DNA of 63,992 bases, filler included, from Stramenopiles sp. TOSAG23-3 (Eukaryota), in assembly GCA_900128585.1 (NCBI GenBank). It is 17 parts of 17 records of this genome, joined end to end, with 100 filler letters (N's around TTAATTAATTAA, not from the genome) between each part and the next. Parts side by side here need not be neighbours in the genome. Positions count along the whole stretch, not along the records: positions 2,259 to 4,415 come from LT645030.1; positions 4,516 to 6,669 come from LT645031.1; positions 6,770 to 8,922 come from LT645032.1; positions 9,023 to 11,169 come from LT645033.1; positions 11,270 to 13,416 come from LT645034.1; positions 13,517 to 15,660 come from LT645035.1; positions 15,761 to 17,903 come from LT645036.1; positions 18,004 to 20,146 come from LT645037.1; 9 more parts are not named here. One strand, 5' to 3'. The translations under genes and the position numbers were made by a program. Positions 1 to 63,992 of the stretch are shown here, in pieces. The notes beneath the pieces are model-generated. The model saw nothing but the letters and a program-made list of their open reading frames with translations. It made no database searches and was not told the DNA's origin. Numbering within the stretch: the first letter of the stretch is position 1; every line of letters starts with the position of its first letter.

Positions 1-1311
1 TGGACGATCATACAGGGGGACGGCACGGAGGACCAGCAGGTTCGGTACAAAAAGGACTACCACACGTTCGTGGAAGACTGTGGTTCCTTCAAACGGGAAG
101 GCGACGGCTGCTTCAGCGAGATCGGATCGGTGGTCCAAAATTTTCAGCTCGAGTTCAAATCTCCCTACACGATTGCAGACGAGCATGTGTGCATTAAGGA
201 CACCGTGGGTCCGAAAGAAAACCAGTTCCTCGTCTCAAGTTGTGCGTCCGGAGATGAAAGCGTGCTTCTAGAAGAGTATTGGCGGAATAACGCCAAATGC
301 ATCGTAGTAAACCGTGAGCCCGCTGCGGGGGTTATGAGATTGACGATTGCATGCCAAATACTGTATCCGTACACGGCTGAAGCCAAGGCTACTAAAATCA
401 TCGGTAACGTTGGAGCCTCGACAGCGATTGATCTTCATTACGAGACCGCCATTGGGGTGAACAAATGGACCAAGGTGCACACAATGGTCATATACGAGCC
501 TCAGCCAGATTGTGGGATGGGCAACGATATGTTGTTAACATACAATATCGCGTGCATCGAAGGATCCGTTTGCGAAGAGACGAAGGAAGAGATGACAATC
601 GTGATAAAAGACAACTTTCCAAAGTGCCCAAAACTTGAGAAGGCCGACGTGCCGTTGTCGGGAAAGGTACAGCTCTACAGAAACCGAGATAACGGGGAGA
701 AAGAGAAAACGTTTCACGTTCAGGCAGGTTCTTGGAAGAACAATCTTAAGGTTTATGTAGATTCGTCCATTTGTATTGAATCGTTTGCTATTAAACAGTT
801 GTCTTTGTGCGCCGTTGACAAAGATTCACTAATGTGCGAAGATGGTGTCGAACAGTTCTATTTCATTCAGGATGGAGAATTTGTCCAAAATGAAGATGGA
901 TCCGCTCGCATCAGGAATGTGAAAATGACGGAAGGAGATAAAAGTGACATTTGGAGCGCGGAAGTTTTCCCAGCCCAGCTGAAAGATCTCTCCCAAAAAC
1001 CTGCGCTGTTGAAAGTGCTGCTGACCGAAATTTCCGGTGGTCCGTGTGGTGGGCGTCGTCTTGGGCAAGTGAACGCCACTCACCGTCGGTTGGAGTCTTA
1101 CGACGACCAAAGCTCAGCAATTCCCGTCAGCTTTGCAAAAGAGCAGGACCCTGCGTCATGCCCATCTTGTGCAGAGCAAAGTAGCGATGAAGTAAAGGCC
1201 CTTTCTGACGGAGGGAAACTCGATGGTGGAATCATTGCTCTAATCATCATCTTGAGCCTGTTCGGCGCTGGAGGTGGAGGATACGTATTTCAGCACTTCT
1301 ACGTGTCTTAG
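1..1311 (+). CDS. 5'-partial Cys-rich cell-surface protein with C-terminal transmembrane helix
   Basis: Frame open from base 1 to TAG at 1311. Many Cys, RRL motifs, hydrophobic GIIALIIILSLFGAG near the C-terminus. No family recognised. Confidence 0.65.
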   Translation, partial: WTIIQGDGTEDQQVRYKKDYHTFVEDCGSFKREGDGCFSEIGSVVQNFQLEFKSPYTIADEHVCIKDTVGPKENQFLVSSCASGDESVLLEEYWRNNAKCIVVNREPAAGVMRLTIACQILYPYTAEAKATKIIGNVGASTAIDLHYETAIGVNKWTKVHTMVIYEPQPDCGMGNDMLLTYNIACIEGSVCEETKEEMTIVIKDNFPKCPKLEKADVPLSGKVQLYRNRDNGEKEKTFHVQAGSWKNNLKVYVDSSICIESFAIKQLSLCAVDKDSLMCEDGVEQFYFIQDGEFVQNEDGSARIRNVKMTEGDKSDIWSAEVFPAQLKDLSQKPALLKVLLTEISGGPCGGRRLGQVNATHRRLESYDDQSSAIPVSFAKEQDPASCPSCAEQSSDEVKALSDGGKLDGGIIALIIILSLFGAGGGGYVFQHFYVS

Positions 1312-1669
1312 ACATGTACGAACCGGCGAGATTTTTTTCCTCCGAGGTTTTGAAGTAAGCCGGCTTAGACTTATATACATATATTCTTAAATTAATATTG
1401 CGTTTAAAATTATTTTCTTCAAAAAGTCTCGCCCTTCTTTAAACGTGCGTGCAACAGGCGAACCCGTAGTGTGTTCGCTGTCGCAAACTCAAGCAGCAGA
1501 GGGTTTGCTTTTCCGGTCGGGCCTCGTTGTTCCAAGGCTTGAGATAATAGACGGTCACACAGAGATATAATCGGGGGACTTAATTGAGAGGAAGGGACTT
1601 AAATGAGCGCACCCGCTGCCACAAAAACCCTAGAGGCACCCAGCCCCGGCAGAATGCATTTCATATACC

Positions 1670-2158
1670 CTAGCTGCTTCTCGAACGCCCTCGGAAAATT
1701 TGCCTGGCGAGACGCGGAGGAAGTTGCTTCTCGAACGCCCTCGGATGGTCAGGTGGTAGGATACGTTTAAAAAACGCCAACGTTTCCTTCCCCAATCGAA
1801 GCGCATCGTCATCACGCCATAAATAACTGTACGTACTTGCAAGATTGCCCATGCTCGTTGCAATGTCTGGATGGTCGGATGGTAGGATGCGTTTACGAAA
1901 CGCCAACGTTTCCTTCCCCAATCGAAGCGCATCATCATGACGTCCTAAATCACGGTACGTACCTGCAAGATTGCCCATGCTCGTTGCAATGTCTGGATGG
2001 TCTGGTGGTAGGATACGTTTACGAAACGCCAACGTTTCCTAAAACAATCCAAGGGCATCGTCATGACGTCCTAAAGCTCTGTACGTAATTGCAAGATTGT
2101 TCATGCTCGCTGCAATGTATGGATGGTCAGGTGGTAGGATACGTTTAAGAAACGCCAA
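1670..2158 (-). pseudogene. Kinesin-light-chain-type TPR (42-aa) repeat array, interrupted
   Basis: 126-nt tandem units encoding LAFRKRILPPDHPDIATSMGNLAxTYxxLGRHDDALRL. In-frame TAG at 2039-2041 where sister repeats have AAG. The last repeat breaks into unrelated sequence, and the array runs into the contig end. Confidence 0.65.
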
Positions 2159-2258
2159 NNNNNNNNNNNNNNNNNNNNNNNNNNNNNNNNNNNNNNNNNN
2201 NNTTAATTAATTAANNNNNNNNNNNNNNNNNNNNNNNNNNNNNNNNNNNNNNNNNNNN
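2159..2258. other. Artificial contig linker N44-TTAATTAATTAA-N44 (16 copies in window)
   Basis: Same 100-nt linker, with stops in all six frames, also at 4416, 6670, 8923, 11170, 13417, 15661, 17904, 20147, 22387, 24626, 26861, 29096, 31329, 33562 and 35795. Intervening contigs decrease in length from 2157 to 2133 nt, i.e. size-sorted concatenation. Confidence 0.97.
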
Positions 2259-2544
2259 AAGAAGAAGAAGACGTTGAGTGAGTGAGGAGGAGGAGGGTTT
2301 AATTTGTAAAACTATATTTATTAATAAATATAATAGAAGAAGAATTATTTGTTATTATTTTAACTAAAAATTACCAGAACCAAACAAACATAAACAAGCA
2401 ATTTATATCTATCAAATTGTACACACAAATCGTTTTATTTTTCATTGCTTCATTTCATTCTTGCGAAATTACCGAAATTCTTATTTACTGTGTCCAATTT
2501 TTTGTTCGGAACCACCTGCTACCATAACCACCAAGATTTCAAAC

Positions 2545-3135
2545 ATGAGCTTGCGGGGACACCGAGCGCAGAAGAAAGAGGACTTTGACGACGAGGCGTA
2601 CAAGCTTTTCAAGAAGCTTGGGATTGACATCAACGACACACAGGGTTCGGCCTATGACGACCTGAACGTCATTTTTGTCAACCCAAACACGGGGCACAAA
2701 GTATTTTGTGGAAATATAAATGCAGCGAGTAATTTGTCGATTCTGAAAGCGAATGGGATTAATCACGTTGTCAACTGCCAGGACCCTAGTTCCCAAAATT
2801 TCCACGAGAACAACCAGGCGGCCAACGTCACCTATTTTAGATTTCCCATTGCGCACTGGCACAACAGCAGAAGCGTGCGCCAGGGCCAAGCCTACGATTT
2901 CTTCGTTCCATTTTTTAATTTCGTAGACAATGCCACGAAGACGGGAAATGTCTTGATCCATTGCCTGGCCGGTGCGCACAGGGCCGGTACGAGTAGCGTC
3001 AGTTACATCCTGTACAAGACCCGAACAGACGTCCCGAGCGCGATACGAACCGCAAAGGCACTTCGCCCCATCATTGACCCAATTTATTCCTTGAAGGATC
3101 TGTTGAGGCTGTTGTCCGAAAGCATGCCTCGTTAG
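2545..3135 (+). CDS. Dual-specificity protein phosphatase (atypical DSP)
   Basis: ATG at 2545. VFCGNINAASNLSILKANGINHVVNC and intact catalytic loop VLIHCLAGAHRAG (HCx5R). Confidence 0.9.
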   Translation: MSLRGHRAQKKEDFDDEAYKLFKKLGIDINDTQGSAYDDLNVIFVNPNTGHKVFCGNINAASNLSILKANGINHVVNCQDPSSQNFHENNQAANVTYFRFPIAHWHNSRSVRQGQAYDFFVPFFNFVDNATKTGNVLIHCLAGAHRAGTSSVSYILYKTRTDVPSAIRTAKALRPIIDPIYSLKDLLRLLSESMPR

Positions 3136-3388
3136 TGGCCTCAAGCGCCATCACCGTGGCCGTTGATGCATTGTTTAGTTTAGTCGGCGACATAACCAAT
3201 TTATAAAATATCTCATATCATACATAGGATAAACGAAAAATTGGCTGTTATTTAAGATATAGTATGTTAATATATATATAAAATGTAAATCAACGCAATA
3301 ATGGCTTAAGTTGTTAGCAATACTTTTAAAGTACTCTTTTAGTTTGTTGAGTGCAATACTCCTGTTACGGACATATGTAAATGCCTAG

Positions 3389-3463
3389 AGGTAGTATTTG
3401 ATTTAAAATGAGAGTTTTAAAATGAGAGTCTTAAACATACACTATATATTTTGGTTTTTTTTT
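3389..3463 (+). mobile_element. Family C T-tailed insertion (75 nt) with 13-bp TSD
   Basis: TGTAAATGCCTAG at 3376-3388 and 3464-3476 flanks ...GAGAGTCTTAAACATACACTATATATTTTGG(T)n. Confidence 0.75.
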
Positions 3464-3621
3464 TGTAAATGCCTAGTATCGTCTCACGCAAGCGGTTCAC
3501 ACAATATATAGAATATTAGCGCTGTTTTATTCTCTTCATTTCACTGATAACTTTTATATTAACGCCCAGTACAAAATTATACACGCACTCTAATAAAATA
3601 CAAAAACTGCCCGTCAACGTT

Positions 3622-4077
3622 TCAGTTTTCACCACACGCATCGTCGTTACACGCATCGTCGTTACACGCATCGTCGTTACACGCATCGTCGGTGCACTGC
3701 CTTTTACTATTATCTGGTCTATCGCTTGGACCATCACTATCGTAAGGCCGTTTTTTCGTTGACTGTCCACTTGCTGCATTTTCAAGTATATCACACTGCT
3801 CTTGATATTCTTCATACCTATCAAGCATAAAATTATGGTATTCCTGGATTTTATTAATAGTATGGGCAACGCCAACATCTTCCTGCAACGCTTCAATAAA
3901 TTCTTCGTGGCACTGAATAAATTCCTCTACTAAACCCGCATGGAAGGCTTCTCGTTTCTTTTCCTCATCAGTAAGAATGACGGTGCACCCACTATGAAAC
4001 TGTTGAAAGTCATTGGCCAGAGCCGTAGAAAACGGCACTGTTGGATTGGTATTCTCCGTCGGTCCAATTCTTTGCAT
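3622..4077 (-). CDS. Hypothetical acidic protein ending in DDACN repeats
   Basis: 151-aa ORF. A 15-nt tandem repeat ACACGCATCGTCGTT (3634-3691) encodes about four DDACN units. Confidence 0.45.
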   Translation of the reverse strand: MQRIGPTENTNPTVPFSTALANDFQQFHSGCTVILTDEEKKREAFHAGLVEEFIQCHEEFIEALQEDVGVAHTINKIQEYHNFMLDRYEEYQEQCDILENAASGQSTKKRPYDSDGPSDRPDNSKRQCTDDACNDDACNDDACNDDACGEN

Positions 4078-4577
4078 ACGTTCTGTTCGGGTTACTCCGC
4101 AGGATATTATTATTGGATTTTGTGTGCTAATTCTGACAGAGTTTCACAATTGAAGCATCATTGTTTGAAATATGGAAGATAAAGACAAATGGTAGACCCA
4201 AAAATACAAAAACAACAACTCTTCTTCTCTTGCTTCTTCTTTCTGTATAATACTTTGGTGGTTGTTTTATCTCCTTCCTCTCGTCGTCGTCTCCTCCTCC
4301 GTCCTCCTCATCAAAAAAAACAAAAAATAATAATATTGCGACTATATTTTGAAGAAAATATATAAGTTTATTACGGATGAAGCGACGTTGAGAGATAGGT
4401 ATTAGCATACAATACNNNNNNNNNNNNNNNNNNNNNNNNNNNNNNNNNNNNNNNNNNNNTTAATTAATTAANNNNNNNNNNNNNNNNNNNNNNNNNNNNN
4501 NNNNNNNNNNNNNNNCTGTGGTGCTTCAAGTCAATAATACGAAGAAGTGTTTAAGAAGAAGAAAGGGATGAATTTGT

Positions 4578-4579
<2 letters not shown>

Positions 4580-4617
<38 letters not shown>

Positions 4618-4618
4618 A
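4580..4618. repeat. (GAAA)n microsatellite
   Basis: About 9 tandem GAAA units upstream of the ankyrin-like gene. Confidence 0.9.
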
Positions 4619-5258
4619 TTGCTTCTTCTCTTCAACTCTTCAAGAAAGAATCTTTATTAAATTTAAAATTTAAACTTAAATTTCAATGCTGTGTTAATAT
4701 TAATATTAATTATTTTTTTGTCATTTTGTTCTTTCTTCTTCTTATTCTATCTTCTTCTTCTGATTTCTTTTTTTTTTAAATTATATTTTTTAATAAAATG
4801 TTTTAATTATTAATTACTTCTTCTTTTCTAAGAATTACCTCGACACAGCATGAGATTAAAAGAAGACACGCGTCTGTTTTTCTTCTTCTATCATCTCTTA
4901 TTCTTCTCTTCTTCTTCTTCTTTTTTTTTCTTTCTTTTTTTTTTTTATTCTCTTCCACCACACACCACAACACCACACCCACCACCAAAAATAATAATAA
5001 TAATAACAACAACAACGACGAGACGAAGAACAACAGAAAACAAAGAATGAGGCAGGTCGTGTGTTCAATTTTAACCGAGACAGTGACAGTGTTGAATATA
5101 TTCATGTATATATATAGGAGTGAAATAAGAGAAATGAAAGAAACCAAGGAAAAATCCGTTTTATAACGTATACAAAATAAACTAATATATGGCGTGAAGC
5201 AGCACTTGTAAGGGGTTCGATCCTTTCCTTGGCACAGTAATAATTTTGTACCACAAGA

Positions 5259-6314
5259 ATGAGCAACACTCCCCCTCCCCAGTTTGACACTTCAAAGTAC
5301 TCGAAACTTGCTGTTGCTAAGTACCGTCAGCGTCGCAAGGCTGCTGGGTCAAACCGTGAATCCATTGTACCTTCAGCAACGGGTGGTCTGCCGAGCGGCA
5401 CGGCAGACGATGCAGACGATGCAGACGACGGCTGGGCGAAGAACGGGGATGAAATAGTCCTCGAAAATTTAAGGAGTGCAAAAGCGTTCCGATTTGACGA
5501 TTGGAACAAGAGTGCTGATCTTGTGGACGCGGCGATTGAAGATGAGATGGAGGCGGTGCAGGCCATATATCTGGACAATAATCTTCACATCGATGCTGCT
5601 CTGGGGCGGTTGCAAAATTTTACGATTGTCCACTTGTCCAGCTATTTTGGTGCCCTTCGGTGCCTGAAGTGGGCACTTGCGCAGGGAGGGTCCACAGTGG
5701 TAGTCAACAATGCGGGTCGAAACGCATGTTGGTACGCCAACATGAACAAATCCATGGAATCAAAGATCCAGAAAGAGTTGGGGCTCACCTACCTCTCCCG
5801 CATGCCGGCAGTTAAAAACGGTGTTACTATGGAAGCGTTGGAAGGCCCGTTCAATAGACTGAGCATGCAGAACAATCTCCGGCGTCGATTCGAAGAGCTC
5901 CAAACGTATCAATCCTTGCACCTGGACAAAGACCCCATCCCGCCCGCCCTGGCCGAGGAGTTCTTTGCTGCAATCGCGAAAGACGACGACGTACAGTTTG
6001 ACAAGTTGTTGACCGAGAACAACATTGACATTAATGCGCCAATCATGAACCCCTCCAAGATCTGCAGACGGACTTATTTGCTGCATGAAGTGTACAAAGT
6101 GGGACCTTACAACAAGAAGATCCTGGGGTACTACACCACACGGTACAATATTTTTAATGTCGACCCTGTGCGGCCTACAAGTGAAATGAAGAAACGCGAA
6201 ACGAAACAAGCGGGGCCAAAGGTCATATTGAACCTTGTCGATGGGCACGGGCGAGAAGCGAGCTGGTACTCCTCGCTAGAGTACCTCGAGCTTGCCGTTC
6301 TTGCGCAGAGTTGA
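5259..6314 (+). CDS. Ankyrin-repeat-like protein
   Basis: 351-aa ORF. TIVHLSSYFGALRCLKWALAQGG...NNAGRNACWYA and a second degenerate ankyrin-like block (LNLVDGHGREASWY). Confidence 0.65.
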   Translation: MSNTPPPQFDTSKYSKLAVAKYRQRRKAAGSNRESIVPSATGGLPSGTADDADDADDGWAKNGDEIVLENLRSAKAFRFDDWNKSADLVDAAIEDEMEAVQAIYLDNNLHIDAALGRLQNFTIVHLSSYFGALRCLKWALAQGGSTVVVNNAGRNACWYANMNKSMESKIQKELGLTYLSRMPAVKNGVTMEALEGPFNRLSMQNNLRRRFEELQTYQSLHLDKDPIPPALAEEFFAAIAKDDDVQFDKLLTENNIDINAPIMNPSKICRRTYLLHEVYKVGPYNKKILGYYTTRYNIFNVDPVRPTSEMKKRETKQAGPKVILNLVDGHGREASWYSSLEYLELAVLAQS

Positions 6315-6770
6315 TTCGCGTTTGGGTGCGTGTTGTTGTTGGAGCTGGTGGGCTGCCGCAGCGCAGCGTTTTCTCAGCTTGGAAAAAAAAAAACCTAATT
6401 CAGTTTTCCAGCTTGAAAGAACATTCGAGGTTCACATTCCTTCATGAACTGCGAACTTATCTTTGCTCTTGTGGGTTTACTAAATCGATATAAGTACCCT
6501 TTTTAGCAACAAAAAGATTAAAAACAAGAAAATTGGCTGTTATTTAAGTAATTAAATTTAGCTTCCTAATACCCTAATCCTAGCTTGATTCTGTAATTTT
6601 GTTTCGTTGTTGGTTGTCAATTGTCAATCACCGAGGGGATGATATAATTTCCAATGAATAATTTAAAGANNNNNNNNNNNNNNNNNNNNNNNNNNNNNNN
6701 NNNNNNNNNNNNNTTAATTAATTAANNNNNNNNNNNNNNNNNNNNNNNNNNNNNNNNNNNNNNNNNNNNT

Positions 6771-7640
6771 GCCCCACAGCATGTTGTCAAGTCGACGTCG
6801 GAAAAAATCTTTGCCAGTAAAACGGCTGCAGATAAATCAGGGTCAACCGCCGGTCCGTCTGGTGAAGGATCATCGAAAGTAGACGAGGACACACCCGCAG
6901 ATGAAAAGGTCGAGCTGCAGCGCGCGCATCCTGAACGCGCCCATGGGCAAGACTTGTACGCCCCGTTTATGCAAAACGAAGCGAACCATGCTTCCCTTGA
7001 ATCGATTCGGGAATTCTACGGGCTGAAGAGCGATTTCCCGGTAAAGAACTTGTTTACTCGTTCAGTTGGGGGGAAAATAGTTTCCTACGTAAACGACGCC
7101 GTGCAATATCATACTATGGATTTTGAGCATAAAGGTCGCCGTGCACATTTAGTTAACGTTGGCATTAAAGTGTTTGAAAAGAATACAAGGCCTGGAGTTG
7201 ATTGTCCGTACCGATTGCAGCAGGATGGGATAGGGGCATTGCTGCCACACCTTACCAAACGAGTGATGAAAGTGACTTTGCAAGACATGGCATATCTGCT
7301 ACAACCCTCCGAGCGTGGGTTCCCGCTGATTGCTGTATCAGCACATTCTAAAGAACAGTTTAAAAATGCTGGCCCGGGGTCTTGCGCACTTGTTTTGGAC
7401 ACATCCACCTTCGAGTGCTCCGCCGAGAAGATTCTCGCAGCTGGATTACCGAAAGACTTCCCCATCGTGTGTTGGAAAGGCGAAGTTGCATTGTCTCCGC
7501 TAGTTCACAAACACGATCGAGGGTCGCTTTACAACGTGGTAAAGACGGCAGCACAGGAACTGGGTATGCCGCTTAAAGACCTGAGGGACTTCGTTTACCC
7601 TGAAAAATCAGAATCTGCAGTAGGAGAAGTAAACCAGTGA
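6771..7640 (+). CDS. NSUN2: tRNA (cytosine-C5)-methyltransferase NSUN2/Trm4, C-terminal part (5'-partial)
   Basis: SIREFYGL, LVNVGIKVFEK and CPYRLQQDGIGALLPHLTKRVMKVTLQDM match the NSUN2/NCL1 C-terminal region. Frame is open from the contig start. Confidence 0.8.
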   Translation, partial: APQHVVKSTSEKIFASKTAADKSGSTAGPSGEGSSKVDEDTPADEKVELQRAHPERAHGQDLYAPFMQNEANHASLESIREFYGLKSDFPVKNLFTRSVGGKIVSYVNDAVQYHTMDFEHKGRRAHLVNVGIKVFEKNTRPGVDCPYRLQQDGIGALLPHLTKRVMKVTLQDMAYLLQPSERGFPLIAVSAHSKEQFKNAGPGSCALVLDTSTFECSAEKILAAGLPKDFPIVCWKGEVALSPLVHKHDRGSLYNVVKTAAQELGMPLKDLRDFVYPEKSESAVGEVNQ

Positions 7641-8428
7641 TGATGTGGTGCCCGTTCCCAGCAGCAAGAAACGTAAATTATTTGCCCCAATCAACCACTA
7701 AAAATATTTTAAGGAAGTGATGTATAAAAACACGTACCCCGGTAAATAAAATAATAGAGAGGGCCCCTCCCCTGCTGCTCTGCTGCCCTGCCCTGCCAGG
7801 CATGAAATGACACTTTTATGTATTCCTTGGTAATTTGTTACCGTGGTTGTGGTATGATATGTGGTATTAATAATAATAGTTTGTTTTTTAATAGTAGTCT
7901 CTACCGGAGAATCAAATTTGTTGTACCCATTTTCGTTGGCACACCTCGCGGTTCCCGTTTCCCGTTCCGCAAACTCCTTGAGCGTCGCGAGCGGGAAGTC
8001 GTGTCTAAATGTTATATATATAAATAAATGCTATTATTCAGCATCTTGATAATCTTGTGTTGTTCATTTATCAATCGTTATTACAGGAGGGTATGTTCTT
8101 TATTATAACTCCTCGGTATTACCAGAGGGTATTTTTAGTATTTAAGGAAGGACAATTCGATAGTGAAGGAACACAGACGACGGGCCATATAAAATATGCA
8201 GATACAAATAAATAGCTCACCACACCCCAGCAAAAAGTTCGTTGCAGGAGTCGTCGGAGTAAAAATTGTTTTGTTGGTGGATATATGGTACTATATTTCT
8301 ATAACGCCATTGTTTTCTATAAAAACAATATACACGTGGTCATTCTATTCATAACCCACACGTTAAATGAACGATCTCGGGGAGGAGAACTCAACGAAAA
8401 ATGAGAATTAAATAGCTAAAACGAAAGA

Positions 8429-8922
8429 ATGAAAGGAGTAAAGAAACGCCGCCTGGGCCTGGATCGTTTCAATGAAGGCCAAGTTCCTAGGGATAGGAGT
8501 GGGAAAAAACGCTTTCATGGGGCCTTCTCCGGTGGATTTTCTGCCGGTTACCACAATACCGTTGGAAGTGCTGAAGGGTGGAGCCCGGCACCATTTATGT
8601 CGTCGAGAAATTGTGGCAATGGGGCGCATAATGTTGTTCAGCGAGCTCCAAATTACTATATGGACGAAGAAGATGAGGCGAACATCAACATTTATGCACG
8701 GTCGGATTTCAACTTGCATTTGCCTGATTTAAACCCAGTAGGGATGAAACTGTTAACCAAATCACTGTTTGTGGATACTGTAGGAAAATCGGGAGAAGAA
8801 ATTATTTTTGCGACACCAAAGTCTAATCTACACGGTGTGGGGTACACGGGCGCAATCAAGCTGCATCAAACCTTGTCCAACGAAGGATATAACCATGAAA
8901 TTGTGTCAAGCAGTGACAGCGA
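8429..8922 (+). CDS. GPATCH1: G-patch domain-containing protein 1 / TGH homolog (3'-partial)
   Basis: DUF1604 signature KRFHGAFSGGFSAGYHNTVGSAEGWSP...YMDEED and PKSNLHGVGY. Truncated by the contig end. Confidence 0.85.
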
Positions 8923-9083
8923 NNNNNNNNNNNNNNNNNNNNNNNNNNNNNNNNNNNNNNNNNNNNTTAATTAATTAANNNNNNNNNNNNNNNNNNNNNN
9001 NNNNNNNNNNNNNNNNNNNNNNCGGAGGTAAGGTTTAAATTGTTTGGAGCAGACGATTTGTCACATAAACGTCACAGTAAACC

Positions 9084-9629
9084 ATGTCTTCAAACCAAGA
9101 CTTTGCAGTCCCTAAATTGAATTTACCTGGTGATGAGGCAAATGTCAATCAACGTCCGGGACATTTAGACAGCAAGCGATCGTCATACAAAAGCACCGGG
9201 CGATCTAGGACAAACCGTTCCCAGAATTACCCTTCTAGCAGATCGTATGCTTCTGGAGCAACGGCACGTTCAATGTACGAAAATACTCAGAGTATGACCG
9301 ATTTAGAGAGGTTAAATTACGAGAAGCTGGCCTTAACACGAAAATTGTATGACATAAACGCTTCTATCTTGTTAGCACAGTCAGTCAAAGCATCTCATAA
9401 ATTGGAAAATATTGTAGAAGCGCCTTCCAGAGAAGAAGCGAAGCGAGCATTTTACAGGAACAGGTATGGCACAGTCAGCCAGCAGACTTACGCATTTTCA
9501 CCCGCCGTAAACGATGTCCAAAAGCAGAACCAATTGGCACCAACGGAGAGAAACCGACGCAAGCAAACGGATCTCTCTAGGTACGCTCAAGTCGCTTCAA
9601 AATTTAGGGCGGGATCATTAAATAGATGA
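9084..9629 (+). CDS. Hypothetical protein
   Basis: Complete 181-aa ATG-initiated ORF with coding-like composition. Confidence 0.6.
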   Translation: MSSNQDFAVPKLNLPGDEANVNQRPGHLDSKRSSYKSTGRSRTNRSQNYPSSRSYASGATARSMYENTQSMTDLERLNYEKLALTRKLYDINASILLAQSVKASHKLENIVEAPSREEAKRAFYRNRYGTVSQQTYAFSPAVNDVQKQNQLAPTERNRRKQTDLSRYAQVASKFRAGSLNR

Positions 9630-9851
9630 AAGTTAAGTCTGAGAAATACTTTTGATTCAAAAATTGAAACGGCAGGAGAGTCAAGTGTCAGACAGATGAT
9701 GTCTGTTGTAATTGTTGCGTTTTAATATTTTAAAAAAAAGTACGCGTAACTTCGGAATGATAGAATATTAATCTCTTTTACCAAAAAAAAAAATGCATAA
9801 TTTTTAAGTAAGCGTACGTATGATAACAAAAAGCAATAGAGTCAAAAAATA

Positions 9852-10173
9852 AAAGCGAAAAATTGGCTGTTAATTTAAGTAGTTAAAATTTATCGTCTTC
9901 ATATACTGCGAACTTATCTCTGCTCCTGAGATTTTACTAATCAATATACCCTTGTCACTTACTCTTAACTAAAACAAGAAAAATTGGCTGTTACTCTTAA
10001 CTATCATTCTCATGTGTACTCCATGCATGATCCGAATCGGTATGTCGATTTGCGTCGAAGTCAAAAGACCCGTAGTCAACTTCCTCATCCGATGTCTCAC
10101 TCGTAAATATGAACCTCAGTCGGTTCCTTGTGTGATTTTCCGAGCAGTGGCGTGAATGTTTTAAAGGTGCTCT
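9852..10173 (-). mobile_element. Family A T-tailed element, long 5'-truncated copy with nested 19-nt A insertion
   Basis: Homologous to 26268-26545. Retains ORF end RAPLK...DEEVDY...TDSDHAWSTHENDS* (10173-9997). Nested mini-copy 9972-9990 lies between TTACTCTTAACTA duplicates. Confidence 0.75.
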
Positions 10174-10230
10174 TAAAATATACTCACAAATATTTTTTAA
10201 CCTTTTAAAAATATATTTTGCTTTTACACC

Positions 10231-11169
10231 TCACTCCCCGACCTTTTTGCTTTGTGTAGAGTCACGAATGGGCTTCAAGAACGCCATGAGCCCAGTGCCC
10301 CCAGTCCCTTTGCCCCCTGCATTCTCACTCAGCTTTCGTTTCTTTGCGGGCTTACTTTCCCCGCTCCCAGCTTGGCCCTTTGCCGCCTTCTTTTGAGGAA
10401 CAATAATGTACCTAGCCACAAGGTTTATGTGACCGGACCGAAAATTCGCCAGAGAATCCAAGCATCGATTGTACCTCTGGCTTACTGCTCTTCTTTCGTG
10501 CCCATCGAGAACGTTTGTGACTAAGTCTTCAATGGAGAGCATCACTCCTTCCTTTCCATAGTCTCGCAAGTACAGAACGAACTCCCTGTGCTCTTTTGGC
10601 ATGTAAAATCGTTGCATTTCTTTCAAAAACCCTTCCGAAACTGGATTGTTGTGAGCCACGTCAAGCGCGGCATCAAGCACGGGAAAAATGGTCGATTGGG
10701 CAGCGCTGCCGCCATTAAATTTCTGTGGCCCAGAATATTTTTCGTACCCTTCGTAAATAACACCATTTGGCATTGCTGGATTCCCGGCAGTGCCCGCCAG
10801 AAACGGACGTACAAAGTTGTAAAACGCGCCAGGATCGCAACCGTCCGACATGCGGGAAATCGTTTCCGTCATCTTGTCTATTGACGACTCAATCTTGTCC
10901 AGCAAACCAAGCACGTGCGGAACCCAAAAGGAGTTGATCCGTCCACTGGCGGCATGTTCCTTTGCGATCGTTTTCAAAGCCATGCGAAGCATAAGGCACG
11001 GCATCAGGCCGCGTGCACCGTGCATTTCTACCTCAGCAGTCAGAAGAAAGAACCACTTTTCATCCTTACTGCCGAGAAAGTCGATGACTGTGTCTAAATT
11101 TGTGGCAGATATTTCCCCAGTTCGACTTAAACGCTTGTAGTTGTATAGGCAAATGGACGCGTGGATGAG
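10231..11169 (-). CDS. IDO: Indoleamine 2,3-dioxygenase (5'-partial)
   Basis: GGSAAQS, YMPKEHREF, FRSGHINLVARYI (heme-ligand His) and GTGGTGLMAFLK motifs. Confidence 0.92.
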   Translation of the reverse strand, partial: LIHASICLYNYKRLSRTGEISATNLDTVIDFLGSKDEKWFFLLTAEVEMHGARGLMPCLMLRMALKTIAKEHAASGRINSFWVPHVLGLLDKIESSIDKMTETISRMSDGCDPGAFYNFVRPFLAGTAGNPAMPNGVIYEGYEKYSGPQKFNGGSAAQSTIFPVLDAALDVAHNNPVSEGFLKEMQRFYMPKEHREFVLYLRDYGKEGVMLSIEDLVTNVLDGHERRAVSQRYNRCLDSLANFRSGHINLVARYIIVPQKKAAKGQAGSGESKPAKKRKLSENAGGKGTGGTGLMAFLKPIRDSTQSKKVGE

Positions 11170-11391
11170 NNNNNNNNNNNNNNNNNNNNNNNNNNNNNNN
11201 NNNNNNNNNNNNNTTAATTAATTAANNNNNNNNNNNNNNNNNNNNNNNNNNNNNNNNNNNNNNNNNNNNACGACTTGGACGCCGCCGGAAGAAACCTCCC
11301 GGCTGGTGGGTTTTCGTCGTTGAAATTTCTGACCTTGGTTGTGGCAGTATTTTGTCTATAAAATTGTTTTAGAAATCATTATATAGTGTTT

Positions 11392-11530
11392 AAGCACAAG
11401 AAAATTGGCTGCTATTTAAGTAATTTTTAATTAATGTACTGGGAACTGAAATCTATCTTTGCTCTTTTGGTCTTATGATACTAATCGAGATACCCTTGTC
11501 ACTTAGTATTGACTATCATTCTCAGATGTA
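11392..11530 (-). mobile_element. Family A T-tailed element copy (~140 nt)
   Basis: Reverse complement of the 26410-26545 unit (TACCCTTGTCACTTAGTATTGACTATCATTCTCA; AAAATTGGCTG end). Confidence 0.75.
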
Positions 11531-12157
11531 ACTAGAGAGTGTGTAACTTTAAGAAATGTTCTTTATTTTTTAAAGAAAGAATGTTCTTAAACGTTTTTGA
11601 ATTATTTATGGTGTAAATTCCACATAAATAATTTCTCAAATTGTGAGCGAAACTGGTGCGAGTTTCGAAAGGGAGTTTGGACGTTTGGACGTTTCTTCGA
11701 TGGCAGCGAGAATAAATGGTTTTTGGTCATCATCGTCACTCACAAATCTTTTTTAGTTATTGAAACTTTTTTTACCTATTATTGTCTTATTTGATTTTAG
11801 TTGTGAATTGTCACTGTTTTTCATTAGCGTCTGGCTTATTTAGGTATAATTTAAATAGGAAGGGTCGATCGGTTAAAAAATACCATCCAGAATCTATATA
11901 AATATAGAGTCAGCAGGTATTTTATTATTATTATTCTTCTTCGTTCTTCTCTTCCTTCTTCTTCCATTTTATTCTTTTTATTCTTCTTCTTCCTTCTTCT
12001 TCTTCTTTCTTCTTCTTCTTCTATCTTTCTTGAGCTATTTACATTTAGCCCGTTTTTTTTTTTGTTTGCGCTTAGTTTAATTGTGGGGGAAAAAAATAGC
12101 AGGAATTAGATGAATTATTGGGTGACGCAATGTCATATTCTTTAGTTCTTCGCAACC

Positions 12158-12823
12158 ATGACTTCCGTAGTAACCGATAACGAAATTGATCAAGGTGGTC
12201 TTGCTGAAAAGATGGAGGAGGGTGGATCCAACAACAACCAGTTGAACGGCGGCCTTGGTCTTGGTGGAGACGCTCAGTACGATCCACCACCCAGCAACGA
12301 TGGTTCATTAATAGAACTTCAGCCGTTGTTTCCAAAAACAACGAAAGAAAAATTAACATTTGGGCTTCACATGACTATTATACCTATGTTAATAAGTGGT
12401 TTCACTGGGTCTTGCCCAGCAATAGATGGGGAAGAGATATTTATATTGTGTTTTGGTAGTGTTACTATTATTAGCAACGGACTGGAGTTTTACTATAGTT
12501 TGAATCGACCAGGTCATGATCAAGTTTATTCAAAACAGAAGAAAATAAAAGACTTTTTAGGCCTCTTCCAATTGTTAATTGGTGTTTACGGTATGTTTTT
12601 AATTTTTTCAAACCTTCGTTTATTCAACAATCCATCGCCAGATACGTGTGAACTGGGAGTATTGATAGCTCTTTTAGTTCCATCATGTATAATGGGTGTT
12701 GTTTTTGTTATTTTACTTTGTATGGCAGCGTACTTTCTTTGGAAGAAACAAATGTATCCTGCGAGTACAAACGACGGACAACATGATGAAGGGGGTGATG
12801 ATGAATATGTAGCACTCAGTTGA
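12158..12823 (+). CDS. Hypothetical ~4-TM membrane protein
   Basis: 221-aa ORF with four hydrophobic segments. Confidence 0.7.
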   Translation: MTSVVTDNEIDQGGLAEKMEEGGSNNNQLNGGLGLGGDAQYDPPPSNDGSLIELQPLFPKTTKEKLTFGLHMTIIPMLISGFTGSCPAIDGEEIFILCFGSVTIISNGLEFYYSLNRPGHDQVYSKQKKIKDFLGLFQLLIGVYGMFLIFSNLRLFNNPSPDTCELGVLIALLVPSCIMGVVFVILLCMAAYFLWKKQMYPASTNDGQHDEGGDDEYVALS

Positions 12824-12899
12824 CCAGAATGTATGATTAGAGTCTACATATTTTTCTTTGTGTAAAATTACTATCAAAAACTTAATTTACGCCCGAAGG

Positions 12900-13416
12900 T
12901 TACAGCCTTGGGTAGACACGGTGGTTATCCTTGTTTCGCTTGTAACCGTATTTGTCCGTTTTAAATTCCGGCATCGCGGGGTGCGGCTCTCCAAACGGTG
13001 CAGTCTCGTCGTCTTCTGACTTTCCCCACAGGGAGTGCGGGCAGAGAGAGCAACCGCACTCTTTTTTCGGAAAGTCCGTGTACTCGATAAACGACAACGG
13101 GTCTGCGCTGCTCTTGCCGAGCGTCTTCCCTGCGCCGGTCTCCATCACCTCTACAAACGAGGCTGCTCTCTTAAGCTTGGCCACTTTAACCCTCATGCCC
13201 GTTTCGATGAAAGCGATCGCATCATCGTAGTTGTCGTAATCGACGTTCTTGTAGCTTGAGCTAGGACAAAGCTGGCAGCACGGTTTTAGGGTGACTTTTG
13301 AGACGGCAACTTTCATGCGCGGACATTTCGGCTTTTTTACTGTGTAAGTAGGGCACTTGGGCGCCAGGGCTGCGCGGCCCCCCTTCCCGGCCTTGCCCGC
13401 CTTCGGTTTCTTCCCG
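12900..13416 (-). CDS. Cys-rich hypothetical protein (5'-partial)
   Basis: Open to the contig edge. CCQLCP and CGCSLCP motifs. Confidence 0.55.
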
Positions 13417-14418
13417 NNNNNNNNNNNNNNNNNNNNNNNNNNNNNNNNNNNNNNNNNNNNTTAATTAATTAANNNNNNNNNNNNNNNNNNNNNNNNNNNN
13501 NNNNNNNNNNNNNNNNATTTTGTTCCTTCTAATATAATTAAATAATATAATTGACACTATTATTAGACGACTATCAAAAGGAGGAGTGGAATGTATTTTT
13601 AGAAACGCAGTTATTTTATTATATATCTTGAAGAAGAGTGTTTTTACGCCGCAGCTGCGTTAGCTGTACAGTAGCGGACAGAATTGTGATTAATGTACAC
13701 TGAAAGCCAGTTGTTATGTCGTTGTAAACTACGTACACCACTGCTGTTCGTACATGGTCTCTTGAGTGCGTGTACAGTAGTAGTACGAACAGTACGCGAA
13801 CCACAGGATGAGGAGGATTGGTCACTTTTCATTTATAACGGCTGCCAGATGCCAGAGATGCCAGATGCCAGAACGGAGATGATGAAGCTTTTTCAGGTTG
13901 CAGTTTGTACTTTGTAGATAGTCGTATAGTAAAAATAACTATATATAATACAATATAACTCATTCAAGGAGAAGAAGTGATTTGAAGCGAAAGAGAAAAG
14001 ATCAAATTTATAATAATTAAGGAAGATCGCTTTCCTAAAATTTCAAGAATGCAGGATATGGGGTTGTATTATAGTTACCATTCCACGCATTTCTCTCTGC
14101 TTAGTGATCTTACTTAATCAATTTAACTTAAACGGAGCACATGATGTCAACAAAATACGGTATTTTGAACCAGTTTTTGTACAGGCGCACACTATAAGAA
14201 TGGCACTTCATTAATGCAATGCGTGCGATCACCCGAATATATAGAAGAACACACGCTGCTTCGCTGCTCAAGGAAAAGTGAAATGCCCCACGGTTGGCAT
14301 CGGGTTGTACGGCCGACCAGCTAATCGAACAACCATTGAAGCAAAGCTCAGCCATTAAAAGAAACGAAACACCGAACGCAAGTGTGGCATTATTCTTGAG
14401 AAGCACTCTAGTGAGATC

Positions 14419-15198
14419 ATGTCTAGTTTCCCAGGAAACGGTAGGTTTAGTGACAAACAGTGCGGCAGGCGTCTGTCGCCGGAGTTTGAATGGTCCGAAC
14501 GACCAACGTCCCCCCAAGGCAAGGAAGCTCTTTTAAAGGCCAATTTACCCGAATCTTACAAGAAAAGATGTATCGAAGAGAATGGATATCGTTACCAGCA
14601 AGAGGTTAATCTTTCGATCACTAGGAAGGGTCAAGGTGTTTTTGTGCTAAAAGACAACGACTTGCGCTCGCTATTAGCATACCAACCGCCCACTTCTGGG
14701 ACTCTTCAACAACCTTCGAAGTCACCACGCGCAATTCGTCGTACTAGCCAGCACATCTTTGAAAGAACGAAGAAAGAGGAACAGGAGCAAAAGAGACACA
14801 ACCCCCCCTCCAAGCATTACTCAGGCGAGTTCTGGAAACACGCAGAGTTAAAATGGGACCCTAAACAAGGGCTTGTTAATGAGCTGGACAAGAGGCCATC
14901 GTTAGGGGGTAGGTCTCGGCAAGAATTTGAAGACAGCCTCAAGGCGAAGGAGAGAGCACGATTGCGTACTGCGGAAAAATCAAATCAAGCCCGTAACGAA
15001 CAGAACAACGAAATGTTGAAAAGTTCAGTCCCCATGGAATGGGAGCAGGGCACGTCGTGGAATCCTGCCCGGAATGAGCAGGACCGGTTTCTTACGAACT
15101 ATCAAGCGATGCAGAACAGAACCAAACCGGCTAGAAAAGGTGTAACCCTGCGCGAAAACGCTTGCCGATTGCAGCATTCTTCTGTTCATTTGGGCTAA
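14419..15198 (+). CDS. Hypothetical protein
   Basis: Complete 259-aa ORF; no family recognised. Confidence 0.6.
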   Translation: MSSFPGNGRFSDKQCGRRLSPEFEWSERPTSPQGKEALLKANLPESYKKRCIEENGYRYQQEVNLSITRKGQGVFVLKDNDLRSLLAYQPPTSGTLQQPSKSPRAIRRTSQHIFERTKKEEQEQKRHNPPSKHYSGEFWKHAELKWDPKQGLVNELDKRPSLGGRSRQEFEDSLKAKERARLRTAEKSNQARNEQNNEMLKSSVPMEWEQGTSWNPARNEQDRFLTNYQAMQNRTKPARKGVTLRENACRLQHSSVHLG

Positions 15199-15324
15199 TT
15201 CTTAAATTTCTTAACAAAGTATGAAAACGGGCTGGGGGTAACACTTTAATCCTATTAAACATTCGCCCGCATTTTTGGTAAATTGTTTTTTATACGCTCT
15301 CATTTTCACTCAATATTAAAATTA

Positions 15325-15468
15325 AAAACAAGAAAATTGGCTGTTATTTTTGCGAACAAGAAAATATATAAAAAAGAAAAAAGATGGTGTCAGTTCAAGA
15401 ACAATATCTCCTCCTATTGCAGATCCTCCCCTAGTTCTGGTCAAGATTCCAATTGATTGGTCTTAAAA
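15325..15468 (-). mobile_element. Family B element (distinct body, family-A-type 3' tail)
   Basis: GTGTCAGTTCAAGAACAATATCTCCTCCTATTGCAGATCCTCCCC...CAAGATTCCAATTGATTGGTCTT is shared with 20360-20435 (rc) and 31295-31328. Confidence 0.65.
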
Positions 15469-15761
15469 GTACACAGCGGCATAAATGTTTTAAAGGGACT
15501 CGTTGTCTGTGGTACTGCTCAATGAAATAATAATCGGTATTGAGTTTGATCGTTTCCTGTTCGTATACACATACAGATGTAAGTGTACCAATATTTAAAA
15601 ACAAAAAATTGGCTGTTAATTAAGTAAATATTTAAAACAAAAAATTGGCTGTTATTTAAANNNNNNNNNNNNNNNNNNNNNNNNNNNNNNNNNNNNNNNN
15701 NNNNTTAATTAATTAANNNNNNNNNNNNNNNNNNNNNNNNNNNNNNNNNNNNNNNNNNNNC

Positions 15762-16325
15762 CGCAACATTGCGAAGGAGTTGGCGGCCCACCACTTCAAG
15801 GCAGAGATGGAAAAGAACACGGACCCGTCCTCGTCGCCCATCCAAGGCTCGGCCCCCATGGCAGCCGCCCCCAAGGCGCGCCCGAGCAGCGCGAACGGCG
15901 CCCGTGAGTTCAAGAACCACCGGCCGGCCCAGCCCGCCAGCCGGGCCAAAAGGAACGCCAGCCGACCGGCCAACCGAAAGTACGCCCACGTCAAGGCCAA
16001 GGTCGCCGGTGCCCAACCACCCCGCGCTTCCCGCCAACCGACGTCGTGCCATCCTTCCAAGCAGGCAATGGCCCGGCCTGCGGACCAGTACAACAACAAG
16101 GAAAACTTGCCCAACGTACAGCCAAAGCAGTTCAACGGCGGCAACTACAACGCAAACGCCGCCAACGTCTACAACAACAAGCTTGGGGGGAAACGCGTAG
16201 GCGCAGGACAGCCAACCTATGTACAAAACCAGCCCCAGTACAAGCAACGGCAGTACAGCCGATACACCGGGTACAGCAACAACCCAAGCGGGTACCGCCA
16301 AAACGCCCCCACGCGCCTTTGGTAA
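15762..16325 (+). CDS. 5'-partial protein with N/Q/Y-rich low-complexity C-terminus
   Basis: GC-rich open frame from the contig start to TAA at 16325. Confidence 0.55.
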   Translation, partial: RNIAKELAAHHFKAEMEKNTDPSSSPIQGSAPMAAAPKARPSSANGAREFKNHRPAQPASRAKRNASRPANRKYAHVKAKVAGAQPPRASRQPTSCHPSKQAMARPADQYNNKENLPNVQPKQFNGGNYNANAANVYNNKLGGKRVGAGQPTYVQNQPQYKQRQYSRYTGYSNNPSGYRQNAPTRLW

Positions 16326-16693
16326 GCGCCCGCTGGTTCAAGGAACTTTGGGAGAAAATAGGAAGAAATTTCAGGGAATCGTAACGGCCATTCCCCTGCC
16401 GCGCGCGCTGTCTGAGCGTGCCCATAGTACCGTGTTTTGGGAACTAAATGGTTTTCGTATTGTATGCGCAAAACTGATCCCCCCAAGCACGATGTTTTTA
16501 AAAAGTTATTCGAGGTTTAGCCCGTGATATTATGTTTGTTCTGTTGTTCAGTTGACGACGGGGCCGATCGACACGAGAGTGAGAGAATATTGTTGTGGTG
16601 CAGGTGTGGTAAACTTATAATGTACTCAAGTTTAAAAAAACAAATTATATAGTTAATGAGTATGAAAAAAAACAAAATTATGATAGTATGTAA

Positions 16694-16714
16694 AAAACAA
16701 ATTATATAGTATGT
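16694..16714 (-). mobile_element. Family C micro-insertion (21 nt) with 13-bp TSD
   Basis: TGATAGTATGTAA at 16681-16693 and 16715-16727 flanks AAAACAAATTATATAGTATGT. Further C-like ends at ~16634 and ~16665. Confidence 0.65.
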
Positions 16715-16853
16715 TGATAGTATGTAATAAGTATGACCCAAGTAAATCTCCGACATGTATGAAGTAATAATTTTTTGGTAAATTTACACTCTCGTATACC
16801 GCGCGATACTTCGTAATTATACCTCGTACTAATGTATGTAAGAAACGGTCGGG

Positions 16854-17903
16854 TCAATGGATGTCTTGGCAAAGCTTTTGCAACCGCGGTATGCACTCGC
16901 TCAGCTTCGATTTCTCTATTACCATGACCAAGCATTTCTCGGACCCAAACCCGCTGAGCCGCCGTGCCTCCCCCGACTGGCTTGGCAAAGCGGTTGTATA
17001 CGAAATGGTGGCGTGCTCTCGCAAAATCTCGTCCTCGTACTTGACGTAATAAACTTTCTCCTCGTTTGGCCCAGCGGAGTGGCCCATCTTTTGCTTCTTG
17101 CGACGGCGTTTCTTCTTCTTTTTGCTCCCACTCCCACTGCCGAGGGCAGCCTGGTTCCCGCCACCAATAACATATACAGGTGAAAGCATGATTAAATGGT
17201 CAAAGTTCAACAATTTCCTCTTCTCTTCCGGCAACCCGGTCTTGGCCTGCTGGGACCACTCCAGGTCTTCCAAAAAGCACCGGTGAAGGGCGGGCGCCAA
17301 CTCCATGGGAACGTTTACCAGCCCCCCGTTTATAAAGTAGCCCACTTTGGCCGAAGAGAGCAAGGTAGACAACGCCGCGCCGCTCTTCTCGGGGCACGTG
17401 CGTTGAAGAAAACTTTTTATCTTTTTGGACGCCCCTTTGATCGCAGGCAGCTTTGTGCTCAGAGCGGTCGCAAACCCGCAGATGGCGTTTTCGTCCATTT
17501 TCACGACCGTCCCAACCTCCACCTGGTCCACAATAGCGTTTGTCATCTCGCTGGTCCCAAACCCCGCCCACACCGAGTTCGACACTAACTGCCTTGTCAT
17601 GTGAAAACACTTGTCGTTGAAGTCAACGAAGTCAAATTCTATGTTGACCGTTGCCCCCGACCCGTCCGCGCCCAAGGATATCCCTGCATCGTCCGAGTCG
17701 TCTGAATCCGAGGAGTCGGAGCCCTCCTCCCCGTCCTCGAGTGCTCGCTTTGAACTCCCCGCGGGTTGCACCGCGTGCAGCTTCGTGCTGGTTATCGTCT
17801 TTGTGCTGGAAATCTTCACCGGCGTTGCGTTCAGGTTGTTCCTCTGCTGCTCGTCGGCGTCGTCGTCGTCGTCGTCACCGCCACCGTTGCGGCCTTGGCC
17901 ACC
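16854..17903 (-). CDS. BCP1: BCP1/BCCIP family protein (5'-partial)
   Basis: Acidic N-terminal region, VNIEFDFVDF...FHMTRQL, VGTVVK, LVNVPMELAPALH, YVKYEDEIL. Confidence 0.8.
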   Translation of the reverse strand, partial: GGQGRNGGGDDDDDDADEQQRNNLNATPVKISSTKTITSTKLHAVQPAGSSKRALEDGEEGSDSSDSDDSDDAGISLGADGSGATVNIEFDFVDFNDKCFHMTRQLVSNSVWAGFGTSEMTNAIVDQVEVGTVVKMDENAICGFATALSTKLPAIKGASKKIKSFLQRTCPEKSGAALSTLLSSAKVGYFINGGLVNVPMELAPALHRCFLEDLEWSQQAKTGLPEEKRKLLNFDHLIMLSPVYVIGGGNQAALGSGSGSKKKKKRRRKKQKMGHSAGPNEEKVYYVKYEDEILREHATISYTTALPSQSGEARRLSGFGSEKCLVMVIEKSKLSECIPRLQKLCQDIH

Positions 17904-18292
17904 NNNNNNNNNNNNNNNNNNNNNNNNNNNNNNNNNNNNNNNNNNNNTTAATTAATTAANNNNNNNNNNNNNNNNNNNNNNNNNNNNNNNNNNNNNNNNN
18001 NNNGTTAACTATAGGGTTATATATATTTTACGTATGTTACAGCAGCTGGCCTATAACGTTGTAATAATTTTTAAACAGTGTGAGACTAAATTATTATATT
18101 ATTATATATAAAATAATATATAAATTATTATTAAAAAAGAATAACAGTTCTTCAGCTCTTTAGTTCTTCAGACAACAATAAACAAGCTCACTCAACAATA
18201 ACAAAAGAAATAGATACCAGCTCTAAAAAGACAACGAAAAATTTGCCCCAAGGCACTGGTTTGGAAGCGTTAGTAGGGTTACACTTGGGACG

Positions 18293-20146
18293 ATGGCAAA
18301 CTCTATTACTGCAACTGTGTCAACAGCAGCTTTGTGTGAACAACTCAAGAGTCTAGAGAAGGAGTTGAGCGTGGTGGACTCGGACCTGGTGACTTTGCTT
18401 AAACGCGACTATGTAGAATTTGTCAAGATAGCAGAAGACTTGCAAGGGGTTGACCACACCATTAATGAAGCTAGAAATCCCATGAAAAAACTGGAAAGCA
18501 CGGGGAAGAATATGTTAGGGATTATTCAACAGCACAAGGTAGTTTTGGGAAGCGTTATTCAGGACAAAATGGAGAAGAAGAAACGACTTCAATTTATCAA
18601 ATCGTGTGTGACCGTTTTGCAACTGGCACAAAAAGCCGAAAATATACTCAACCGACGCTATGAAAACAAAGATTTAACTAAAGAACTTTCAAATCTCCGT
18701 TACGTGGCAAAAGCAATCAAAGCAGAAAGGGCTGCTTTTGCAGGCCTGGAGAAAGATTCGATCCCCGTCGCGGTGCTCAACGCCCACCGGAAAGCAAAAA
18801 ACGTTTGCTCCACGTTGCTACGGCGTTTGGACGTTATATACGGGACTGAGATTGGGGCGGACGATTTTTATAGCAGGATGGGAAAAATCAATAGTTCCGT
18901 ATTGGCCTCGTGCACTGGTACGTACTTCACGCTGGGGCAAGTAGGGCTGGACTCCTTGGCCATTATTTTGAACCAAATCTTAGTCTCGCCGTACATAGAA
19001 GACATAATAACAGAGGGGCGATTGGATGGGGGCGAACGTGGGAGCTGCAAGGGGCTTGCAACTCTCTTGAAGTGCTTGTCTGACTTTATCAAGGACAGGT
19101 GCTATCCCATATTGGTGGTAGCCTATGACCCTGCGGTTACTGACTGCAAGAGCGGTTATATTACCGACCTGTTTTGTGCCGGCGTTTGGGTACCCATAAT
19201 CGATGGCGTGATAAAGCGGCTTGGATCGATATTTTCCCCCGGCATCGCGGGGAGATGTCATTCGAACTATACGGCTTGGCGACAATTTCTATGTGACGTG
19301 GACGCTGTAATTGTTTGGAGCAGTGCAAGCAAATCATCTTTTCGGTCACATCCATCTACAAGGCTTCTAAATTCAAAGTGGAGCTTGCCCATATACTTCC
19401 AGTTGAGGCGGAAAGAGGCGCTGAAGGCACTGGAGGACTCCATCAAGAATGTATCTTTAGAATTCAAATTATTGGATAGTTTCAGGGCACCATTTTCACT
19501 ACCGTGGAAGTCTGACGTGTTTTTGAATTCTCTTGTATCTGAACTGTTTGCTCTCAGTATGCAAATGGTGGGGGTAGTAACAGACTGGGCGGCAATTGGA
19601 GTAGAGACGTTTTTAAACTCAAAGAGGCGCCCAGTTGAAAGTGAGGCTGGCCATGCATTTTGGCAATCGGTAGGCATCTCCAATTTTTTTAGTTTTTTTG
19701 TAAATTGGGGCGTTTTTACGAAATGGTTTACGACTGATCTGCTTCAGAACATCTTGGCCACTGTCAAAACGAAGCAATCCGAAGAGCCGTTTTCCAGCAG
19801 TGCAAAAAACGATCTAACATTTTCAAGGAAATCTGAGATCATTTCTGAGGCTTTTGGGGAAGCCGCATCGCATCTTGAAGGTTTGCAGGAACAGTGCAAG
19901 GAGATTTTGTCGACACGTTTGATCGAGGATTGCTCCACAAATTTGATTTTGCTGAAGTCTGTCATAAAGGCATACCGTTTTCAAAAAAATAAACCGTTGC
20001 CCTCGGCACCGTCACCATACGTTATGAAATTCGGAAAGCCCTTAGAAGAAATTCTCAAACATGAAAATATCAGCGCACTCTCCGACAAAGTGGTGTTCTT
20101 TGAAGGCATTTCGGCATCGATAATTATGAAATTCGACAAGATGGCA
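18293..20146 (+). CDS. COG2: Conserved oligomeric Golgi complex subunit 2 (3'-partial)
   Basis: LLKRDYVEFVKIAEDLQGVD (COG2 N-terminus), IFSPGI...HSNY and KWSLPIYFQLR (COG2 C-domain). Confidence 0.85.
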
Positions 20147-20359
20147 NNNNNNNNNNNNNNNNNNNNNNNNNNNNNNNNNNNNNNNNNNNNTTAATTAATT
20201 AANNNNNNNNNNNNNNNNNNNNNNNNNNNNNNNNNNNNNNNNNNNNCCCTTTGTTACCAGAACTCGAAAATCGGCTAAACTTGTGTTGTGGTTGCCTAGC
20301 TCCATACCGCTCGTTTGGTAATGGGCATAATATACTAGTCGTCTAAAAATAATAAATTT

Positions 20360-20496
20360 TAAGACCAATCAATTGGAATCTTGAACTTGGGGAGGATCTG
20401 CAATAGGAGGAGATATTGTTCTTGAACTGACACCCCTTCTTTTTTCTTTAATTTTAATTACTATAAAATAACAGCCAATTTTTCTTGTTGTTTTTT
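20360..20496 (+). mobile_element. Family B element, followed by an inverted family A end (20508-20535)
   Basis: Body is the reverse complement of 15387-15468 and ends AATAACAGCCAATTTTTCTTGTTGTTTTTT. Confidence 0.65.
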
Positions 20497-20801
20497 AAAT
20501 TACTTAATAAAAAAACAAGAAAATTGGCTGTTGTTATTTAATTACTTGTATTACTTGTTAGACTAATACATGTACTGTACCGTACATATAAGCAGCAAGG
20601 AGAATCAAATAATTCAAAAAACGTTATTATACGAAGTATAAAATATAACAACTATCTACGAAGTAAATAATGAAAAAATTAAATCACTCATCTATCGATT
20701 TTAGTTTGACTGAATGTTTTGATTAAGACCATAAAAATGTTCGTTTGGCCAACGCCTGAATAATATAATTCAAGGAAAGAAGTTGCGCCGTTTCAATTTG
20801 A

Positions 20802-21194
20802 TTGAAAATAGAGAAAGTTTCCGTGTTTAAGATGCTGAAGGACATAGCATCCGAGCACAATTTATTTTGCTCTGGCAAGACCAAGAATAATGCGGCTCAG
20901 AGGAAGCGAATCCGTCCGGCTTCAGCGACATTTCGAAATGCCAGGAAAACCTTTAAACGACCCGGAAAGAGAGGCATAAATCGTCGGGCAAAAAGGAGGC
21001 CAAAGTCTGCTGGGACAAAATCACGACGTACAGCCCCTGAAGTGTACCTCAGAGATCACGTTCCAGAAAATTGGTCAAGCTTCGCAAAAATTGCCGCTCG
21101 TAAAGAAACCTATTGGCCATGTGTTGGCGGAAATGAAAAAAAAAGAAGAATCGGGGCGAACACTTTTCAAGTTGTTGAAACGAAAACAGAGTAA
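20802..21194 (+). CDS. Short basic ORF or gene fragment
   Basis: GC-richer 130-codon frame with RPASA/RPKSA motifs. Start uncertain. Confidence 0.35.
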   Translation: MKIEKVSVFKMLKDIASEHNLFCSGKTKNNAAQRKRIRPASATFRNARKTFKRPGKRGINRRAKRRPKSAGTKSRRTAPEVYLRDHVPENWSSFAKIAARKETYWPCVGGNEKKRRIGANTFQVVETKTE

Positions 21195-21282
21195 CTAATT
21201 AATTAAACGAGTTTGTCAAATTTAAAAATCGCATCTTAAGAAACCTTTTTTCATATATTTTATAATAACTTGTTCATTATTT

Positions 21283-21335
21283 CAGTTCGCAGTACATTAA
21301 TTTTAATTACTTAAATAACAGCCAATTTTCTTGTT
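21283..21335 (+). mobile_element. Family A insertion (53 nt) with 10-bp TSD
   Basis: TTCATTATTT at 21273-21282 and 21336-21345 flanks CAGTTCGCAGTACATTAATTTTAATTACTTAAATAACAGCCAATTTTCTTGTT. Confidence 0.75.
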
Positions 21336-21828
21336 TTCATTATTTATAATTGGACAAGTTAGTTCCCTTATTCCTACGTAGTATAAATATTGGAATTTAT
21401 TATCTATTACCTAACCAACGGAGTTCACATTTTATATAAATAGGAGACAAGCATAACATTGAAATAGCATTAAAAGAAGAGATGTTGATGATTCTTCCTT
21501 CCTCCTCCCTACTCGACGATGATGTTCAAATATTTTAATATACAAAAAAAGTCAATGAAATCCGTGCTCCCTGCTGTGTTCTTAAAAAATATTATTCCTC
21601 GTAAAAAAAAATACGACGAATACTCGTAATGATGATATTTTTTTTTATTAAATTCTTCCTCTGATGCCTATGTGTTGTATTATTATCGGTTGATGCCGTG
21701 TTTTTTTGACGTCTACAGATGTATTAATATTGTAGGCGGAATTCATACGTGCTTCGTCATTTTGTGCGATCGAATAATCAGTGTAGAAAATTGTCAAGTT
21801 AGATCTGGCGAAAATAGTAGGTTGCCTC

Positions 21829-22386
21829 TTGGTAGCACTTCAGAGCGGATATTCCCTCGCTTACGTGACGTGTGCCATGGTGCCGAGCAGTGTCCTAGGA
21901 AGCACCCCAAATGACCATGCAGTTTCCCTGAAGGGTTCTCGCCATGTTCCTACTGCAATAAAAAGGCTGGTTGCAGATATGTGCATCGTCATCTCTTTCA
22001 GTGCGTCCGTAAGTAACGCTATAGATGTAGTGGAAGATTTAGAAAGTTTCCAGGACGTAATCTGGAGCAAAGACATTATAAAGCACCGGGCGAAGCTAAA
22101 GCGTCAACGTGCCCTTATTGAACGGCGCCTGCGGGCAGCGAGGGCGAAGAAGAAGCCCGCCCAGAACTTAGTTCTGCCTTTTAAAAAAGAAAATAGTAGA
22201 ACCAAGCGCCACGGTCAGAAATACCCGAGGGTAATATCGCCGTCGGTAAAGTCACGTACAGAAAATTTGAAGACTTTTGTGAAATTCGACAAGAAACCGC
22301 CGCGCTCGCACGACGCCGCAAGAGGTGGAACGGACAAGCAGCCACGGAAGCCAAGACCGTCAAGTGCAAACTGTCGTCGAAAAATT
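21829..22386 (+). CDS. Hypothetical protein (3'-partial, start uncertain)
   Basis: Open frame to the contig end; basic coiled-coil-like segment. Confidence 0.45.
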
Positions 22387-22486
22387 NNNNNNNNNNNNNN
22401 NNNNNNNNNNNNNNNNNNNNNNNNNNNNNNTTAATTAATTAANNNNNNNNNNNNNNNNNNNNNNNNNNNNNNNNNNNNNNNNNNNN

Positions 22487-24625
22487 TCGCTAATAACCAA
22501 CAATGTCTGAACATTCATTTGCCCTCGCGATGGTTGGGTACGTCTTGGATGAGGGATAACGATTTCATGAATTGAATCTTTGTACGACAGTATGCGGGGC
22601 AATTTCCCAGGGGCGGGTGTGCCTGCTCGCGCCATGCCTTTTGCATTGGGCCCGAGCCGAATCGGGGGGAATCGTTTGAGGCTGCTGTCGATTTCAAACC
22701 TGCTTTTGCCCCATGCCCCATTGTTGCCGGAGGTCTTATCGTTGGGGGGCAGATGCTGCTGCAAATGGTGTTCTAAAAATTTGATTCGGGAAAGTTCTTT
22801 TATGTAATCCCCGTCTCTGTCCTTTAAAATACCAGTCAAACGATTGTTTGGTTGAAAGTTTCCACCCAAACGCCCGGGAGTAGGAAATGTCTGTGCCCCT
22901 CCGGGACCAATTGGGGTAGATGTCATGTGCTCGTCCGGTCCTGGCAATGAATTCCCGGCAGGAAACAGCCCAGACGTTAAGAATGAGTGTTTCATGCTCT
23001 CTTGGTTTTCCAAAATGGAAATGGGGACTTGCCCGACCTTTGTCGTGCATTCGAAGTCTTTCTTTAATTTTCTCATGTGCGCGGATACTGGCCGAAGAAA
23101 GCGAATGTCCGTATTGATTGGTTCTGCACAAGGGGCGTCGATGCGATCCAAAAAGCCGTTTAATTGGTTTCGAGGTGAACGGACATTGAACCCGTCGTTG
23201 TGCCTTTTGCCTGTTGTTGTCTGCAACAAGTCCGACAGACCAAATTCTGGTTCGTCCGTGGCAGTAGATGGTAGCAGTTGGGGAAGCGGGATAATTTTAA
23301 ATGCAGACAAGTTTGGGTCCAGCCGCAGTGTTGTAAACGGTGTCTTCAGCAAGATTCGAGAGGCTGGGTCTGGTAGTAGTGTTTGTGGTGCAATTGCTAA
23401 ACCGGCTCGTGGGTTTGTATCAACAGTATCAACTTCCTTCGCCCTTTTCGGTTTTGTTTTCTTCTTCTTCTTGTTCCCAGGCAATTTTTTCTTGGCAGCT
23501 TTGATTTTCTTCTTTCGTCGCTTTCCTTTTTTTTTTTTTGACGGAGCTTTGGCAGTGTCATTGCAATTTGGTACAGGCGACTCCACTGCTATTTCTTCTT
23601 GTGTTGTTTTGTTCCGTTGCCCCAATTGATTCTTTTCAAGCCATTCTTTCTGCCATCCAACGATATTTGTGGACACTGCTGAGGATGATGGGGGGCGCGA
23701 GGACAATGGTGGTTCATCGTCCAATTCTGGCTCAACATTGCTAGTGACACCTGTCGTTGACATCGGTTCTTCGACTTGGTCGGTCGCCGTTCCAATTGGA
23801 GAGGCATTAATGTCGCCAACGTTGGGTGGTTCCATTTGGTCCTCATCAACGGCGGTAACCTTCTTTGGAATAGCGTGGTCCTTTGGTTTGAACAATTGCG
23901 TGGCGTTGCCAGTGACCAAGTTTAGCACCGGTTTGGTTTCTGTCCCTGTGTCGGTAATTCTTTCGACGGCGGGTACGACCGCTGCCTCGTGCTCGGCAGG
24001 GATAGTTGTCGGCTGCATCGGAGCCTCTTCTTCGGGGTCGGGCTGATTTCGCGCAGTGGCGACGGGAGGGGCAACTGCGTCGGGCAGCTTATCGTCTGCA
24101 TTGTTGTTTTGGAGAGCAGAAACTGTTGGGGTCGCATCTTCTTCGCCTTGTTGATTGTCGATCGGCCCTTTATCTATGTTTGTAGCTTCGCTGCCGAGAC
24201 CGGTGGGCGCCACCGCAGGCAATGATACAGATGGGAGGATTGCTGAACCAACGGAAAGTCTTTGCTGTTCCACGGCGACCGTTTGTTCTTCTTTTGCCGT
24301 TTGCCCTTCTGCTCCCGTCGTTTGCACGTCTATTCCCGCCGTTTGCACGTCTTTTCCCGCCGTTTGCACCTCTGCAGTAATAACAGGCGGTTGTGCTTTC
24401 ACCGCCTCGCTCTCCCTGAATTCACGTTCTACGCGTAGTTCGAATTCGCGTCGTTCTTTCTTTTCTTGGGCAACCTGTTTTCGCCGCGCGGCTATCTTCT
24501 CAGCAATAGTGGGGGACTCAACTTTCTTAGGAGAAGGAACGTATACAATCTTTGGCTCTCGCATTCGTTTGGGAGTGCTGCATTTGACAGATTTGACCTT
24601 TTCTACCGCGACCTCTTTTTTACAT
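22487..24625 (-). CDS. Internal fragment of a large, mostly disordered protein
   Basis: Frame open across the whole contig (>700 codons). P/T/E-rich with a K-rich tract. Confidence 0.7.
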
Positions 24626-24725
24626 NNNNNNNNNNNNNNNNNNNNNNNNNNNNNNNNNNNNNNNNNNNNTTAATTAATTAANNNNNNNNNNNNNNNNNNN
24701 NNNNNNNNNNNNNNNNNNNNNNNNN

Positions 24726-26158
24726 AGGCGGGCAAAATAAACGTCTTGGAAGCGAAGAGGAAGGAGCCGGAAACTAGTGGTGCTGGAAGGGCACCGCGGC
24801 CAAAAGGTTCAGTTGCAGAGGACGAAAGTGAATTCGGTTATATTGTTCCTGGGGAAGTGGAAGCGCGAGACGAAGAGAGACGGAAACCTGTGAAAGTAGA
24901 TCAGGGAGGCATGAGCGCAGTTGATACTCCCGAACGTGTCGTCCCAAGCTTGCACCCCGTCATCCGCCGAGGCAAAACGTGTGTAACTTGTGTAATTGAC
25001 GTCGAATGTTCAGACGCAACCAAAAAATGGTTAGGGAAACCAAAACACCCGTTTCACAAAACCACAGCTGTGGGCGAACTAACCCTAGTTTTTTCATTTC
25101 TAAACTTTGCTGTGGGCGATGTAATTTTTTGTTTTCTAGAATTTGACGAGATGAAGAAAGGCACATTAAGGCAAAGGCACATTGTTGGCAAATGGAAAAA
25201 GTTCAGCATCAAGAACCTGGACAGCGAAGCAAAGACGTTAACGTGCCGTGCGCAGGACCACCAACCCATCGTCATACCCTTAGCCTCCGCAGTGTACTTT
25301 GACCAATTTGCAGAGCTTGTGCGAATGCCCGCAACGGGCACGGAACCGACACACTTCATAGCCCACTGCGAATCCAAAGACAGGATTTTTCGGTACCAGC
25401 AGAACCTCAAAATGGACCGTGCCAAGTACAACGCGGGAGCATATGGGCGAGAGGAGGCCCCGCGAATGCGTATGGCATCGTTATCAAGACAGTCGAAGCA
25501 TACTTTTCAGCAAAAACCTGGAAATTCCACAAAACGATGCTGCAGTATTTACCTAGATGACTGCACGGCTGGGTACACGAAAATGCTCCTGTCGGGCAAA
25601 CAAGAGGCCGGCAGCGCAGAGACGGCCCACACTTCAGACGAACTGTACGTTCCAAACTTGGACCCCTTCGTGTGTTTCGAAATAAAACGTCAACATGAAC
25701 ACGTCCACGTTTTTGCAGCATCGTTCGGGAACCTACTCAAGGTCCTGCGACCCCAACCGAACGAATCGCAAAAAATCAACCCTCCGGTAGAGAATATAAC
25801 CTCCATATGGGCGGATTACTGCTGCACTGCTGACAACCCCACTGTTAAGCAAGATTTTACGTTTGTGTTTCGAACGCTTGTCACCCGGACAAACCCGAGC
25901 CTGTACGTCGGAGTCAACCTCGCAACTCGTGGCGGAGTGCACTTACGAGCGGGCGATCCCAAGAAAGCACAGGGAAAGAAGAAAGGCCTCGCGCAACAGG
26001 TTTTGCGCTCGAACGAATTGATCCACAAGTGGTCCTACAACAACTCGAAATATTTTTACCTTCGGCCAGTCCCGGATAGTTACGAATGTTATCAGGGGAA
26101 AGGGGGCGTGCATATGTACTCTCAAATATTTCAATTGGTTAGTGTTCTAAAATTTTAA
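24726..26158 (+). CDS. 5'-partial hypothetical protein, possible Rossmann methyltransferase-like C-terminal domain
   Basis: ~470 codons open. The C-terminal strand/helix pattern IYLDD...LYVPN...SIWADYCCT...YVGVNL is suggestive only. Confidence 0.6.
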
Positions 26159-26545
26159 AGCAGGACGAGATCCCAAACGGCACTTCAACGAATCCCACAC
26201 AACGACCCTCCTCCGACACTCCAACTCACAAATGACAATCCCTTAACTGATTTACATAGCAGACAACGAGCACCTCTAAAACAATTAAGCCGCTGCTTTG
26301 ACGATCACACAAGGAACGAGCCATCTACGAGTGGAACACCGGACGAAGAAGTTGATTATAGGTCATGTGGAAGCAGTGTTAATCTATCTACTGATTCAGA
26401 CCATAAATGGAGTACATTTGAGAATGATAGTCAATACTAAGTGACAAGGGTATGTCGATTAGTCAGACCAAAAGAACAAAGATAGATTTCAGTTCGCAGT
26501 ACATTAATTTCACTTACTTAAATAACAGCCAATTTTCTTGTTTTT
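26159..26545 (+). mobile_element. Longest family A copy: 94-codon ORF remnant + 3' UTR + T-tail
   Basis: Met-less open frame 26159-26440 (...RAPLKQ...DEEVDY...TDSDHKWSTFENDSQY*), then ~105 nt ending AATAACAGCCAATTTTCTTGTTTTT. The 5' boundary upstream of 26268 is inferred from the open frame only. Confidence 0.7.
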
Positions 26546-26557
26546 AAAAAAAGTAAG

Positions 26558-26748
26558 ATCATAAATGGAGTACATCTGAGAATGATAGTCAAGACTAAGT
26601 GGCAAGGGTATATCGATTAGTAAGACCAAAAGAGCAAAGATAAGTTCGCAGTTCATGAAGGAATGTTAACCTAGAATGTCTTAATCTAGATTTCAGTTCG
26701 CAGTACATTAATTTTAATTATTTAAATAATAGCCAATTTTCTTGTTTT
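26558..26748 (+). mobile_element. Second tandem family A copy (composite) with ~12-13-bp TSD
   Basis: T(A)7GTAAG at 26545-26557 and T(A)6GTAAG at 26749-26760 flank the copy. Confidence 0.7.
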
Positions 26749-27163
26749 TAAAAAAGTAAGCTAAGCTAAATTTAAAAAACATGAAGGAATGTAAACCTTT
26801 AATGGACAAAAGGAGCAGATTCATTTTCGCGGTACATGAGAAAGCTAAATTTTAATTACTNNNNNNNNNNNNNNNNNNNNNNNNNNNNNNNNNNNNNNNN
26901 NNNNTTAATTAATTAANNNNNNNNNNNNNNNNNNNNNNNNNNNNNNNNNNNNNNNNNNNNCAAGTTGAATAAGCACAGATAATAACGAGTGATTCAGCTC
27001 TTTCTCTTGTTTGTTTTGATTTATACACTATTTCTTCCTTTGGCTGTTCGTTTGCTTCGTTCTCGTTGACGATCGCTGCCCTTTTTTCAATTTATTGCAA
27101 AGGAGCTCGTTGTTATTTATTACGTTACCGATTGCTTGAAAGGAAGGCTTGCAGTTCGGCACC

Positions 27164-28588
27164 ATGTCAGAGACCTCTTCTCGTCCACAATCGCGGGCGC
27201 AGACTGCGCCGATCAGCACCGTTCCATCGAGTGCACGGTCGAAACTTAGGACCTCTCAGGGTATTCGAGGGGGTGGTGATAAGAAACTCATGAGGAGACG
27301 GGCCAGGGCCCAAGCCCAGCAGGCCTGGTTCGACCGGTACCGGCACATCCCAGGGGAGTACCAGTTCGAGGACTACCACGATCAGGAGGGGATGGGTGAA
27401 GGGTTCGTCACATGGTCGTGGAACAAAGAAATGAGGAGGGTGCACTGTGGTTTGATTCGAAACGCAAAGTCTTACGTGGTGGAGGACGTTGAAAAGCACG
27501 AAGTTCTTGCCGACAAACTGGCGATTTTATTTGACACAACCGAGGTTAGGAAACGGGAGCGCGTGCTCTGGGAACGAAAACTGCAGAAAGAAAATTTGCA
27601 CATGCTGAAGAATATCTCCAACATGCAGAAGGAGGTGACGGATATTGGGGAAACGTTGAATCCTGAGTGGAGAAAGAAGCAGGTGGAAAAGGCCCTAGAG
27701 CATACGAAACACCTGCGAATAGCGAGGCAAGTGGAGTTGGACAGCATGAACGCGGACAATCGCCAACTGCTGGAGTTTCTTTCCAAGGCCAAGCCGTACT
27801 ACAGCAACAAAGACCAGGAAAGCCACTGGAAACGGCACGTGCGGCTCCGAAAAGCGATGAGGAAAGTCATGCCCAAGAAGAAGAAGAAGAAGAAGAAGGC
27901 AAAACCGAGCCCGAACGATGTGTCGGACACGATGTTCACGCTGGACAAGGGAACGCCCCGGCTCCTTCCCATCGGGGCCCGCGGGAGGAGGGGGCGAACC
28001 CCTTCCGTACAAACGCGGGGAGAGGTTGTGCTGGCGAACATGTACCAGCACGCCTTTGCCAACGCTGGCCTGCCTGGCTCGACGGCGGGCGAGATAGTGA
28101 GCCGGGCCACAACGCCAGCCACCCGAAACGCTGGTCAAAGGGGACCTACGGCAACGCCCAGCCAGTCGGCCCTCGGGGCGCTCGGCATGAGTGCGTATTC
28201 GAACGCCCTCCGCCCGTCCAGCAGCGCAAAGGGGATGAGTGAGGCGCTACTAGACGGCCACTACGACGTAGGAGACGAGCAAAACATGCTGATGGCCCCG
28301 AAGCAGCTCATGATTGGGGGTCGCCACACGATGATGTCGGTGTTTCGAACGAGCAGCGGCGATGGGTCGATCAAATTCAAATGCGAAGACGTGGGCAGCG
28401 GGAACGTCCGGGCCGTCTACGTGCTACCGAGCGAGATCCGACGGGTGTGTGATTCCAACAGCGTGCTGTTCAACACAAAGTCGTCAAAATTGAACCGGTT
28501 CGAGCGCGTGGCCCTGCTGCTGGATCTGGAAGGGGCCTTTGATGGGAAACTGCGGAACATGAGAAAGGCCTACAACGAGCAAGGTTGA
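27164..28588 (+). CDS. CFAP97/hemingway (KIAA1430)-like domain protein
   Basis: KLQKENLHMLKNI...ELDSMNADNRQLLEFLSKAKPYYS...ESHWKRH resembles the CFAP97 domain. ATG at 27164. Confidence 0.6.
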   Translation: MSETSSRPQSRAQTAPISTVPSSARSKLRTSQGIRGGGDKKLMRRRARAQAQQAWFDRYRHIPGEYQFEDYHDQEGMGEGFVTWSWNKEMRRVHCGLIRNAKSYVVEDVEKHEVLADKLAILFDTTEVRKRERVLWERKLQKENLHMLKNISNMQKEVTDIGETLNPEWRKKQVEKALEHTKHLRIARQVELDSMNADNRQLLEFLSKAKPYYSNKDQESHWKRHVRLRKAMRKVMPKKKKKKKKAKPSPNDVSDTMFTLDKGTPRLLPIGARGRRGRTPSVQTRGEVVLANMYQHAFANAGLPGSTAGEIVSRATTPATRNAGQRGPTATPSQSALGALGMSAYSNALRPSSSAKGMSEALLDGHYDVGDEQNMLMAPKQLMIGGRHTMMSVFRTSSGDGSIKFKCEDVGSGNVRAVYVLPSEIRRVCDSNSVLFNTKSSKLNRFERVALLLDLEGAFDGKLRNMRKAYNEQG

Positions 28589-28659
28589 AATGCTTTAAAG
28601 TAGGCAACGGCGCCAAGATGCACTTTTTGTAAATATTAATTACGAAGTTAGTAACATTG

Positions 28660-28745
28660 ATTAGTAAACTCACAGGACAGAGATAAGTTCGCAGTACTAT
28701 GTTATGTGAATAACACTTAAACTAACAGCCAATTTTTTGTTTTTA
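28660..28745 (+). mobile_element. Diverged family A copy
   Basis: TTAGTAAACTCACAGG...GATAAGTTCGCAGTAC...TAACAGCCAATTTTTTGTTTTT. Confidence 0.6.
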
Positions 28746-28966
28746 GTTTTTTTATAAGACTCTCTGATCAATTTTCGCAGTACAGGAGGAAGATAAATTT
28801 TAATTACTTTACTTCCTTATAAATAGAACAGTCAACTTTTTCTCTTTTATCTAGACAAAACACTGCCACAAGCTAGGTCAGAAAACCCACCCGCCGGGAC
28901 GGTGCAAAAATAATATTGCGGCATATTTATTTTTAGTTTTTATTATACCAGTAAAAAAAAAGAATT

Positions 28967-29095
28967 AAAAAATAAATAAATTATATAGTATGTTTTAAGA
29001 CTCTCAAAAAAAAGAATTAAAAACAAGAAAATTGGCTGTTATTTAAGTAATTAAAATTAATGTACTGCGAACTGAAAACTGAAAACTGAAATCTA
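28967..29095 (-). mobile_element. Family C insertion (28967-29005, 13-bp TSD) abutting a family A copy (29019-29095)
   Basis: AAAAAAAAGAATT at 28954-28966 and 29006-29018. The A copy runs into the contig end. Confidence 0.7.
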
Positions 29096-29195
29096 NNNNN
29101 NNNNNNNNNNNNNNNNNNNNNNNNNNNNNNNNNNNNNNNTTAATTAATTAANNNNNNNNNNNNNNNNNNNNNNNNNNNNNNNNNNNNNNNNNNNN

Positions 29196-29196
29196 T

Positions 29197-29257
<61 letters not shown>

Positions 29258-29410
29258 TTCTTCTTCTTCTTCTTTCTTCTTCTTTCTTCTTCTTCTTCTT
29301 CTTCTTCTTCTTTCTTTTTTCTTTTTCTTCTTTTTCTTCTTCTTCTTCTTCTTCTTCTTTCTTTTCTTTTTCTTCTTCTTCTTCTTCTTTCTTCTTCTTC
29401 TTTTCTTTTC
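29196..29410. repeat. (TTTC)n/(TTC)n pyrimidine microsatellite tract
   Basis: Over 200 nt of T/C only. Confidence 0.9.
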
Positions 29411-29833
29411 TTGGCTTTTGCTCTTGGCTCTTTGGCTTCCTTGAAATTCTTGAATCTCGAATCTCCTCTCGAACCGTTAGAGAATTTCAAGATTAATATA
29501 AAATAATTATTTATAATATAATAATAATTATTGGCATATAATAGTTTACATAGTGATGATGATATATAACCAGTAAGAGAAGTAATAAACACAATAATAA
29601 TCTTCTTCTTGATGAGATTTATTATATTTTGATTTTTTTGCTGGTTGTTACTACGTTACCGGTACTACTAACAACCGACTACCGGTAGGAACTTTTGTTT
29701 GTTTGCTGGGTTCTGTGTTCCTCATCGTTTTAAATAATGCAGCATGCCGTTATAAAGACATTTTCCTTCTTTTTTGTTTGTTACGAATACTTATAAGGAT
29801 TCATTTGTTGAGAGTTGAATTTCGAACAATCCG

Positions 29834-31198
29834 ATGAAGCACTATAGGTTTGGGAAGCGAAAGGCTCCAAAGAGACGGCGAAAGCAGCCTGGGGAAGTTG
29901 CAGTCCCGCCAACTTCGCCATCGTCACAAGGTTCCAGCTCGGAGCCGTCTAGTCCTATGTCAGCGCCGGTGACGGACGGGGAGGTATGGGAGAAGAAGTC
30001 CAATCGGAAGGGGTTCACCTATTTTGTAAACAGAGTCACGGGCGATACGGTTTGGGAAAAGCCAAATGAAACTGCGGTGGAAGGCGGCAACCCCGAGGGT
30101 GGCAACAGCAACGTGTGGGACGAGTGGGCGAAGAATGGATTGGAACAATCGAAACAGGTTTGGGAGTCTTACACGGACGAAGTTTCAGGGCACGAGTATT
30201 ACCACAACCCAATAACCGGGGAAAATACCTGGGTAATGCCCGGTGACGCCACGGTGGTGCCTGGGATACGCGAAGATACGACGGGGAACAGTGCGGCCGG
30301 CGGCGAGGCACGGGGCAGGGTTGGAGACTGGGAGCTATGCTATGACAAGGACGGGACCCCATACTATTACAATTTTAAGACGGAGGAAAGTGCATGGGAC
30401 CTACCCTCCCAGAAACAAGGTAGCCGAAACCGTTCGAAAAGGAACAAAAGGTCGACAGCGGACGGATCATTCACTAGCGATTCTGAATACTCGGATGATT
30501 CTGACAGTTCGTACGAAGATCTGGAAGGGGGGGACGTTATGGAGAAATTGAGAAAGTCTGCCGTCGAACTGGGCAGCAAAGCAAGTGATATAGTCAATCG
30601 AGTGGGCCCACAAGCGAAAGATATTGGGGAAAAGGCGTGGAATTTTTCAAAGGAACAGGGCTCATGGGTAGCATCTGCAAGCGCCGCAGGAGTGACGTCA
30701 TTGTGGGGGTGGATGTCGAGAGTCGCGAGTAGAGAAAATTTAGAGTGGGTTCAGGAAGGATCCATTTCTGTTGTCAGTAGCATTCAAGACTGGGTTGACG
30801 AAGTCGCAGTCGATCCGGATGCAGGAGTAGAACAATTGGTCAATTCGGCGTCTAAACATGGAGAAGAAACTGTTGGGTGGATGCTGGGGCATAAAAAGGA
30901 GGACACGCCGTTTGATGCAAACGGCGAAGCGGACGATATCGAAAACAACATCAACAAGGAAAATAAAGAAAAACAGAAATACGCTCAAATAACGTTTAAG
31001 CCCTCTGATATAGAAAGTGCAAAAGTTGGGTCTGACCTGGGTGCAGAGAGCGACACTCCCGTGGAACCGATAGGAAAAGTCGTACAGGAAGTAGCGAAAG
31101 AGCACGGGAACTTTCAAGCAAAGAAGCTCGGCAATAGTATAGATGAAATCAGCGCACGAATCAAAGGGATGGACCCAGCTGCGAGTTTATCTAAATAA
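29834..31198 (+). CDS. Triple WW-domain protein
   Basis: WEKK...TYFVNRVTGDTVWEKP, WESY...EYYHNPITGENTWVMP, WELC...PYYYNFKTEESAWDLP. Confidence 0.88.
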   Translation: MKHYRFGKRKAPKRRRKQPGEVAVPPTSPSSQGSSSEPSSPMSAPVTDGEVWEKKSNRKGFTYFVNRVTGDTVWEKPNETAVEGGNPEGGNSNVWDEWAKNGLEQSKQVWESYTDEVSGHEYYHNPITGENTWVMPGDATVVPGIREDTTGNSAAGGEARGRVGDWELCYDKDGTPYYYNFKTEESAWDLPSQKQGSRNRSKRNKRSTADGSFTSDSEYSDDSDSSYEDLEGGDVMEKLRKSAVELGSKASDIVNRVGPQAKDIGEKAWNFSKEQGSWVASASAAGVTSLWGWMSRVASRENLEWVQEGSISVVSSIQDWVDEVAVDPDAGVEQLVNSASKHGEETVGWMLGHKKEDTPFDANGEADDIENNINKENKEKQKYAQITFKPSDIESAKVGSDLGAESDTPVEPIGKVVQEVAKEHGNFQAKKLGNSIDEISARIKGMDPAASLSK

Positions 31199-31328
31199 AA
31201 ACAAGAAAATTGGCTGTTATTTAAAAGTAATTAAATAAAACAAGAAAAGTTGGCTGTTATTTTTTATAGTAATTAAAATTAAAGAAAAAAAGAAGGTGTC
31301 AGTTCAAGAACAATGTCTCCTCCTATTG
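31197..31328 (-). mobile_element. Tandem family A mini-copy + family B copy at the WW-gene stop codon
   Basis: AAAAACAAGAAAATTGGCTGTTATTT begins within the TAA. A second tail at 31237 leads into the B body. Confidence 0.7.
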
Positions 31329-31428
31329 NNNNNNNNNNNNNNNNNNNNNNNNNNNNNNNNNNNNNNNNNNNNTTAATTAATTAANNNNNNNNNNNNNNNN
31401 NNNNNNNNNNNNNNNNNNNNNNNNNNNN

Positions 31429-31588
31429 AATCCAAGTGATTCATGTCGCATTTTAAAATTATTTTGGAAACCAACCCAATGATATGCCTATGTAATAAAT
31501 ATCCCTATTAAAACACATTAGAATACAAAATGAATAAAAGGGTTGGTTTCCAAAATAATTTTAAAATGCGACATGAATCACTCGGATT
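31429..31588. repeat. 49-bp inverted repeat (48/49 match) with 62-nt spacer
   Basis: 31429-31477 is the reverse complement of 31540-31588. Confidence 0.9.
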
Positions 31589-31769
31589 ATCTGTTAGCGG
31601 TATATGAAAGCAAAGTAAAAATAGACCTAGTACGTAATAAGCTAAATATTAGATAGGAAAATCTGTTCGGACAACACAAATTCAACAAAAAAAGGTAAAT
31701 AGCAGTAGAAACAGTTCTGAATGGCCAGATTAATTTTTTAATGTTAACATCAATTTAGCACTGACATAA

Positions 31770-33561
31770 ATTGATAGCGTTGTGCAGCATTGGATTATAC
31801 GTTAAGGAAGGAACATTTGGGCTTCATCAATCGATCAACCGTTACGAAAGAGGAGGAAGAAAAAATGCGATGGTGATGATGTATAGCTCTCAGGAATATC
31901 CGCATGGCTGTGAAACTATTTTAAGAGGTGCTATCTTGATGTAAACATATTAAACACGGAAAATAATGAAATGATACTATATGCTGTAGCAATGTAAATG
32001 GAAAATGAATAGCTTCACTTTGATAATTAAGGCTGGTACCTTTGAAATAATATTTGTTATATATACATTTAATATACAAATATAAAATTAAAATTACCAC
32101 ACATTGCTTTCTTTTTACTAAAACAATGGTGATTGTAGTTAAATAGTATCACATTGGCAGTGATAATTGATTAGGAAAAATAAGATTTTTATATTCTTTT
32201 TTTTAATAAATAAAAAATGTGACAAACCTTTATGCTCTGCAGGTATTAACTGAATGAATACTTTTTTTCGCGCAATTACATATTATTAAGGATTCTATTG
32301 ATAATGTTGTATCTTTTGCGTATTTTTGGAACATTAAGATATGTTTGGCGGTACTACAAGTATTACAATTAAACCGTATATAGAACCCCACACAAACATT
32401 GGTACAAAAAAGGCGTATTCATGATTTTACATAGGCAAATTAGCAGGAATGGACAGCCGAGGCCTCGTTTGTCCACTGTATGCTAATAATGGGTGTACTT
32501 GTCGACGATCGGACCTTGGGAAAACGACAAATCGATGTACATAGGCGGAAGCCGGAAGCCGTCGATTGTTTGCTAAAACCATATTCCATCGCAAGAAGGT
32601 GCTCCTTAATATTGATTGACTGTACAAAAAAAAAAGTTGATAAAAAAAATATTTATGTGTACTGTATTTTAAATTATTATTTATAATAAAATATTGATCT
32701 AATGAATAATGATTGATAAACAAACAATCTTATGGAAGATAAACCTTTACGTTGCGTTGCGTTGCACTCAGGATGATAACTAAAGTCAAGAATTTAAGTA
32801 AAAAAACAACAACCGTTATTAAGGATAGGTCCCTATACTTCTTAACATATTCTGGCATGAGTGTAGAGTCGGATGGGGCATAGCTAAGGTAGGTGCCTGC
32901 GTCGGTGTGCTTATAATCTCTACCAAGCACAAACATCACATGTCGCTGTTCAAACTGATTCTCATCCGCCGAAGCATATTTTAAAAAATAAATACATGTA
33001 TATATATTTCAAGATGCATACTAATTTTAAGTACAATTTTTAATACATTATTGCATTAATGTACGATAAAAGGTACTTCTATTTGTACTTCATTGTATTC
33101 TATTTTGTTTTGATAGATGGTGATATAAACATAATACATACACAGACCATTGATTTAGCATTTGAACTTCTAATTATCGACAAATAGGTAAATTTTAGAA
33201 ATAGGCCCGACCCTTCAGGCATCCCGAAGGGTCATAACAGTAGAAACAGTTGTTTACCGCCAGATGAATTTTAGAGTTTTTATTTTATTTTTTATTTTAT
33301 TTTATAACATCAAAATAGCACTGACCTAAATTGATAGCGTTGTGCAGCATTGGATTATATGTTAAGGCAAATGGAGTAAAATATAATGATTCAATGAGTC
33401 AATAAAATAGATTGATGATATATTTGTTTTTTACAAATATGTAGAGAGAGGATCTGCAACAACAACGATGATTGAGAAAAAGAAGAAGAGGATTTTCTTC
33501 TTTACTTTACCCAAATGTTCCTTCCTTAACGTATAATCCAATGCTGCACAACGCTATCAAT
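31770..33561. mobile_element. Probable non-autonomous long-TIR DNA element
   Basis: 31770-31821 is the perfect reverse complement of 33510-33561 (52 bp, cut by the contig end). An internal direct copy at ~33238-33367 matches ~31702-31808. Confidence 0.5.
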
Positions 33562-33661
33562 NNNNNNNNNNNNNNNNNNNNNNNNNNNNNNNNNNNNNNN
33601 NNNNNTTAATTAATTAANNNNNNNNNNNNNNNNNNNNNNNNNNNNNNNNNNNNNNNNNNNN

Positions 33662-34143
33662 GGTGTGCACAAGTGTACAATCTGTAACGATTTGTCATTG
33701 AAATCGACAGAGGCGTTTGAATAAGATATTAAACGAAACGTAGTCTTGCCCTCAATAATTTGTTCTTTAAAAACACCTCCCCAAATACCTAGGCCCCCAC
33801 CCCAGGACTTTGTCAAGCAATTCCATTCCAATTGTATCTGGAATTGGGAAAAGATACACATTTCTGTAATTCGAGATGACAATAGAAGAATAACTTTACC
33901 ATGATAACTGTTTTTATTTGGTTTAGTCTCTAACATCACTGTTCCGTGAGAAATGTATGACATTGCTTCTAATTTGTGTCTGATATCACTGAGGTTTACT
34001 TTGAGATCTGTTTTTTCACCACACGAAATATTACTGTCCCCCAATCTCTTAGCAATCGATTCAATTTCTTTTGCCAATTGCCTCGCTGTGGTGACTTTGG
34101 ATCCATATCTCGGAGAATCATTTACCGGGAAACGCGACATCAA
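33662..34143 (-). pseudogene. Degenerate ORF fragment of unknown family
   Basis: Open to the contig edge; upstream coding-like sequence is interrupted by stops. Confidence 0.3.
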
Positions 34144-34495
34144 ATGACCACCAAGGATCCTTACAGAGCGTTCGAATGTTCTACCGAGAAAAATAGTATT
34201 AAAAGCAACTTGAAATCTCCTTATAGATACAAGAGATTAGATTTTGCTGTATCATCGCCTGGCCATTGTGATGAATTGCGTTGTATTGTGATCACTAAAC
34301 TATATTGAATTGCGGACAGTGTTTAAGAACGAAGTTTGTTTCTTCGTGCAATCAAGCGCAAATGTTTGCGTCGCAAGGCATCAAAATGAGATGAGAATTC
34401 AAGTTTACTTGGCGCACGGCGTAAAGGATGCCGATTATCCCTCTTCTCCCATCGCAAATTTGCATTTTTTGTATTTTTCTACTGCTATTACATAA

Positions 34496-35566
34496 AGCTA
34501 TTAACATATGCTCCACTTTTCCGTAAACAATTTTTTCTTTTAAATAAAATTGAAATATTTTGTAGTATTCCTTAAAATTGATATAATATTAAATTGTCAC
34601 AGTCCTCTACTACCAAATGGAAACCGGCGTTCGCACCAAACAGACGAAAAAAGACAGTATAGAGAATATGAACCAAGAAGCAATGGAAATATTTGTGAAA
34701 GAAGGCGCAGATGCAGCAGCTAAACACATGTTAGAAAAAGTAAACGGTAATTATAATATGTTACGTAGTGTTTATGGTTGAGTTACTAGTTATTTAATTG
34801 GTTATTACATTAATGTAAATCTGTTCTACTTATAATTCTTGTATGCTGAGCAGGACTTGGCTGCTTGTGGATATTTTTCTTTCCACACATTGTACACAAA
34901 CAAACTGTCTTTTCTTTCCCTGCTTTTTTGTCTACAACTGTTCCATAGGGACCATGTTGTGGTGGTTTCAACTCTGGGTTCAACTCATACCCCGACTCCT
35001 TGACAGTAATCAATTCTCCCATTGTTTCAAACATTTCTTGGTACTTTTCTTGTCTCCAATTATCATGGCAAAATTTATAGGGGTCTTGATTCCGTTGTTT
35101 TAACACTGCCACTGCATGCTTGCATGGAATATCCAACTCTTGCCACATGTTGCATGAACAAATGCTATGGCACAGGTTCACTTCATAATAAGTGTTTTGC
35201 GGACACAGCTAAACTTTCTGAGGAATCAAAGTGCGTGGACATGGCTTAAAGTTTTGAGTTGTCTACTGGATTGGCTACTGGCATATATATATTTATAGTG
35301 TCAAATCAACTTTCGCTACATGAGATAAATGCAATCCTGAGTGTGTTTGGTAACTGTCTTTACAATTAGTTTTGCATTTACATTTATGAAGGCATGAATG
35401 TGAAATAAGTAATAATAAATTATAATACTACTCCCACTGAAGAAAGAAGAAGAGAAATTTTTATTATCAGTTCGGATAATTAATTTTAAGGACAAAAGTT
35501 GAAATATAATACCCTATTTATAACACAAAATTGTTTACGGAAAAGTGGAGCGTCTGTCAATAGCTC
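34496..35566. mobile_element. Mutator-like (MULE) element remnant with TIRs
   Basis: ~40-bp TIRs AGCTATT.ACA...GCTCCACTTTTCCGTAAACAATTTT at 34496 and (rc) 35527-35565 enclose a SWIM transposase fragment. Confidence 0.75.
34810..35181 (-). pseudogene. MuDR/Mutator transposase SWIM zinc-finger fragment
   Basis: CSCNMWQELDIPCKHAVAV (CxCxnCxH) plus a degenerate C-terminal zinc knuckle CTMCGKKNIH. No DDE domain. Confidence 0.8.
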
Positions 35567-35907
35567 ACTATTGTATTATTATATTTTAAAATTATTATAC
35601 CTGTACAGCGTACAAATATTAATACTAAATAATCCAACTCCGATTTGTTTTTACTCTGTCGGACAACACAAACAATAAGAGCTAATAGCAGGGAAAATAG
35701 TCCAAGCGCTAAATGTGATCATAATGATGAGTTTTTTTCAAGTCGTATACATAAACCTGCGTAAATGTATTTTCTGAAGATCCAAGTCTACTAANNNNNN
35801 NNNNNNNNNNNNNNNNNNNNNNNNNNNNNNNNNNNNNNTTAATTAATTAANNNNNNNNNNNNNNNNNNNNNNNNNNNNNNNNNNNNNNNNNNNNTATATA
35901 TATATAG

Positions 35908-35958
35908 TAAAATTGGCTGTTATATTTTAAAAAAACAAATTATATGGCTGTTATATTT
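35908..35958 (-). mobile_element. Family A end interrupted by a 17-nt family C micro-insertion (14-bp TSD)
   Basis: TGGCTGTTATATTT at 35914-35927 and 35945-35958 flanks TAAAAAAACAAATTATA. Confidence 0.65.
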
Positions 35959-36108
35959 ATAACATATTGATTGCAGTTGGCGCGCGGCGTAAGTCAAAAA
36001 ATTAAATTGTTTTTAATCACTTGTGCCGATACGCGCTTGTACGAATATAATTTAGGTCACCTTCCCGGTGCTTCCTTTTCTCTGTACCGCCTCTCCCGAA
36101 ATATTTTT

Positions 36109-37248
36109 CTAACTTTCATTTAATGTCACAGCTTGAACGTGGAGTTGAACGAGAGAGTTGACGGTTTGGATGCCGTTAGGACTGTACAGTAGGCTCCCCG
36201 TTGCAAGGCTGTCGACGCACCCTAAATCAAAAATGCTATGAGAAACGCAAACGTTACCGTCGGAAAAGGCCACCCATTCCATATCTCCTGCTGCTAACGC
36301 AAGAAACTTCCAACCACCTTGCCGTACCCCCAATTCCGACCGTGCAGCATCGTCAGCAAACGCTTTGGACGTGGCGCGTGCGATAGAATCCGCTTGGGAC
36401 TGGTCCATGCCATGTTCTTTTCCGAAAGAGAACTTCCCGTCTCTTAGCGAACACTTGAACATGGAACATCGAAATTTTTCTTCAGGCTCTTGAACATTGG
36501 CTTCTGGTGCAGGCGCTGTCCCAGTGGTATTTGTGGCCGTCATCAAACCCTTTAGTTTTTGTTTCATGTAAGTTGCCTTTTTCTGAAGCATGGACGAGAG
36601 CGTTTCCGGCTTTGATTGCGTGTCCCCGTTTGATGCGCCAGGATTAGAAAATGTATGCACACAAATGAGAAATGGTTCTTGAAATTGTCGACGGGCGTGA
36701 TCCTTCTGTAAGGGGTTTTTTGAATTCTCCCACAAGCAAGTCAAAAATTTTCCCATGCAGCACTGCACCGTCTCGTCAAAGGCCTGGGCGATTAACGGGA
36801 GAAAGTTGGCCTTCCTGCCCGCTGTTTTATCGAACGAAAAATTCGTTGACGACACCCTATCACACAACGATTTTACAAAAGCTTCCCCGCCCTCAACATG
36901 AATGCCCCTGAACAATATTGCCGTTATAGTGTACTGCTGTACGCGTTTGATAAAAATGTGAGTACTGTTGACTTCAAAAGACAGCAAGGCAGAAGAGCCA
37001 TCGTTGGCGCTTTGAGACGGTTTCCTAGCTACGCTTGTTGCGAAATTTTCCAAAGCAAAGAGCAGGGCGCCCAAATTCATCGCACTCATGGAAGTCCGCG
37101 ACTGTTTACAAAACGATGGTAAGCCGAATTTAGAGGTACATTTGTGGTGCCATACCAGTGATCCACTAAGCGTTTCCGTGACAATTACACCGTGAAGAAA
37201 GTTCTCCCTATAACTCCCAGAGCCTTTCTGACGACCTGGGTCGTCCAT
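36109..37248 (-). CDS. Hypothetical protein with possible N-terminal longin-like domain
   Basis: First ATG at 37248. LHGVIVTETLSGSLVW...LGALLFALENFA...SFEVNSTHIFIK has longin-like periodicity (inference). Confidence 0.6.
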   Translation of the reverse strand: MDDPGRQKGSGSYRENFLHGVIVTETLSGSLVWHHKCTSKFGLPSFCKQSRTSMSAMNLGALLFALENFATSVARKPSQSANDGSSALLSFEVNSTHIFIKRVQQYTITAILFRGIHVEGGEAFVKSLCDRVSSTNFSFDKTAGRKANFLPLIAQAFDETVQCCMGKFLTCLWENSKNPLQKDHARRQFQEPFLICVHTFSNPGASNGDTQSKPETLSSMLQKKATYMKQKLKGLMTATNTTGTAPAPEANVQEPEEKFRCSMFKCSLRDGKFSFGKEHGMDQSQADSIARATSKAFADDAARSELGVRQGGWKFLALAAGDMEWVAFSDGNVCVSHSIFDLGCVDSLATGSLLYSPNGIQTVNSLVQLHVQAVTLNES

Positions 37249-38323
37249 CTCTCGACGACCACTTGTCACCGACCAACAATACCTTCTTGTTCCTCGCGAA
37301 CAAAAAGAAACTGTCAAAACCAATCAATACAGGTACCGGTATATTCTATTCCTAATTCCTTCAAAAGAGCGGAATAGATAGGGGGTTACAAATCAAATTC
37401 GTATTTCTTCGTCTCTTTATAAGCGAATGTGAAGTTTACCGATCTCTTCTCAATTTTTTGTTTTTTTTTTTGAAAATAATTATTTATTATTATACACTGG
37501 TACACACAACATAAGAAAGATAGAAGAAGAAAGAAGAAGAAAGAAAGAAAAGAAGAAAAGGAAGAAGAAGAAGATAAAAGAATAAAATAAAAAAGAAGAA
37601 GAAGAGAAGAAGTATATCTTAAAATAATAATAATATTCAACCAACTATTATTTTATTTTTTTAAATGTGTAACTGTTCATGCTATTCCCTTGTGTCATAG
37701 AAGGAAGAAGAAGAAGAAGATGATTTTTTTTTTAAATTAGACCTACCCCTGCTACTACTATACTAGACTATAAAGATAAATAAAATAGGACTACGAACTA
37801 CGAACTACGAACTACGACGAAGTAATTTTTATTAAATTGTTGAATCAATCTATTAAAATAATACTTTATGCTGTGTCTATATAATAATAATAAGATTAAA
37901 TTATATTTGTCATCACTCCAATCCACCCTTCTTCTTCTTCTTTTTTCTTTCTTCTTCTTCGCATATTTATTAGTATAATAAAATTATAAAAAATCTTCTA
38001 CATTCTACATCTTCTTTCTTCTATTCTTCTTCTTCGCCCCTCGCCCCCCACACTAATTAACTACTATTATTAATACTACAGCTTATATAATAAAAATATT
38101 TTAAAAAATAGAGGAGTTGTAGTATCTTACCTGGTACCAAAAGTAGTATAAAAAATACCAAGGTATTTTTGTACATATTGTATAAACAATATGAACAGCA
38201 AAAAGAAGAAGACTTTATATTTTCTTAGGATTGAATTTATGATTGTGACGAACATAGTGTTTTACGTTTCATCACACGTAAATATTCAGAACAAGTGTGT
38301 GAAGTGCCCCACGGAAGACGACG

Positions 38324-39196
38324 ATGGTATTTTTTATCTGCGACGCTTGCCAGGAAACGCTGAAGAAAAGTGCGGTCGACAAGCATTGCCTTCGGTGCAG
38401 GGACTGTTGGTACCTGTCGTGCGTAGACTGCAGTAAAGTGTTTGCGGGAGAAGAGTTCCGCAAGCATACTAGCTGTGTGTCTGAGGAGGAAAAGTACCAA
38501 GGTTCTCTGTACCGTCCGTCGAAGAAAGGAAAGAAAGCCGACCCTGCCGCGCATTGGAGGTATGCAACTTCGATGGTATCGAAGAACTCGGGCGTTGACC
38601 AGGCCGTTAGAAACGTCTGCAAGGCCCTGCTGGACTCGGATAATTTCCCAAGAAAGGAAAAGAAGTTTTGCAATTTTTTAAAGAATAGTGGCAGTAGATT
38701 ACGCATGTCGCTCAGGCTACAACCGAGCGCGGTCTGGAAAGCTATCTCTGAAGAAGCGACACGTCTGAAGGACGCTGCGGAAAAGGAAAAGAAGGCAAAG
38801 GAGGGAGGCAACAATGAAGAAGAGAGTAAAGGAGAGAAGAAAGATTCTGAGGCATCAAAGATCAAAACGCCGAAGCGCGAAGAGAACTCCTTGAAGCGAA
38901 AGAGAGACGACAGTCCCAAAGAGAGCGAAGAGTGGACATCGTGGAAATCTGTGATCCGGGGCGCCATTCGCAAACATACTAAAAAGAAGTCGAAACCGAT
39001 GGTAGACTACGCTACCATTTCATCGGAGGTCATGAAGACGTACCGTGCCTGCTTTTCTAAAGAAATGCCGGGAAAAGAATGGAACCAGACGTTTCTTAGT
39101 AAATGCACCAAAGACAAGAAAGTGAACGTTGTTTGTGAAACGAACGATTCTTCAAATTGTACTTTCTTGTCCCTTCAAAAAAAGAAAGAAAAGTAA
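38324..39196 (+). CDS. LYAR: LYAR-type C2HC zinc-finger nucleolar protein
   Basis: MVFFICDACQETLKKSAVDKH...LSCVDCSKVF...HTSCVSEEEKYQG and NFPRKEKKFCNFLKNS. Confidence 0.92.
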   Translation: MVFFICDACQETLKKSAVDKHCLRCRDCWYLSCVDCSKVFAGEEFRKHTSCVSEEEKYQGSLYRPSKKGKKADPAAHWRYATSMVSKNSGVDQAVRNVCKALLDSDNFPRKEKKFCNFLKNSGSRLRMSLRLQPSAVWKAISEEATRLKDAAEKEKKAKEGGNNEEESKGEKKDSEASKIKTPKREENSLKRKRDDSPKESEEWTSWKSVIRGAIRKHTKKKSKPMVDYATISSEVMKTYRACFSKEMPGKEWNQTFLSKCTKDKKVNVVCETNDSSNCTFLSLQKKKEK

Positions 39197-39528
39197 AAAC
39201 CTTCTTCCATATATATATGGGGTGCCGGTACTGGCATATAATACTTGTTCTCTTTTAGTGCATGATTCTTTATTTGTGGGTTATATAAATAAAGAAAATG
39301 TGACCAAAAAATATTTTTTTTAAATAATAATTGTGTTTTTTACCTATTTTTTATTTGTTACCAAGGTATTACAGTACTGTACTTAATCAAATTTTTATAT
39401 TTTTTTCTGGTCGTTTGTATTTATTTTGATACTTATAATACTAAATTATTTACCTATCAAAAAAATTGGATGGTTCTGAATCCATTGAGGAAGAAAAGAA
39501 AAAGAAAAAGAAAAAGAAAAAGAAACGA

Positions 39529-39608
<80 letters not shown>

Positions 39609-39610
39609 AA
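39529..39610. repeat. (GAAA)n microsatellite preceded by (GAAAA/GAAAAA)n
   Basis: About 20 tandem GAAA units. Confidence 0.92.
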
Positions 39611-40006
39611 AAAAGAAAGAAGAAAAAATGATGATTTTATAATAATAATAATAGGAATTTCATATTTCCCAGTGTTATTTACCTGTTACTATTCCAATTA
39701 TCCACAATCCTCCCTCCTCTGCTCTCCTCTTCACAGCACAGACAAATGTATAATTTATTTTAACCACAAAAAAAAAAATTAGTAGTAGCTCGTTAATAAA
39801 AATGTACTATATATTATAAAAGTTTCCTTTCAGTCAATGTCAGATGTATCCAAAAGAGTTCAAAAAGGAAAGGTTGTGAAGCATACTTGGTCTATCTTTC
39901 TTATCTCAGGCACCTTGACAAATCAACAGTTTGAAACCTTTTCTCTACCTGCCGTTAGGATTGGCTAGCTGGACCCTGAATTTTCGTTTGGAAGAAGTAC
40001 ACTGAT

Positions 40007-42139
40007 ATGGCAAATTTTGCAGCAGAAGGAGCGGCGCGTCCGCTCCTCCCTTTGTACCATCTTGTTTCGTTAGACACTTACTCGTCCTTTGAGGATCCAA
40101 AAGACTATGTGCCTCCCACGCATGATAAAGACGGCTTTATCCATTTAACTGAAGACACAAAGGACTTGTTGGACGTCGCTAACCAGTTCTATAAAGGAGT
40201 TCCTGGAGAGTTTCTTTTGCTCGAGTTGGACCCACAGCGTCTTATTGGGAACGTCGTTTTTGAACCAGCAGCCCCCGTTGGAAACACGTCCCCGTCCTCA
40301 TCTCAACAGGAGAAACTGTTCCCTCATTTGTACGGGAAAATATGCAAAGAGTCGATCATATCGAAAATTAAAGTATTGCGCAACTCAGCCTCCGGGGAAT
40401 TTTTGGAAATATCGTACCCAGTGCTTTCGCTTCTGGGCGGCCGAGTGCTGCTTGGAACCAACGCTGGCGCCAACGACTTGTTGACCGTAAAAAAGCACAA
40501 CATTTCTGCGTTTGTCTGCGTCGCTCCAGAGGGTGCTTCGGTGTTATCTAGTCTGGAATTTGGGGAAAGAATGTCTGCCAACGTTTCACCGGACAATATG
40601 TACATTGAGGAAATCCTTTCGTTCATGGAGAACGCAGACGAAAAGAAGGTTAATGTGCTCGTTTATTCGGCCTTTGGGCGTGAACGGTGCGTGGCGATTG
40701 CAGTGGCGTATTTGATGTACAAGTCGAAGATGACCTTTAAGGATGCGTTGCAACTGATAAGCACTCAGTGGCCCAGAGCGAAACTTGGCAGCGCCATCGA
40801 AGAAACTCTCGTCAAACTCGAAAATACGGATTCCCCGATGCAGCCCGGCGAGAACGAACCGAGCGCGGAAGTGCTGACTGCGAACGACGTGCAGTCGGTG
40901 GTCTACCTGAATGAGAATGCCAACTTGGAGAGCGACGAGGATGATGCAGACGAATCGAACGGTACAGACGACGTAGATAACCTGAAGACCATTGATGAAT
41001 CGGCCGAAGATGCGAAGGGGGTGGTCGATATGTCTTCAAGCAAATTTACGTTTCACGGGGAATCAGTTTACGCGATAGCTGCTGCGTTCAAAAGTGCAAA
41101 CGCCGGGGAGCAGGAGGCGGGAAGCGCCGCTTCCAGCGGGCGAGAGCTAATATTGCTTAGTGGAGGCGGCGATGATGTTGGGTATGTTTGGAAACCAGAC
41201 TTGGAGGCCTTGGCGGTGGACACAGTGCCCATGGAACTCAAAGGACACACTGACTCTGTAGCGTCCGTGTCGCTGAGCTGCGACGGAGGGCTGGCGGCGA
41301 CGGGATCGTTGGATGGGACGGTCATGATATGGGACACCAACAAAGGGACCATGTCGGCCAAATTAGAGGGTCCTGGAGAAGACATTGAATGGATAAACTG
41401 GCACCCCAAAGGAGCTGTTGTTTTGGCAGGGTCGACCGATTCGACGGTTTGGATGTGGACTGCGACAGGGCGATGCATGCAAGTGTTCTCAGGACACGAA
41501 GATGCCGTAACTTGTGGTCAATTTTTGCCAAACGGGAAAGGAGTTGTCACTGGCTGTGGCGATGGCAGTGCAAAAATATGGGCTCCGAAATCGGGAAAAT
41601 GCAGGCACACGTTTGACAGCAAAAAGGGTGGCCAATGGCATACTCGAGGCAGTGCTATCGTTCAACTGGCTGTTAGCAACGCGAGTGACCTGCTCCTTAC
41701 TGGTAGCATTGATGGCACTGCACGGCTAGCGCACATTCAAAACAAAAAAATTTTAGGTACGCTCCCGCATCGACGGGAAGGGTCTTTGCTCGGGCATACT
41801 GTGGAAGCAGTAGATTTTTCTACAATTTTGCCCTGGTGTGTCACTGGGGGCTCTGCTGGGCTGGTTAAGGTTTGGGATTTGTCCACGCTTGCAACCCGCC
41901 ATGAGTTCAAACACGATGCTGGCGTCATTAAAGCAAAATTTGTGGACAGTCATGCTCAGATTGTTGTTACCTGTTCCGTCGATCAAAGTATACGAATATG
42001 GGATGCACGAACGGGAAATGCAGTTCGGAAACTGACCGGGCACACCGACATAGTGCTAGATTTTGCGGTTGCAGATAAATCAATTGTATCTTGTGGTGAT
42101 GATGGGGTAGTACGTTTGTTTAAAAACTGTTTGGCATAA
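40007..42139 (+). CDS. Fusion: DUF952 + inactive DSP domain + AAMP/SQT1-like WD40 propeller
   Basis: DGFIHLT...ANQFY...FPHLYG (DUF952); VLVYSAFGRER...AYLM (DSP, Cys lost); SGGGDD, GHTDSV, IEWINWHPKGAVVLAGSTDSTVWMW (AAMP/Sqt1). One uninterrupted 710-aa ORF. Confidence 0.88.
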   Translation: MANFAAEGAARPLLPLYHLVSLDTYSSFEDPKDYVPPTHDKDGFIHLTEDTKDLLDVANQFYKGVPGEFLLLELDPQRLIGNVVFEPAAPVGNTSPSSSQQEKLFPHLYGKICKESIISKIKVLRNSASGEFLEISYPVLSLLGGRVLLGTNAGANDLLTVKKHNISAFVCVAPEGASVLSSLEFGERMSANVSPDNMYIEEILSFMENADEKKVNVLVYSAFGRERCVAIAVAYLMYKSKMTFKDALQLISTQWPRAKLGSAIEETLVKLENTDSPMQPGENEPSAEVLTANDVQSVVYLNENANLESDEDDADESNGTDDVDNLKTIDESAEDAKGVVDMSSSKFTFHGESVYAIAAAFKSANAGEQEAGSAASSGRELILLSGGGDDVGYVWKPDLEALAVDTVPMELKGHTDSVASVSLSCDGGLAATGSLDGTVMIWDTNKGTMSAKLEGPGEDIEWINWHPKGAVVLAGSTDSTVWMWTATGRCMQVFSGHEDAVTCGQFLPNGKGVVTGCGDGSAKIWAPKSGKCRHTFDSKKGGQWHTRGSAIVQLAVSNASDLLLTGSIDGTARLAHIQNKKILGTLPHRREGSLLGHTVEAVDFSTILPWCVTGGSAGLVKVWDLSTLATRHEFKHDAGVIKAKFVDSHAQIVVTCSVDQSIRIWDARTGNAVRKLTGHTDIVLDFAVADKSIVSCGDDGVVRLFKNCLA

Positions 42140-42230
42140 ACGAAATGGAGATCCTGGGGGGGAGGGGATTAAATAATTTTTTTATGGTAAAATTAAACGT
42201 ATACATTACATTCATCTCCATTATTTTATT

Positions 42231-42254
42231 ATAACAGCCAATTTTCTTGTTTTT
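42231..42254 (+). mobile_element. Family A 3'-end micro-copy
   Basis: ATAACAGCCAATTTTCTTGTTTTT in a convergent spacer; no clear TSD. Confidence 0.6.
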
Positions 42255-42689
42255 AAGTGCCTAAAATTGCAGACAATAAATTTTGTTGTTGCGAAGTACC
42301 ACGTAACCAGTAAACAGCGGCTCGCTACACCAATCTAAATTAAAAAAAGAGAAAACAGAGAGAGGCTTTCGTCGCATGCTTCTCTTCCTCTGCTGCATCG
42401 TATAGGTCTTGGGCTTTTTGTGTAATCGCACATGGCCATGGATCTTCAGATTTGCAGCAGCAGCAGCGCACACCACGGTCGCCAATGACGCGCCAACTTT
42501 TTCTTGTTACCGTGATGTGCAGAAGATGAATTAGCCCATACATATTACTCTCTGCTGGCTATATCTAAAAATATTTTTAAAAAACTAATTATATATCATA
42601 GTATGTTCTTAAAATATTAATATTATAGTCCAGTTGTTTTTTAATTTTAAAAAAATAAAAATCTCTGTCTATGCATACTTACTCTCAAC

Positions 42690-45600
42690 TCATTTTTCTT
42701 CGTTTTTTTCCCCTGATAGTATCACATTGTTGAAGTGTTCAATGTTTGCATTTATGTTCCGCAGCAAATCTCCACAATGGTTGAAGGCATTTGCAAAAAT
42801 TTTCCACCCTGGCTTCAAATGCGTCTTTATGCACTCCAGGTGATACTGTGCGGCTTCGTGAAGAGTATCAACTTTCCTGTTCAGTGGAAGGGCGGGCGCG
42901 AACAATGTCCCTTTCGAGATTTCCTCCGAATCTTCGCACGACAACTGAAAGAGTAGGAACTCTTCTATGATACGATTTGACCAAGAAACTGCGACAACGG
43001 TTGGCATTGCGTACATGCTTGAATCAGACATGTGCAATATAGCGTCCATTTTGAGCTGTTTGTTGTCCGGTGCCTCAAGATTTTGGCACAGTTGTAAGTC
43101 TCTAATCAAGTCAAAGTGGCAGGACGAATCCGTATGAATTATAGCACTGATAATTTCCTTCCGGGAAAGTCTCCGGTCCGCCGCATTCATTGTACCGAAC
43201 ACGTCAGCTTTTGTATCGAGCATAATCTGAAACAGCACGGAAGCGTGCAGGTTTTCATAAATGTGAGTGTCGTTGTACCGTAAAGCAAGGCTTGATTGTC
43301 TGTCTATCTCTATTTCATTGCTTTTCCCAGGGTGCGACACATCTACTGCTATTGCTGCAACCAGATGGCTCAAGAGTTCACGGGAAGAATATCTGCTTCG
43401 GCCGTGCTCCATAAAACGAGTAATAATGTTGTAGACGACCCTCATTACGAAGAAACCGTGCTTGAAATTATGGTATGCGTTTTCGTAATGCGACCTCCGG
43501 ATTTGGACGAAAAATTTACGAATTCTGGACAACGGAATGTTATATTCGATATAAAATGGCAAGGACTTGAACAACATCACCCCACTGGACTCCAAATCGT
43601 CATTGTTCATTTCAAGCTCGCAAAAATTCCACGTACGCAATTGTGAAGCCAAATATTTCATTTCAGGCTTTCCCGATGGCCTCCCATCCGCTCCTTCAAT
43701 TTTTTTTCGTCGAAACCTTTGCAGCTGCAGCAAGAGTTTTCCAAGCACCCTGACGCAGAGAAAGAAGACCCTCAGCTTTTTCTTCCACGCGTTGTTTTGC
43801 AAACCACTTTGATTTGATTGAACCAAGGCTTCCATGGAGACTACTTCGGCCGTTTGAATACTTTCCGCAAAATACTCCCGCAGTCTATCTAATTCTGTCT
43901 CGTGGAGAATCCTTTGATTTCGTAACTCGCCCAGGATTTCTTTGCGGTAAGAGGGCAATTTTGCTTCAATCGCTTCGCAGCTTTCGTGGCTAAACATTAA
44001 ATATTTGGACGGTAAATGCAGGTAATTTTCAAAAACACGTCCAAGCTTACTTGCGACGGTTGTAAGGAGTTCTCCATCGATGTCATCAAATGGCAAAGGG
44101 GCAGACTGCTCGGGGAGGTCCTCGTCATCGCACTTGTTCACACAAAGCACAACCCCTAGTATCATGCTGCTCAGCGGGTGCAAAATTGGAGCGCACAGGA
44201 CTGAGTGCACTTTCTCTTTCAGGGTGTTTTCCAAAGGATTAAATATCCAGCTATCAGATGTGTCAAGGTCAGAGCTTTTTGACTCCCGAGGGTCTTTTTT
44301 TGATGCGATAATAACCCTGCGATGACGCCGAACGTGACGAACTACATTGTACGCTCCATTTTCCCAAGCACTTCCATTTCGGACTTGGTCCAGAAACCTG
44401 TCTCCCCTTCGAACGCATATAGTAGAATGGGAGTCGCTATCGGTCGTGTGGACTATTTCTACGTATCGACAACTTCCCATTCCTTTGTGAATAAGGTAAT
44501 TTATTTGGGACAGAACTCTGGGGAAATCGACCTGCTTCAAAAGGTCGGAGCAATCTTCGCGGATTAGCGCGTCGACTTCATTTAAAATTTGCATTCGCTT
44601 GCTGATTCGCATAGTGTGGGTTTCTAAACTGGACACGATTTTCAGTGCTGTGCCGGCGGTAGAAGCAGCGCGAGTCAAGTAAGACAAGTCATCGGCCATG
44701 AACGCTTCCGAGCCAAACTTGTTCAGTGCAATTATGACGCCGACCACGGCTTTGTTCCGGCGGATTGGTGCGGCCACCAAGGATCGAATGTGTCTCATGT
44801 TGATTGCAGACTTTCGCGTCACGCTAATTCCAGCACTAATTTGAGACAAAAAATTTCGCCATTTCTCTGGTTGGGCTACGTCAACACAGACCAACTCTTT
44901 GAATTTCTGGGATGCCGTGTACTTGGCGACAGATTCTAGAAAGGAATAAGATTCCGGGGATTGGTTCAAAGCGTGCAGCGTTGCAGACGAAAATAGGTAC
45001 TCTGAAGAGCATATGTACTGCAGATGGTCCAGGCAACGTTTGTCAAATGTTGCAGTTGAAATTTTAAGCATTTCAAATATGGGAGAGAGCAGGCCACCGC
45101 TTGCCGCTCCCAAATGACTCGCGTACAACTTAATTCGCTGAATTGCGTCCACGGCGTCTAAAGCATTGCCTCGACAAAGTGCAAAGAAATCCTCCGTTTC
45201 CGCTTTCGAAATTTTTAATCCTTTTGGGACGCAACGATTTTCCTGTGTCGAAACCTGAAAGTATACAGCGGCGCAACAATTTAGGCGGTTTATGGTAGCG
45301 CTAACCAGCTGAGACGCAAAAGAGTACAAGTTTTGCTGTTCGAGAAATGGGCTCTCCGTTGCAATGTTCAAGATGCTTTGCGCGACTGTTTCATTGCGTA
45401 ACAGGGACGCCTTCCGTTCTTCATCGTGTAGGATTCTAGATATGGCCGTAGAGCATGCGATTGCGTATTTTTTGTCGATTTCAGTAATGTAGTGCTTTTC
45501 TCCGTCCGCCGTCCTACTTTGCCCGATCAAAGAAATGCACCCAAACAGTCCGGTATCGTCGGCCCGCTCAGACTGAACCACCGGGCACACGCATATTGGC

Positions 45601-46238
45601 GTTTGAGAGAAATTGTCCTCGTGAGATTCTTCGCCGCTCGCTAGGTCTATGACTCTCACAAAATGTTCCGCATCTTCTGCAGAGTCAACCTTTTTGATGC
45701 AAACTTCTAAGTCGATATTATTGCCCGTATGCTTCAAGGCCTCGTCTACAAACGTCCCAACAATTCCCACGCCGATAGGAAATGTGACATCCATCTTCCT
45801 CTCCGTGCCCGATTCCTTGCCGTGGCATTGATGAACCGAACATGATATCTTAAGCTGTCTTGACGATTGCGATAGTTCGTAAAAGACTACTTTGGCAGCA
45901 TCTGTTCTGGTTCTGAGGTCGTTTAGAATTGCTTTTATGTTTTGTCTGGGGTGTAAAGATTGGGCCAAATATAGAGAGTGCCGAAAGCCTGGTAATAAGC
46001 TCTCCACGGATTGGGAATTGTTACTCTCGCGCTCCCTTTGCTGCTCCATCTCTTTCATATTGTCCAGTTCGTTTTCCAATCCCTTGATTTGGACTTGCAA
46101 TGAGCCGATTACATCATCTTTTTTCAACAGCTGCTCCTCATGCCTCTTTCGAAGTTTTTCCTCATCCTCCTCTTTCAATGCAACCTTCGATGTCAATTGA
46201 TTGATTACTTTTGCTTGAGAAATAAGCGTCTCCTCCAT
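42690..46238 (-). CDS. GAF-domain class I cyclic-nucleotide phosphodiesterase-like protein (degenerate active site)
   Basis: N-terminal coiled coil; GAF repeats with ALNKF...F..DD and CVNKC...FDDID motifs; PDE motifs YHNFKH, AAIAVDVSHPG, LALRYND, ENLH, WSNRIIEEF. Confidence 0.85.
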   Translation of the reverse strand: MEETLISQAKVINQLTSKVALKEEDEEKLRKRHEEQLLKKDDVIGSLQVQIKGLENELDNMKEMEQQRERESNNSQSVESLLPGFRHSLYLAQSLHPRQNIKAILNDLRTRTDAAKVVFYELSQSSRQLKISCSVHQCHGKESGTERKMDVTFPIGVGIVGTFVDEALKHTGNNIDLEVCIKKVDSAEDAEHFVRVIDLASGEESHEDNFSQTPICVCPVVQSERADDTGLFGCISLIGQSRTADGEKHYITEIDKKYAIACSTAISRILHDEERKASLLRNETVAQSILNIATESPFLEQQNLYSFASQLVSATINRLNCCAAVYFQVSTQENRCVPKGLKISKAETEDFFALCRGNALDAVDAIQRIKLYASHLGAASGGLLSPIFEMLKISTATFDKRCLDHLQYICSSEYLFSSATLHALNQSPESYSFLESVAKYTASQKFKELVCVDVAQPEKWRNFLSQISAGISVTRKSAINMRHIRSLVAAPIRRNKAVVGVIIALNKFGSEAFMADDLSYLTRAASTAGTALKIVSSLETHTMRISKRMQILNEVDALIREDCSDLLKQVDFPRVLSQINYLIHKGMGSCRYVEIVHTTDSDSHSTICVRRGDRFLDQVRNGSAWENGAYNVVRHVRRHRRVIIASKKDPRESKSSDLDTSDSWIFNPLENTLKEKVHSVLCAPILHPLSSMILGVVLCVNKCDDEDLPEQSAPLPFDDIDGELLTTVASKLGRVFENYLHLPSKYLMFSHESCEAIEAKLPSYRKEILGELRNQRILHETELDRLREYFAESIQTAEVVSMEALVQSNQSGLQNNAWKKKLRVFFLCVRVLGKLLLQLQRFRRKKIEGADGRPSGKPEMKYLASQLRTWNFCELEMNNDDLESSGVMLFKSLPFYIEYNIPLSRIRKFFVQIRRSHYENAYHNFKHGFFVMRVVYNIITRFMEHGRSRYSSRELLSHLVAAIAVDVSHPGKSNEIEIDRQSSLALRYNDTHIYENLHASVLFQIMLDTKADVFGTMNAADRRLSRKEIISAIIHTDSSCHFDLIRDLQLCQNLEAPDNKQLKMDAILHMSDSSMYAMPTVVAVSWSNRIIEEFLLFQLSCEDSEEISKGTLFAPALPLNRKVDTLHEAAQYHLECIKTHLKPGWKIFANAFNHCGDLLRNINANIEHFNNVILSGEKNEEK

Positions 46239-46826
46239 GGTCCCCAAAATGCAAAACAGTTTGGGTTTAACAGTTTGGCCTTCTTTTTATTCAAAGAGAT
46301 AAATTTCTTGATTCATTTATAAGATACATTTATATTATATGTTCATTGCATTCACTGATTCAGAAATTTCAATTCATATGAAACTTTAAACAAACTATCT
46401 ATATCAAGACAAATATGTTCCTTTTTAGATAGACTGATTATTTAATAACAATACCGTTTATCTATACTTGTTGTAGTTTAGTAAAAAATGTAGCAGAGGA
46501 TCAGAAGCTATAATTAAATTTTTGAAGGTGTCAAATAGCAAATGCAAAGAAGAGGAGAACGAAAAGAAAGTGGGGGGGGGGGCTGAGAGTGGAGAGTGGA
46601 GAAGAAGTATAATAAATATTTTAGAAGTCCAAATGGACCAATTGACCAAAAAATAGAACAAAGGACAGCAGGGAGGGGATAAGGAAAAATAAAAAAGCCA
46701 ATCAGGTATAATATATAAATTATATTTTTTATACTGTAGCTATAATAGAAAATTAAATAATAAAAAAAAAACTTTCCTTCGTCCGGTAAGTTGACACATT
46801 CGGCATATGGTTCGAACAAAATAATC

Positions 46827-47261
46827 ATGCGGTTAATTATTTTCGTTCTTCTTGCCTTTGTGGCAGAGGGGACACTGTTACGGGCGTCCCTTGGGACAGC
46901 AGACCCAATCGATCTGAAGACCTACGAAGCCCAGAAAAAATTTCGTGAGGGGGAAACGCTTGACGAATGGTTCGCTCGTTTGAAACACTTACATGTGCTG
47001 GATTGTGCGAAAAAAGGTATCATGAGTGGAAAAGGAGAGCAAGGCGGAGATTTCTTGGAGGAATTGTGCGCTGAAAGGAAGCACCCATTTGGTCCTTATC
47101 GGCCAGGAAAAATGTATTGTTGGAAATCGCAGCCGGAGTGGCACAAAGGCGAAGGGAGGGCTTGCCAAAGCATGAAAAAAATGTGTAAAGAGAAGAATAC
47201 TTTGAAGAAGTACTGCGACCGTACCGGACACTACTATGGGGTTTACAAGAAGAAGAACTAA
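46827..47261 (+). CDS. Small secreted Cys-containing protein
   Basis: Signal-peptide-like MRLIIFVLLAFVAEG, 144 aa, 6 Cys. Confidence 0.65.
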   Translation: MRLIIFVLLAFVAEGTLLRASLGTADPIDLKTYEAQKKFREGETLDEWFARLKHLHVLDCAKKGIMSGKGEQGGDFLEELCAERKHPFGPYRPGKMYCWKSQPEWHKGEGRACQSMKKMCKEKNTLKKYCDRTGHYYGVYKKKN

Positions 47262-47947
47262 ATGGAATTCCGTTTGTGCACTCTATGAATCAGACCAACA
47301 AACCAACATTTGAGTAACTTCTACGATGCAGAAGAAAGAACGAAAAACGATTGATTTCTTCTTTTCCTTCTTCTTCTTTTTTTTCTTCGTTGTTGTTGTT
47401 GTTGTGTGCTGTATAAAATTGTATGATATTAGATGCTATTATTATAATTAACATTATGGGCAATAGCATAGAATCTGTAATTGTTGGGGAAGAGAACAAA
47501 ATCGTATTCGTTTATTTATGTTAGTGATAGGGTTAATTAAATTGTCTTCATTATATACATTTACCAGGCGTACTGTGTCCTGTAGTATTATTATATCAGG
47601 TGGTATTTTAGTACCTGGCTGGTATATAAAACCGTACATAATGGGTTGTTGTTGGGTTTTTTTTTTGTTGAATAATTTGTTACACTAAATTTATATATGA
47701 TGTAGTATGTGTATAAAAATTTTGTTTTTGTTACTTACCGTAATTGTTAATAATAACGGTATTAATCACAAAATGTGTTTGAAATAAAAAGAATTCGACG
47801 TGAAAAAGAAGAGTTTGTTCACTTTTATATTTGAACATTTATATTCACTGTGTTTTTTCTGTTTTGTCCCTACACTCTTTGTATAAATATCCCACGAGCA
47901 CGCGCACCCCTTTCCCCGTACAACCGATAGCCCGTTAGACCAACGAC

Positions 47948-49328
47948 ATGGAAAAGACTTCGGACCAAAGTAGTGAGCTGAAAGCGCCCGCTTCGACGTC
48001 CTTGCGGATGAACATAACCGCAAGTGCGGAGGCCGAAGACGTGGTGGTGCTTGAATTCCCTCTAGAGCTAAGGAACCAGGACTATTTGAGGAGGATCATG
48101 CAGATGATTCGCCCAGGGATAAAGCAATTTTATGATGCAGTTATCGACGAAGGGGATGCCGCCCCAATAGACACCGTGGACGGCATGGAGCCCACGATGA
48201 TGGAGTACATTCGGCACATGGGGCAGAATGGGGAAGACTATGCGGACGTTTTGGATCGCTTGCCTGCGTTTATTATGGAGCATTACCAGTGGTTGATAGA
48301 GGCCGTTTATGCCATTGAATATGGGGGGTTGTACTCCGAGTATGCCCACCTCTTTCAAGCCGTGCTTCCTTCCGAGGGAGAGCAGACGGAGGAGGACACA
48401 GGTGAAGGAAAAGCTGGAGCTGCAAAAGACTCGAGCAATTCTACAAGATTCGTCGTAAAAGAGGCAAATATTCGCACAGCTTTGGGAAATAGCGCCGCCT
48501 TAATGAGCATTCTCGGCGACCAGTTCGAGACGCAGTGGATATTAGATAATTTAAACTTGTTCCGCGCCCAGTACAATTCGCATTTGAAACTGAAGCGAGA
48601 GCGCTTCAGCGCCCTTATGAACGAAGGGGCAACGGCGGAGTCTGCGCGTGGGGATCGTCCTATTGTAAACCCGGACGGTTCGCTCACGTTCACTTACAAT
48701 CATGATTTCGACAAGAATGGAATCTTGTATTACATCGGCACCGATGGATTGACCACGTCGTGGGCAAACCCGGCTGAGAAGAAAGAAGTGTTCGTTGTCC
48801 GTTCTTCCAATGGTTCAGGTGCTGACCAAAACTTTGTTGGGAGGGAAGCCATCTATACGTCCACTGATTATCGTGAACCAAACCAATGGTTTCGAGTAGA
48901 TTTTGGCCAATTTAGGCGCATCTACCCCACTCGATACACCCTGCGCCACGGCTCTGAGTACGGAGTAAGTATTTGCATCGACCTGCCGATCTAAATTTCT
49001 GACTAACAACCCAAGTTTCTCTCTTCAATTCTGAAATTTCTCCTCGCAGTGGCTTCGATTAGAAAATTGGCGGCTGGAGGGGAGCATGGATGGTAAGCGA
49101 TGGTTCACCCTAAGAAGGCACACGAACGAAGACGCGATTCCTTCGAACGTTGGTTTTGGAACGTGCTCGTGGGATATCGAAGACAACTTGTGTCGCAAAA
49201 CTCGCTTTTTTCGAGTCATGCAGACGAAGCCGAATAGCGGACAATCTAACTTAGAAAAAGGAAACTTCCGTCACAACACTTTGTTCCTGTCAGGGTTTGA
49301 AATTTATGGTAAGCTCGTAGAAAAGTAA
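47948..49328 (+). CDS. HECTD1-type SUN/discoidin-like domain protein, 2 exons (intron 48965-49049)
   Basis: YNHDFDKNGILYYIGT...WANPA...YTLRHG | WLRLENWRLEGSMDGKRW...LFLSGFEIYG. An 85-nt GTAAGT...GACTAAC...CAG intron joins the two ORFs in frame. Confidence 0.85.
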
Positions 49329-49531
49329 AGTTTAGCTCGACGAAGAGAGACAACAAATTTCATCAGCAAATTTTGAGGACGGACCGACCCTTCACAAAAT
49401 TCAAGAACAGTTTTTTTTTAATTTAAGGAGAGAGGTAATTTCAGACGCTAGTGGACAATTTAATGTACCACGCGCAGTACATGAATTCTTTAATACTGTG
49501 TTAAGAAATGACTAAAGTACATTATTTAAAA

Positions 49532-49568
49532 GGAGAGTCTTAAAACATACTATATATTTTGGTTTTTT
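49532..49568 (+). mobile_element. Family C copy
   Basis: GGAGAGTCTTAAAACATACTATATATTTTGGTTTTTT between convergent genes, with an imperfect TTAAAAG(G)AG duplication. Confidence 0.6.
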
Positions 49569-49631
49569 AAAAGAGTAACCCCTCTCTCCCCCATTTCCAT
49601 CTTACTTCCACACACATCAATTCTCTCAATT

Positions 49632-51035
49632 TTACTTCTTAGACTGCCCTTGATCACCATACCGCTGCAAGGCTTCGTATTCCATCTTCAGCTCGGAAAG
49701 CTGCTTCTGCAATTCTTTGTTTCTTCTTAATATTTTTATCAAGTCCGTCTTGTTCTCTTTCGATGTATTCCGACCAGAACGTTTGGGGGGGGGTTGCCGC
49801 GGTTCACTGGGTGAAGCGCAGGGTGAAGCGCCCGGAGAAGATGCGGTTGGCGGTATTTTTTCCTTTTCAACCTTTCCACGATCTGGTTCCTTGCTGTTCT
49901 CTCTGGCCTCCTCTTTCCTGGACGGGCCGGGTGACGACGCGGATTTCTTCTTCTTAACGTTACCACTGCTTCTGCCTAAACCATCCTCCTTCGTTTGAAA
50001 TTTTCCATAGACTGCCTCTTCTGACAAAATGACCAAAGACGCCCATCGAAGACGCTCTATAAACGGAGTATCTTCTGGGGGAGGCTCTCTTTGCGCCGAC
50101 TCCTCTACTGTAAGACCAGTTTCCATCACCGACATGCCGCCGACGGCGTCAAGAGCATCCTGCTTTTTCAGACAGAAGGGGTTCCTCCCAAATTGTCCCC
50201 CGAGCCACCTCGTAAGTGCTTCGCACGAATCTAAAAATCTAAGGTCGGACGTCATTTTCAACAAGTAGTTGTTGCCATCAAACACAAACGGGTACGGTTT
50301 GTGGACGATGCCTGGCGCAGGGAGGCGGCGGCGCTGCAACAGTGAGACCACGCGCTTGTGCCGCCAAAACCAAATGCCCTCGACGATTAACAAAGATGCC
50401 GTCCTGGACGCTTCTATAATGTTTATTGCTTTTGCAAGCTTTTTCGTTTCCGCTGGAAGGTCCGTGCAAGTGGACAAATCTGACACGGCGACTTTGAGCC
50501 GTTTGATTGCATCTTCCCGGAAAAGGATGTGTTTCAAAATACGAACGTCGAGCTCCGCGTTGGTCGACGTCGACGAGGACGCAGGGCCATCCTCGTACGT
50601 TATCGTTGCCTGCTGCCGTGCCACTTCCTTCTCCAGAGCTTCGCTTTCTTCGAGCTTCTTCGTTTTTTTCTTTGAGTGCGATGCAAGCGACTTTGTTCTA
50701 CGGTACTGCCCTGCAGTGTGTGGCCTCCTGGAATGGCCCGAACGTTCGCTCCGCTGTGATAGCGACGCCCGACTGCTCGTTGTCGAAGCGCTGCTCTCGT
50801 CGATAAACGTTTGGGTACGCCTCAACAAATCGTTTATGACTCGGTCTTCCGACAACTGCGCAGTTTTCGGGCGCTTTCCGCCCCTCTGTCTATTCCATGA
50901 CTCCTTTTTCTTATATCTTAACGGGCATAGCGGGTCCTTATTCGCAGCGTACCGAGGTATCCCTGCCTTGGTGAGCGGAGTTGCAGCGTTCCAACCCTTT
51001 CGGTCACGAGCTCTGGCACCTTTTTTCGGTAACAT
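49632..51035 (-). CDS. Hypothetical protein
   Basis: 467-aa ORF with a globular-looking block PFVFDGNNYLLKMTSDLRFLD...NPF and a C-terminal coiled coil. Confidence 0.7.
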   Translation of the reverse strand: MLPKKGARARDRKGWNAATPLTKAGIPRYAANKDPLCPLRYKKKESWNRQRGGKRPKTAQLSEDRVINDLLRRTQTFIDESSASTTSSRASLSQRSERSGHSRRPHTAGQYRRTKSLASHSKKKTKKLEESEALEKEVARQQATITYEDGPASSSTSTNAELDVRILKHILFREDAIKRLKVAVSDLSTCTDLPAETKKLAKAINIIEASRTASLLIVEGIWFWRHKRVVSLLQRRRLPAPGIVHKPYPFVFDGNNYLLKMTSDLRFLDSCEALTRWLGGQFGRNPFCLKKQDALDAVGGMSVMETGLTVEESAQREPPPEDTPFIERLRWASLVILSEEAVYGKFQTKEDGLGRSSGNVKKKKSASSPGPSRKEEARENSKEPDRGKVEKEKIPPTASSPGASPCASPSEPRQPPPKRSGRNTSKENKTDLIKILRRNKELQKQLSELKMEYEALQRYGDQGQSKK

Positions 51036-51546
51036 ATTGGTATGACAACCTTGATTCTCTCGGATTCTAAACCCTCGCTCAAAGGTGGTGTCTCACTTAC
51101 CTTCTATCTATCCAGACTATCTCTAACTAACGTTCTCTTTATGCATGATTTCTGAAAATATTCATCCGAATTAATTACAGAAGAAGAAAATTCTTTCAAA
51201 ATTTAGAAATACAAAAGACACATTTGGAAAAAAAATTCTACCCCAACAAGAAGAAGAGAAGTACCAACTATTGTATTATTATTATATTATTTTTTTATTA
51301 TTATATTATTATTATTTCACTCGTACCGGTACGTAGTCGTCATCTTCTCCTCCTCATTGTGAACCTTTCGCCCGTTCGTATACGTACCCGTATTAAATTA
51401 ATTAATATTTACTACTTTAAATTATAGTACACAACGGCAATATATAGCTAATCCCCAATCGATCCAACAACAACAAAAAATAATACTTCTGTAGTATAAT
51501 ACCATCAACAATTAGATAAATAAATTGATAAGATTCTTACAATCTT

Positions 51547-53044
51547 TTAATTCTTAGATCTCAGCGCTCCTTTATCTGTTGCCTTACGAACGTTCTTTCT
51601 TCCTTTCGATTGTCCCATTTTACTGTTTTCGCCTTGAGGCTTTTTGTTCCGGAGTGCTTTTTGCTTTTCTTTTAAATCTTTTGCGCGTTGCTTTGCTTGA
51701 TCTTTCTTGTCCGCAATTGTACGTCAACGGGGAGTTGTATTTCGCTTTCCATGCCTGCAAGGATTTCAAGAGCTCGGCATTGATCTTTGGTAGCAGCTTT
51801 TTCGCCCGGGCCCTAATTTTCTCTTCCTCTTGCAATCGTTTGAACGCGTCTCTTCCTCGGCTGTTCAATCGATCGGCACCGGCGCCAGTCTCTTCGCGCC
51901 GTTCTAAATCGTCTCGGTCGCCGATAATCTTCTCTCGCTTGTTGATGTTTTTCATGATGGGCCTCATGTGCTCCGCCCGCTGCTCAAGCTCTTCCAGGTA
52001 CGCCTCGTGTTCGTCCAGCACGGTTTCGTTCAAGGCGTCGTCTTCCTTGTACATTTTTGAAAACGCCTTTCTTTCGCTTTCGCAGAAGTGCAGCTCGTCC
52101 CAGAGCACGAGAATCTGGTTCCTGGTGCTGTGGACGAGGGGAATCAGCCGTTCTTTCTTGACCACTTTCAGCCGCTCCAGTTCTTTTTCACACGCCGAAA
52201 TTTCTTTCAACCCCACCCCATGGTGCTGTGAAAAGAAAGCAGACCGCTCCTCATCGGGGACGCTGAGCTTTTCCCAAAGCTCGTTGATTTCTGAAGCAAG
52301 CTGTGTAATCTGGGTCTCGCGCTCCGCTTTGGAATTTTGAAGCTCGGCGGACCGGTTGGACAGGGCGCTCAAGTCAGAAATCGTAACGCCTATTTCTTCC
52401 CCTCCGTTCATGATGGCTACGTCGATTTCAGATTCACACTTCATGTCCAGCTCAAACATCAAATTCTTCAACTCATTGACCAGCTTTGAACGTGCTGCTA
52501 CACGATTTCCCAATTCTGTCTGAAGCTCTGCAATGTGATCGTTCAGCTCCTTTTCTCGGTTGTCGGTCAAGTCCTTTCCAACCTCTTGAAAGGGTTCCGA
52601 TACGACCGATCCCAGGGTCTCGGAAAGGTGGTTAATCAACTCTACCTTTTCGTTCAAGGCGTCAAAGCGCTCTTTGTGGCGCTTTCGTGTGTCCATCAAT
52701 TCAATATCTAAGCGATTGACGCTCTGTGTCAGAGTTTCTATATCAATTTTTCCGTCGGCAATAACTTGGCTGCCAAGCTGCGCCGACAAATCTGCTATCT
52801 CGGCGACTGCCTCGGCAATGCGAGTTTTGTACTGTTCGCTTAACTCCTTTTCTTCATCGAGAACATTTTTAATCACACCATGGACATCCTGGTACAATTG
52901 CTCCAAAATCTTTTGTCGGTCAGTGCTACCGAGGCCAACCACGTCCCAGAGCTTGTGAAGCTCGCTCTCCACGGACGTCAAGTTATCTGTAATACTGCTG
53001 TGCTCATTCTGTGCCGCCTGTTCGTTTTCTGCTAGTGCGCTCAT
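51547..53044 (-). CDS. PRC1: PRC1/MAP65/ASE1 microtubule bundler, frameshifted near C-terminus (~51716-51721)
   Basis: ELHKLWDVVG, INELWEKL, ELERL, DRLNSRG, LQEEEKIR...KLLPKI...W. A +1 frame continuation gives a 57-aa coiled-coil tail to TAA at 51547-51549. Confidence 0.85.
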
Positions 53045-53783
53045 ACTTACTGCCGGGGATCTCGTGTGAAGGGTTTAACTTGTTGCACAAAAATAGTTTG
53101 AATGCCTTCAATATGGAAATTAATGTATGCTTTTGTTTAAGAATTATTCTTTCTGCACACGTTGAATAAAAATTTCTAATTGCATCTATCATTTCAGAAC
53201 AGAAACGGAGAAGAAAGCTTTTCATGAAATGCGTTCCTCGTTGTCGTTTTCTTTTTTTTCTTTCTTCTTTTTCTTCTTCTTCTTCTTTTCTTCGCGCAAA
53301 TCATAATAATAATAATAATAGTCTAATAAAAATAAAATCAAGTTTTATTCAATGTTGTGTTCCTTGTAGAGATTCTTAGAAAATATTTTTTTTTGATTGA
53401 TGGAGGAGAGGAGGACGACGGCGGCATTGTGCGTGTGTTCGTTTCTTTCTTTTTTTTATTTTTATTTAATTCTTGATACTATTTACCTTATAAAAATAAA
53501 TAAATTATTGACTCACCCAAAAAAGTGTACAACACCTTCCTTTTGTAAACTAACAAAAGCAAAAGAAGAAGAAGAAAATAAAAACTTGGAAATTTAAAAT
53601 GTAAATAATATGTTGTAAAATAAAACTTTGCTTCATCAGAGACTACGTATCATCGAGAAGAAGAAGAAGAAGAAATAGAATAGAATAGAATAGACGACTA
53701 CGGTAGCTAAAAGTCGTCTAGTTTTAAAATAGACGACGAATATATTAAAATAGAATAGGAATAGAATAGGAATAGAATTCACC

Positions 53784-53861
53784 CAGAAGAAAGAAGAAAG
53801 AAGAAAGAAGAAAGAAGAAAGAAGAAAGAAGAAAGAAGAAAGAAGAAAGAAGAAAGAAGAA
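53784..53861. repeat. (AGAAGAA)n heptamer repeat
   Basis: About 11 tandem units in a divergent spacer. Confidence 0.9.
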
Positions 53862-54519
53862 TTTTTAATATTTTAGTATTATATTACGGTATCGTACCAG
53901 GTACTTCGAACAGCTAACGTTCACTTCTTCTTCATGCGTTTCTTCTGATAAAATTAAATAATTTTATTTAAAGATTTTTTATTTTTCTAGACGACCTCCT
54001 CGTAGAACCGACTTATAATTATTTTTTGTATTCTTTTTTCCTATAATAGTCTTACTGTAAGAATACAAAAAAAGAAATATTTCTTTTTTTTTGATGATGA
54101 AAATGTAACCGAAGTGGAGAAGGCCCTTCCCCCTTCTTCTCTTCTCTTCTTCTTTTCTAATATAATAATAATACATTATACCTAAAATAATAACAAAAAT
54201 TCGCAAAAAATAATAATATTTTTACTATCGGTTTGTTTTTGCTTTATCATGCTGTGCTTATGTTAGTTGAAGAAGAGTTACGATGAATGATGATGATGGG
54301 CAAAAAAAAAAAGGGGGAAGTAGTACGTAGGTAGTAGAAGAAAGAAGAAACTTTATTTTCAGAAAAAACACAGGTGTTATTATAATTGTTTCATTCCAAT
54401 TCAGCAATTATACGTGCATTCAATTAATTATACATCAAAACAAAGTAAATACTCTTTTTAAACAGCTGGGCTCTTTTAATTAGATATTCTCTAACTGTGA
54501 CCGGAGCGGTTAAAAGATT

Positions 54520-57117
54520 ATGTCGTTTGCACCCCCGAAAGCTGGTCCAACGGAACCGGCCGTCCCGGCAAAGGGCAGCGCTGAAATTGATCTGAAACCA
54601 GGGCCAGACTCGGAGCCCTCGAACATGCTCCCCAGTGTTGCCGGGCGCGACGAATTGCCTACCGTGAAAGAGAACGAACCTTTGCCAGATAAAAATGACG
54701 AAGAGATCGTGCTAACGGAACACAATGTCCACCCCAACGCTACCGCGTCAGATGGAAAAGCGGCTGCACCCCCTTCTTACTCACCAGACCCAGCCCTAAG
54801 AGTTGAATACACAGATAGATTGCTCCAAGAATACAACCGCTTACAGCAACAGAATGAAGGTGTTGTTTCGTTAGAGTTAGTAGCCGATGCAATACAGTAT
54901 AGTGAAAGTTTGTTACAGTCATTGCAAGACTGCGCGCAGTGGGACTCCAGGAGTAGGTTCGAAACATATAGAGACGTCTACGTTGCCCTTCACATGGAAA
55001 AAGATGAGCAACGAGGGTCATCAAAAAGCGCGGGGCAGGACCACAGCTTGTCGTTTGAAGAATTCCAGAGTATTTTTCCCGGTCCAAAAGCGTCTGCACC
55101 AAACATAGCGCCAATGGAGCAAAAACAAAGGACCCCAACCCCCGAAGAGCTTGAAGACGTGGAAGGCCAATTTTCCAAAGACAAACGTTTGATTGGAAGA
55201 CTCGCCGCTGTGCCTAGAAAAGAAATCCCAAAGCATTCGCTACGCGATCGCATCCGTGAAGCGCATTCGTCTGGCATTCTGCACTTGAGCGGTTGTGGCC
55301 TGAAATATTTTCCGGGGGACGGAGAGTTTGTTCATTATCTAAGGCAAGTGAAAGTCCTCTCTCTCAGTCGAAACCAGCTTACCTCGCTTCCCTCCGAGCT
55401 TGCGTACCTCCCGCACGTAGAGCACCTTAATTTGTCGTCGAACCTTTTAGAGAAACTTCCAGGATCCATAAGCAGTATGACCCATCTTAAATCTTTGGAC
55501 GTGTCGAACAATGCACTGCAATTTTTGCCCCCTGAGCTTGGAAACCTGAAAAACATTGAAATTCTTTGTGCAAACAAGAATCAAATTCAGTCGCTTCCCT
55601 ATAGTCTTGGAAAACTTAAGACCTTGCACCGTTTCGACATGAAAGGGAACCCTATGTACCCAGTGTTGTGGGACAAGTACAACGACGGTTTGCCTACGCT
55701 TTTGTCATTTTTGCAGGCCATTTCAACGTGCGTTCACGAAGCCAGAATTTTGGGGAACTCGCCGTACGGAGTATTGGAAACGGAAGAGGACATTTTTAAA
55801 AATGAGCAGGTGTTGTCGCAGGCAGATTTTGGAATGGTGGGGACTGTTGTTGACACCCGGAGAGAGATTATCAACAATAGGTTAAACTCTGCACGGGAGA
55901 CGAAATCGTTAACGCTAGAGTACATAAATTTGGTGGAAGTTTCGGATGAAATGGTCGTTCCAGACGTTATCAGCCTTCAGCTGTCTCACAATAAGCGATT
56001 AACGGAAATGCCTGAGAACATAAAGCAGTTTCCTCACCTGGTGCGCCTTAGTGTAAAGAAATGTGGGATCCAGAGTATCTCCGAAAGTTGTGGCTTGGGC
56101 AATTTGTTGCAGCTAGAGTCGCTGGATATTTCTTCCAACCAACTAGAGATTCTCCCGGGAGGCACGTTTGCGAATTTGCAAAACTTAAAACTGCTAGACG
56201 TCTCTGGAAACAAACTGGTGCGCCTTCCAATAGAATTGTCTCGCTTAAAGTCTTTGAAGACCTTTCTTTTTCACGGAAACCCTTTGCCAAATTTGGCTGG
56301 GCTCAGGGCTTTGGTCAGGGAATCGGGAATACCTGGAATCCAATCCGAAATTGTGGCTCGGGCAAAAGGGTACGTTTCAACAGTAGACACGGAAGACATT
56401 GAAAGAAGCACACTTTCAAAGCGTTATGATCTCGCGGACTATACTAGCGTTCTGGATTTAAGTTCATGCGGTCTGGCGACGGTTCCTGATGAAGCCGTCG
56501 CATCAAAATATTACGGAAAGTTGACGGAGATTATATTGGCGCGCAATCAAGTCCAGAAAATGCCTGACAAGATGGCAAACATGTACCGGCTCAGACGGCT
56601 TGATATAAGTCGGAACGACCTGAGCAACTACGGTCTTCCCGCAGAAATGATGAATTTGAAGTCTTTGGTTCAGCTCGACATCAGCCACAACCGCTTTGAG
56701 GAATTTCCTACCGTGATCCTAGAATTTAACTTGCTTCGAAGTTTGAATATTTCGCACAATAAAATGAAGGCAGTTCCATTGGATTTGCGCAACTTGAAAA
56801 AGCTCGAATTTTTGGCTATCGAAGGGAACCCTCTTCCTAAGAATTTCACGCAAGAACTCAGAAAAGGGATTTTGGATTTTATGGAACTGTTGGAGAACCT
56901 TGCTGAGAAATTACCGCCCGCGGATCCTCTCTTGAAAGTTAAGAGAATCACAGAAATGCCCAAAACTTCGCTCCTAGGAAATACCAGATCTGCACTTTCG
57001 CCCGTGGCTGCAGGAGAAGACCCGCCTGTAGACAGGCGTCAGCAGGAAAGTCCGCAAAAAAACAAGTACGTATATAATGCACCAAAAGGGGGGGGGGAAG
57101 TAAGTGTACATAAATAA
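54520..57117 (+). CDS. Leucine-rich-repeat protein (three LRR blocks)
   Basis: Repeated LxxLxLSxNxLxxLP units, each block capped by GNP. 865 aa. Confidence 0.92.
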   Translation: MSFAPPKAGPTEPAVPAKGSAEIDLKPGPDSEPSNMLPSVAGRDELPTVKENEPLPDKNDEEIVLTEHNVHPNATASDGKAAAPPSYSPDPALRVEYTDRLLQEYNRLQQQNEGVVSLELVADAIQYSESLLQSLQDCAQWDSRSRFETYRDVYVALHMEKDEQRGSSKSAGQDHSLSFEEFQSIFPGPKASAPNIAPMEQKQRTPTPEELEDVEGQFSKDKRLIGRLAAVPRKEIPKHSLRDRIREAHSSGILHLSGCGLKYFPGDGEFVHYLRQVKVLSLSRNQLTSLPSELAYLPHVEHLNLSSNLLEKLPGSISSMTHLKSLDVSNNALQFLPPELGNLKNIEILCANKNQIQSLPYSLGKLKTLHRFDMKGNPMYPVLWDKYNDGLPTLLSFLQAISTCVHEARILGNSPYGVLETEEDIFKNEQVLSQADFGMVGTVVDTRREIINNRLNSARETKSLTLEYINLVEVSDEMVVPDVISLQLSHNKRLTEMPENIKQFPHLVRLSVKKCGIQSISESCGLGNLLQLESLDISSNQLEILPGGTFANLQNLKLLDVSGNKLVRLPIELSRLKSLKTFLFHGNPLPNLAGLRALVRESGIPGIQSEIVARAKGYVSTVDTEDIERSTLSKRYDLADYTSVLDLSSCGLATVPDEAVASKYYGKLTEIILARNQVQKMPDKMANMYRLRRLDISRNDLSNYGLPAEMMNLKSLVQLDISHNRFEEFPTVILEFNLLRSLNISHNKMKAVPLDLRNLKKLEFLAIEGNPLPKNFTQELRKGILDFMELLENLAEKLPPADPLLKVKRITEMPKTSLLGNTRSALSPVAAGEDPPVDRRQQESPQKNKYVYNAPKGGGEVSVHK

Positions 57118-57279
57118 AATTTAAAAAAATTATATTACATAAATATATCACGGTCAGGACGACGAGAGAGAACGTACGAAGTAACTGATATTAATTGTTT
57201 AGTGTGTTCTTACTTCAGTTTAAAAACAAAATATTGGCTGTGTACTTAATCTTAACTTATGTAGAAACTCTTTTTGTAC

Positions 57280-58465
57280 TTATATTTGATCGTCTGACAA
57301 GTTTGTTCGTATACCGTAACGACCGGCAAGTCTTCCTGTCTTGTAAAAGGTGACAACTCCATCATTCTCACGAGAGAAATGACAGTTCTCGCCGTGGGCG
57401 GCAAAANNNNNNNNNNNNNNNNNNNNNNNNNNNNNNNNNNNNNNNNNNNNNNNNNNNNNNNNNNNNNNNNNNNNNNNNNNNNNNNNNNNNNNNNNNNNNN
57501 NNNNNNNTGACAACTCCATCATTCTCACGAGAGAAATGACAGTTCTCGCCGTGGGCGGCAAAAAGTTCAGTTGCAATACTCTTCAAGGTTGTCTCACTCT
57601 TGCCATCACAAATAAAATCAAATGTATTTTTTCGGGATCGAGAATTCGACGGGTTTTTCCTGCTTTTGCTTCGTGGAGTTTTCTTTGAAGGGTTTTTTTT
57701 CGGTGTCGACGCTCTGCTCTTTTTCCTCTTTTTCGATGTCGGCGCTCTGCTCTTTTTCGGTGTCGGCGCTCTGCTCTTTTTTGGTGCCGGCGCGATGCCC
57801 TTTTTGTTGTACCTTGGCGTTCGTTCTGCCGATTCAACCCACATCATAAAAAGGTAGTTTATAACAAGCACCACAGCAAAGAATGGATCGAACTGGAGAA
57901 GGTTCCTCATGGCCACGATTGTCATTATGGAACCAATGTATTGCGGGTCTGATATACCTAAATTATATGGGAATCCATTTACCCACGGCACCTGCTCGCC
58001 GAAACGAACCCCGTAGTACGTTCCGGTGGTTCCTAGTGCGGAGTACACCCCTGCATTCAGTGCTTGCCCAGCTATCAGCAAGCAAACGTCCGACAGTGTG
58101 GTGAAAACAAAAAATTCGACTTCGTGGGTATGCAATAGCTTGTACGTATCATCCGTCATGAATTGGTTCCAGATAGATGCGGCATAAGATGGAGCGGACA
58201 CATTTCCTGCTAATAAAATAGTCCCAAAGAGCACGATTTTCAGACCATGGGCTACGTGGCTCATGAGTTTCGATGGTGTCCAACTCGTTCTTGCTGCAAT
58301 CTCACACCAGGAACCGGGAAACTGCCACAACCAAAAGTAGTAAATCGATGGCAACGAAAGCAGCAAAACATGTAGAACATTGATAGACCCTTGTTCAGTT
58401 CGTAAACCTGATACAAGTGGGGATACATAGTGTTCTTTTAACATCGAAATAAATTCTTGAATCAT
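57280..58465 (-). CDS. Phospholipid N-methyltransferase (PEMT/plant PLMT-like) with basic C-terminal tail; spans a false N gap
   Basis: GQALNAGVYSALGTTGTYYGVRFG..VPWVNGFPY....DPQYIGS. 57351-57406 duplicates 57508-57563 across the N run, so the ORF continues to TAA at 57280. Confidence 0.85.
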
Positions 58466-59426
58466 TTTTTCGTACTCGTGAATCAGTTCAAAATGTTCTC
58501 CTTGCGTATCTTTCAGCGCCTAGTAGTTCAGGTTCCGTTTGTCTTCCAGAGTTCCTACTCGCGTATGACTTCGATGTGTTGATCTATCAATTTATCTGAG
58601 TTGACAACATGTCAATAAGTTCTATGATTGGATGGACGGACGAAATTTTGCTGCGCTGCTGAGATTTTTTTTTTTTTTTCTTCAGAATTCAGAAGATGAT
58701 TAATTATTAGTCGTTCTATATTTATTTTCATGTACCTCATATTATACAATGTGACACAGCATCAAAATACTTTGACAAAAAGTCTGAAAACAAGACTGTG
58801 TTCCTGTAGTAATACTTATAACAACACTGTGTTCATGTATTAATACAATTAAAAGAATCGTATATTATATTTATTATAGGCGACTAACCCTAGTATACGA
58901 GGAGTCGTACATTTAAAAAAATTAGCTCATCCAATGTACATAAATATGCCGAATATTATAATTTAAATAAAATATAATAACGGCTCAATCATCAGCTCAT
59001 CGAATATATTATACGAGGAAAATAATAAAAGCAAGAAGAAGAAGAAGACAGACGGTTCTTCCGGATATAAAATACGCGTAATATACGTAGCGCATGTGTT
59101 GGTGTGGTGTGGTGTGGTGAAGAAGATTTTTTTTTGCGCATTTTTTTTTTTTTTACATCATCAACAAGAACAAAGGAACGGCAAGAAGAGGTTTGGTGGG
59201 AGGAAAATATTATTATTATTATTATTTATTATTATTTTTATTATAATAAAAAAAAATGAGTTTATTTTTATTTGTTTGTTTTTATTTACCGTACCACTGT
59301 TTGTATAAATGGAAACTACGTGCTGTTTGTTAATAAAATGTTAAATGTTAGCGTCAAACAATGAAATAAATTTGGATTTTCACATGGTATGTCACGCAAG
59401 GATTCTTAGGAGAAGAGTACGAAGCC

Positions 59427-60459
59427 ATGAAGAAAAAACAAAACGGTAAAAAGAAGAAACCGCAAAAGAAGGGTGGTAAATTAGAGAAAGGGAAGGCGGG
59501 CCGTGGGAAAGGGAAAGGGAAAGGCGGAAGCGAGGGTGGTAGTAGTGAAGAGGGTGCCGAGATACCGCCACTATTAACAGATAAAACATTTTCTCAGCTT
59601 TCGACAGTAAAGTCTTCTCCGTGTTTTTCTTTTGGGTCGTTGAATACTCTAAATAGTGCAAAAACTCAAAAAATTATACAAGAACATAGGAAAAAGAAAA
59701 TCTCCCCCGGCGCTCTAACGTATTCGGCGGGTGTGCAAAAGTACTTCCAGATCGGAAGAACAGCCCGCGCGGCAACTTTTGGTAAGTTTGGTACCATGTT
59801 TCTCTCCTCCGACGCTTGCTGTTACTAACTCTTTCATTATTATTTTTTCGCAAACCCAAGGTGCAACACGAAAGCCAAGAAAGCAATTTCTGGAGACTAT
59901 AGCAAAGTTGAAGGACGGTCGGCCTGGCCCGACAAGCTATACGGACGGAACGGCCAAATATTTTCGATTTGGGGGGAAAAATGGGACCATCTTTGACTCC
60001 ACGTATAGTTCTGTAAAAACGTCCAGGTTCGGTCCCGGTCTGCTTGAGAGTATGCAGAAGCAGACCAGGCCAAAAACAGCTCCGCTTAGAGGAGAGAGAC
60101 GAAGACAGCAAATGCTTCAGTACACGTTGCCGAATACGAGAGAGCGCCTCGAGCACTCGCAGAAAAGATCGACGACGGCTGCGAATAGTGAGGGGCAAAA
60201 AGTACAAACGGATACTTTTCAAAGAGCACCCTCATTTGTTTTCGGTCCTGGTTTTGGGAAGGCTGAGAGTAAAAGCAAGATAAAGAAACAACCGCTGTCA
60301 AGTAGCACATACCGAACAAAATTTGGGATCAAAGCGAAGAACAAAGGAGCGTTCGCCCCCCCCACCTCCCTCAATGCGAAACAATTGGAACGATTAAGGA
60401 AAGTCCTTGGTAAAGACCAGTTTGGACATGGCAATTTTCTTGCCAATCATGTCAAATAA
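59427..60459 (+). CDS. ODF3/SHIPPO-repeat-like protein, 2 exons (intron 59782-59860)
   Basis: SPCFSFG, SPGALTY, PGPTSY and APSFVFG motifs. A 79-nt GTAAGT...TACTAAC...AAG intron restores the frame (ATFG|ATRK). Confidence 0.72.
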
Positions 60460-60585
60460 TTTTCTACGCGCGCTGAATGTCTTAAGACGTGTGGTCTTAA
60501 ATATTGCTGTTGTATAAAATTGGTAATTCTTATAATTTTTACATAAAAAGAAATGTAAACGACATACTCAAAATATATATAAGAA

Positions 60586-60638
60586 ATAACATACTATATA
60601 ATTTGTTTTTTAGAAATAACAGCCAATTTTCTTGTTTT
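60586..60638 (+). mobile_element. Family A micro-copy with nested family C micro-copy
   Basis: Outer TSD TATATAAGAA (60576-60585, 60639-60648). Inner TSD AGAAATAACA (60582-60591, 60612-60621) around TACTATATAATTTGTTTTTT. Confidence 0.7.
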
Positions 60639-60777
60639 TATATAAGAATTCTCAATCTTACGTAAGTAACATATCTTGTTTCTTTACGAAAAGTGCCAAA
60701 AAGTGTGTGCAAAATATGCGGGGCTTCTCCCGAAGCAAAAAGGTGGTCTCCGATTGATCTTTAACAATATACGGACT

Positions 60778-61961
60778 TCAAAATTTTAATGTCCAGCATG
60801 CAGCTCGTCCGTCTCGTGACACTGATACAAGATGCTTCCTTGGGTGGTGTACGGACTTACCACTCTCTTCCGGGGGTTTTTTGTCGTCGTTCTGGCCTGC
60901 CGAAAAACTGGAGTCGTCCGTTAAGAATGCCAAATCATTAACAGTGCCTGAGTGAAACTCCAAATTTACCAGAGGGATTAAGTGATGGAAATCATACACC
61001 CTTACAATAGCGTCCCATCCTGAAAATGCTGCAATAGCAAACTCTTGAACATTAATGCGAATCTGCGATCGTTGAAAAATGAGAATCATCGGCCGTCCCC
61101 TTCCCAAAACCAAGAGGCACGTAGCACTCGTAGACAACTACGTTATCGTCCACACCACCAGAAAACCCACGGTATTTTGCCATGTTTACCAGCGATGGAA
61201 CGCCTCCGTCTCCCCCGCTAATCTCTGAGTTTTTGTCGGTAGCAGTGGCAAAATTGTAAGGAGAAAAGCAAACACAAAGCGCAGAATCAGCGTGAGCCGA
61301 CGCCCGGTGCATTTCGACTTTATTCCTGATACCAAACATGGACACATCCCCTGATTCAAAACCAACAATGACATGCGAGGCATCTATAATACATATCGAC
61401 ATGACCATGCCGCTAAGACTTTTTTTCGAGCCATCGTCCACATTACTGATCAAAATGCTTTCAGTGACAGAGACAGGTGCGCCAGGTATATCATATTCAA
61501 TCCTATGCGACCAGAATTTAGTGTCGTCCTCGGCAGGGACGGCGACCATATAGCGATTTTCAGACAAACTGTGAACGTGTAACCTCCCGTAACTTTGGCA
61601 GCAACTTTTAAGAGTGTATACTTTTTCAAGGCAAAATGATTTCTTCGATACTGTCGCGCTTTTGTCGACACGAGTCCTCCAAAAATTAATGATACCGTGC
61701 CTTGATGCAGGGGGTTGAAGACAAGCAGAGAATACTACTTTGACCGTGAGCACCTGTTTCCTTGTGCATACATCTGCGATTTTGAAAGTTCCAAAAAGAG
61801 AGTGTCCCTACGTCTGTTCCACAGACCAATACCGAATTGCCGAAAAAACTGACGGCCGTCACTTGATCTCTTCCACCCCGCAGAACAAACGTTGGGGCAG
61901 TGTGGCGCCCTTTGCTTCGTGCATTGGAAGGCCGTTCCTGTCGGGTCCTGGGGAACTGCAT
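60778..61961 (-). CDS. GNB1L: GNB1L/ASA1-like WD40 protein with two frameshifts (~61701-61709, ~61063-61069)
   Basis: PTFVLRG...VTAVSF, SRHGIINFW, GMVMSI, VGFESG, GFSGGVDD, GWDAIVRVY, LEFHSGTVNDLAF and SRDGRAACW are spread over three overlapping frames. Confidence 0.75.
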
Positions 61962-62602
61962 ACCCACCCCAACGCTTGAAAAATTTCAAATACAAAAAGA
62001 AATTGTCGTCTTGGAGTTCTACAAAGTCTAGAGAAGAATTCCGAAAAAAGTTGGGTTGATTTTTTTCTCCAGTATCCCTGTAGATTGGTGGTCTATGAAA
62101 TCATGTATTTTGAGAAGACATAAATGTTTCTGGTATTTTTGGTAATAAGTGAATCATTATTTTTTATTATTGGGAAGAATCCAATTTCTGAATTTTTTTG
62201 ATGAGGACTAATAATAATAATTAAATTATAATAATAAATCGAAAGAGATGGAGGTTTTAGTGAGAAGATGATGAATATTTTAAATTATTTATTTTTACTT
62301 CTTCCTTTTTTTTTGCAACTCCTCCTTCCTAAAAAAATATGAATAGTCTGTATACAACTATACAGCATGTAGAATCTTCTCAAAGTGGACAATATAATAG
62401 TTAATAGTCTAATAAACAACTTTATTATTTTATTACCCAAGTTGGGTACTACGGTATCAGAATTATTATTTCGTTCCATAGTATTAATAGCTATTACCGG
62501 TATACACACACTACCAGGTTTACATTCCTTCATGAACTGCGAACTTATCTTTAAAATGTAAGGCTTAAGAATCTTTAGAATTACTTCGTAAAAAAAATTA
62601 TG

Positions 62603-63992
62603 TTAAGGCTCATTCGTCGATCTAATGTCCGTGCTTGGTATTCCTCGACTAATCGTACCATCCTCGACAAAAAATATTGTGCACGAGCCGTCCTCAGTTG
62701 ACTGCTCAAGCACGACTCCACTGTAATGCACCTTTTGGTGCCTCTCGAATATCCTTCCCTTACTGTTTGAAATTCCTGCGTATGTTTCCAGGGCTTGTAT
62801 TTTATTCTTAAAATTTTGCTGGTCTCTCTCGTTGTCTTCTATTTGGAGCCTTTTCTGGTTCTTTCGGTGTTTTCTGGCCAGACTAAATGTTGAAGACATG
62901 GTGTAAGGAATTTTTCCACGTTTCGGGGAACGCACGACGGGCTGTTCCCGGCTTTCATTGCTCGCAGTAAACATATCCTCATTGCCATTCACCGATGAGT
63001 GCACGTTCTGCATCTTTCGAATCAAGGACGTCTTCGCGTCCTTTTCCATTTTTAATTTCTTCTGCGCCTGGGCGACTGCCATCTGAAGCTTCGAAAATTC
63101 TATCTGATGCTGTACCAAGGCCTCCTCGTCGTCCTCTTCAACGAGGTCTTCCGTGTGACTTTTGTGCTTCAAAAGAACACTCCTTGTGTTTGCGACTTGG
63201 ACAACTGCCGATAGAAGGTTCTTGAACTCGTTCTGTCGGACGCCTGACATGGACAAACACTGTCTCGAATTTTTGCTCAGTTTAGCGAACAGCTCGATCT
63301 CCAAAAACTCCTGGGTTATCTCACCCACGAGCCCACTGCGCTCCGTAATCTCTCGTTTGAGCTCACGCTCGAAAGTTGGCAAATCCGAGTCCTTCTCCCC
63401 AGATTTTTTGTGTTTCTGCTCAATCTCCTCGTGCGTACTCAAAAGGCTGTCTATCTCGGCTTTTTTTTCCTCATGACTGCTTGCGGATTGGTATGCTCTC
63501 AGAACAGCATTGATCCGAGCTTCCACGGCTTTCTTCTGCTTCTTGAGAACGGTGGATAGTTTTATTTGCTGCTGCTGTATCTGCTTCCTCAACCGAAGCG
63601 GCAAATCGTTGTTGTCCGGCGTGGTGGAGAATTGCAAAGAAGCGTACCTTCCAGTGCCGTTGTTTGCCGCTGCAATTGCGTCTCTTGCTAAATTGAACCC
63701 GTTGAGTCGGCTTGCGTTCATCCCTCCCTGGTACTTTCGGTGCATGACATGAACTAGTTTGCCAAAATATTTGTTAGCAAATTTTGCTCGCTCGGACTGT
63801 TTCTTGGACAGTGACAACAACTGGTTCTTCAAATGCTCTGGCAAGTTCCGGGGCCACAAAAAATTTTCTGCTGCTCTCTTTTTGACATCGGCTCCAAACG
63901 TGTGTGGCTTAGTGCTCTGGCGTTTTCCAGTTATTAAATTCTCGTACATCTTTTCCCCTTTCGCAGTAGTCAGGGTGATCCACCCAAGGGGC
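62603..63992 (-). CDS. 5'-partial protein: WW-like domain, coiled coils, C-terminal Tudor-like domain
   Basis: Open from the window edge: PLGWITLTTAKGEKMYENLITGKRQSTKP (WW-like). C-terminus FERHQKVHYSGVV...DGSCTIFFVEDG...IPSTDIR. Confidence 0.7.
   Translation of the reverse strand, partial: PLGWITLTTAKGEKMYENLITGKRQSTKPHTFGADVKKRAAENFLWPRNLPEHLKNQLLSLSKKQSERAKFANKYFGKLVHVMHRKYQGGMNASRLNGFNLARDAIAAANNGTGRYASLQFSTTPDNNDLPLRLRKQIQQQQIKLSTVLKKQKKAVEARINAVLRAYQSASSHEEKKAEIDSLLSTHEEIEQKHKKSGEKDSDLPTFERELKREITERSGLVGEITQEFLEIELFAKLSKNSRQCLSMSGVRQNEFKNLLSAVVQVANTRSVLLKHKSHTEDLVEEDDEEALVQHQIEFSKLQMAVAQAQKKLKMEKDAKTSLIRKMQNVHSSVNGNEDMFTASNESREQPVVRSPKRGKIPYTMSSTFSLARKHRKNQKRLQIEDNERDQQNFKNKIQALETYAGISNSKGRIFERHQKVHYSGVVLEQSTEDGSCTIFFVEDGTISRGIPSTDIRSTNEP

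Follow-up and report, generated by a model that had tools for sequence, protein, structure and literature searches.

A SINE-like retroposon family, probably inserted by target-primed reverse transcription, with mostly very short copies in gene 3' flanks of a marine stramenopile

The genome of Stramenopiles sp. TOSAG23-3 carries a retroposon family that is real and new, whose mechanism is a known one, and which is unusual for having so many tiny copies, mostly 15-55 bases long. The most probable description, in which we have considerable confidence, is of a small, non-coding, non-autonomous, SINE-like family whose copies are inserted by target-primed reverse transcription.

The window, meaning the whole 63,992-nucleotide stretch that was analysed, is not a single locus: sixteen unplaced contigs of about 2.1 kb (2133-2158 bp, ordered by size, positions 1-35894) are joined to one another and to a 28-kb scaffold by linkers of 44 N, TTAATTAATTAA and 44 N. 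The host is an intron-poor, gene-dense marine protist with a compact genome. Several of the contigs terminate within the repeat, and copy density there is therefore inflated. A metagenome scan with the motif was positive in more than 120 stretches, and the 186 copies at the 120 loci listed (848 kb) were combined with 11 from the window to give a sample of 197. The motif occurred 0 times in viral contigs.

The end motif CAGCCAATTTTCTTGTTTT occurs 11 times in the window with up to 2 mismatches, against a mean of 0.01 in shuffled sequence, and none of 100 shuffles reached 11. The first-pass annotation had listed about 21 occurrences, and the core is present at all 21 positions when up to 4 mismatches are tolerated. 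It had also described one fixed end with variable truncation, which the 197 copies bear out: their 3' edge is sharp, immediately past a run of four or five T, and similarity on the 5' side fades gradually. Core columns are 93-100% conserved; beyond them on the 3' side conservation is T 67%, A 69% and then background within 3 nt, and on the 5' side it falls from above 85% to about 50-60%, reaching background by -25. In 153 of 183 copies an A follows the T-run. Sub-families with different bodies have in common a tail of about 45 nt, ..ATAACAGCCAATTTTCTTG followed by 4-5 T. This tail contains AAATAA with the T-run, and two internal T4 runs which would stop RNA polymerase III unless the organism needs T5. 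Folding gave no stable structure (MFE 0 kcal/mol, worse than shuffles), so there is no evident hairpin for recognition of the kind that certain LINE/SINE pairs have.

The full element is about 345 nt long and SINE-like. Around the full-length copy in the window, about 11 BLAST matches from other loci share a start at 26191-26203, the central block is strongly conserved in an alignment of 10 copies, and at another locus (L029) an insert of 335 nt is bounded by a 12-bp target-site duplication (TSD). Codon-position bias is absent, so the element is non-coding. No tRNA, 5S or 7SL head was detected in it, and an Rfam search of the full-length copy matched no family. The copies and direct repeats of the window are listed in the table. 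The 35914/35945 repeat is itself element sequence, a micro-copy nested in a micro-copy. A 6108-nt contig of run X3 spans the 42204..42256 copy, which is thus present in that population.

Table. Copies of the element and direct repeats in the window
Feature	Position	Strand	Details
Full-length SINE-like copy, about 350 nt	26197..26546	+	conserved body; tail ..TTACTTAAATAACAGCCAATTTTCTTGTTTTT
Copy of about 190 nt, head-to-tail behind the full-length copy	26560..26750	+	flanks AAAAAA(A)GTAAG, about 26546-26558 and 26750-26761
Further partial copy	26772..26860	+	cut by contig end
Long copy, about 300 nt	9846..10172	-	split by nested 19-nt micro-copy 9972-9990, which has 13-bp TSD TAGTTAAGAGTAA at 9959-9971 and 9991-10003
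142-nt copy	11389..11530	-	tail diverged (..CTTGTGCTT)
53-nt copy	21283..21335	+	10-bp TSD TTCATTATTT (21273-21282, 21336-21345)
23-nt family-A stub	60586..60638	+	TSD TATATAAGAA (60576-60585, 60639-60648)
20-nt family-B stub	60592-60611		nested in the 60586..60638 stub; TSD AGAAATAACA (60582-60591, 60612-60621)
Short copy between 3' ends of a convergent gene pair	42204..42256	+	core 42231-42255; TSD of at least 8 bp not found
43-nt copy	6518..6560	-	about 200 nt past the stop of ORF 5259-6314
Copy of about 270 nt, sub-family with other body (..GTTCTTGAACTGACACC..), same tail	15319..15589	-	91.8-92.9% identity over 266-273 nt with L022, L080, L092 and L106
Two stubs, 36 bp apart	15592..15660	-	variant tail CAGCCAATTTTTTGTTTT; second cut by contig end
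Two copies tail to tail	20440..20553		20440-20500 (+), 20506-20553 (-)
Diverged copy	28700..28746	+	tail CAGCCAATTTTTTGTTTTT
Family-A copy	29015-29095	-	cut by contig end; within 28954..29095
34-nt family-B insert	28972-29005		adjoins tail of the 29015-29095 copy; 18-bp TSD TTTTTAATTCTTTTTTTT
Two tandem copies	31193..31328	-	31193-31237, adjoining the stop codon of ORF 29834-31198, and 31238-31328, cut by contig end
Chimeric A/B stubs at scaffold start	35895..35975	-	16-nt B-tail stub inside A stub; 14-bp repeat at 35914 and 35945
75-nt family-B-like insert (3389-3463)	3376..3476	+	long T-run tail; 13-bp TSD TGTAAATGCCTAG
Degenerate family-A stub	3228..3260	-	..ATAACAGCCAATTTTTCGTTTA
21-nt family-B stub (16694-16714)	16681..16727	-	13-bp TSD TTACATACTATCA
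Degenerate stub	57216..57246	-	CAGCCAATATTTTGTTTTT; 4 core mismatches
Direct repeat	3376/3464		13 bp
Direct repeat	9959/9991		13 bp
Direct repeat	16681/16715		13 bp
Direct repeat	21273/21336		10 bp
Direct repeat	26541/26745		11 bp
Direct repeat	28954/29006		18 bp
Direct repeat	35914/35945		14 bp
Direct repeat	60576/60639		10 bp
Direct repeat	60582/60612		10 bp

Insertion is indicated by the flanking repeats. The first-pass annotation had claimed at least nine family insertions in the window with direct repeats, and all nine repeat pairs are exact, 10-18 bp long; the repeats are real, but four of the pairs (3376, 16681, 28954, 60582) enclose a relative with another tail (..ACATACTATATAATTTGTTTTTT), which is not family A. 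Across the sample, 59 of 183 copies (32%) are flanked by an exact repeat of 10 bp or longer and the other 124 are not, compared with 5.6% for mismatched flanks and 22 of 299 (7.4%) for AT-rich T5A sites away from copies. Repeats of at least 11 bp flank 43 of the 183 copies versus 2.9% and 4.0% in the two controls, and the enrichment overall is 4-6-fold.

The 59 inserts bounded by TSDs span 15-335 nt, and 35 of them are no longer than 55 nt: 18 measure at most 25 nt, 17 measure 28-55, 8 measure 60-134 and 16 measure 149-335. TSD length varies over 10-18 bp (10-17 bp in these 59). At 54 unique sites the TSD begins with T in 80% and with A in 20%, never with C or G, in keeping with the claim that most start with T. 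A T-stretch near position -10, a trait reported of RTE-related SINEs, is not clear at these sites, where T is only mildly in excess, at -2 to -4 and -7/-8. Microhomology at the 5' junction averages 2.29 nt against 0.80 +/- 0.33 when permuted (n=17; 1 of 2000 permutations reach it).

Empty sites were found in two cases. The insertion site of the 9972-9990 micro-copy aligns without interruption to paralogues at 26.4 kb and 11.5 kb, which therefore provide a paralogous empty site. At L115 a copy of 21 nt is flanked by a 17-bp TSD; this copy is absent from the orthologous L088, a contig of another assembly with flanks about 99% identical, whose empty site is 2-3 substitutions and a 4-nt indel apart from the TSD. 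Contigs from three marine DNA runs showed no empty-site allele for 42000-61990. Taken with the one constant end and the variable 5' end, the TSD excess, the T-first TSDs and the 5' microhomology, the empty paralogues and this one presence/absence case uphold the earlier proposal of insertion through an RNA copy in the manner of target-primed reverse transcription.

From these features we infer an RNA intermediate, its U-tail and an enzyme. An endonuclease would nick the bottom strand where the top strand reads as a T-run and then A, and the freed 3' A-run would pair with a U-run that lies at the 3' terminus of the RNA, or is picked as its 3' end, and prime cDNA synthesis. Such pairing of the U-run with the A-run of the nicked strand predicts T-first TSDs. 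Synthesis would mostly halt, or jump to the other target end, after 15-55 nt, aided by a few bases of microhomology, and a second nick staggered by 10-18 bp would produce the TSD. The short stubs agree with the earlier picture of an RT that aborts almost at once, but are explained just as well by an early template jump through microhomology. Targets lie almost exclusively in AT-rich gene 3' flanks, often directly adjoining the tail of an earlier copy, and insertion there gives tandem and nested clusters.

Our best guess for the enzyme, a tentative one, is an RTE-like LINE of the APE type. The LINE-like RT that had been posited was not found: no RT or LINE endonuclease was detected in 84 ORFs (250 aa or longer) whose ends lie no more than 600 nt upstream of a copy on the same strand, no RT in 35 window ORFs, and none in 289 of the 290 ORFs with 300 aa or more across the 848 kb, in part by searches at E <= 1e-12, which weak matches could escape. 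The 290 ORFs contain no multi-copy protein family, and the sole Exo_endo_phos match (L057:2756-4234) has no RT adjoining. The same retroposition could use an RT that is not of an APE-type LINE, either that of a Penelope-like element with a GIY-YIG nuclease or another that works on nicked or broken DNA at the 3' ends of genes. This is unlikely, although no LINE was found, head-to-tail tandems are frequent, at 28 of 49 pairs of neighbours, and Penelope-like elements have variable TSDs, are truncated at the 5' end and are not known to carry a poly(A) tail. RT of any type was equally unseen, no hammerhead or other Rfam match occurs in the window or the full-length copy, and a T-run tail with T-first TSDs is the RTE signature published by Nishiyama and Ohshima 2018 (PMC6007223).

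The family had been described as scattered through the genome. It does occupy many loci, but almost exclusively in gene 3' flanks. Convergent intergenic regions hold 81 copies against 31.9 expected, tandem ones 26 against 48.2 and divergent ones 3 against 29.9; all 26 tandem intergenic copies lie in the half nearer the upstream gene's stop, and the median distance from stop codon to copy is 131 nt. This confinement, with the AAATAA and T-run of the tail, would suit a functional 3'-end element under selection, such as a terminator or 3'-processing signal, or, more mildly, stubs that were kept because they work as one. We regard this as quite improbable, since insertion is shown by TSDs, by nesting and by the presence/absence case, copies point the same way as the nearest gene in 68 instances and the opposite way in 91, a stable hairpin is absent, and RNA contigs, with loose ends at 42256 and 60644-60645, cross the motif.

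Copies that lie within 1 kb of one another form 28 tandem, 12 divergent and 9 convergent pairs. The few inverted pairs, for example 20473(+)/20520(-), could suggest that the motif is the TIR of a MITE or other DNA transposon, and Helitrons, which may keep one end constant while the other varies, could suggest a Helitron end. Either is scarcely plausible: inverted pairs number 21 against 28 tandem and their spacing is not fixed, TSD length is variable, inserts of 15-25 nt carry one end only, and Helitrons are not known to create a TSD. Local duplication, slippage or break-repair filler DNA in AT-rich sequence, with no dedicated element, has a negligible chance of explaining the family, because although flanks are AT-rich and of low complexity and the 15605/15641 stub pair could be two insertions or equally one 36-bp tandem duplication, the same 19-24 nt sequence stands at well over 100 unrelated places, with direct repeats 4-6 times commoner than at control sites.

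The SINE-like family resembles MITEs in its small size, its lack of coding sequence and its abundance close to the genes of a compact genome; unlike them, its copies have neither TIRs nor a fixed TSD length and have one end only in common. With Penelope-like elements it shares variable TSDs, 5' truncation, absence of poly(A) and frequent head-to-tail arrangement, and differs in that no GIY-YIG/RT ORF or hammerhead was found and the element is non-coding and about 345 nt long. L1/Alu insertion, the classical form of target-primed reverse transcription and cited in PMC6007223, is alike in variable TSD length, 5' truncation, 5' microhomology, a homopolymer target complementary to the RNA tail and the entry of new copies into older tails, whereas truncation here, measured against the length of the element, goes much further. 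The tail here is a U-run and that of L1/Alu poly(A), so the target here is T-run/A, not TT/AAAA.

The closest likeness is to RTE-related SINEs. In PMC6007223, plant Au-like SINEs end in TTT/TTTTT, have TSDs that start with T and are moved by RTE-clade LINEs, which end in (GTT)n, and a T-stretch near position -10 is reported for RTE-related SINEs. The combination of T-run tail and T-first TSDs is thus not new here, and the first-pass annotation overstated it as unusual. Both the Au-like/RTE-related SINEs and the present element are short and non-autonomous, with a T-run (TTT/TTTTT) after a GTT-like motif and T-first TSDs, and the published model likewise pairs a U-rich 3' end with the nicked strand. 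The present element is without a detected tRNA-like pol III head or known partner LINE, and has no evident T-stretch some 10 nt before the TSD; it is set apart as well by its copies being mostly 15-55 nt stubs, by its compact marine protist host and by its restriction to gene 3' flanks.

The 19-mer CAGCCAATTTTCTTGTTTT was found 11 times in the window at up to two mismatches, against 0.01 occurrences expected, and under looser matching the core is carried by all 21 motif positions listed in the first-pass annotation. An exact-pattern scan of metagenome contigs yielded at least 120 stretches (loci; 848 kb), which share repeats with the window and no unique DNA. Window and metagenome stretches together gave 197 copies at up to two mismatches, referred to as family A and recognized by the core motif and a tail of about 45 nt; ..TTGTTTTT is the 3' end string. 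A right-anchored logo of these copies shows 93-100% conservation in the core. On the 5' side conservation is above 85% (AAATAA), then 50-60% between -10 and -21, and is down to background by -25, and on the 3' side it passes through T 67% and A 69% to background within three bases, a sharp edge. This drop within 3 nt past the T-run confirms that the 197 copies have one fixed 3' end in common. The T-run after CTTG is five long in 85 and four long in 54 of 183 copies (range 1-10), and the base following it is A in 153 of the 183.

Several observations concern single copies. Insertions resembling TATCATA/ATGATA sit within the tails of several of them, and an 8-bp TATCATAT is present in one and absent in the other of two overlapping assemblies (loci L011 and L093, aligned column 1172). 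A typical copy also stands in a contig assigned to a Dehalococcoidia MAG (L122, 3550-3700), which suggests a eukaryotic contig that was mis-binned; a second prokaryote-labelled match (L121, 6663-6683) is GC-rich, has no tail beside it, and seems to be a 21-mer that arose by chance.

The nine flanking direct repeats claimed from the sequence are all present and exact, at 10-18 bp, and four of the nine flank a relative with a different tail (..ACATACTATATAATTTGTTTTTT). Target-site duplications (TSDs) were then scored in 183 copies, 14 of the 197 having been left out for N's or short flanks, as the longest exact repeat that the upstream 350 nt have in common with the 3' flank. It measured 10 bp or more for 59 copies (32%) and 11 bp or more for 43 (23.5%). 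In a first control, where copies were matched with the flanks of other copies, the rates were 5.6% and 2.9%; in a second, made up of 299 AT-rich T5A sites separated from every copy by 400 nt or more, they were 7.4% and 4.0%. The first-pass annotation had named duplications no commoner than at random AT-rich sites as the result that would count against it; the rates, 32% versus 7.4%, point the other way, and the TSDs vary in length (10-18 bp), as it had proposed, and stand above both controls. The motif was also considered as the TIR of a DNA transposon or MITE, but its inverted pairs have no fixed spacing and the TSD length is variable.

The 59 inserts bounded by TSDs (10-17 bp) form a continuum from 15 to 335 nt, with 18 of 25 nt or less, 17 of 28-55, 8 of 60-134 and 16 of 149-335, and 5' conservation fades gradually, so the predicted variable 5' truncation is borne out. 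Among the short inserts are one of 21 nt with a 17-bp TSD (L115) and one of 25 nt with a 15-bp TSD (L017). Overlapping loci contributed three row pairs, and 54 unique TSD sites remain. The first TSD base at these 54 sites is T in 80% and never C or G, with the caveat that TSD calling lets tail T's enter the TSD and thereby favours T. Near -10, T makes up 43% (n = 54) versus a background of about 35-40%, with mild peaks of 52-57% at -2 to -4 and at -7. At least six target sites lie directly behind an older copy's T-run, and 28 of 49 pairs of neighbouring copies within 1 kb are in tandem. At the 5' junction, the end of the TSD matches the element just upstream of the break over a mean of 2.29 nt in 17 stubs (5'-truncated copies), the sample being restricted to stubs whose 5' end falls inside the known tail; permutations gave 0.80 +/- 0.33, and 1 of 2000 reached the observed mean.

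The T-first TSDs, the targets behind T-runs, the tandem pairs and the microhomology all fit target-primed reverse transcription (TPRT), and retroposition by this route is the best explanation of the copies and a probable one, with a reverse transcriptase (RT) and a U-tailed RNA that we infer. In the proposed mechanism, a bottom-strand nick would leave an A-run able to pair with the U-run of the RNA, the second nick would fall 10-18 bp away, and the 5' end would close via microhomology. The retroposon family was rated as new, and its kind as already known.

Copies inserted within other copies were found in the window (two cases are given in the table). In the first case, paralogues at 26.4 kb and 11.5 kb keep a single unbroken site, which makes them a paralogous empty site for the inner stub. 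A second candidate comes from L088 and L115, loci from two different assemblies whose sequences agree to about 99% in the surroundings of one site: in L115 two identical 17-bp repeats enclose a 21-nt stub, and in L088 the place is taken by 13 nt resembling one repeat, save for 2-3 substitutions and a 4-nt indel. Empty sites, by which the first-pass annotation set store, were found as the paralogous site at 9972 and the imperfect one in L088/L115, and no empty allele on 42000-61990 was found in contigs of the marine DNA runs X2, X3 and X4 or the RNA run X15, most of which break at repeats. The joints listed there between 42253-42256 and 60590-60614 are all repeat-to-repeat joins, and the copy at 42235 is present in a contig bridging its site. 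Megablast found no copy-sized indel between overlapping metagenome loci, over an overlap of only 25.5 kb.

Positions of nested copies, related stubs and other repeats in the window. The four stubs with tail ..AAAACATACTATATAATTTGTTTT are 20-75 nt long with TSDs of 10-18 bp.
Feature	Position	Remarks
Long copy	9846-10172	broken by 19-nt stub (9972) with 13-bp TSD
Nested stubs	60576-60648	23-nt family A stub with 10-bp TSD; inside it a 20-nt family B stub with its own 10-bp TSD
Stub, tail ..AAAACATACTATATAATTTGTTTT	3389-3463	
Stub, tail ..AAAACATACTATATAATTTGTTTT	16694-16714	
Stub, tail ..AAAACATACTATATAATTTGTTTT	28972-29005	
Stub, tail ..AAAACATACTATATAATTTGTTTT	60592-60611	
Short interspersed repeat	49516-49571	summed contig depth in bin ~1012 vs ~7 in unique DNA (run X2); many repeat-to-repeat joints to the 60.6-kb copies
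Low-complexity or simple repeat	29196-29524	(TTTC)n at 29196
Low-complexity or simple repeat	37462-37666	
Low-complexity or simple repeat	39487-39657	
Low-complexity or simple repeat	53547-53886	
101-N gap	57407-57507	assembly artefact (57350-57563): the 56 bases on each side are identical; metagenome contigs connect 57350 straight to 57508

Family B, the relative with the tail ..AAAACATACTATATAATTTGTTTT, comes close to a palindrome, with a reverse complement that also fits its pattern, and has only ..TTGTTTT(T) in common with family A. The low-complexity and simple repeats explain other self-matches in the window.

The full length of the element was estimated by blast of 26100-26550 against all sequences. 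About 11 hits begin at 26191-26203, which sets the full length at about 345 nt; further starts cluster at 26483, 26504-26506 and 26514-26522, and these later clusters are partly junctions of sub-families that have other bodies and the shared tail. Ten long copies were aligned and show a strongly conserved central block, with pairwise differences of 22-25% in the body versus 38% in the stretch before the tail. One frame is open in most full-length copies. A coding element was nevertheless rejected, since the three codon positions vary alike (0.25/0.25/0.23), and the element is taken to be non-coding. In one full-length copy the open frame is the same as that of an upstream ORF (24746-26158; both lie in 24746-26546), with only one TAA and seven codons separating them; this was put down to chance because the element has no codon bias. 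A 3' hairpin (AACAG/CUUGUU) was considered for the tail and rejected at an MFE of 0 and a z-score of +2.0.

The enzyme was sought with Pfam in 295 locus and 35 window proteins, with three scans at E <= 1e-12. Neither an RT nor a LINE nuclease turned up among the 84 ORFs that terminate shortly before a copy on their own strand, among 289 of the 290 locus ORFs with 300 aa or more, or among the 35 window ORFs, and the locus ORFs include no multi-copy protein family. LINEs are seldom present in short-read metagenome contigs, so the missing RT is weak evidence. One 493-aa ORF (L057, 2756-4234) matches Exo_endo_phos (E 2.8e-15). No RT adjoins this ORF, an element copy follows shortly after it, and its product is probably an enzyme of the host. 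A Penelope-like element would differ from the one here, for which the DNA examined holds no GIY-YIG/RT ORF (Pfam) and no hammerhead (Rfam).

The copies are placed almost entirely behind genes. Of 186 locus copies, 110 lie between two called ORFs, 75 at contig edges and 1 inside an ORF. The 110 divide into 81 convergent, 26 tandem and 3 divergent, versus 31.9, 48.2 and 29.9 expected, and all 26 tandem copies are in the half adjoining the upstream gene's stop codon. Altogether 159 of the 186 follow a stop codon by no more than 800 nt (median 131 nt), 68 in the same orientation as the gene and 91 in the opposite one. This 3'-flank bias would be accounted for by a target preference for T-run/A, by selection that removes insertions in promoters, or by the two together, and not by a strand-specific signal.

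The genes themselves are those of a eukaryote. Window ORFs are long, uninterrupted, on both strands, at about one per 2-3 kb, and encode WD40 with DSPc and DUF952, PDE with GAF, LRR, MAP65, COG2, BCCIP, IDO and WW domains; a MAP65 homologue search returned 8 relatives, the best at 94% identity. ARAGORN found no tRNA gene in the window, and Rfam no match there at gathering level. The unique part at 40000-47000 is found in many marine metagenome runs and the genes of related contigs code for dynein and ciliary proteins, which makes the host a marine flagellated protist. The window of 63,992 bases is no single locus. Positions 1-35894 are 16 size-sorted contigs of 2133-2158 bp, followed by a 28-kb scaffold with a single 101-N gap. 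Sixteen linkers, each 44 N + TTAATTAATTAA + 44 N, were counted in 2159-35894. The first 36 kb are therefore concatenated unplaced contigs, and features across linkers are not genomic neighbours. Several small contigs terminate within the repeat, which is probably why they stayed unplaced and which raises the apparent density of copies over the first 36 kb.

A bolder reading would make this a retroposon that seeks out terminators in a compact genome. Its enzyme would be drawn to T-run/A-rich zones some 130 nt past stop codons, or be tolerated nowhere else; priming would occur on an internal or terminal U-run; the usual product would be a stub of 15-55 nt, not a full copy; the stubs might persist by helping to end transcription between packed genes; and the RT, since no LINE was seen, could be of a type not yet tied to SINE mobilisation. 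This reading is improbable in our judgement.

An active-looking retroposon family persists in an uncultured marine protist whose genes number about one per 2-3 kb, and most of the family's footprint would escape standard repeat annotation, since its copies measure only 15-55 nt. With clean TSDs, nesting and a strict placement in gene 3' flanks, the family amounts to a compact natural data set on TPRT, one that bears on the start at a U-rich end, on early ending and on the places tolerated. It is also a caution that short "conserved 3' motifs" of compact genomes can be retroposon stubs and not regulatory signals.

Among the closest known systems are the RTE-related, Au-like SINEs of plants. According to Nishiyama and Ohshima 2018 (PMC6007223), these end in TTT/TTTTT, have RTE partners that end in (GTT)n and TSDs that begin with T, and their T-rich ends may base-pair with the strand that is cut. 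The element here is like them in its T-run 3' end and T-first TSDs. Both traits had been called unusual; the features stand (a T-run of 4-5, T in 80%), and the unusualness does not, given this precedent. Set against Au-like SINEs as described there, the element here has no detected pol III head, no known partner and no clear T-stretch at -10 (n = 54), its stubs predominate, and its copies are restricted to the 3' flanks of genes. The motif string was not found in the literature searched, and on very short TPRT insertions only L1 cancer and engineering papers surfaced among the matches listed.

A strict SINE would carry a tRNA, 5S or 7SL head with an internal pol III promoter. ARAGORN gave 0 hits and Rfam none at gathering level, nor any family for the full-length element at E<=10 on 26150-26800, and the consensus shows by eye weak A/B-box-like strings only. 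In size (about 345 nt, SINEs being about 80-500), in being non-coding and in having a defined 5' end, the element here matches a SINE.

Follow-up and report, generated by a model that had tools for sequence, protein, structure and literature searches.

Two open frames in the assembly of Stramenopiles sp. TOSAG23-3 end in similar peptides, and the question that they raise is whether these peptides are the C-terminus of one kind of protein and, if so, which element or gene was its parent. The frames are located at positions 26267-26440 (+ strand) and 9997-10173 (- strand) of the window, i.e., the whole stretch of 63,992 nucleotides that was analyzed. The window is made up of 16 contigs of about 2.1 kb and one 28 kb piece, and its joints are N44-TTAATTAATTAA-N44 spacers. 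The original prediction described the frames as the 3′ ends of two diverged autonomous subfamilies under coding constraint. The explanation favored here is that they are very probably the 3′ ends of dead, 5′-truncated copies of a non-LTR (LINE-type) retrotransposon, which represent two subfamilies and lie in the short spacers behind the host genes of a gene-dense marine eukaryote (a protist).

The two frames and the other copies in the window

Both frames were re-translated, and the predicted peptides proved exact. They belong to independent copies, located on contig 12 (24726-26860) and contig 5 (9023-11169), and the pairwise alignment contains a sole indel of 9 nt in the coding part, as had been described. 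The pair is identical at 118 of 165 aligned bases (71.5%) and in 33 of 55 aligned codons. The synonymous pairs listed for DEEVDY and TDSDH were all recovered, and synonymous changes account for 10 of the 32 differing codons. The NG86 dN/dS of the pair is 0.35 in the claimed frame vs. 1.15 and 0.46 in the other frames, and the observed amino-acid identity was matched in 42 of 5000 simulations, while the differences per codon position are flat (13/16/18). Judged from the window pair by itself, the evidence for a better-than-chance resemblance is mixed. The decisive support for the kinship of the frames comes from relatives outside the window, found in 73 metagenome-contig loci.

The first copy on contig 12 carries a 5′-truncated ORF remnant (26160-26440, +), recognized by translation and by tblastn with the tail-bearing protein P0121, of which it covers residues 643-744 (66% identity, E = 3e-30). 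Its frame is open already from 26159, which gives 93 codons, and the stop is at 26438-26440. The homology to longer copies begins at GCAGGACGAG, one base past the TAA of the host ORF (26156-26158). The remnant is followed by a short-form 3′ UTR of 105 nt (26441-26545, +), delimited from the sequence and from the UTR alignment across subfamilies, which ends with the shared terminus AACAGCCAATTTTCTTG (26524-26540, +) and an oligo-T (26541-26545). The comparison of the junctions gives TTTTAAA as a candidate 7-nt target site duplication (TSD) at 26153-26159, with its partner at 26542-26548 (+). This candidate includes the stop codon of the host ORF and, being short and AT-rich, is weak alone. A second, shorter and 5′-truncated copy (26558-26749, +; direct repeat D16, 92%) consists of the last ~14 codons, a long-form 3′ UTR and the terminus. 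A TSD, AAAAAAGTAAG, lies on either side of this copy (26547-26557 and 26750-26760), which is 94.5% identical to L041:1151-1350. The third fragment (26781-26860, +), found by pattern search and read from the sequence, has a C-type variant of the 3′ UTR (...TTTCGCGGTACATGAGAAAGCTAAATTTTAATTACT) and is cut by the contig end. The Rfam search of 26100-26860 gave no match at E ≤ 1.

The copy on contig 5 (9851-10173, -) is also 5′-truncated and, by translation and comparison with its nearest relatives (L013/L020 at 86%, L058 at 95.5%), belongs to the other subfamily. It contains an ORF remnant (10173-10000), a stop (9999-9997), the 3′ UTR and the terminus (9871-9851). The peptide had been translated correctly, but its end is not the native C-terminus: a CAA-to-TAA change, relative to the ...ENDSQD-stop ending of its subfamily, places the stop two codons early. 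An IDO gene (Pfam E = 6e-70), whose ORF reaches profile position 411 of 412, has its stop 57 nt upstream of the copy. A nested micro-insertion, recognized by direct reading and as an alignment gap, occupies 9959-10003 (-). It consists of 19 nt of the element terminus (9990-9972), which lie between the two halves of a 13-nt duplication, TAGTTAAGAGTAA, at 10003-9991 and 9971-9959.

Further copies are scattered over the window. Contig 7 has a partial copy (15453-15575, -; blastn, alignment and sequence), which overlaps the part that precedes RAPLK (...HRQRVPLKHLCRC) and diverges afterwards, and three more termini found by the terminus scan (15634-15653, 15598-15617 and 15326-15345, all -). The copy on contig 6 (11389-11530, -; blastn) retains the last ~9 codons and the 3′ UTR, and is 88% identical to the first copy of contig 12. 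The copies on contig 3 (6421-6640, -), with the shared terminus at 6522-6541, were assigned by blastn, family classification and UTR alignment to the B-type 3′ UTR, which is also the type of the intact L074 ORF described below. Contig 10 contains a terminal fragment of 55-77 nt (21261-21337, +; repeat D13) with a 10-nt TSD, TTCATTATTT. Three terminal fragments on contig 13 (28659-28745, +; 28766-28808, +; 29017-29080, -; blastn and terminus scan) form a group at 28659-29080 adjoining the 3′ side of the ORF 27149-28588. On the 28 kb contig, blastn located a terminal fragment at 42204-42256 (+), 65 nt downstream of a WD40 gene (40007-42139; Pfam), and further fragments at 57205-57249 (-), 60548-60672 (+) and 62516-62573 (-). 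Several contig ends of the window coincide with the element terminus; in short-read assemblies of this organism, the fragments cause breaks that leave contigs of about the size of a gene.

The family and its parent open reading frame

The search of metagenome contigs for the peptides gave 519 pattern matches, 81 of which encode a peptide relative, in the 73 loci. At the protein level, the peptide profile matched 118 fragments, every one of at most 198 aa. Both the search for loci related to the protein P0125, run against genome contigs and viral contigs, and the search of viral contigs with the family alignment returned no match. The tree contains well-supported subfamilies with short end branches (median 0.026), and the assignment of the window copies to two different subfamilies, as predicted, is well supported. 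The 3′ UTR of the family is 105-170 nt long; its last ~40 nt are almost invariant across the UTR types and are followed by a short, variable oligo-T. The sense strand and the order of ORF, 3′ UTR of ~105-115 nt and short oligo-T had thus been read correctly from the window.

The chained copies number 121. Among the 110 3′ ends uncut by a contig end, 88 lie within the final 50 nt of the reference, and the terminus AACAGCCAATTTTCTTG was found by the terminus scan to be common to 98 unique sites. The 5′ starts vary over a range of 1.45 kb, and 85 of 118 lie within the final ~350 nt. The match between the two junctions of a copy has a mean of 6.0 nt in 53 copies, against 4.11 ± 0.24 nt for mismatched pairs, and the observed value was reached in 0 of 200 such controls. 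TSD length varies from about 5 to 15 nt, with matches of 9-15 nt in 11 of the 53 copies; the window provides examples of 11, 13 and 10 nt. Such a combination of a common 3′ end, scattered 5′ ends and TSDs is the signature of target-primed reverse transcription. The insertion is not site-specific: the flanks differ from copy to copy and have in common just a T-run preceding an A, seen for at least 67 of 75 termini, and the closeness to gene 3′ ends.

One contig, L074, carries an unbroken frame of 1,191 codons, in which reverse transcriptase (RT) motifs, a Cys/His cluster, nuclease-like motifs and the tail follow one another in this order. Its stop is followed by a 3′ UTR of ~115 nt, the shared terminus and a short oligo-T. 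The tail aligns with both window tails, with DEEVDY and W-S invariant. The recovered part of the ORF, of at least 1,191 codons, contains the RT palm motifs QGTQQGDPIG and AFADDL, then the GGMG motif, and continues with a linker of ~380 aa, the Cys/His cluster, a conserved region of ~250 aa, a fast-evolving stretch rich in Ser, Asp and Pro, and the tail. The tail thus belongs to an RT-encoding ORF and not to an ordinary host gene lacking an RT, the outcome that would have spoken against the original prediction. Since the RT motifs and the tail share one frame, the parent encodes an RT and is very probably a non-LTR retrotransposon, which was likely autonomous.

Other proteins connect the same parts. 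The C-terminus of P0121 is the tail of L004, and the intact ORFs with a tail span 744-1,191 codons. The N-terminal region of P0123 matches P0121 (54% identity, E = 7e-49) and P0124; the latter starts with ...AAFADDL and ends with a ...TGAALVL stretch that is also present near the start of P0121. NAFN, QGDPIG and YADD are found in P0125. The RT part matches the RVT_1 region of P0126 (BLASTP E = 5e-15; hhalign 96.5%, E = 1e-9), and its neighbors in the atlas carry RVT_1 (score 0.96; 24 of 30 hits). Pfam RVT_1 gave no direct match at E ≤ 1 to P0125 or L074, both of which begin inside the RT. The 5′ end of the ORF is absent from all recovered copies: the ORFs start inside the RT, and the retrieved loci span the last ~1.5 kb. 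The tblastn search of the window and the 73 loci with the RT, linker and Cys/His parts gave no matches. In the tails and in ORFs of 195-1,191 aa, Pfam detected no family past weak zinc-finger noise, and NCBIfam none.

The type of the nuclease is suggested by the order of motifs behind the RT. R2 has the order CCHC, RH, PD, D/E, K..KY and RG.W (PMC4838377). The members of the present family have Cys/His, (P)H(N), (P/A)D, D, K..KY and SGAF, where the motifs were read by eye; in L074, the stretch from Cys/His to SGAF covers residues ~700-1025. The cluster C-x-C...C...H-x3-C-x2-H is present in all members, in the same register as the CCHC of P0126, although with a weak alignment (z = 0.9-3.3). K..KY occurs in L074, P0121, P0122 and P0123, and K..GY in P0125; PD occurs in P0125 and AD in the other members, and the second Asp lies in (W/F)DVHF. 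RH and RG.W are not literally present, PHN/PHK and SGAF standing in their places, and ~55 residues separate the two candidate catalytic Asp residues. The hhalign match to the RT did not extend into the nuclease-like region. For the post-RT region, the atlas search returned unnamed clusters, the nearest named one being zf-RVT (0.86, below the lead threshold). The sequence searches against solved structures gave two matches to an unrelated monooxygenase (E = 1) and otherwise none. The AlphaFold model of P0121, based on a 5-row alignment, is unreliable (mean pLDDT 33); its order of helices and strands is compatible.

The motif order suggests a restriction-like endonuclease (RLE). Alternatively, the same retroelement could be of the APE type (L1/RTE/CR1-like), with the Cys/His cluster and the downstream part as a non-catalytic C-terminal domain, which is a real though somewhat improbable option. 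Non-site-specific insertion into T-run/A-rich DNA with variable TSDs of 5-15 nt is typical of APE LINEs, the literal RH and RG.W are missing, the candidate Asp residues are atypically spaced, and the recovered ORFs lack the 5′ part, where an APE domain is expected. Against this, the post-RT order parallels that of RLE LINEs, including K..KY and the PD of P0125, and the relative P0126 has a clearer series of CCHC, RH, D...D and K..RY. The RLE clades comprise CRE, R2, R4, NeSL and HERO (PMC4838377, PMC4640811); most of them insert site-specifically, but HERO does not, and non-specific RLE families are known (PMC4640811).

Selection on the structured region and the tail

The prediction that the frames are under coding constraint proved right for the structured region of the ORF and wrong for the tail, apart from the DEEVDY and W-S islands. 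In the structured region, compared with the intact L074 ORF, the median dN/dS is 0.28 (range 0.12-0.62), with values below 1 in 16 of 16 segments, and the differences by codon position are 397/361/589; this region is under purifying selection. The corresponding values for the tail are a median of 0.80, values below 1 in 24 of 38 segments and 816/728/686, i.e., no third-position excess. The codon alignments were based on tblastn, which biases them slightly to low dN/dS. A ratio of about 1 across many copies, named beforehand as evidence against constraint, is thus in part what the comparison among copies gave. In 18 frame-intact tails, synonymous changes are equally frequent among shared (19 of 68) and private variants (29 of 99), at a level close to the neutral share of 0.21-0.27. 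The evolution of the tail is close to neutral. The two islands look constrained (23 of 57 synonymous, p = 0.003), in a test that is partly circular because the columns were picked for conservation. Since the tail is near-neutral, the conservation of its frame says little beyond shared ancestry.

The following mechanism may explain the window frames. The terminal U-run of the element RNA may pair with an A-run at the nick, and the copying would frequently be aborted, at times after ~20 nt, leaving 3′ fragments in the frame of the ORF. The window frames would then be open because they are young copies of an ORF, not because the tail peptide is conserved.

Host genes and other origins of the frames

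Each window tail shares the phase of the host ORF ahead of it, with the frame open across the gap in both cases. Among tail-bearing copies located at most 600 nt downstream of a same-strand host ORF (n = 31), 6 are in phase, 15 are at +1 and 10 at +2, where one third is expected by chance; the in-frame placement of the window tails is therefore a coincidence. The termini are nearest to a gene 3′ end in 74 of 83 cases, 27 in sense and 47 in antisense, and these counts rule out the bias toward the sense strand of host genes that the window had seemed to show. When contig 12 was compared with four metatranscriptome runs, its element-like parts were abundant, and two RNA-library contigs of ~2.09 kb end in a tail fragment; such contigs show no strand, ends or level, and may include DNA carry-over. 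The same four runs contain no contig bridging the host ORF and the element.

It is exceedingly unlikely that the tails serve the host as C-terminal extensions, either by readthrough of the stop codon or in the form of a shared, alternative last exon. The phase and openness of both window tails after a single stop, and the GT...AG-like strings ahead of both (read by eye), would fit such use, but the phase count does not, nor does the excess of antisense termini. In addition, the IDO ORF terminates together with its Pfam profile, a frameshift would result from the candidate 23-nt intron on contig 12, and the tail evolves near-neutrally. An origin as processed-pseudogene fragments of an RT-less multi-copy host gene, moved by the machinery of another element, is very improbable too. 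It would agree with the absence of a Pfam family over most of the ORF and of RT sequence beside the tail in all retrieved loci. However, a single frame of the L074 contig contains both the RT motifs and the tail, FADD/YADD motifs are independently connected in P0124 and P0125 with the region that precedes the tail, and a nearly invariant, dedicated 3′ module in several subfamilies is typical of LINEs that recognize their own RNA. The idea that the frames are open by chance, within a non-coding dispersed repeat (SINE or MITE) of no ORF origin, can practically be discarded. Although the codon-position differences of the window pair are flat and many copies are merely 20-80 nt of non-coding terminus, this idea is refuted by the intact ORFs, which end in the same sequence, and by the longer copies, which run in frame into the region with dN/dS of 0.12-0.62; stops also crowd the other two frames of the window pair.

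Three further candidates were dropped. In-frame stops had prompted the consideration of a ciliate-type genetic code, which was rejected because the long ORFs end where their homologues do under the standard code. The terminus was considered as a spliced leader or poly(A) signal, but it is the end of the 3′ UTR of the element. A SINE was rejected, since the window copies align collinearly with the last part of the long ORF and the aligned copies have no tRNA- or 5S-like head.

The retrotransposon fragments pose a practical risk in annotation: as they lie right behind stop codons, in some cases in frame, they may be annotated as C-terminal extensions, as products of readthrough or as new small ORFs. 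The kind of element is ordinary and well understood, and general principles are unchanged; the family seems undescribed. With it, a marine protist that has been under-sampled contributes a further LINE lineage, which has an oligo-T end in place of poly(A), a shared 3′ module and a long, unassigned post-RT region. If the nuclease were confirmed as restriction-like and non-site-specific, the known range of that early-branching group would become wider. A more far-reaching reading combines an undescribed RLE-LINE clade, with a long post-RT region, a disordered acidic tail and an RNA that ends in a short oligo-U and is recognized by way of the fixed ~40-nt module, with colonization of the 3′ flanks of a sizeable fraction of the genes in a compact marine protist genome, co-transcription of the fragments in 3′ UTRs and, by analogy with SIDER elements, their possible co-option in mRNA 3′-end formation or stability. 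Taken jointly, these parts are unlikely to hold.

Comparison with known retroelements

L1-type elements typically leave heavily 5′-truncated copies with a common 3′ end and TSDs of variable length, preferentially at T/A-rich nick sites. The present copies resemble L1 in being 5′-truncated, in their shared 3′ end and variable TSDs, in the preference for T/A-rich sites, and in the possible pairing of tail and target. The polarity is reversed, as the element ends in U/T, and the TSD is usually T then A. Unlike L1, the element has no poly(A), and the recovered ORFs, which start inside the RT, give no evidence of an APE domain.

As in R2 and other RLE LINEs, one long ORF leads from the RT through a Cys/His-rich motif to a nuclease-like region with K..KY, and a dedicated 3′ UTR end is used, with no need of poly(A). 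Unlike in R2, the portion behind the RT is very long, with about 1,000 residues between FADD and the stop in L074, and a fast-evolving Ser/Asp/Pro-rich extension of ~250 aa lies past the nuclease-like region, where R2 ends. PHN replaces RH, SGAF replaces RG.W, and the ~55-residue spacing of the candidate Asp residues also differs from R2. The insertion produces TSDs of 5-15 nt and lacks site specificity; this lack sets the element apart from most RLE LINEs and is shared with some HERO families.

The "stringent" LINEs and their SINE partners, such as eel UnaL2 (PMC3747384), have differing UTR bodies and one ~40-nt 3′ end, as found here; one such end across subfamilies is expected if the RT must recognize it. 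Very short terminal fragments are likewise mobilized in both. Unlike those LINEs, the element has no predicted stable 3′ stem-loop, the RNA fold of the 3′ UTR of the first contig 12 copy being not more stable than shuffles (z = +1.05). Its 3′ end is a short oligo-T and not poly(A) or a microsatellite, and a SINE partner bearing a small-RNA head was not found. A parallel in setting is provided by the SIDER elements of Leishmania (PMC2943621), degenerate retroposon fragments that pile up in the 3′ flanks and UTRs of genes in a compact protist genome. In contrast to SIDER, the orientation of the present fragments is not sense-biased, and the copies are young and derived from a family with intact ORFs.

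Truncated copies and the reading frame of their parent

The two frames behind the original prediction lie on separate contigs, at 26267-26440 (+) in the copy at 26159-26545 on contig 12 and at 9997-10173 (-) in the copy at 9851-10173 on contig 5. The translations proposed for both are correct, and the C-terminal peptide which they encode is called the tail here. The coding parts of the two copies differ by one 9-nt indel and at 47 of 165 aligned bases, with the same residue in 33 of 55 codons. Synonymous changes account for 10 of the 32 codons that differ, and all those named earlier are among them. The differences are spread flatly over the codon positions (13/16/18), dN/dS is 0.35 in the claimed frame versus 1.15 and 0.46 in the other two, and the observed amino-acid identity was reached in only 42 of 5,000 simulations; the coding signal from this pair alone is ambiguous. 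On contig 12 the frame has 93 open codons from 26159 onwards, and the frame of the contig 5 copy stops two codons short of the usual stop of its subfamily.

A profile of the two peptides retrieved 118 protein fragments, all of 198 aa or less, from a library of 1.84 billion proteins. In metagenome contigs, 519 pattern matches were found; a relative is encoded by 81 of them, which represent 73 distinct loci (numbered with L). Extended in frame, the matches have a common end point and many differing start points, and a few copies reach far upstream (402, 225 and 195 codons). When 121 copies were chained on a 1,449-nt reference (L014:8948-10396), 88 of 110 3′ ends fell in its last 50 nt, ends cut by a contig edge being left out, and the 5′ starts were scattered, 85 of 118 within the last ~350 nt. 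The large ORF that precedes the L014 copy is a host PI3-kinase and does not belong to the element.

The long copies read through a region of ~280 aa with protein character, and the search with this region led to the longer proteins P0121 (744 aa), P0122 (776 aa) and P0123 (851 aa). The C-terminus of P0121 is exactly the tail of locus L004, and a search with the N-terminal part of P0123 gave P0124 (start ...AAFADDLTIV) and P0125 (1,087 aa), the latter containing ...DAKNAFNT..., ...QGTQQGDPIG... and ...AYADDLAI.... The NAFN, QGDPIG and YADD-type motifs of P0125 and P0124 are taken here as palm motifs A, B and C of a LINE-type reverse transcriptase (RT). The Pfam RVT_1 region of a related protein, P0126, aligns with residues 5-177 of P0125 (30% identity, E = 5e-15), the family profile matches the same region in hhalign (96.5%, E = 1e-9), and in a language-model atlas the N-terminal 420 residues fall among RVT_1-carrying clusters (score 0.96; 24 of 30 hits). 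Pfam RVT_1 itself has no match at E <= 1 in P0125 or in locus L074, both of which start inside the RT.

Locus L074 (CALGTL010000157.1, 4.1 kb) is the direct proof of RT and tail in one ORF. Its single uninterrupted frame of 1,191 codons, open at the 5′ edge of the contig, runs from the RT motifs and a GGMG motif through a long linker, a Cys/His cluster, a conserved region and a Ser-rich stretch, in this order, to the tail, which reads ...DRQRAPKQQISRC...SEISDEEVDYGS...SSWSAL. The stop is followed by a ~115-nt 3′ UTR and the terminus ...TTAATTACTTAAATAACAGCCAATTTTCTTGTTTTT, the common 3′ end ahead of a short oligo-T, so the sense strand proposed originally is right. Both window tails align with that of L074, and six tails, with identity to L074 down to 35%, keep P, C, T, S, DEEVDY and W-S invariant. 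The main claim, that the two features are 3′ ends of an RT-encoding element, is thereby borne out. The element is, with high confidence, a non-LTR retrotransposon, and both window features are truncated LINE copies, an ordinary kind of thing, of a family which appears undescribed.

The proposal of two subfamilies also holds, and these may be autonomous, as predicted. The clade with the contig 12 copy has 16 rows (support 100/98). A nested insertion splits the match of the contig 5 copy, which was therefore left out of the tree; the nearest relatives of this copy, L013 and L020 (86%) and L058 (95.5% over 112 nt), belong to the other major clade.

L074, almost wholly a eukaryotic LINE ORF, is binned as an uncultured Dehalococcoidia MAG and is evidently mis-binned eukaryotic DNA. 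Past its terminus, L074:3725-4101 holds a long inverted repeat, near-perfect by eye (...GTGTGTGAACTTTTTTTAATTAAAAAACTAGCAGGGAGTTAGTGTTACA ... TGTAACACTAACTCCCTGCTAGTTTTTTAATTAAAAAAAAGTTCACACAC...), which looks like a MITE or foldback element.

Selection on the reading frame

Selection maintains the ORF as a whole. When in-frame segments of other copies are compared with the intact L074 ORF, dN/dS in the structured region (L074 residues 779-1024) is below 1 for all of them (16 of 16; median 0.28, range 0.12-0.62), and the summed codon-position differences are 397/361/589. In the same comparison, the Ser-rich linker has a median dN/dS of 0.67, with 10 of 13 segments below 1. For the tail the median is 0.80, with 24 of 38 below 1 and without a third-position excess (816/728/686), so the coding constraint predicted for these particular sequences was largely not upheld.

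The last ~58 codons stand in a single open frame in 21 of 75 copies examined (19 unique sequences). Among 18 frame-intact tails, L047 being omitted as near-identical to L044, the median pairwise dN/dS is 0.63 (151 pairs). The synonymous share is equal in shared (19/68) and private (29/99) variants, with a neutral expectation of 0.21-0.27. A synonymous excess is present in the islands RAPLK, DEEVDYG, TDSDH, WST and ENDS (23/57, p = 0.003), columns picked for their conservation, and is absent from the remaining 36 columns (25/110); the retention of DEEVDY and W-S in the most divergent tails is a support independent of column choice. Apart from two short conserved motifs, the tail evolves fast, and this extension is probably disordered. 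The end branches of the tree are short (median 0.026) and the nearest relative of the contig 12 copy is 94% identical; the window frames are thus open because the copies are young.

Insertion signature and genomic setting

The terminus was found at 98 unique sites in the window and the related loci, with flanks that diverge immediately after it. The T-run past ...CTTG is 0-8 nt long, with a mode of 5 (33 of 75 termini), and the next base is A in at least 67 of 75. The 3′ UTR bodies vary by subfamily, with a short (105 nt, contig 12) and a long A type, a B type (L074) and a C type, but in all of them the last ~40 nt are almost invariant. The C type (...GGACAAAAGGAGCAGATTCATTTTCGCGGTACATGAGAAAGCTAAATTTTAATTACT..., 26781-26860 and 28773-28808, +), which has the terminus and the CATGAAGGAATGTAAACC module in common with the long-form A type, presumably represents another subfamily. 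No Rfam family matches the 3′ UTR, and its fold is no better than those of shuffles (z = +1.05). The terminus and the DEEVDYGS motif were not found in published literature, and no LINE with a similar oligo-T or T-rich tail was found among the titles and abstract openings searched.

In 53 copies with both junctions, a set including two row pairs from two sister assemblies that are hence not independent, the longest match between 5′ and 3′ flanks averages 6.0 nt, compared with 4.11 +/- 0.24 nt in mismatched-pair controls (maximum 4.73 among 200). Matches of 9-15 nt occur in 11 of the 53, e.g., TTTTAATTCACACTC. A second contig 12 copy (26558-26749) is flanked on both sides by AAAAAAGTAAG, and the contig 5 copy holds a nested 19-nt terminal fragment inside a 13-nt duplication. 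The predicted T-tail is real but short: comparison of both sides assigns 2-5 T's to the element and the remainder to the target, so that the tail blends into the target-site duplication (TSD). Termini 25-45 nt apart, tandem or nested, are common (15598-15653; L056:10214-10258).

A second retroposon family ends in ...GAGAGTCTTAAAACATACTATATAATCAG and a T-run (28981-29005, -; 49533-49557, +). Its 291-nt copy at L048:10765-11057, with a 10-nt TSD (ACAAATTATT), ends in ...TATATAATCAG-T7, belongs to a family different from the LINE under study, and is absent at L038:~1743, a near-identical sister locus. This insertion is recent and polymorphic, so T-tailed elements have retroposed recently in the lineage.

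Each window tail shares the phase of the ORF upstream of it, with a single stop between. Of 31 tail-bearing copies that follow a same-strand host ORF within 600 nt, only 6 share its phase (15 are at +1 and 10 at +2), so the two window cases are a coincidence. The end of the IDO gene coincides with the end of its Pfam profile. The host ORF ahead of the contig 12 copy (24746-26158, +; 470-476 codons) has no Pfam family, and its TAA stop lies within the candidate TSD TTTTAAA. For the 83 unique termini that have a non-element ORF of at least 200 codons within 1 kb, the nearest gene feature is a 3′ end in 74, a 5′ end in 7 and the inside of an ORF in 2; the orientation to the gene is sense in 27 and antisense in 47, so the build-up in 3′ flanks does not follow gene strand. 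Insertion tolerance or a preference for T/A-rich DNA fits this build-up better than a role in host transcripts. RNA-library contigs from four marine runs, which carry no strand or end information, contain many element-like pieces whose divergence begins exactly at the terminus, so that they derive from other loci; a tail fragment ends two contigs of ~2.09 kb, and none joins the host ORF to the element on contig 12.

The window consists of 16 contigs of 2,133-2,158 nt, ordered by length, and the first 28 kb of a longer one, linked by N44-TTAATTAATTAA-N44 spacers (e.g., 24626-24725, 26861-26960). A '119-nt repeat' reported every ~2.2 kb is this spacer, which also appears as dozens of inverted repeats in repeat finders. 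Several contigs break off within the terminus, e.g., contig 7 at its end and contig 17 at its start. Most genes are uninterrupted, and the gene content is eukaryotic (IDO, COG2, GAF-phosphodiesterase, WD40, LRR and WW proteins). L041, from a public assembly, is 98-99.8% identical to the last 3.3 kb, so the related loci belong to essentially this organism and to relatives of it from marine samples. Other repeats comprise a 126-nt unit in three tandem copies (85-100% identical; 1743-2158, the end of contig 1, past an ORF ending at 1311), an exact 56-nt direct repeat (57351-57406 and 57508-57563, 157 nt apart) at the 3′ end of the minus-strand ORF 57368-58465, and a 63-nt direct repeat (94% identical; 31745-31807 and 33305-33367) in AT-rich contig 15 (GC 0.31), with no relation to the LINE family. 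Intergenic DNA is rich in long (GAA)n/(GAAA)n and complementary (TTC)n/(TTTC)n microsatellites (4553-4618, 29196-29420, 39480-39630, 53770-53870).

Type of LINE

The element may carry a restriction-like endonuclease (RLE), a reading by motif order whose chances are roughly balanced against an apurinic/apyrimidinic-like (APE) type or something else. The five RLE clades are CRE, R2, R4, NeSL and HERO, with Dualen in addition; most are target-specific, but many families within HERO are non-specific (PMC4640811). An APE-type element would be equally compatible with variable TSDs and non-specific sites, and the recovered ORFs start inside the RT, past the place where an APE domain would lie. The local alignment of the nuclease region is weak (z = 0.9-3.3), hhalign stopped short of it, the two candidate Asp residues stand ~55 residues apart, and the sole fold model is unreliable (pLDDT 33).

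The RLE reading draws on the R2-type order past the RT, in which a CCHC motif precedes a PD-(D/E)xK-like nuclease with RH in helix 1, PD...D/E in strands 2 and 3, K..KY in helix 2 and RG.W past strand 4 (PMC4838377). In the related P0126, this motif series is clear by eye. The present family keeps the motif order, with a C-x-C...C...H-x3-C-K-x-H-G cluster followed by PHN/PHK, then by (Q)PD in P0125 or ADG in the others, (W/F)DVHF, K..KY (L074, P0121, P0122 and P0123) and, finally, LFGMSLSGAF.
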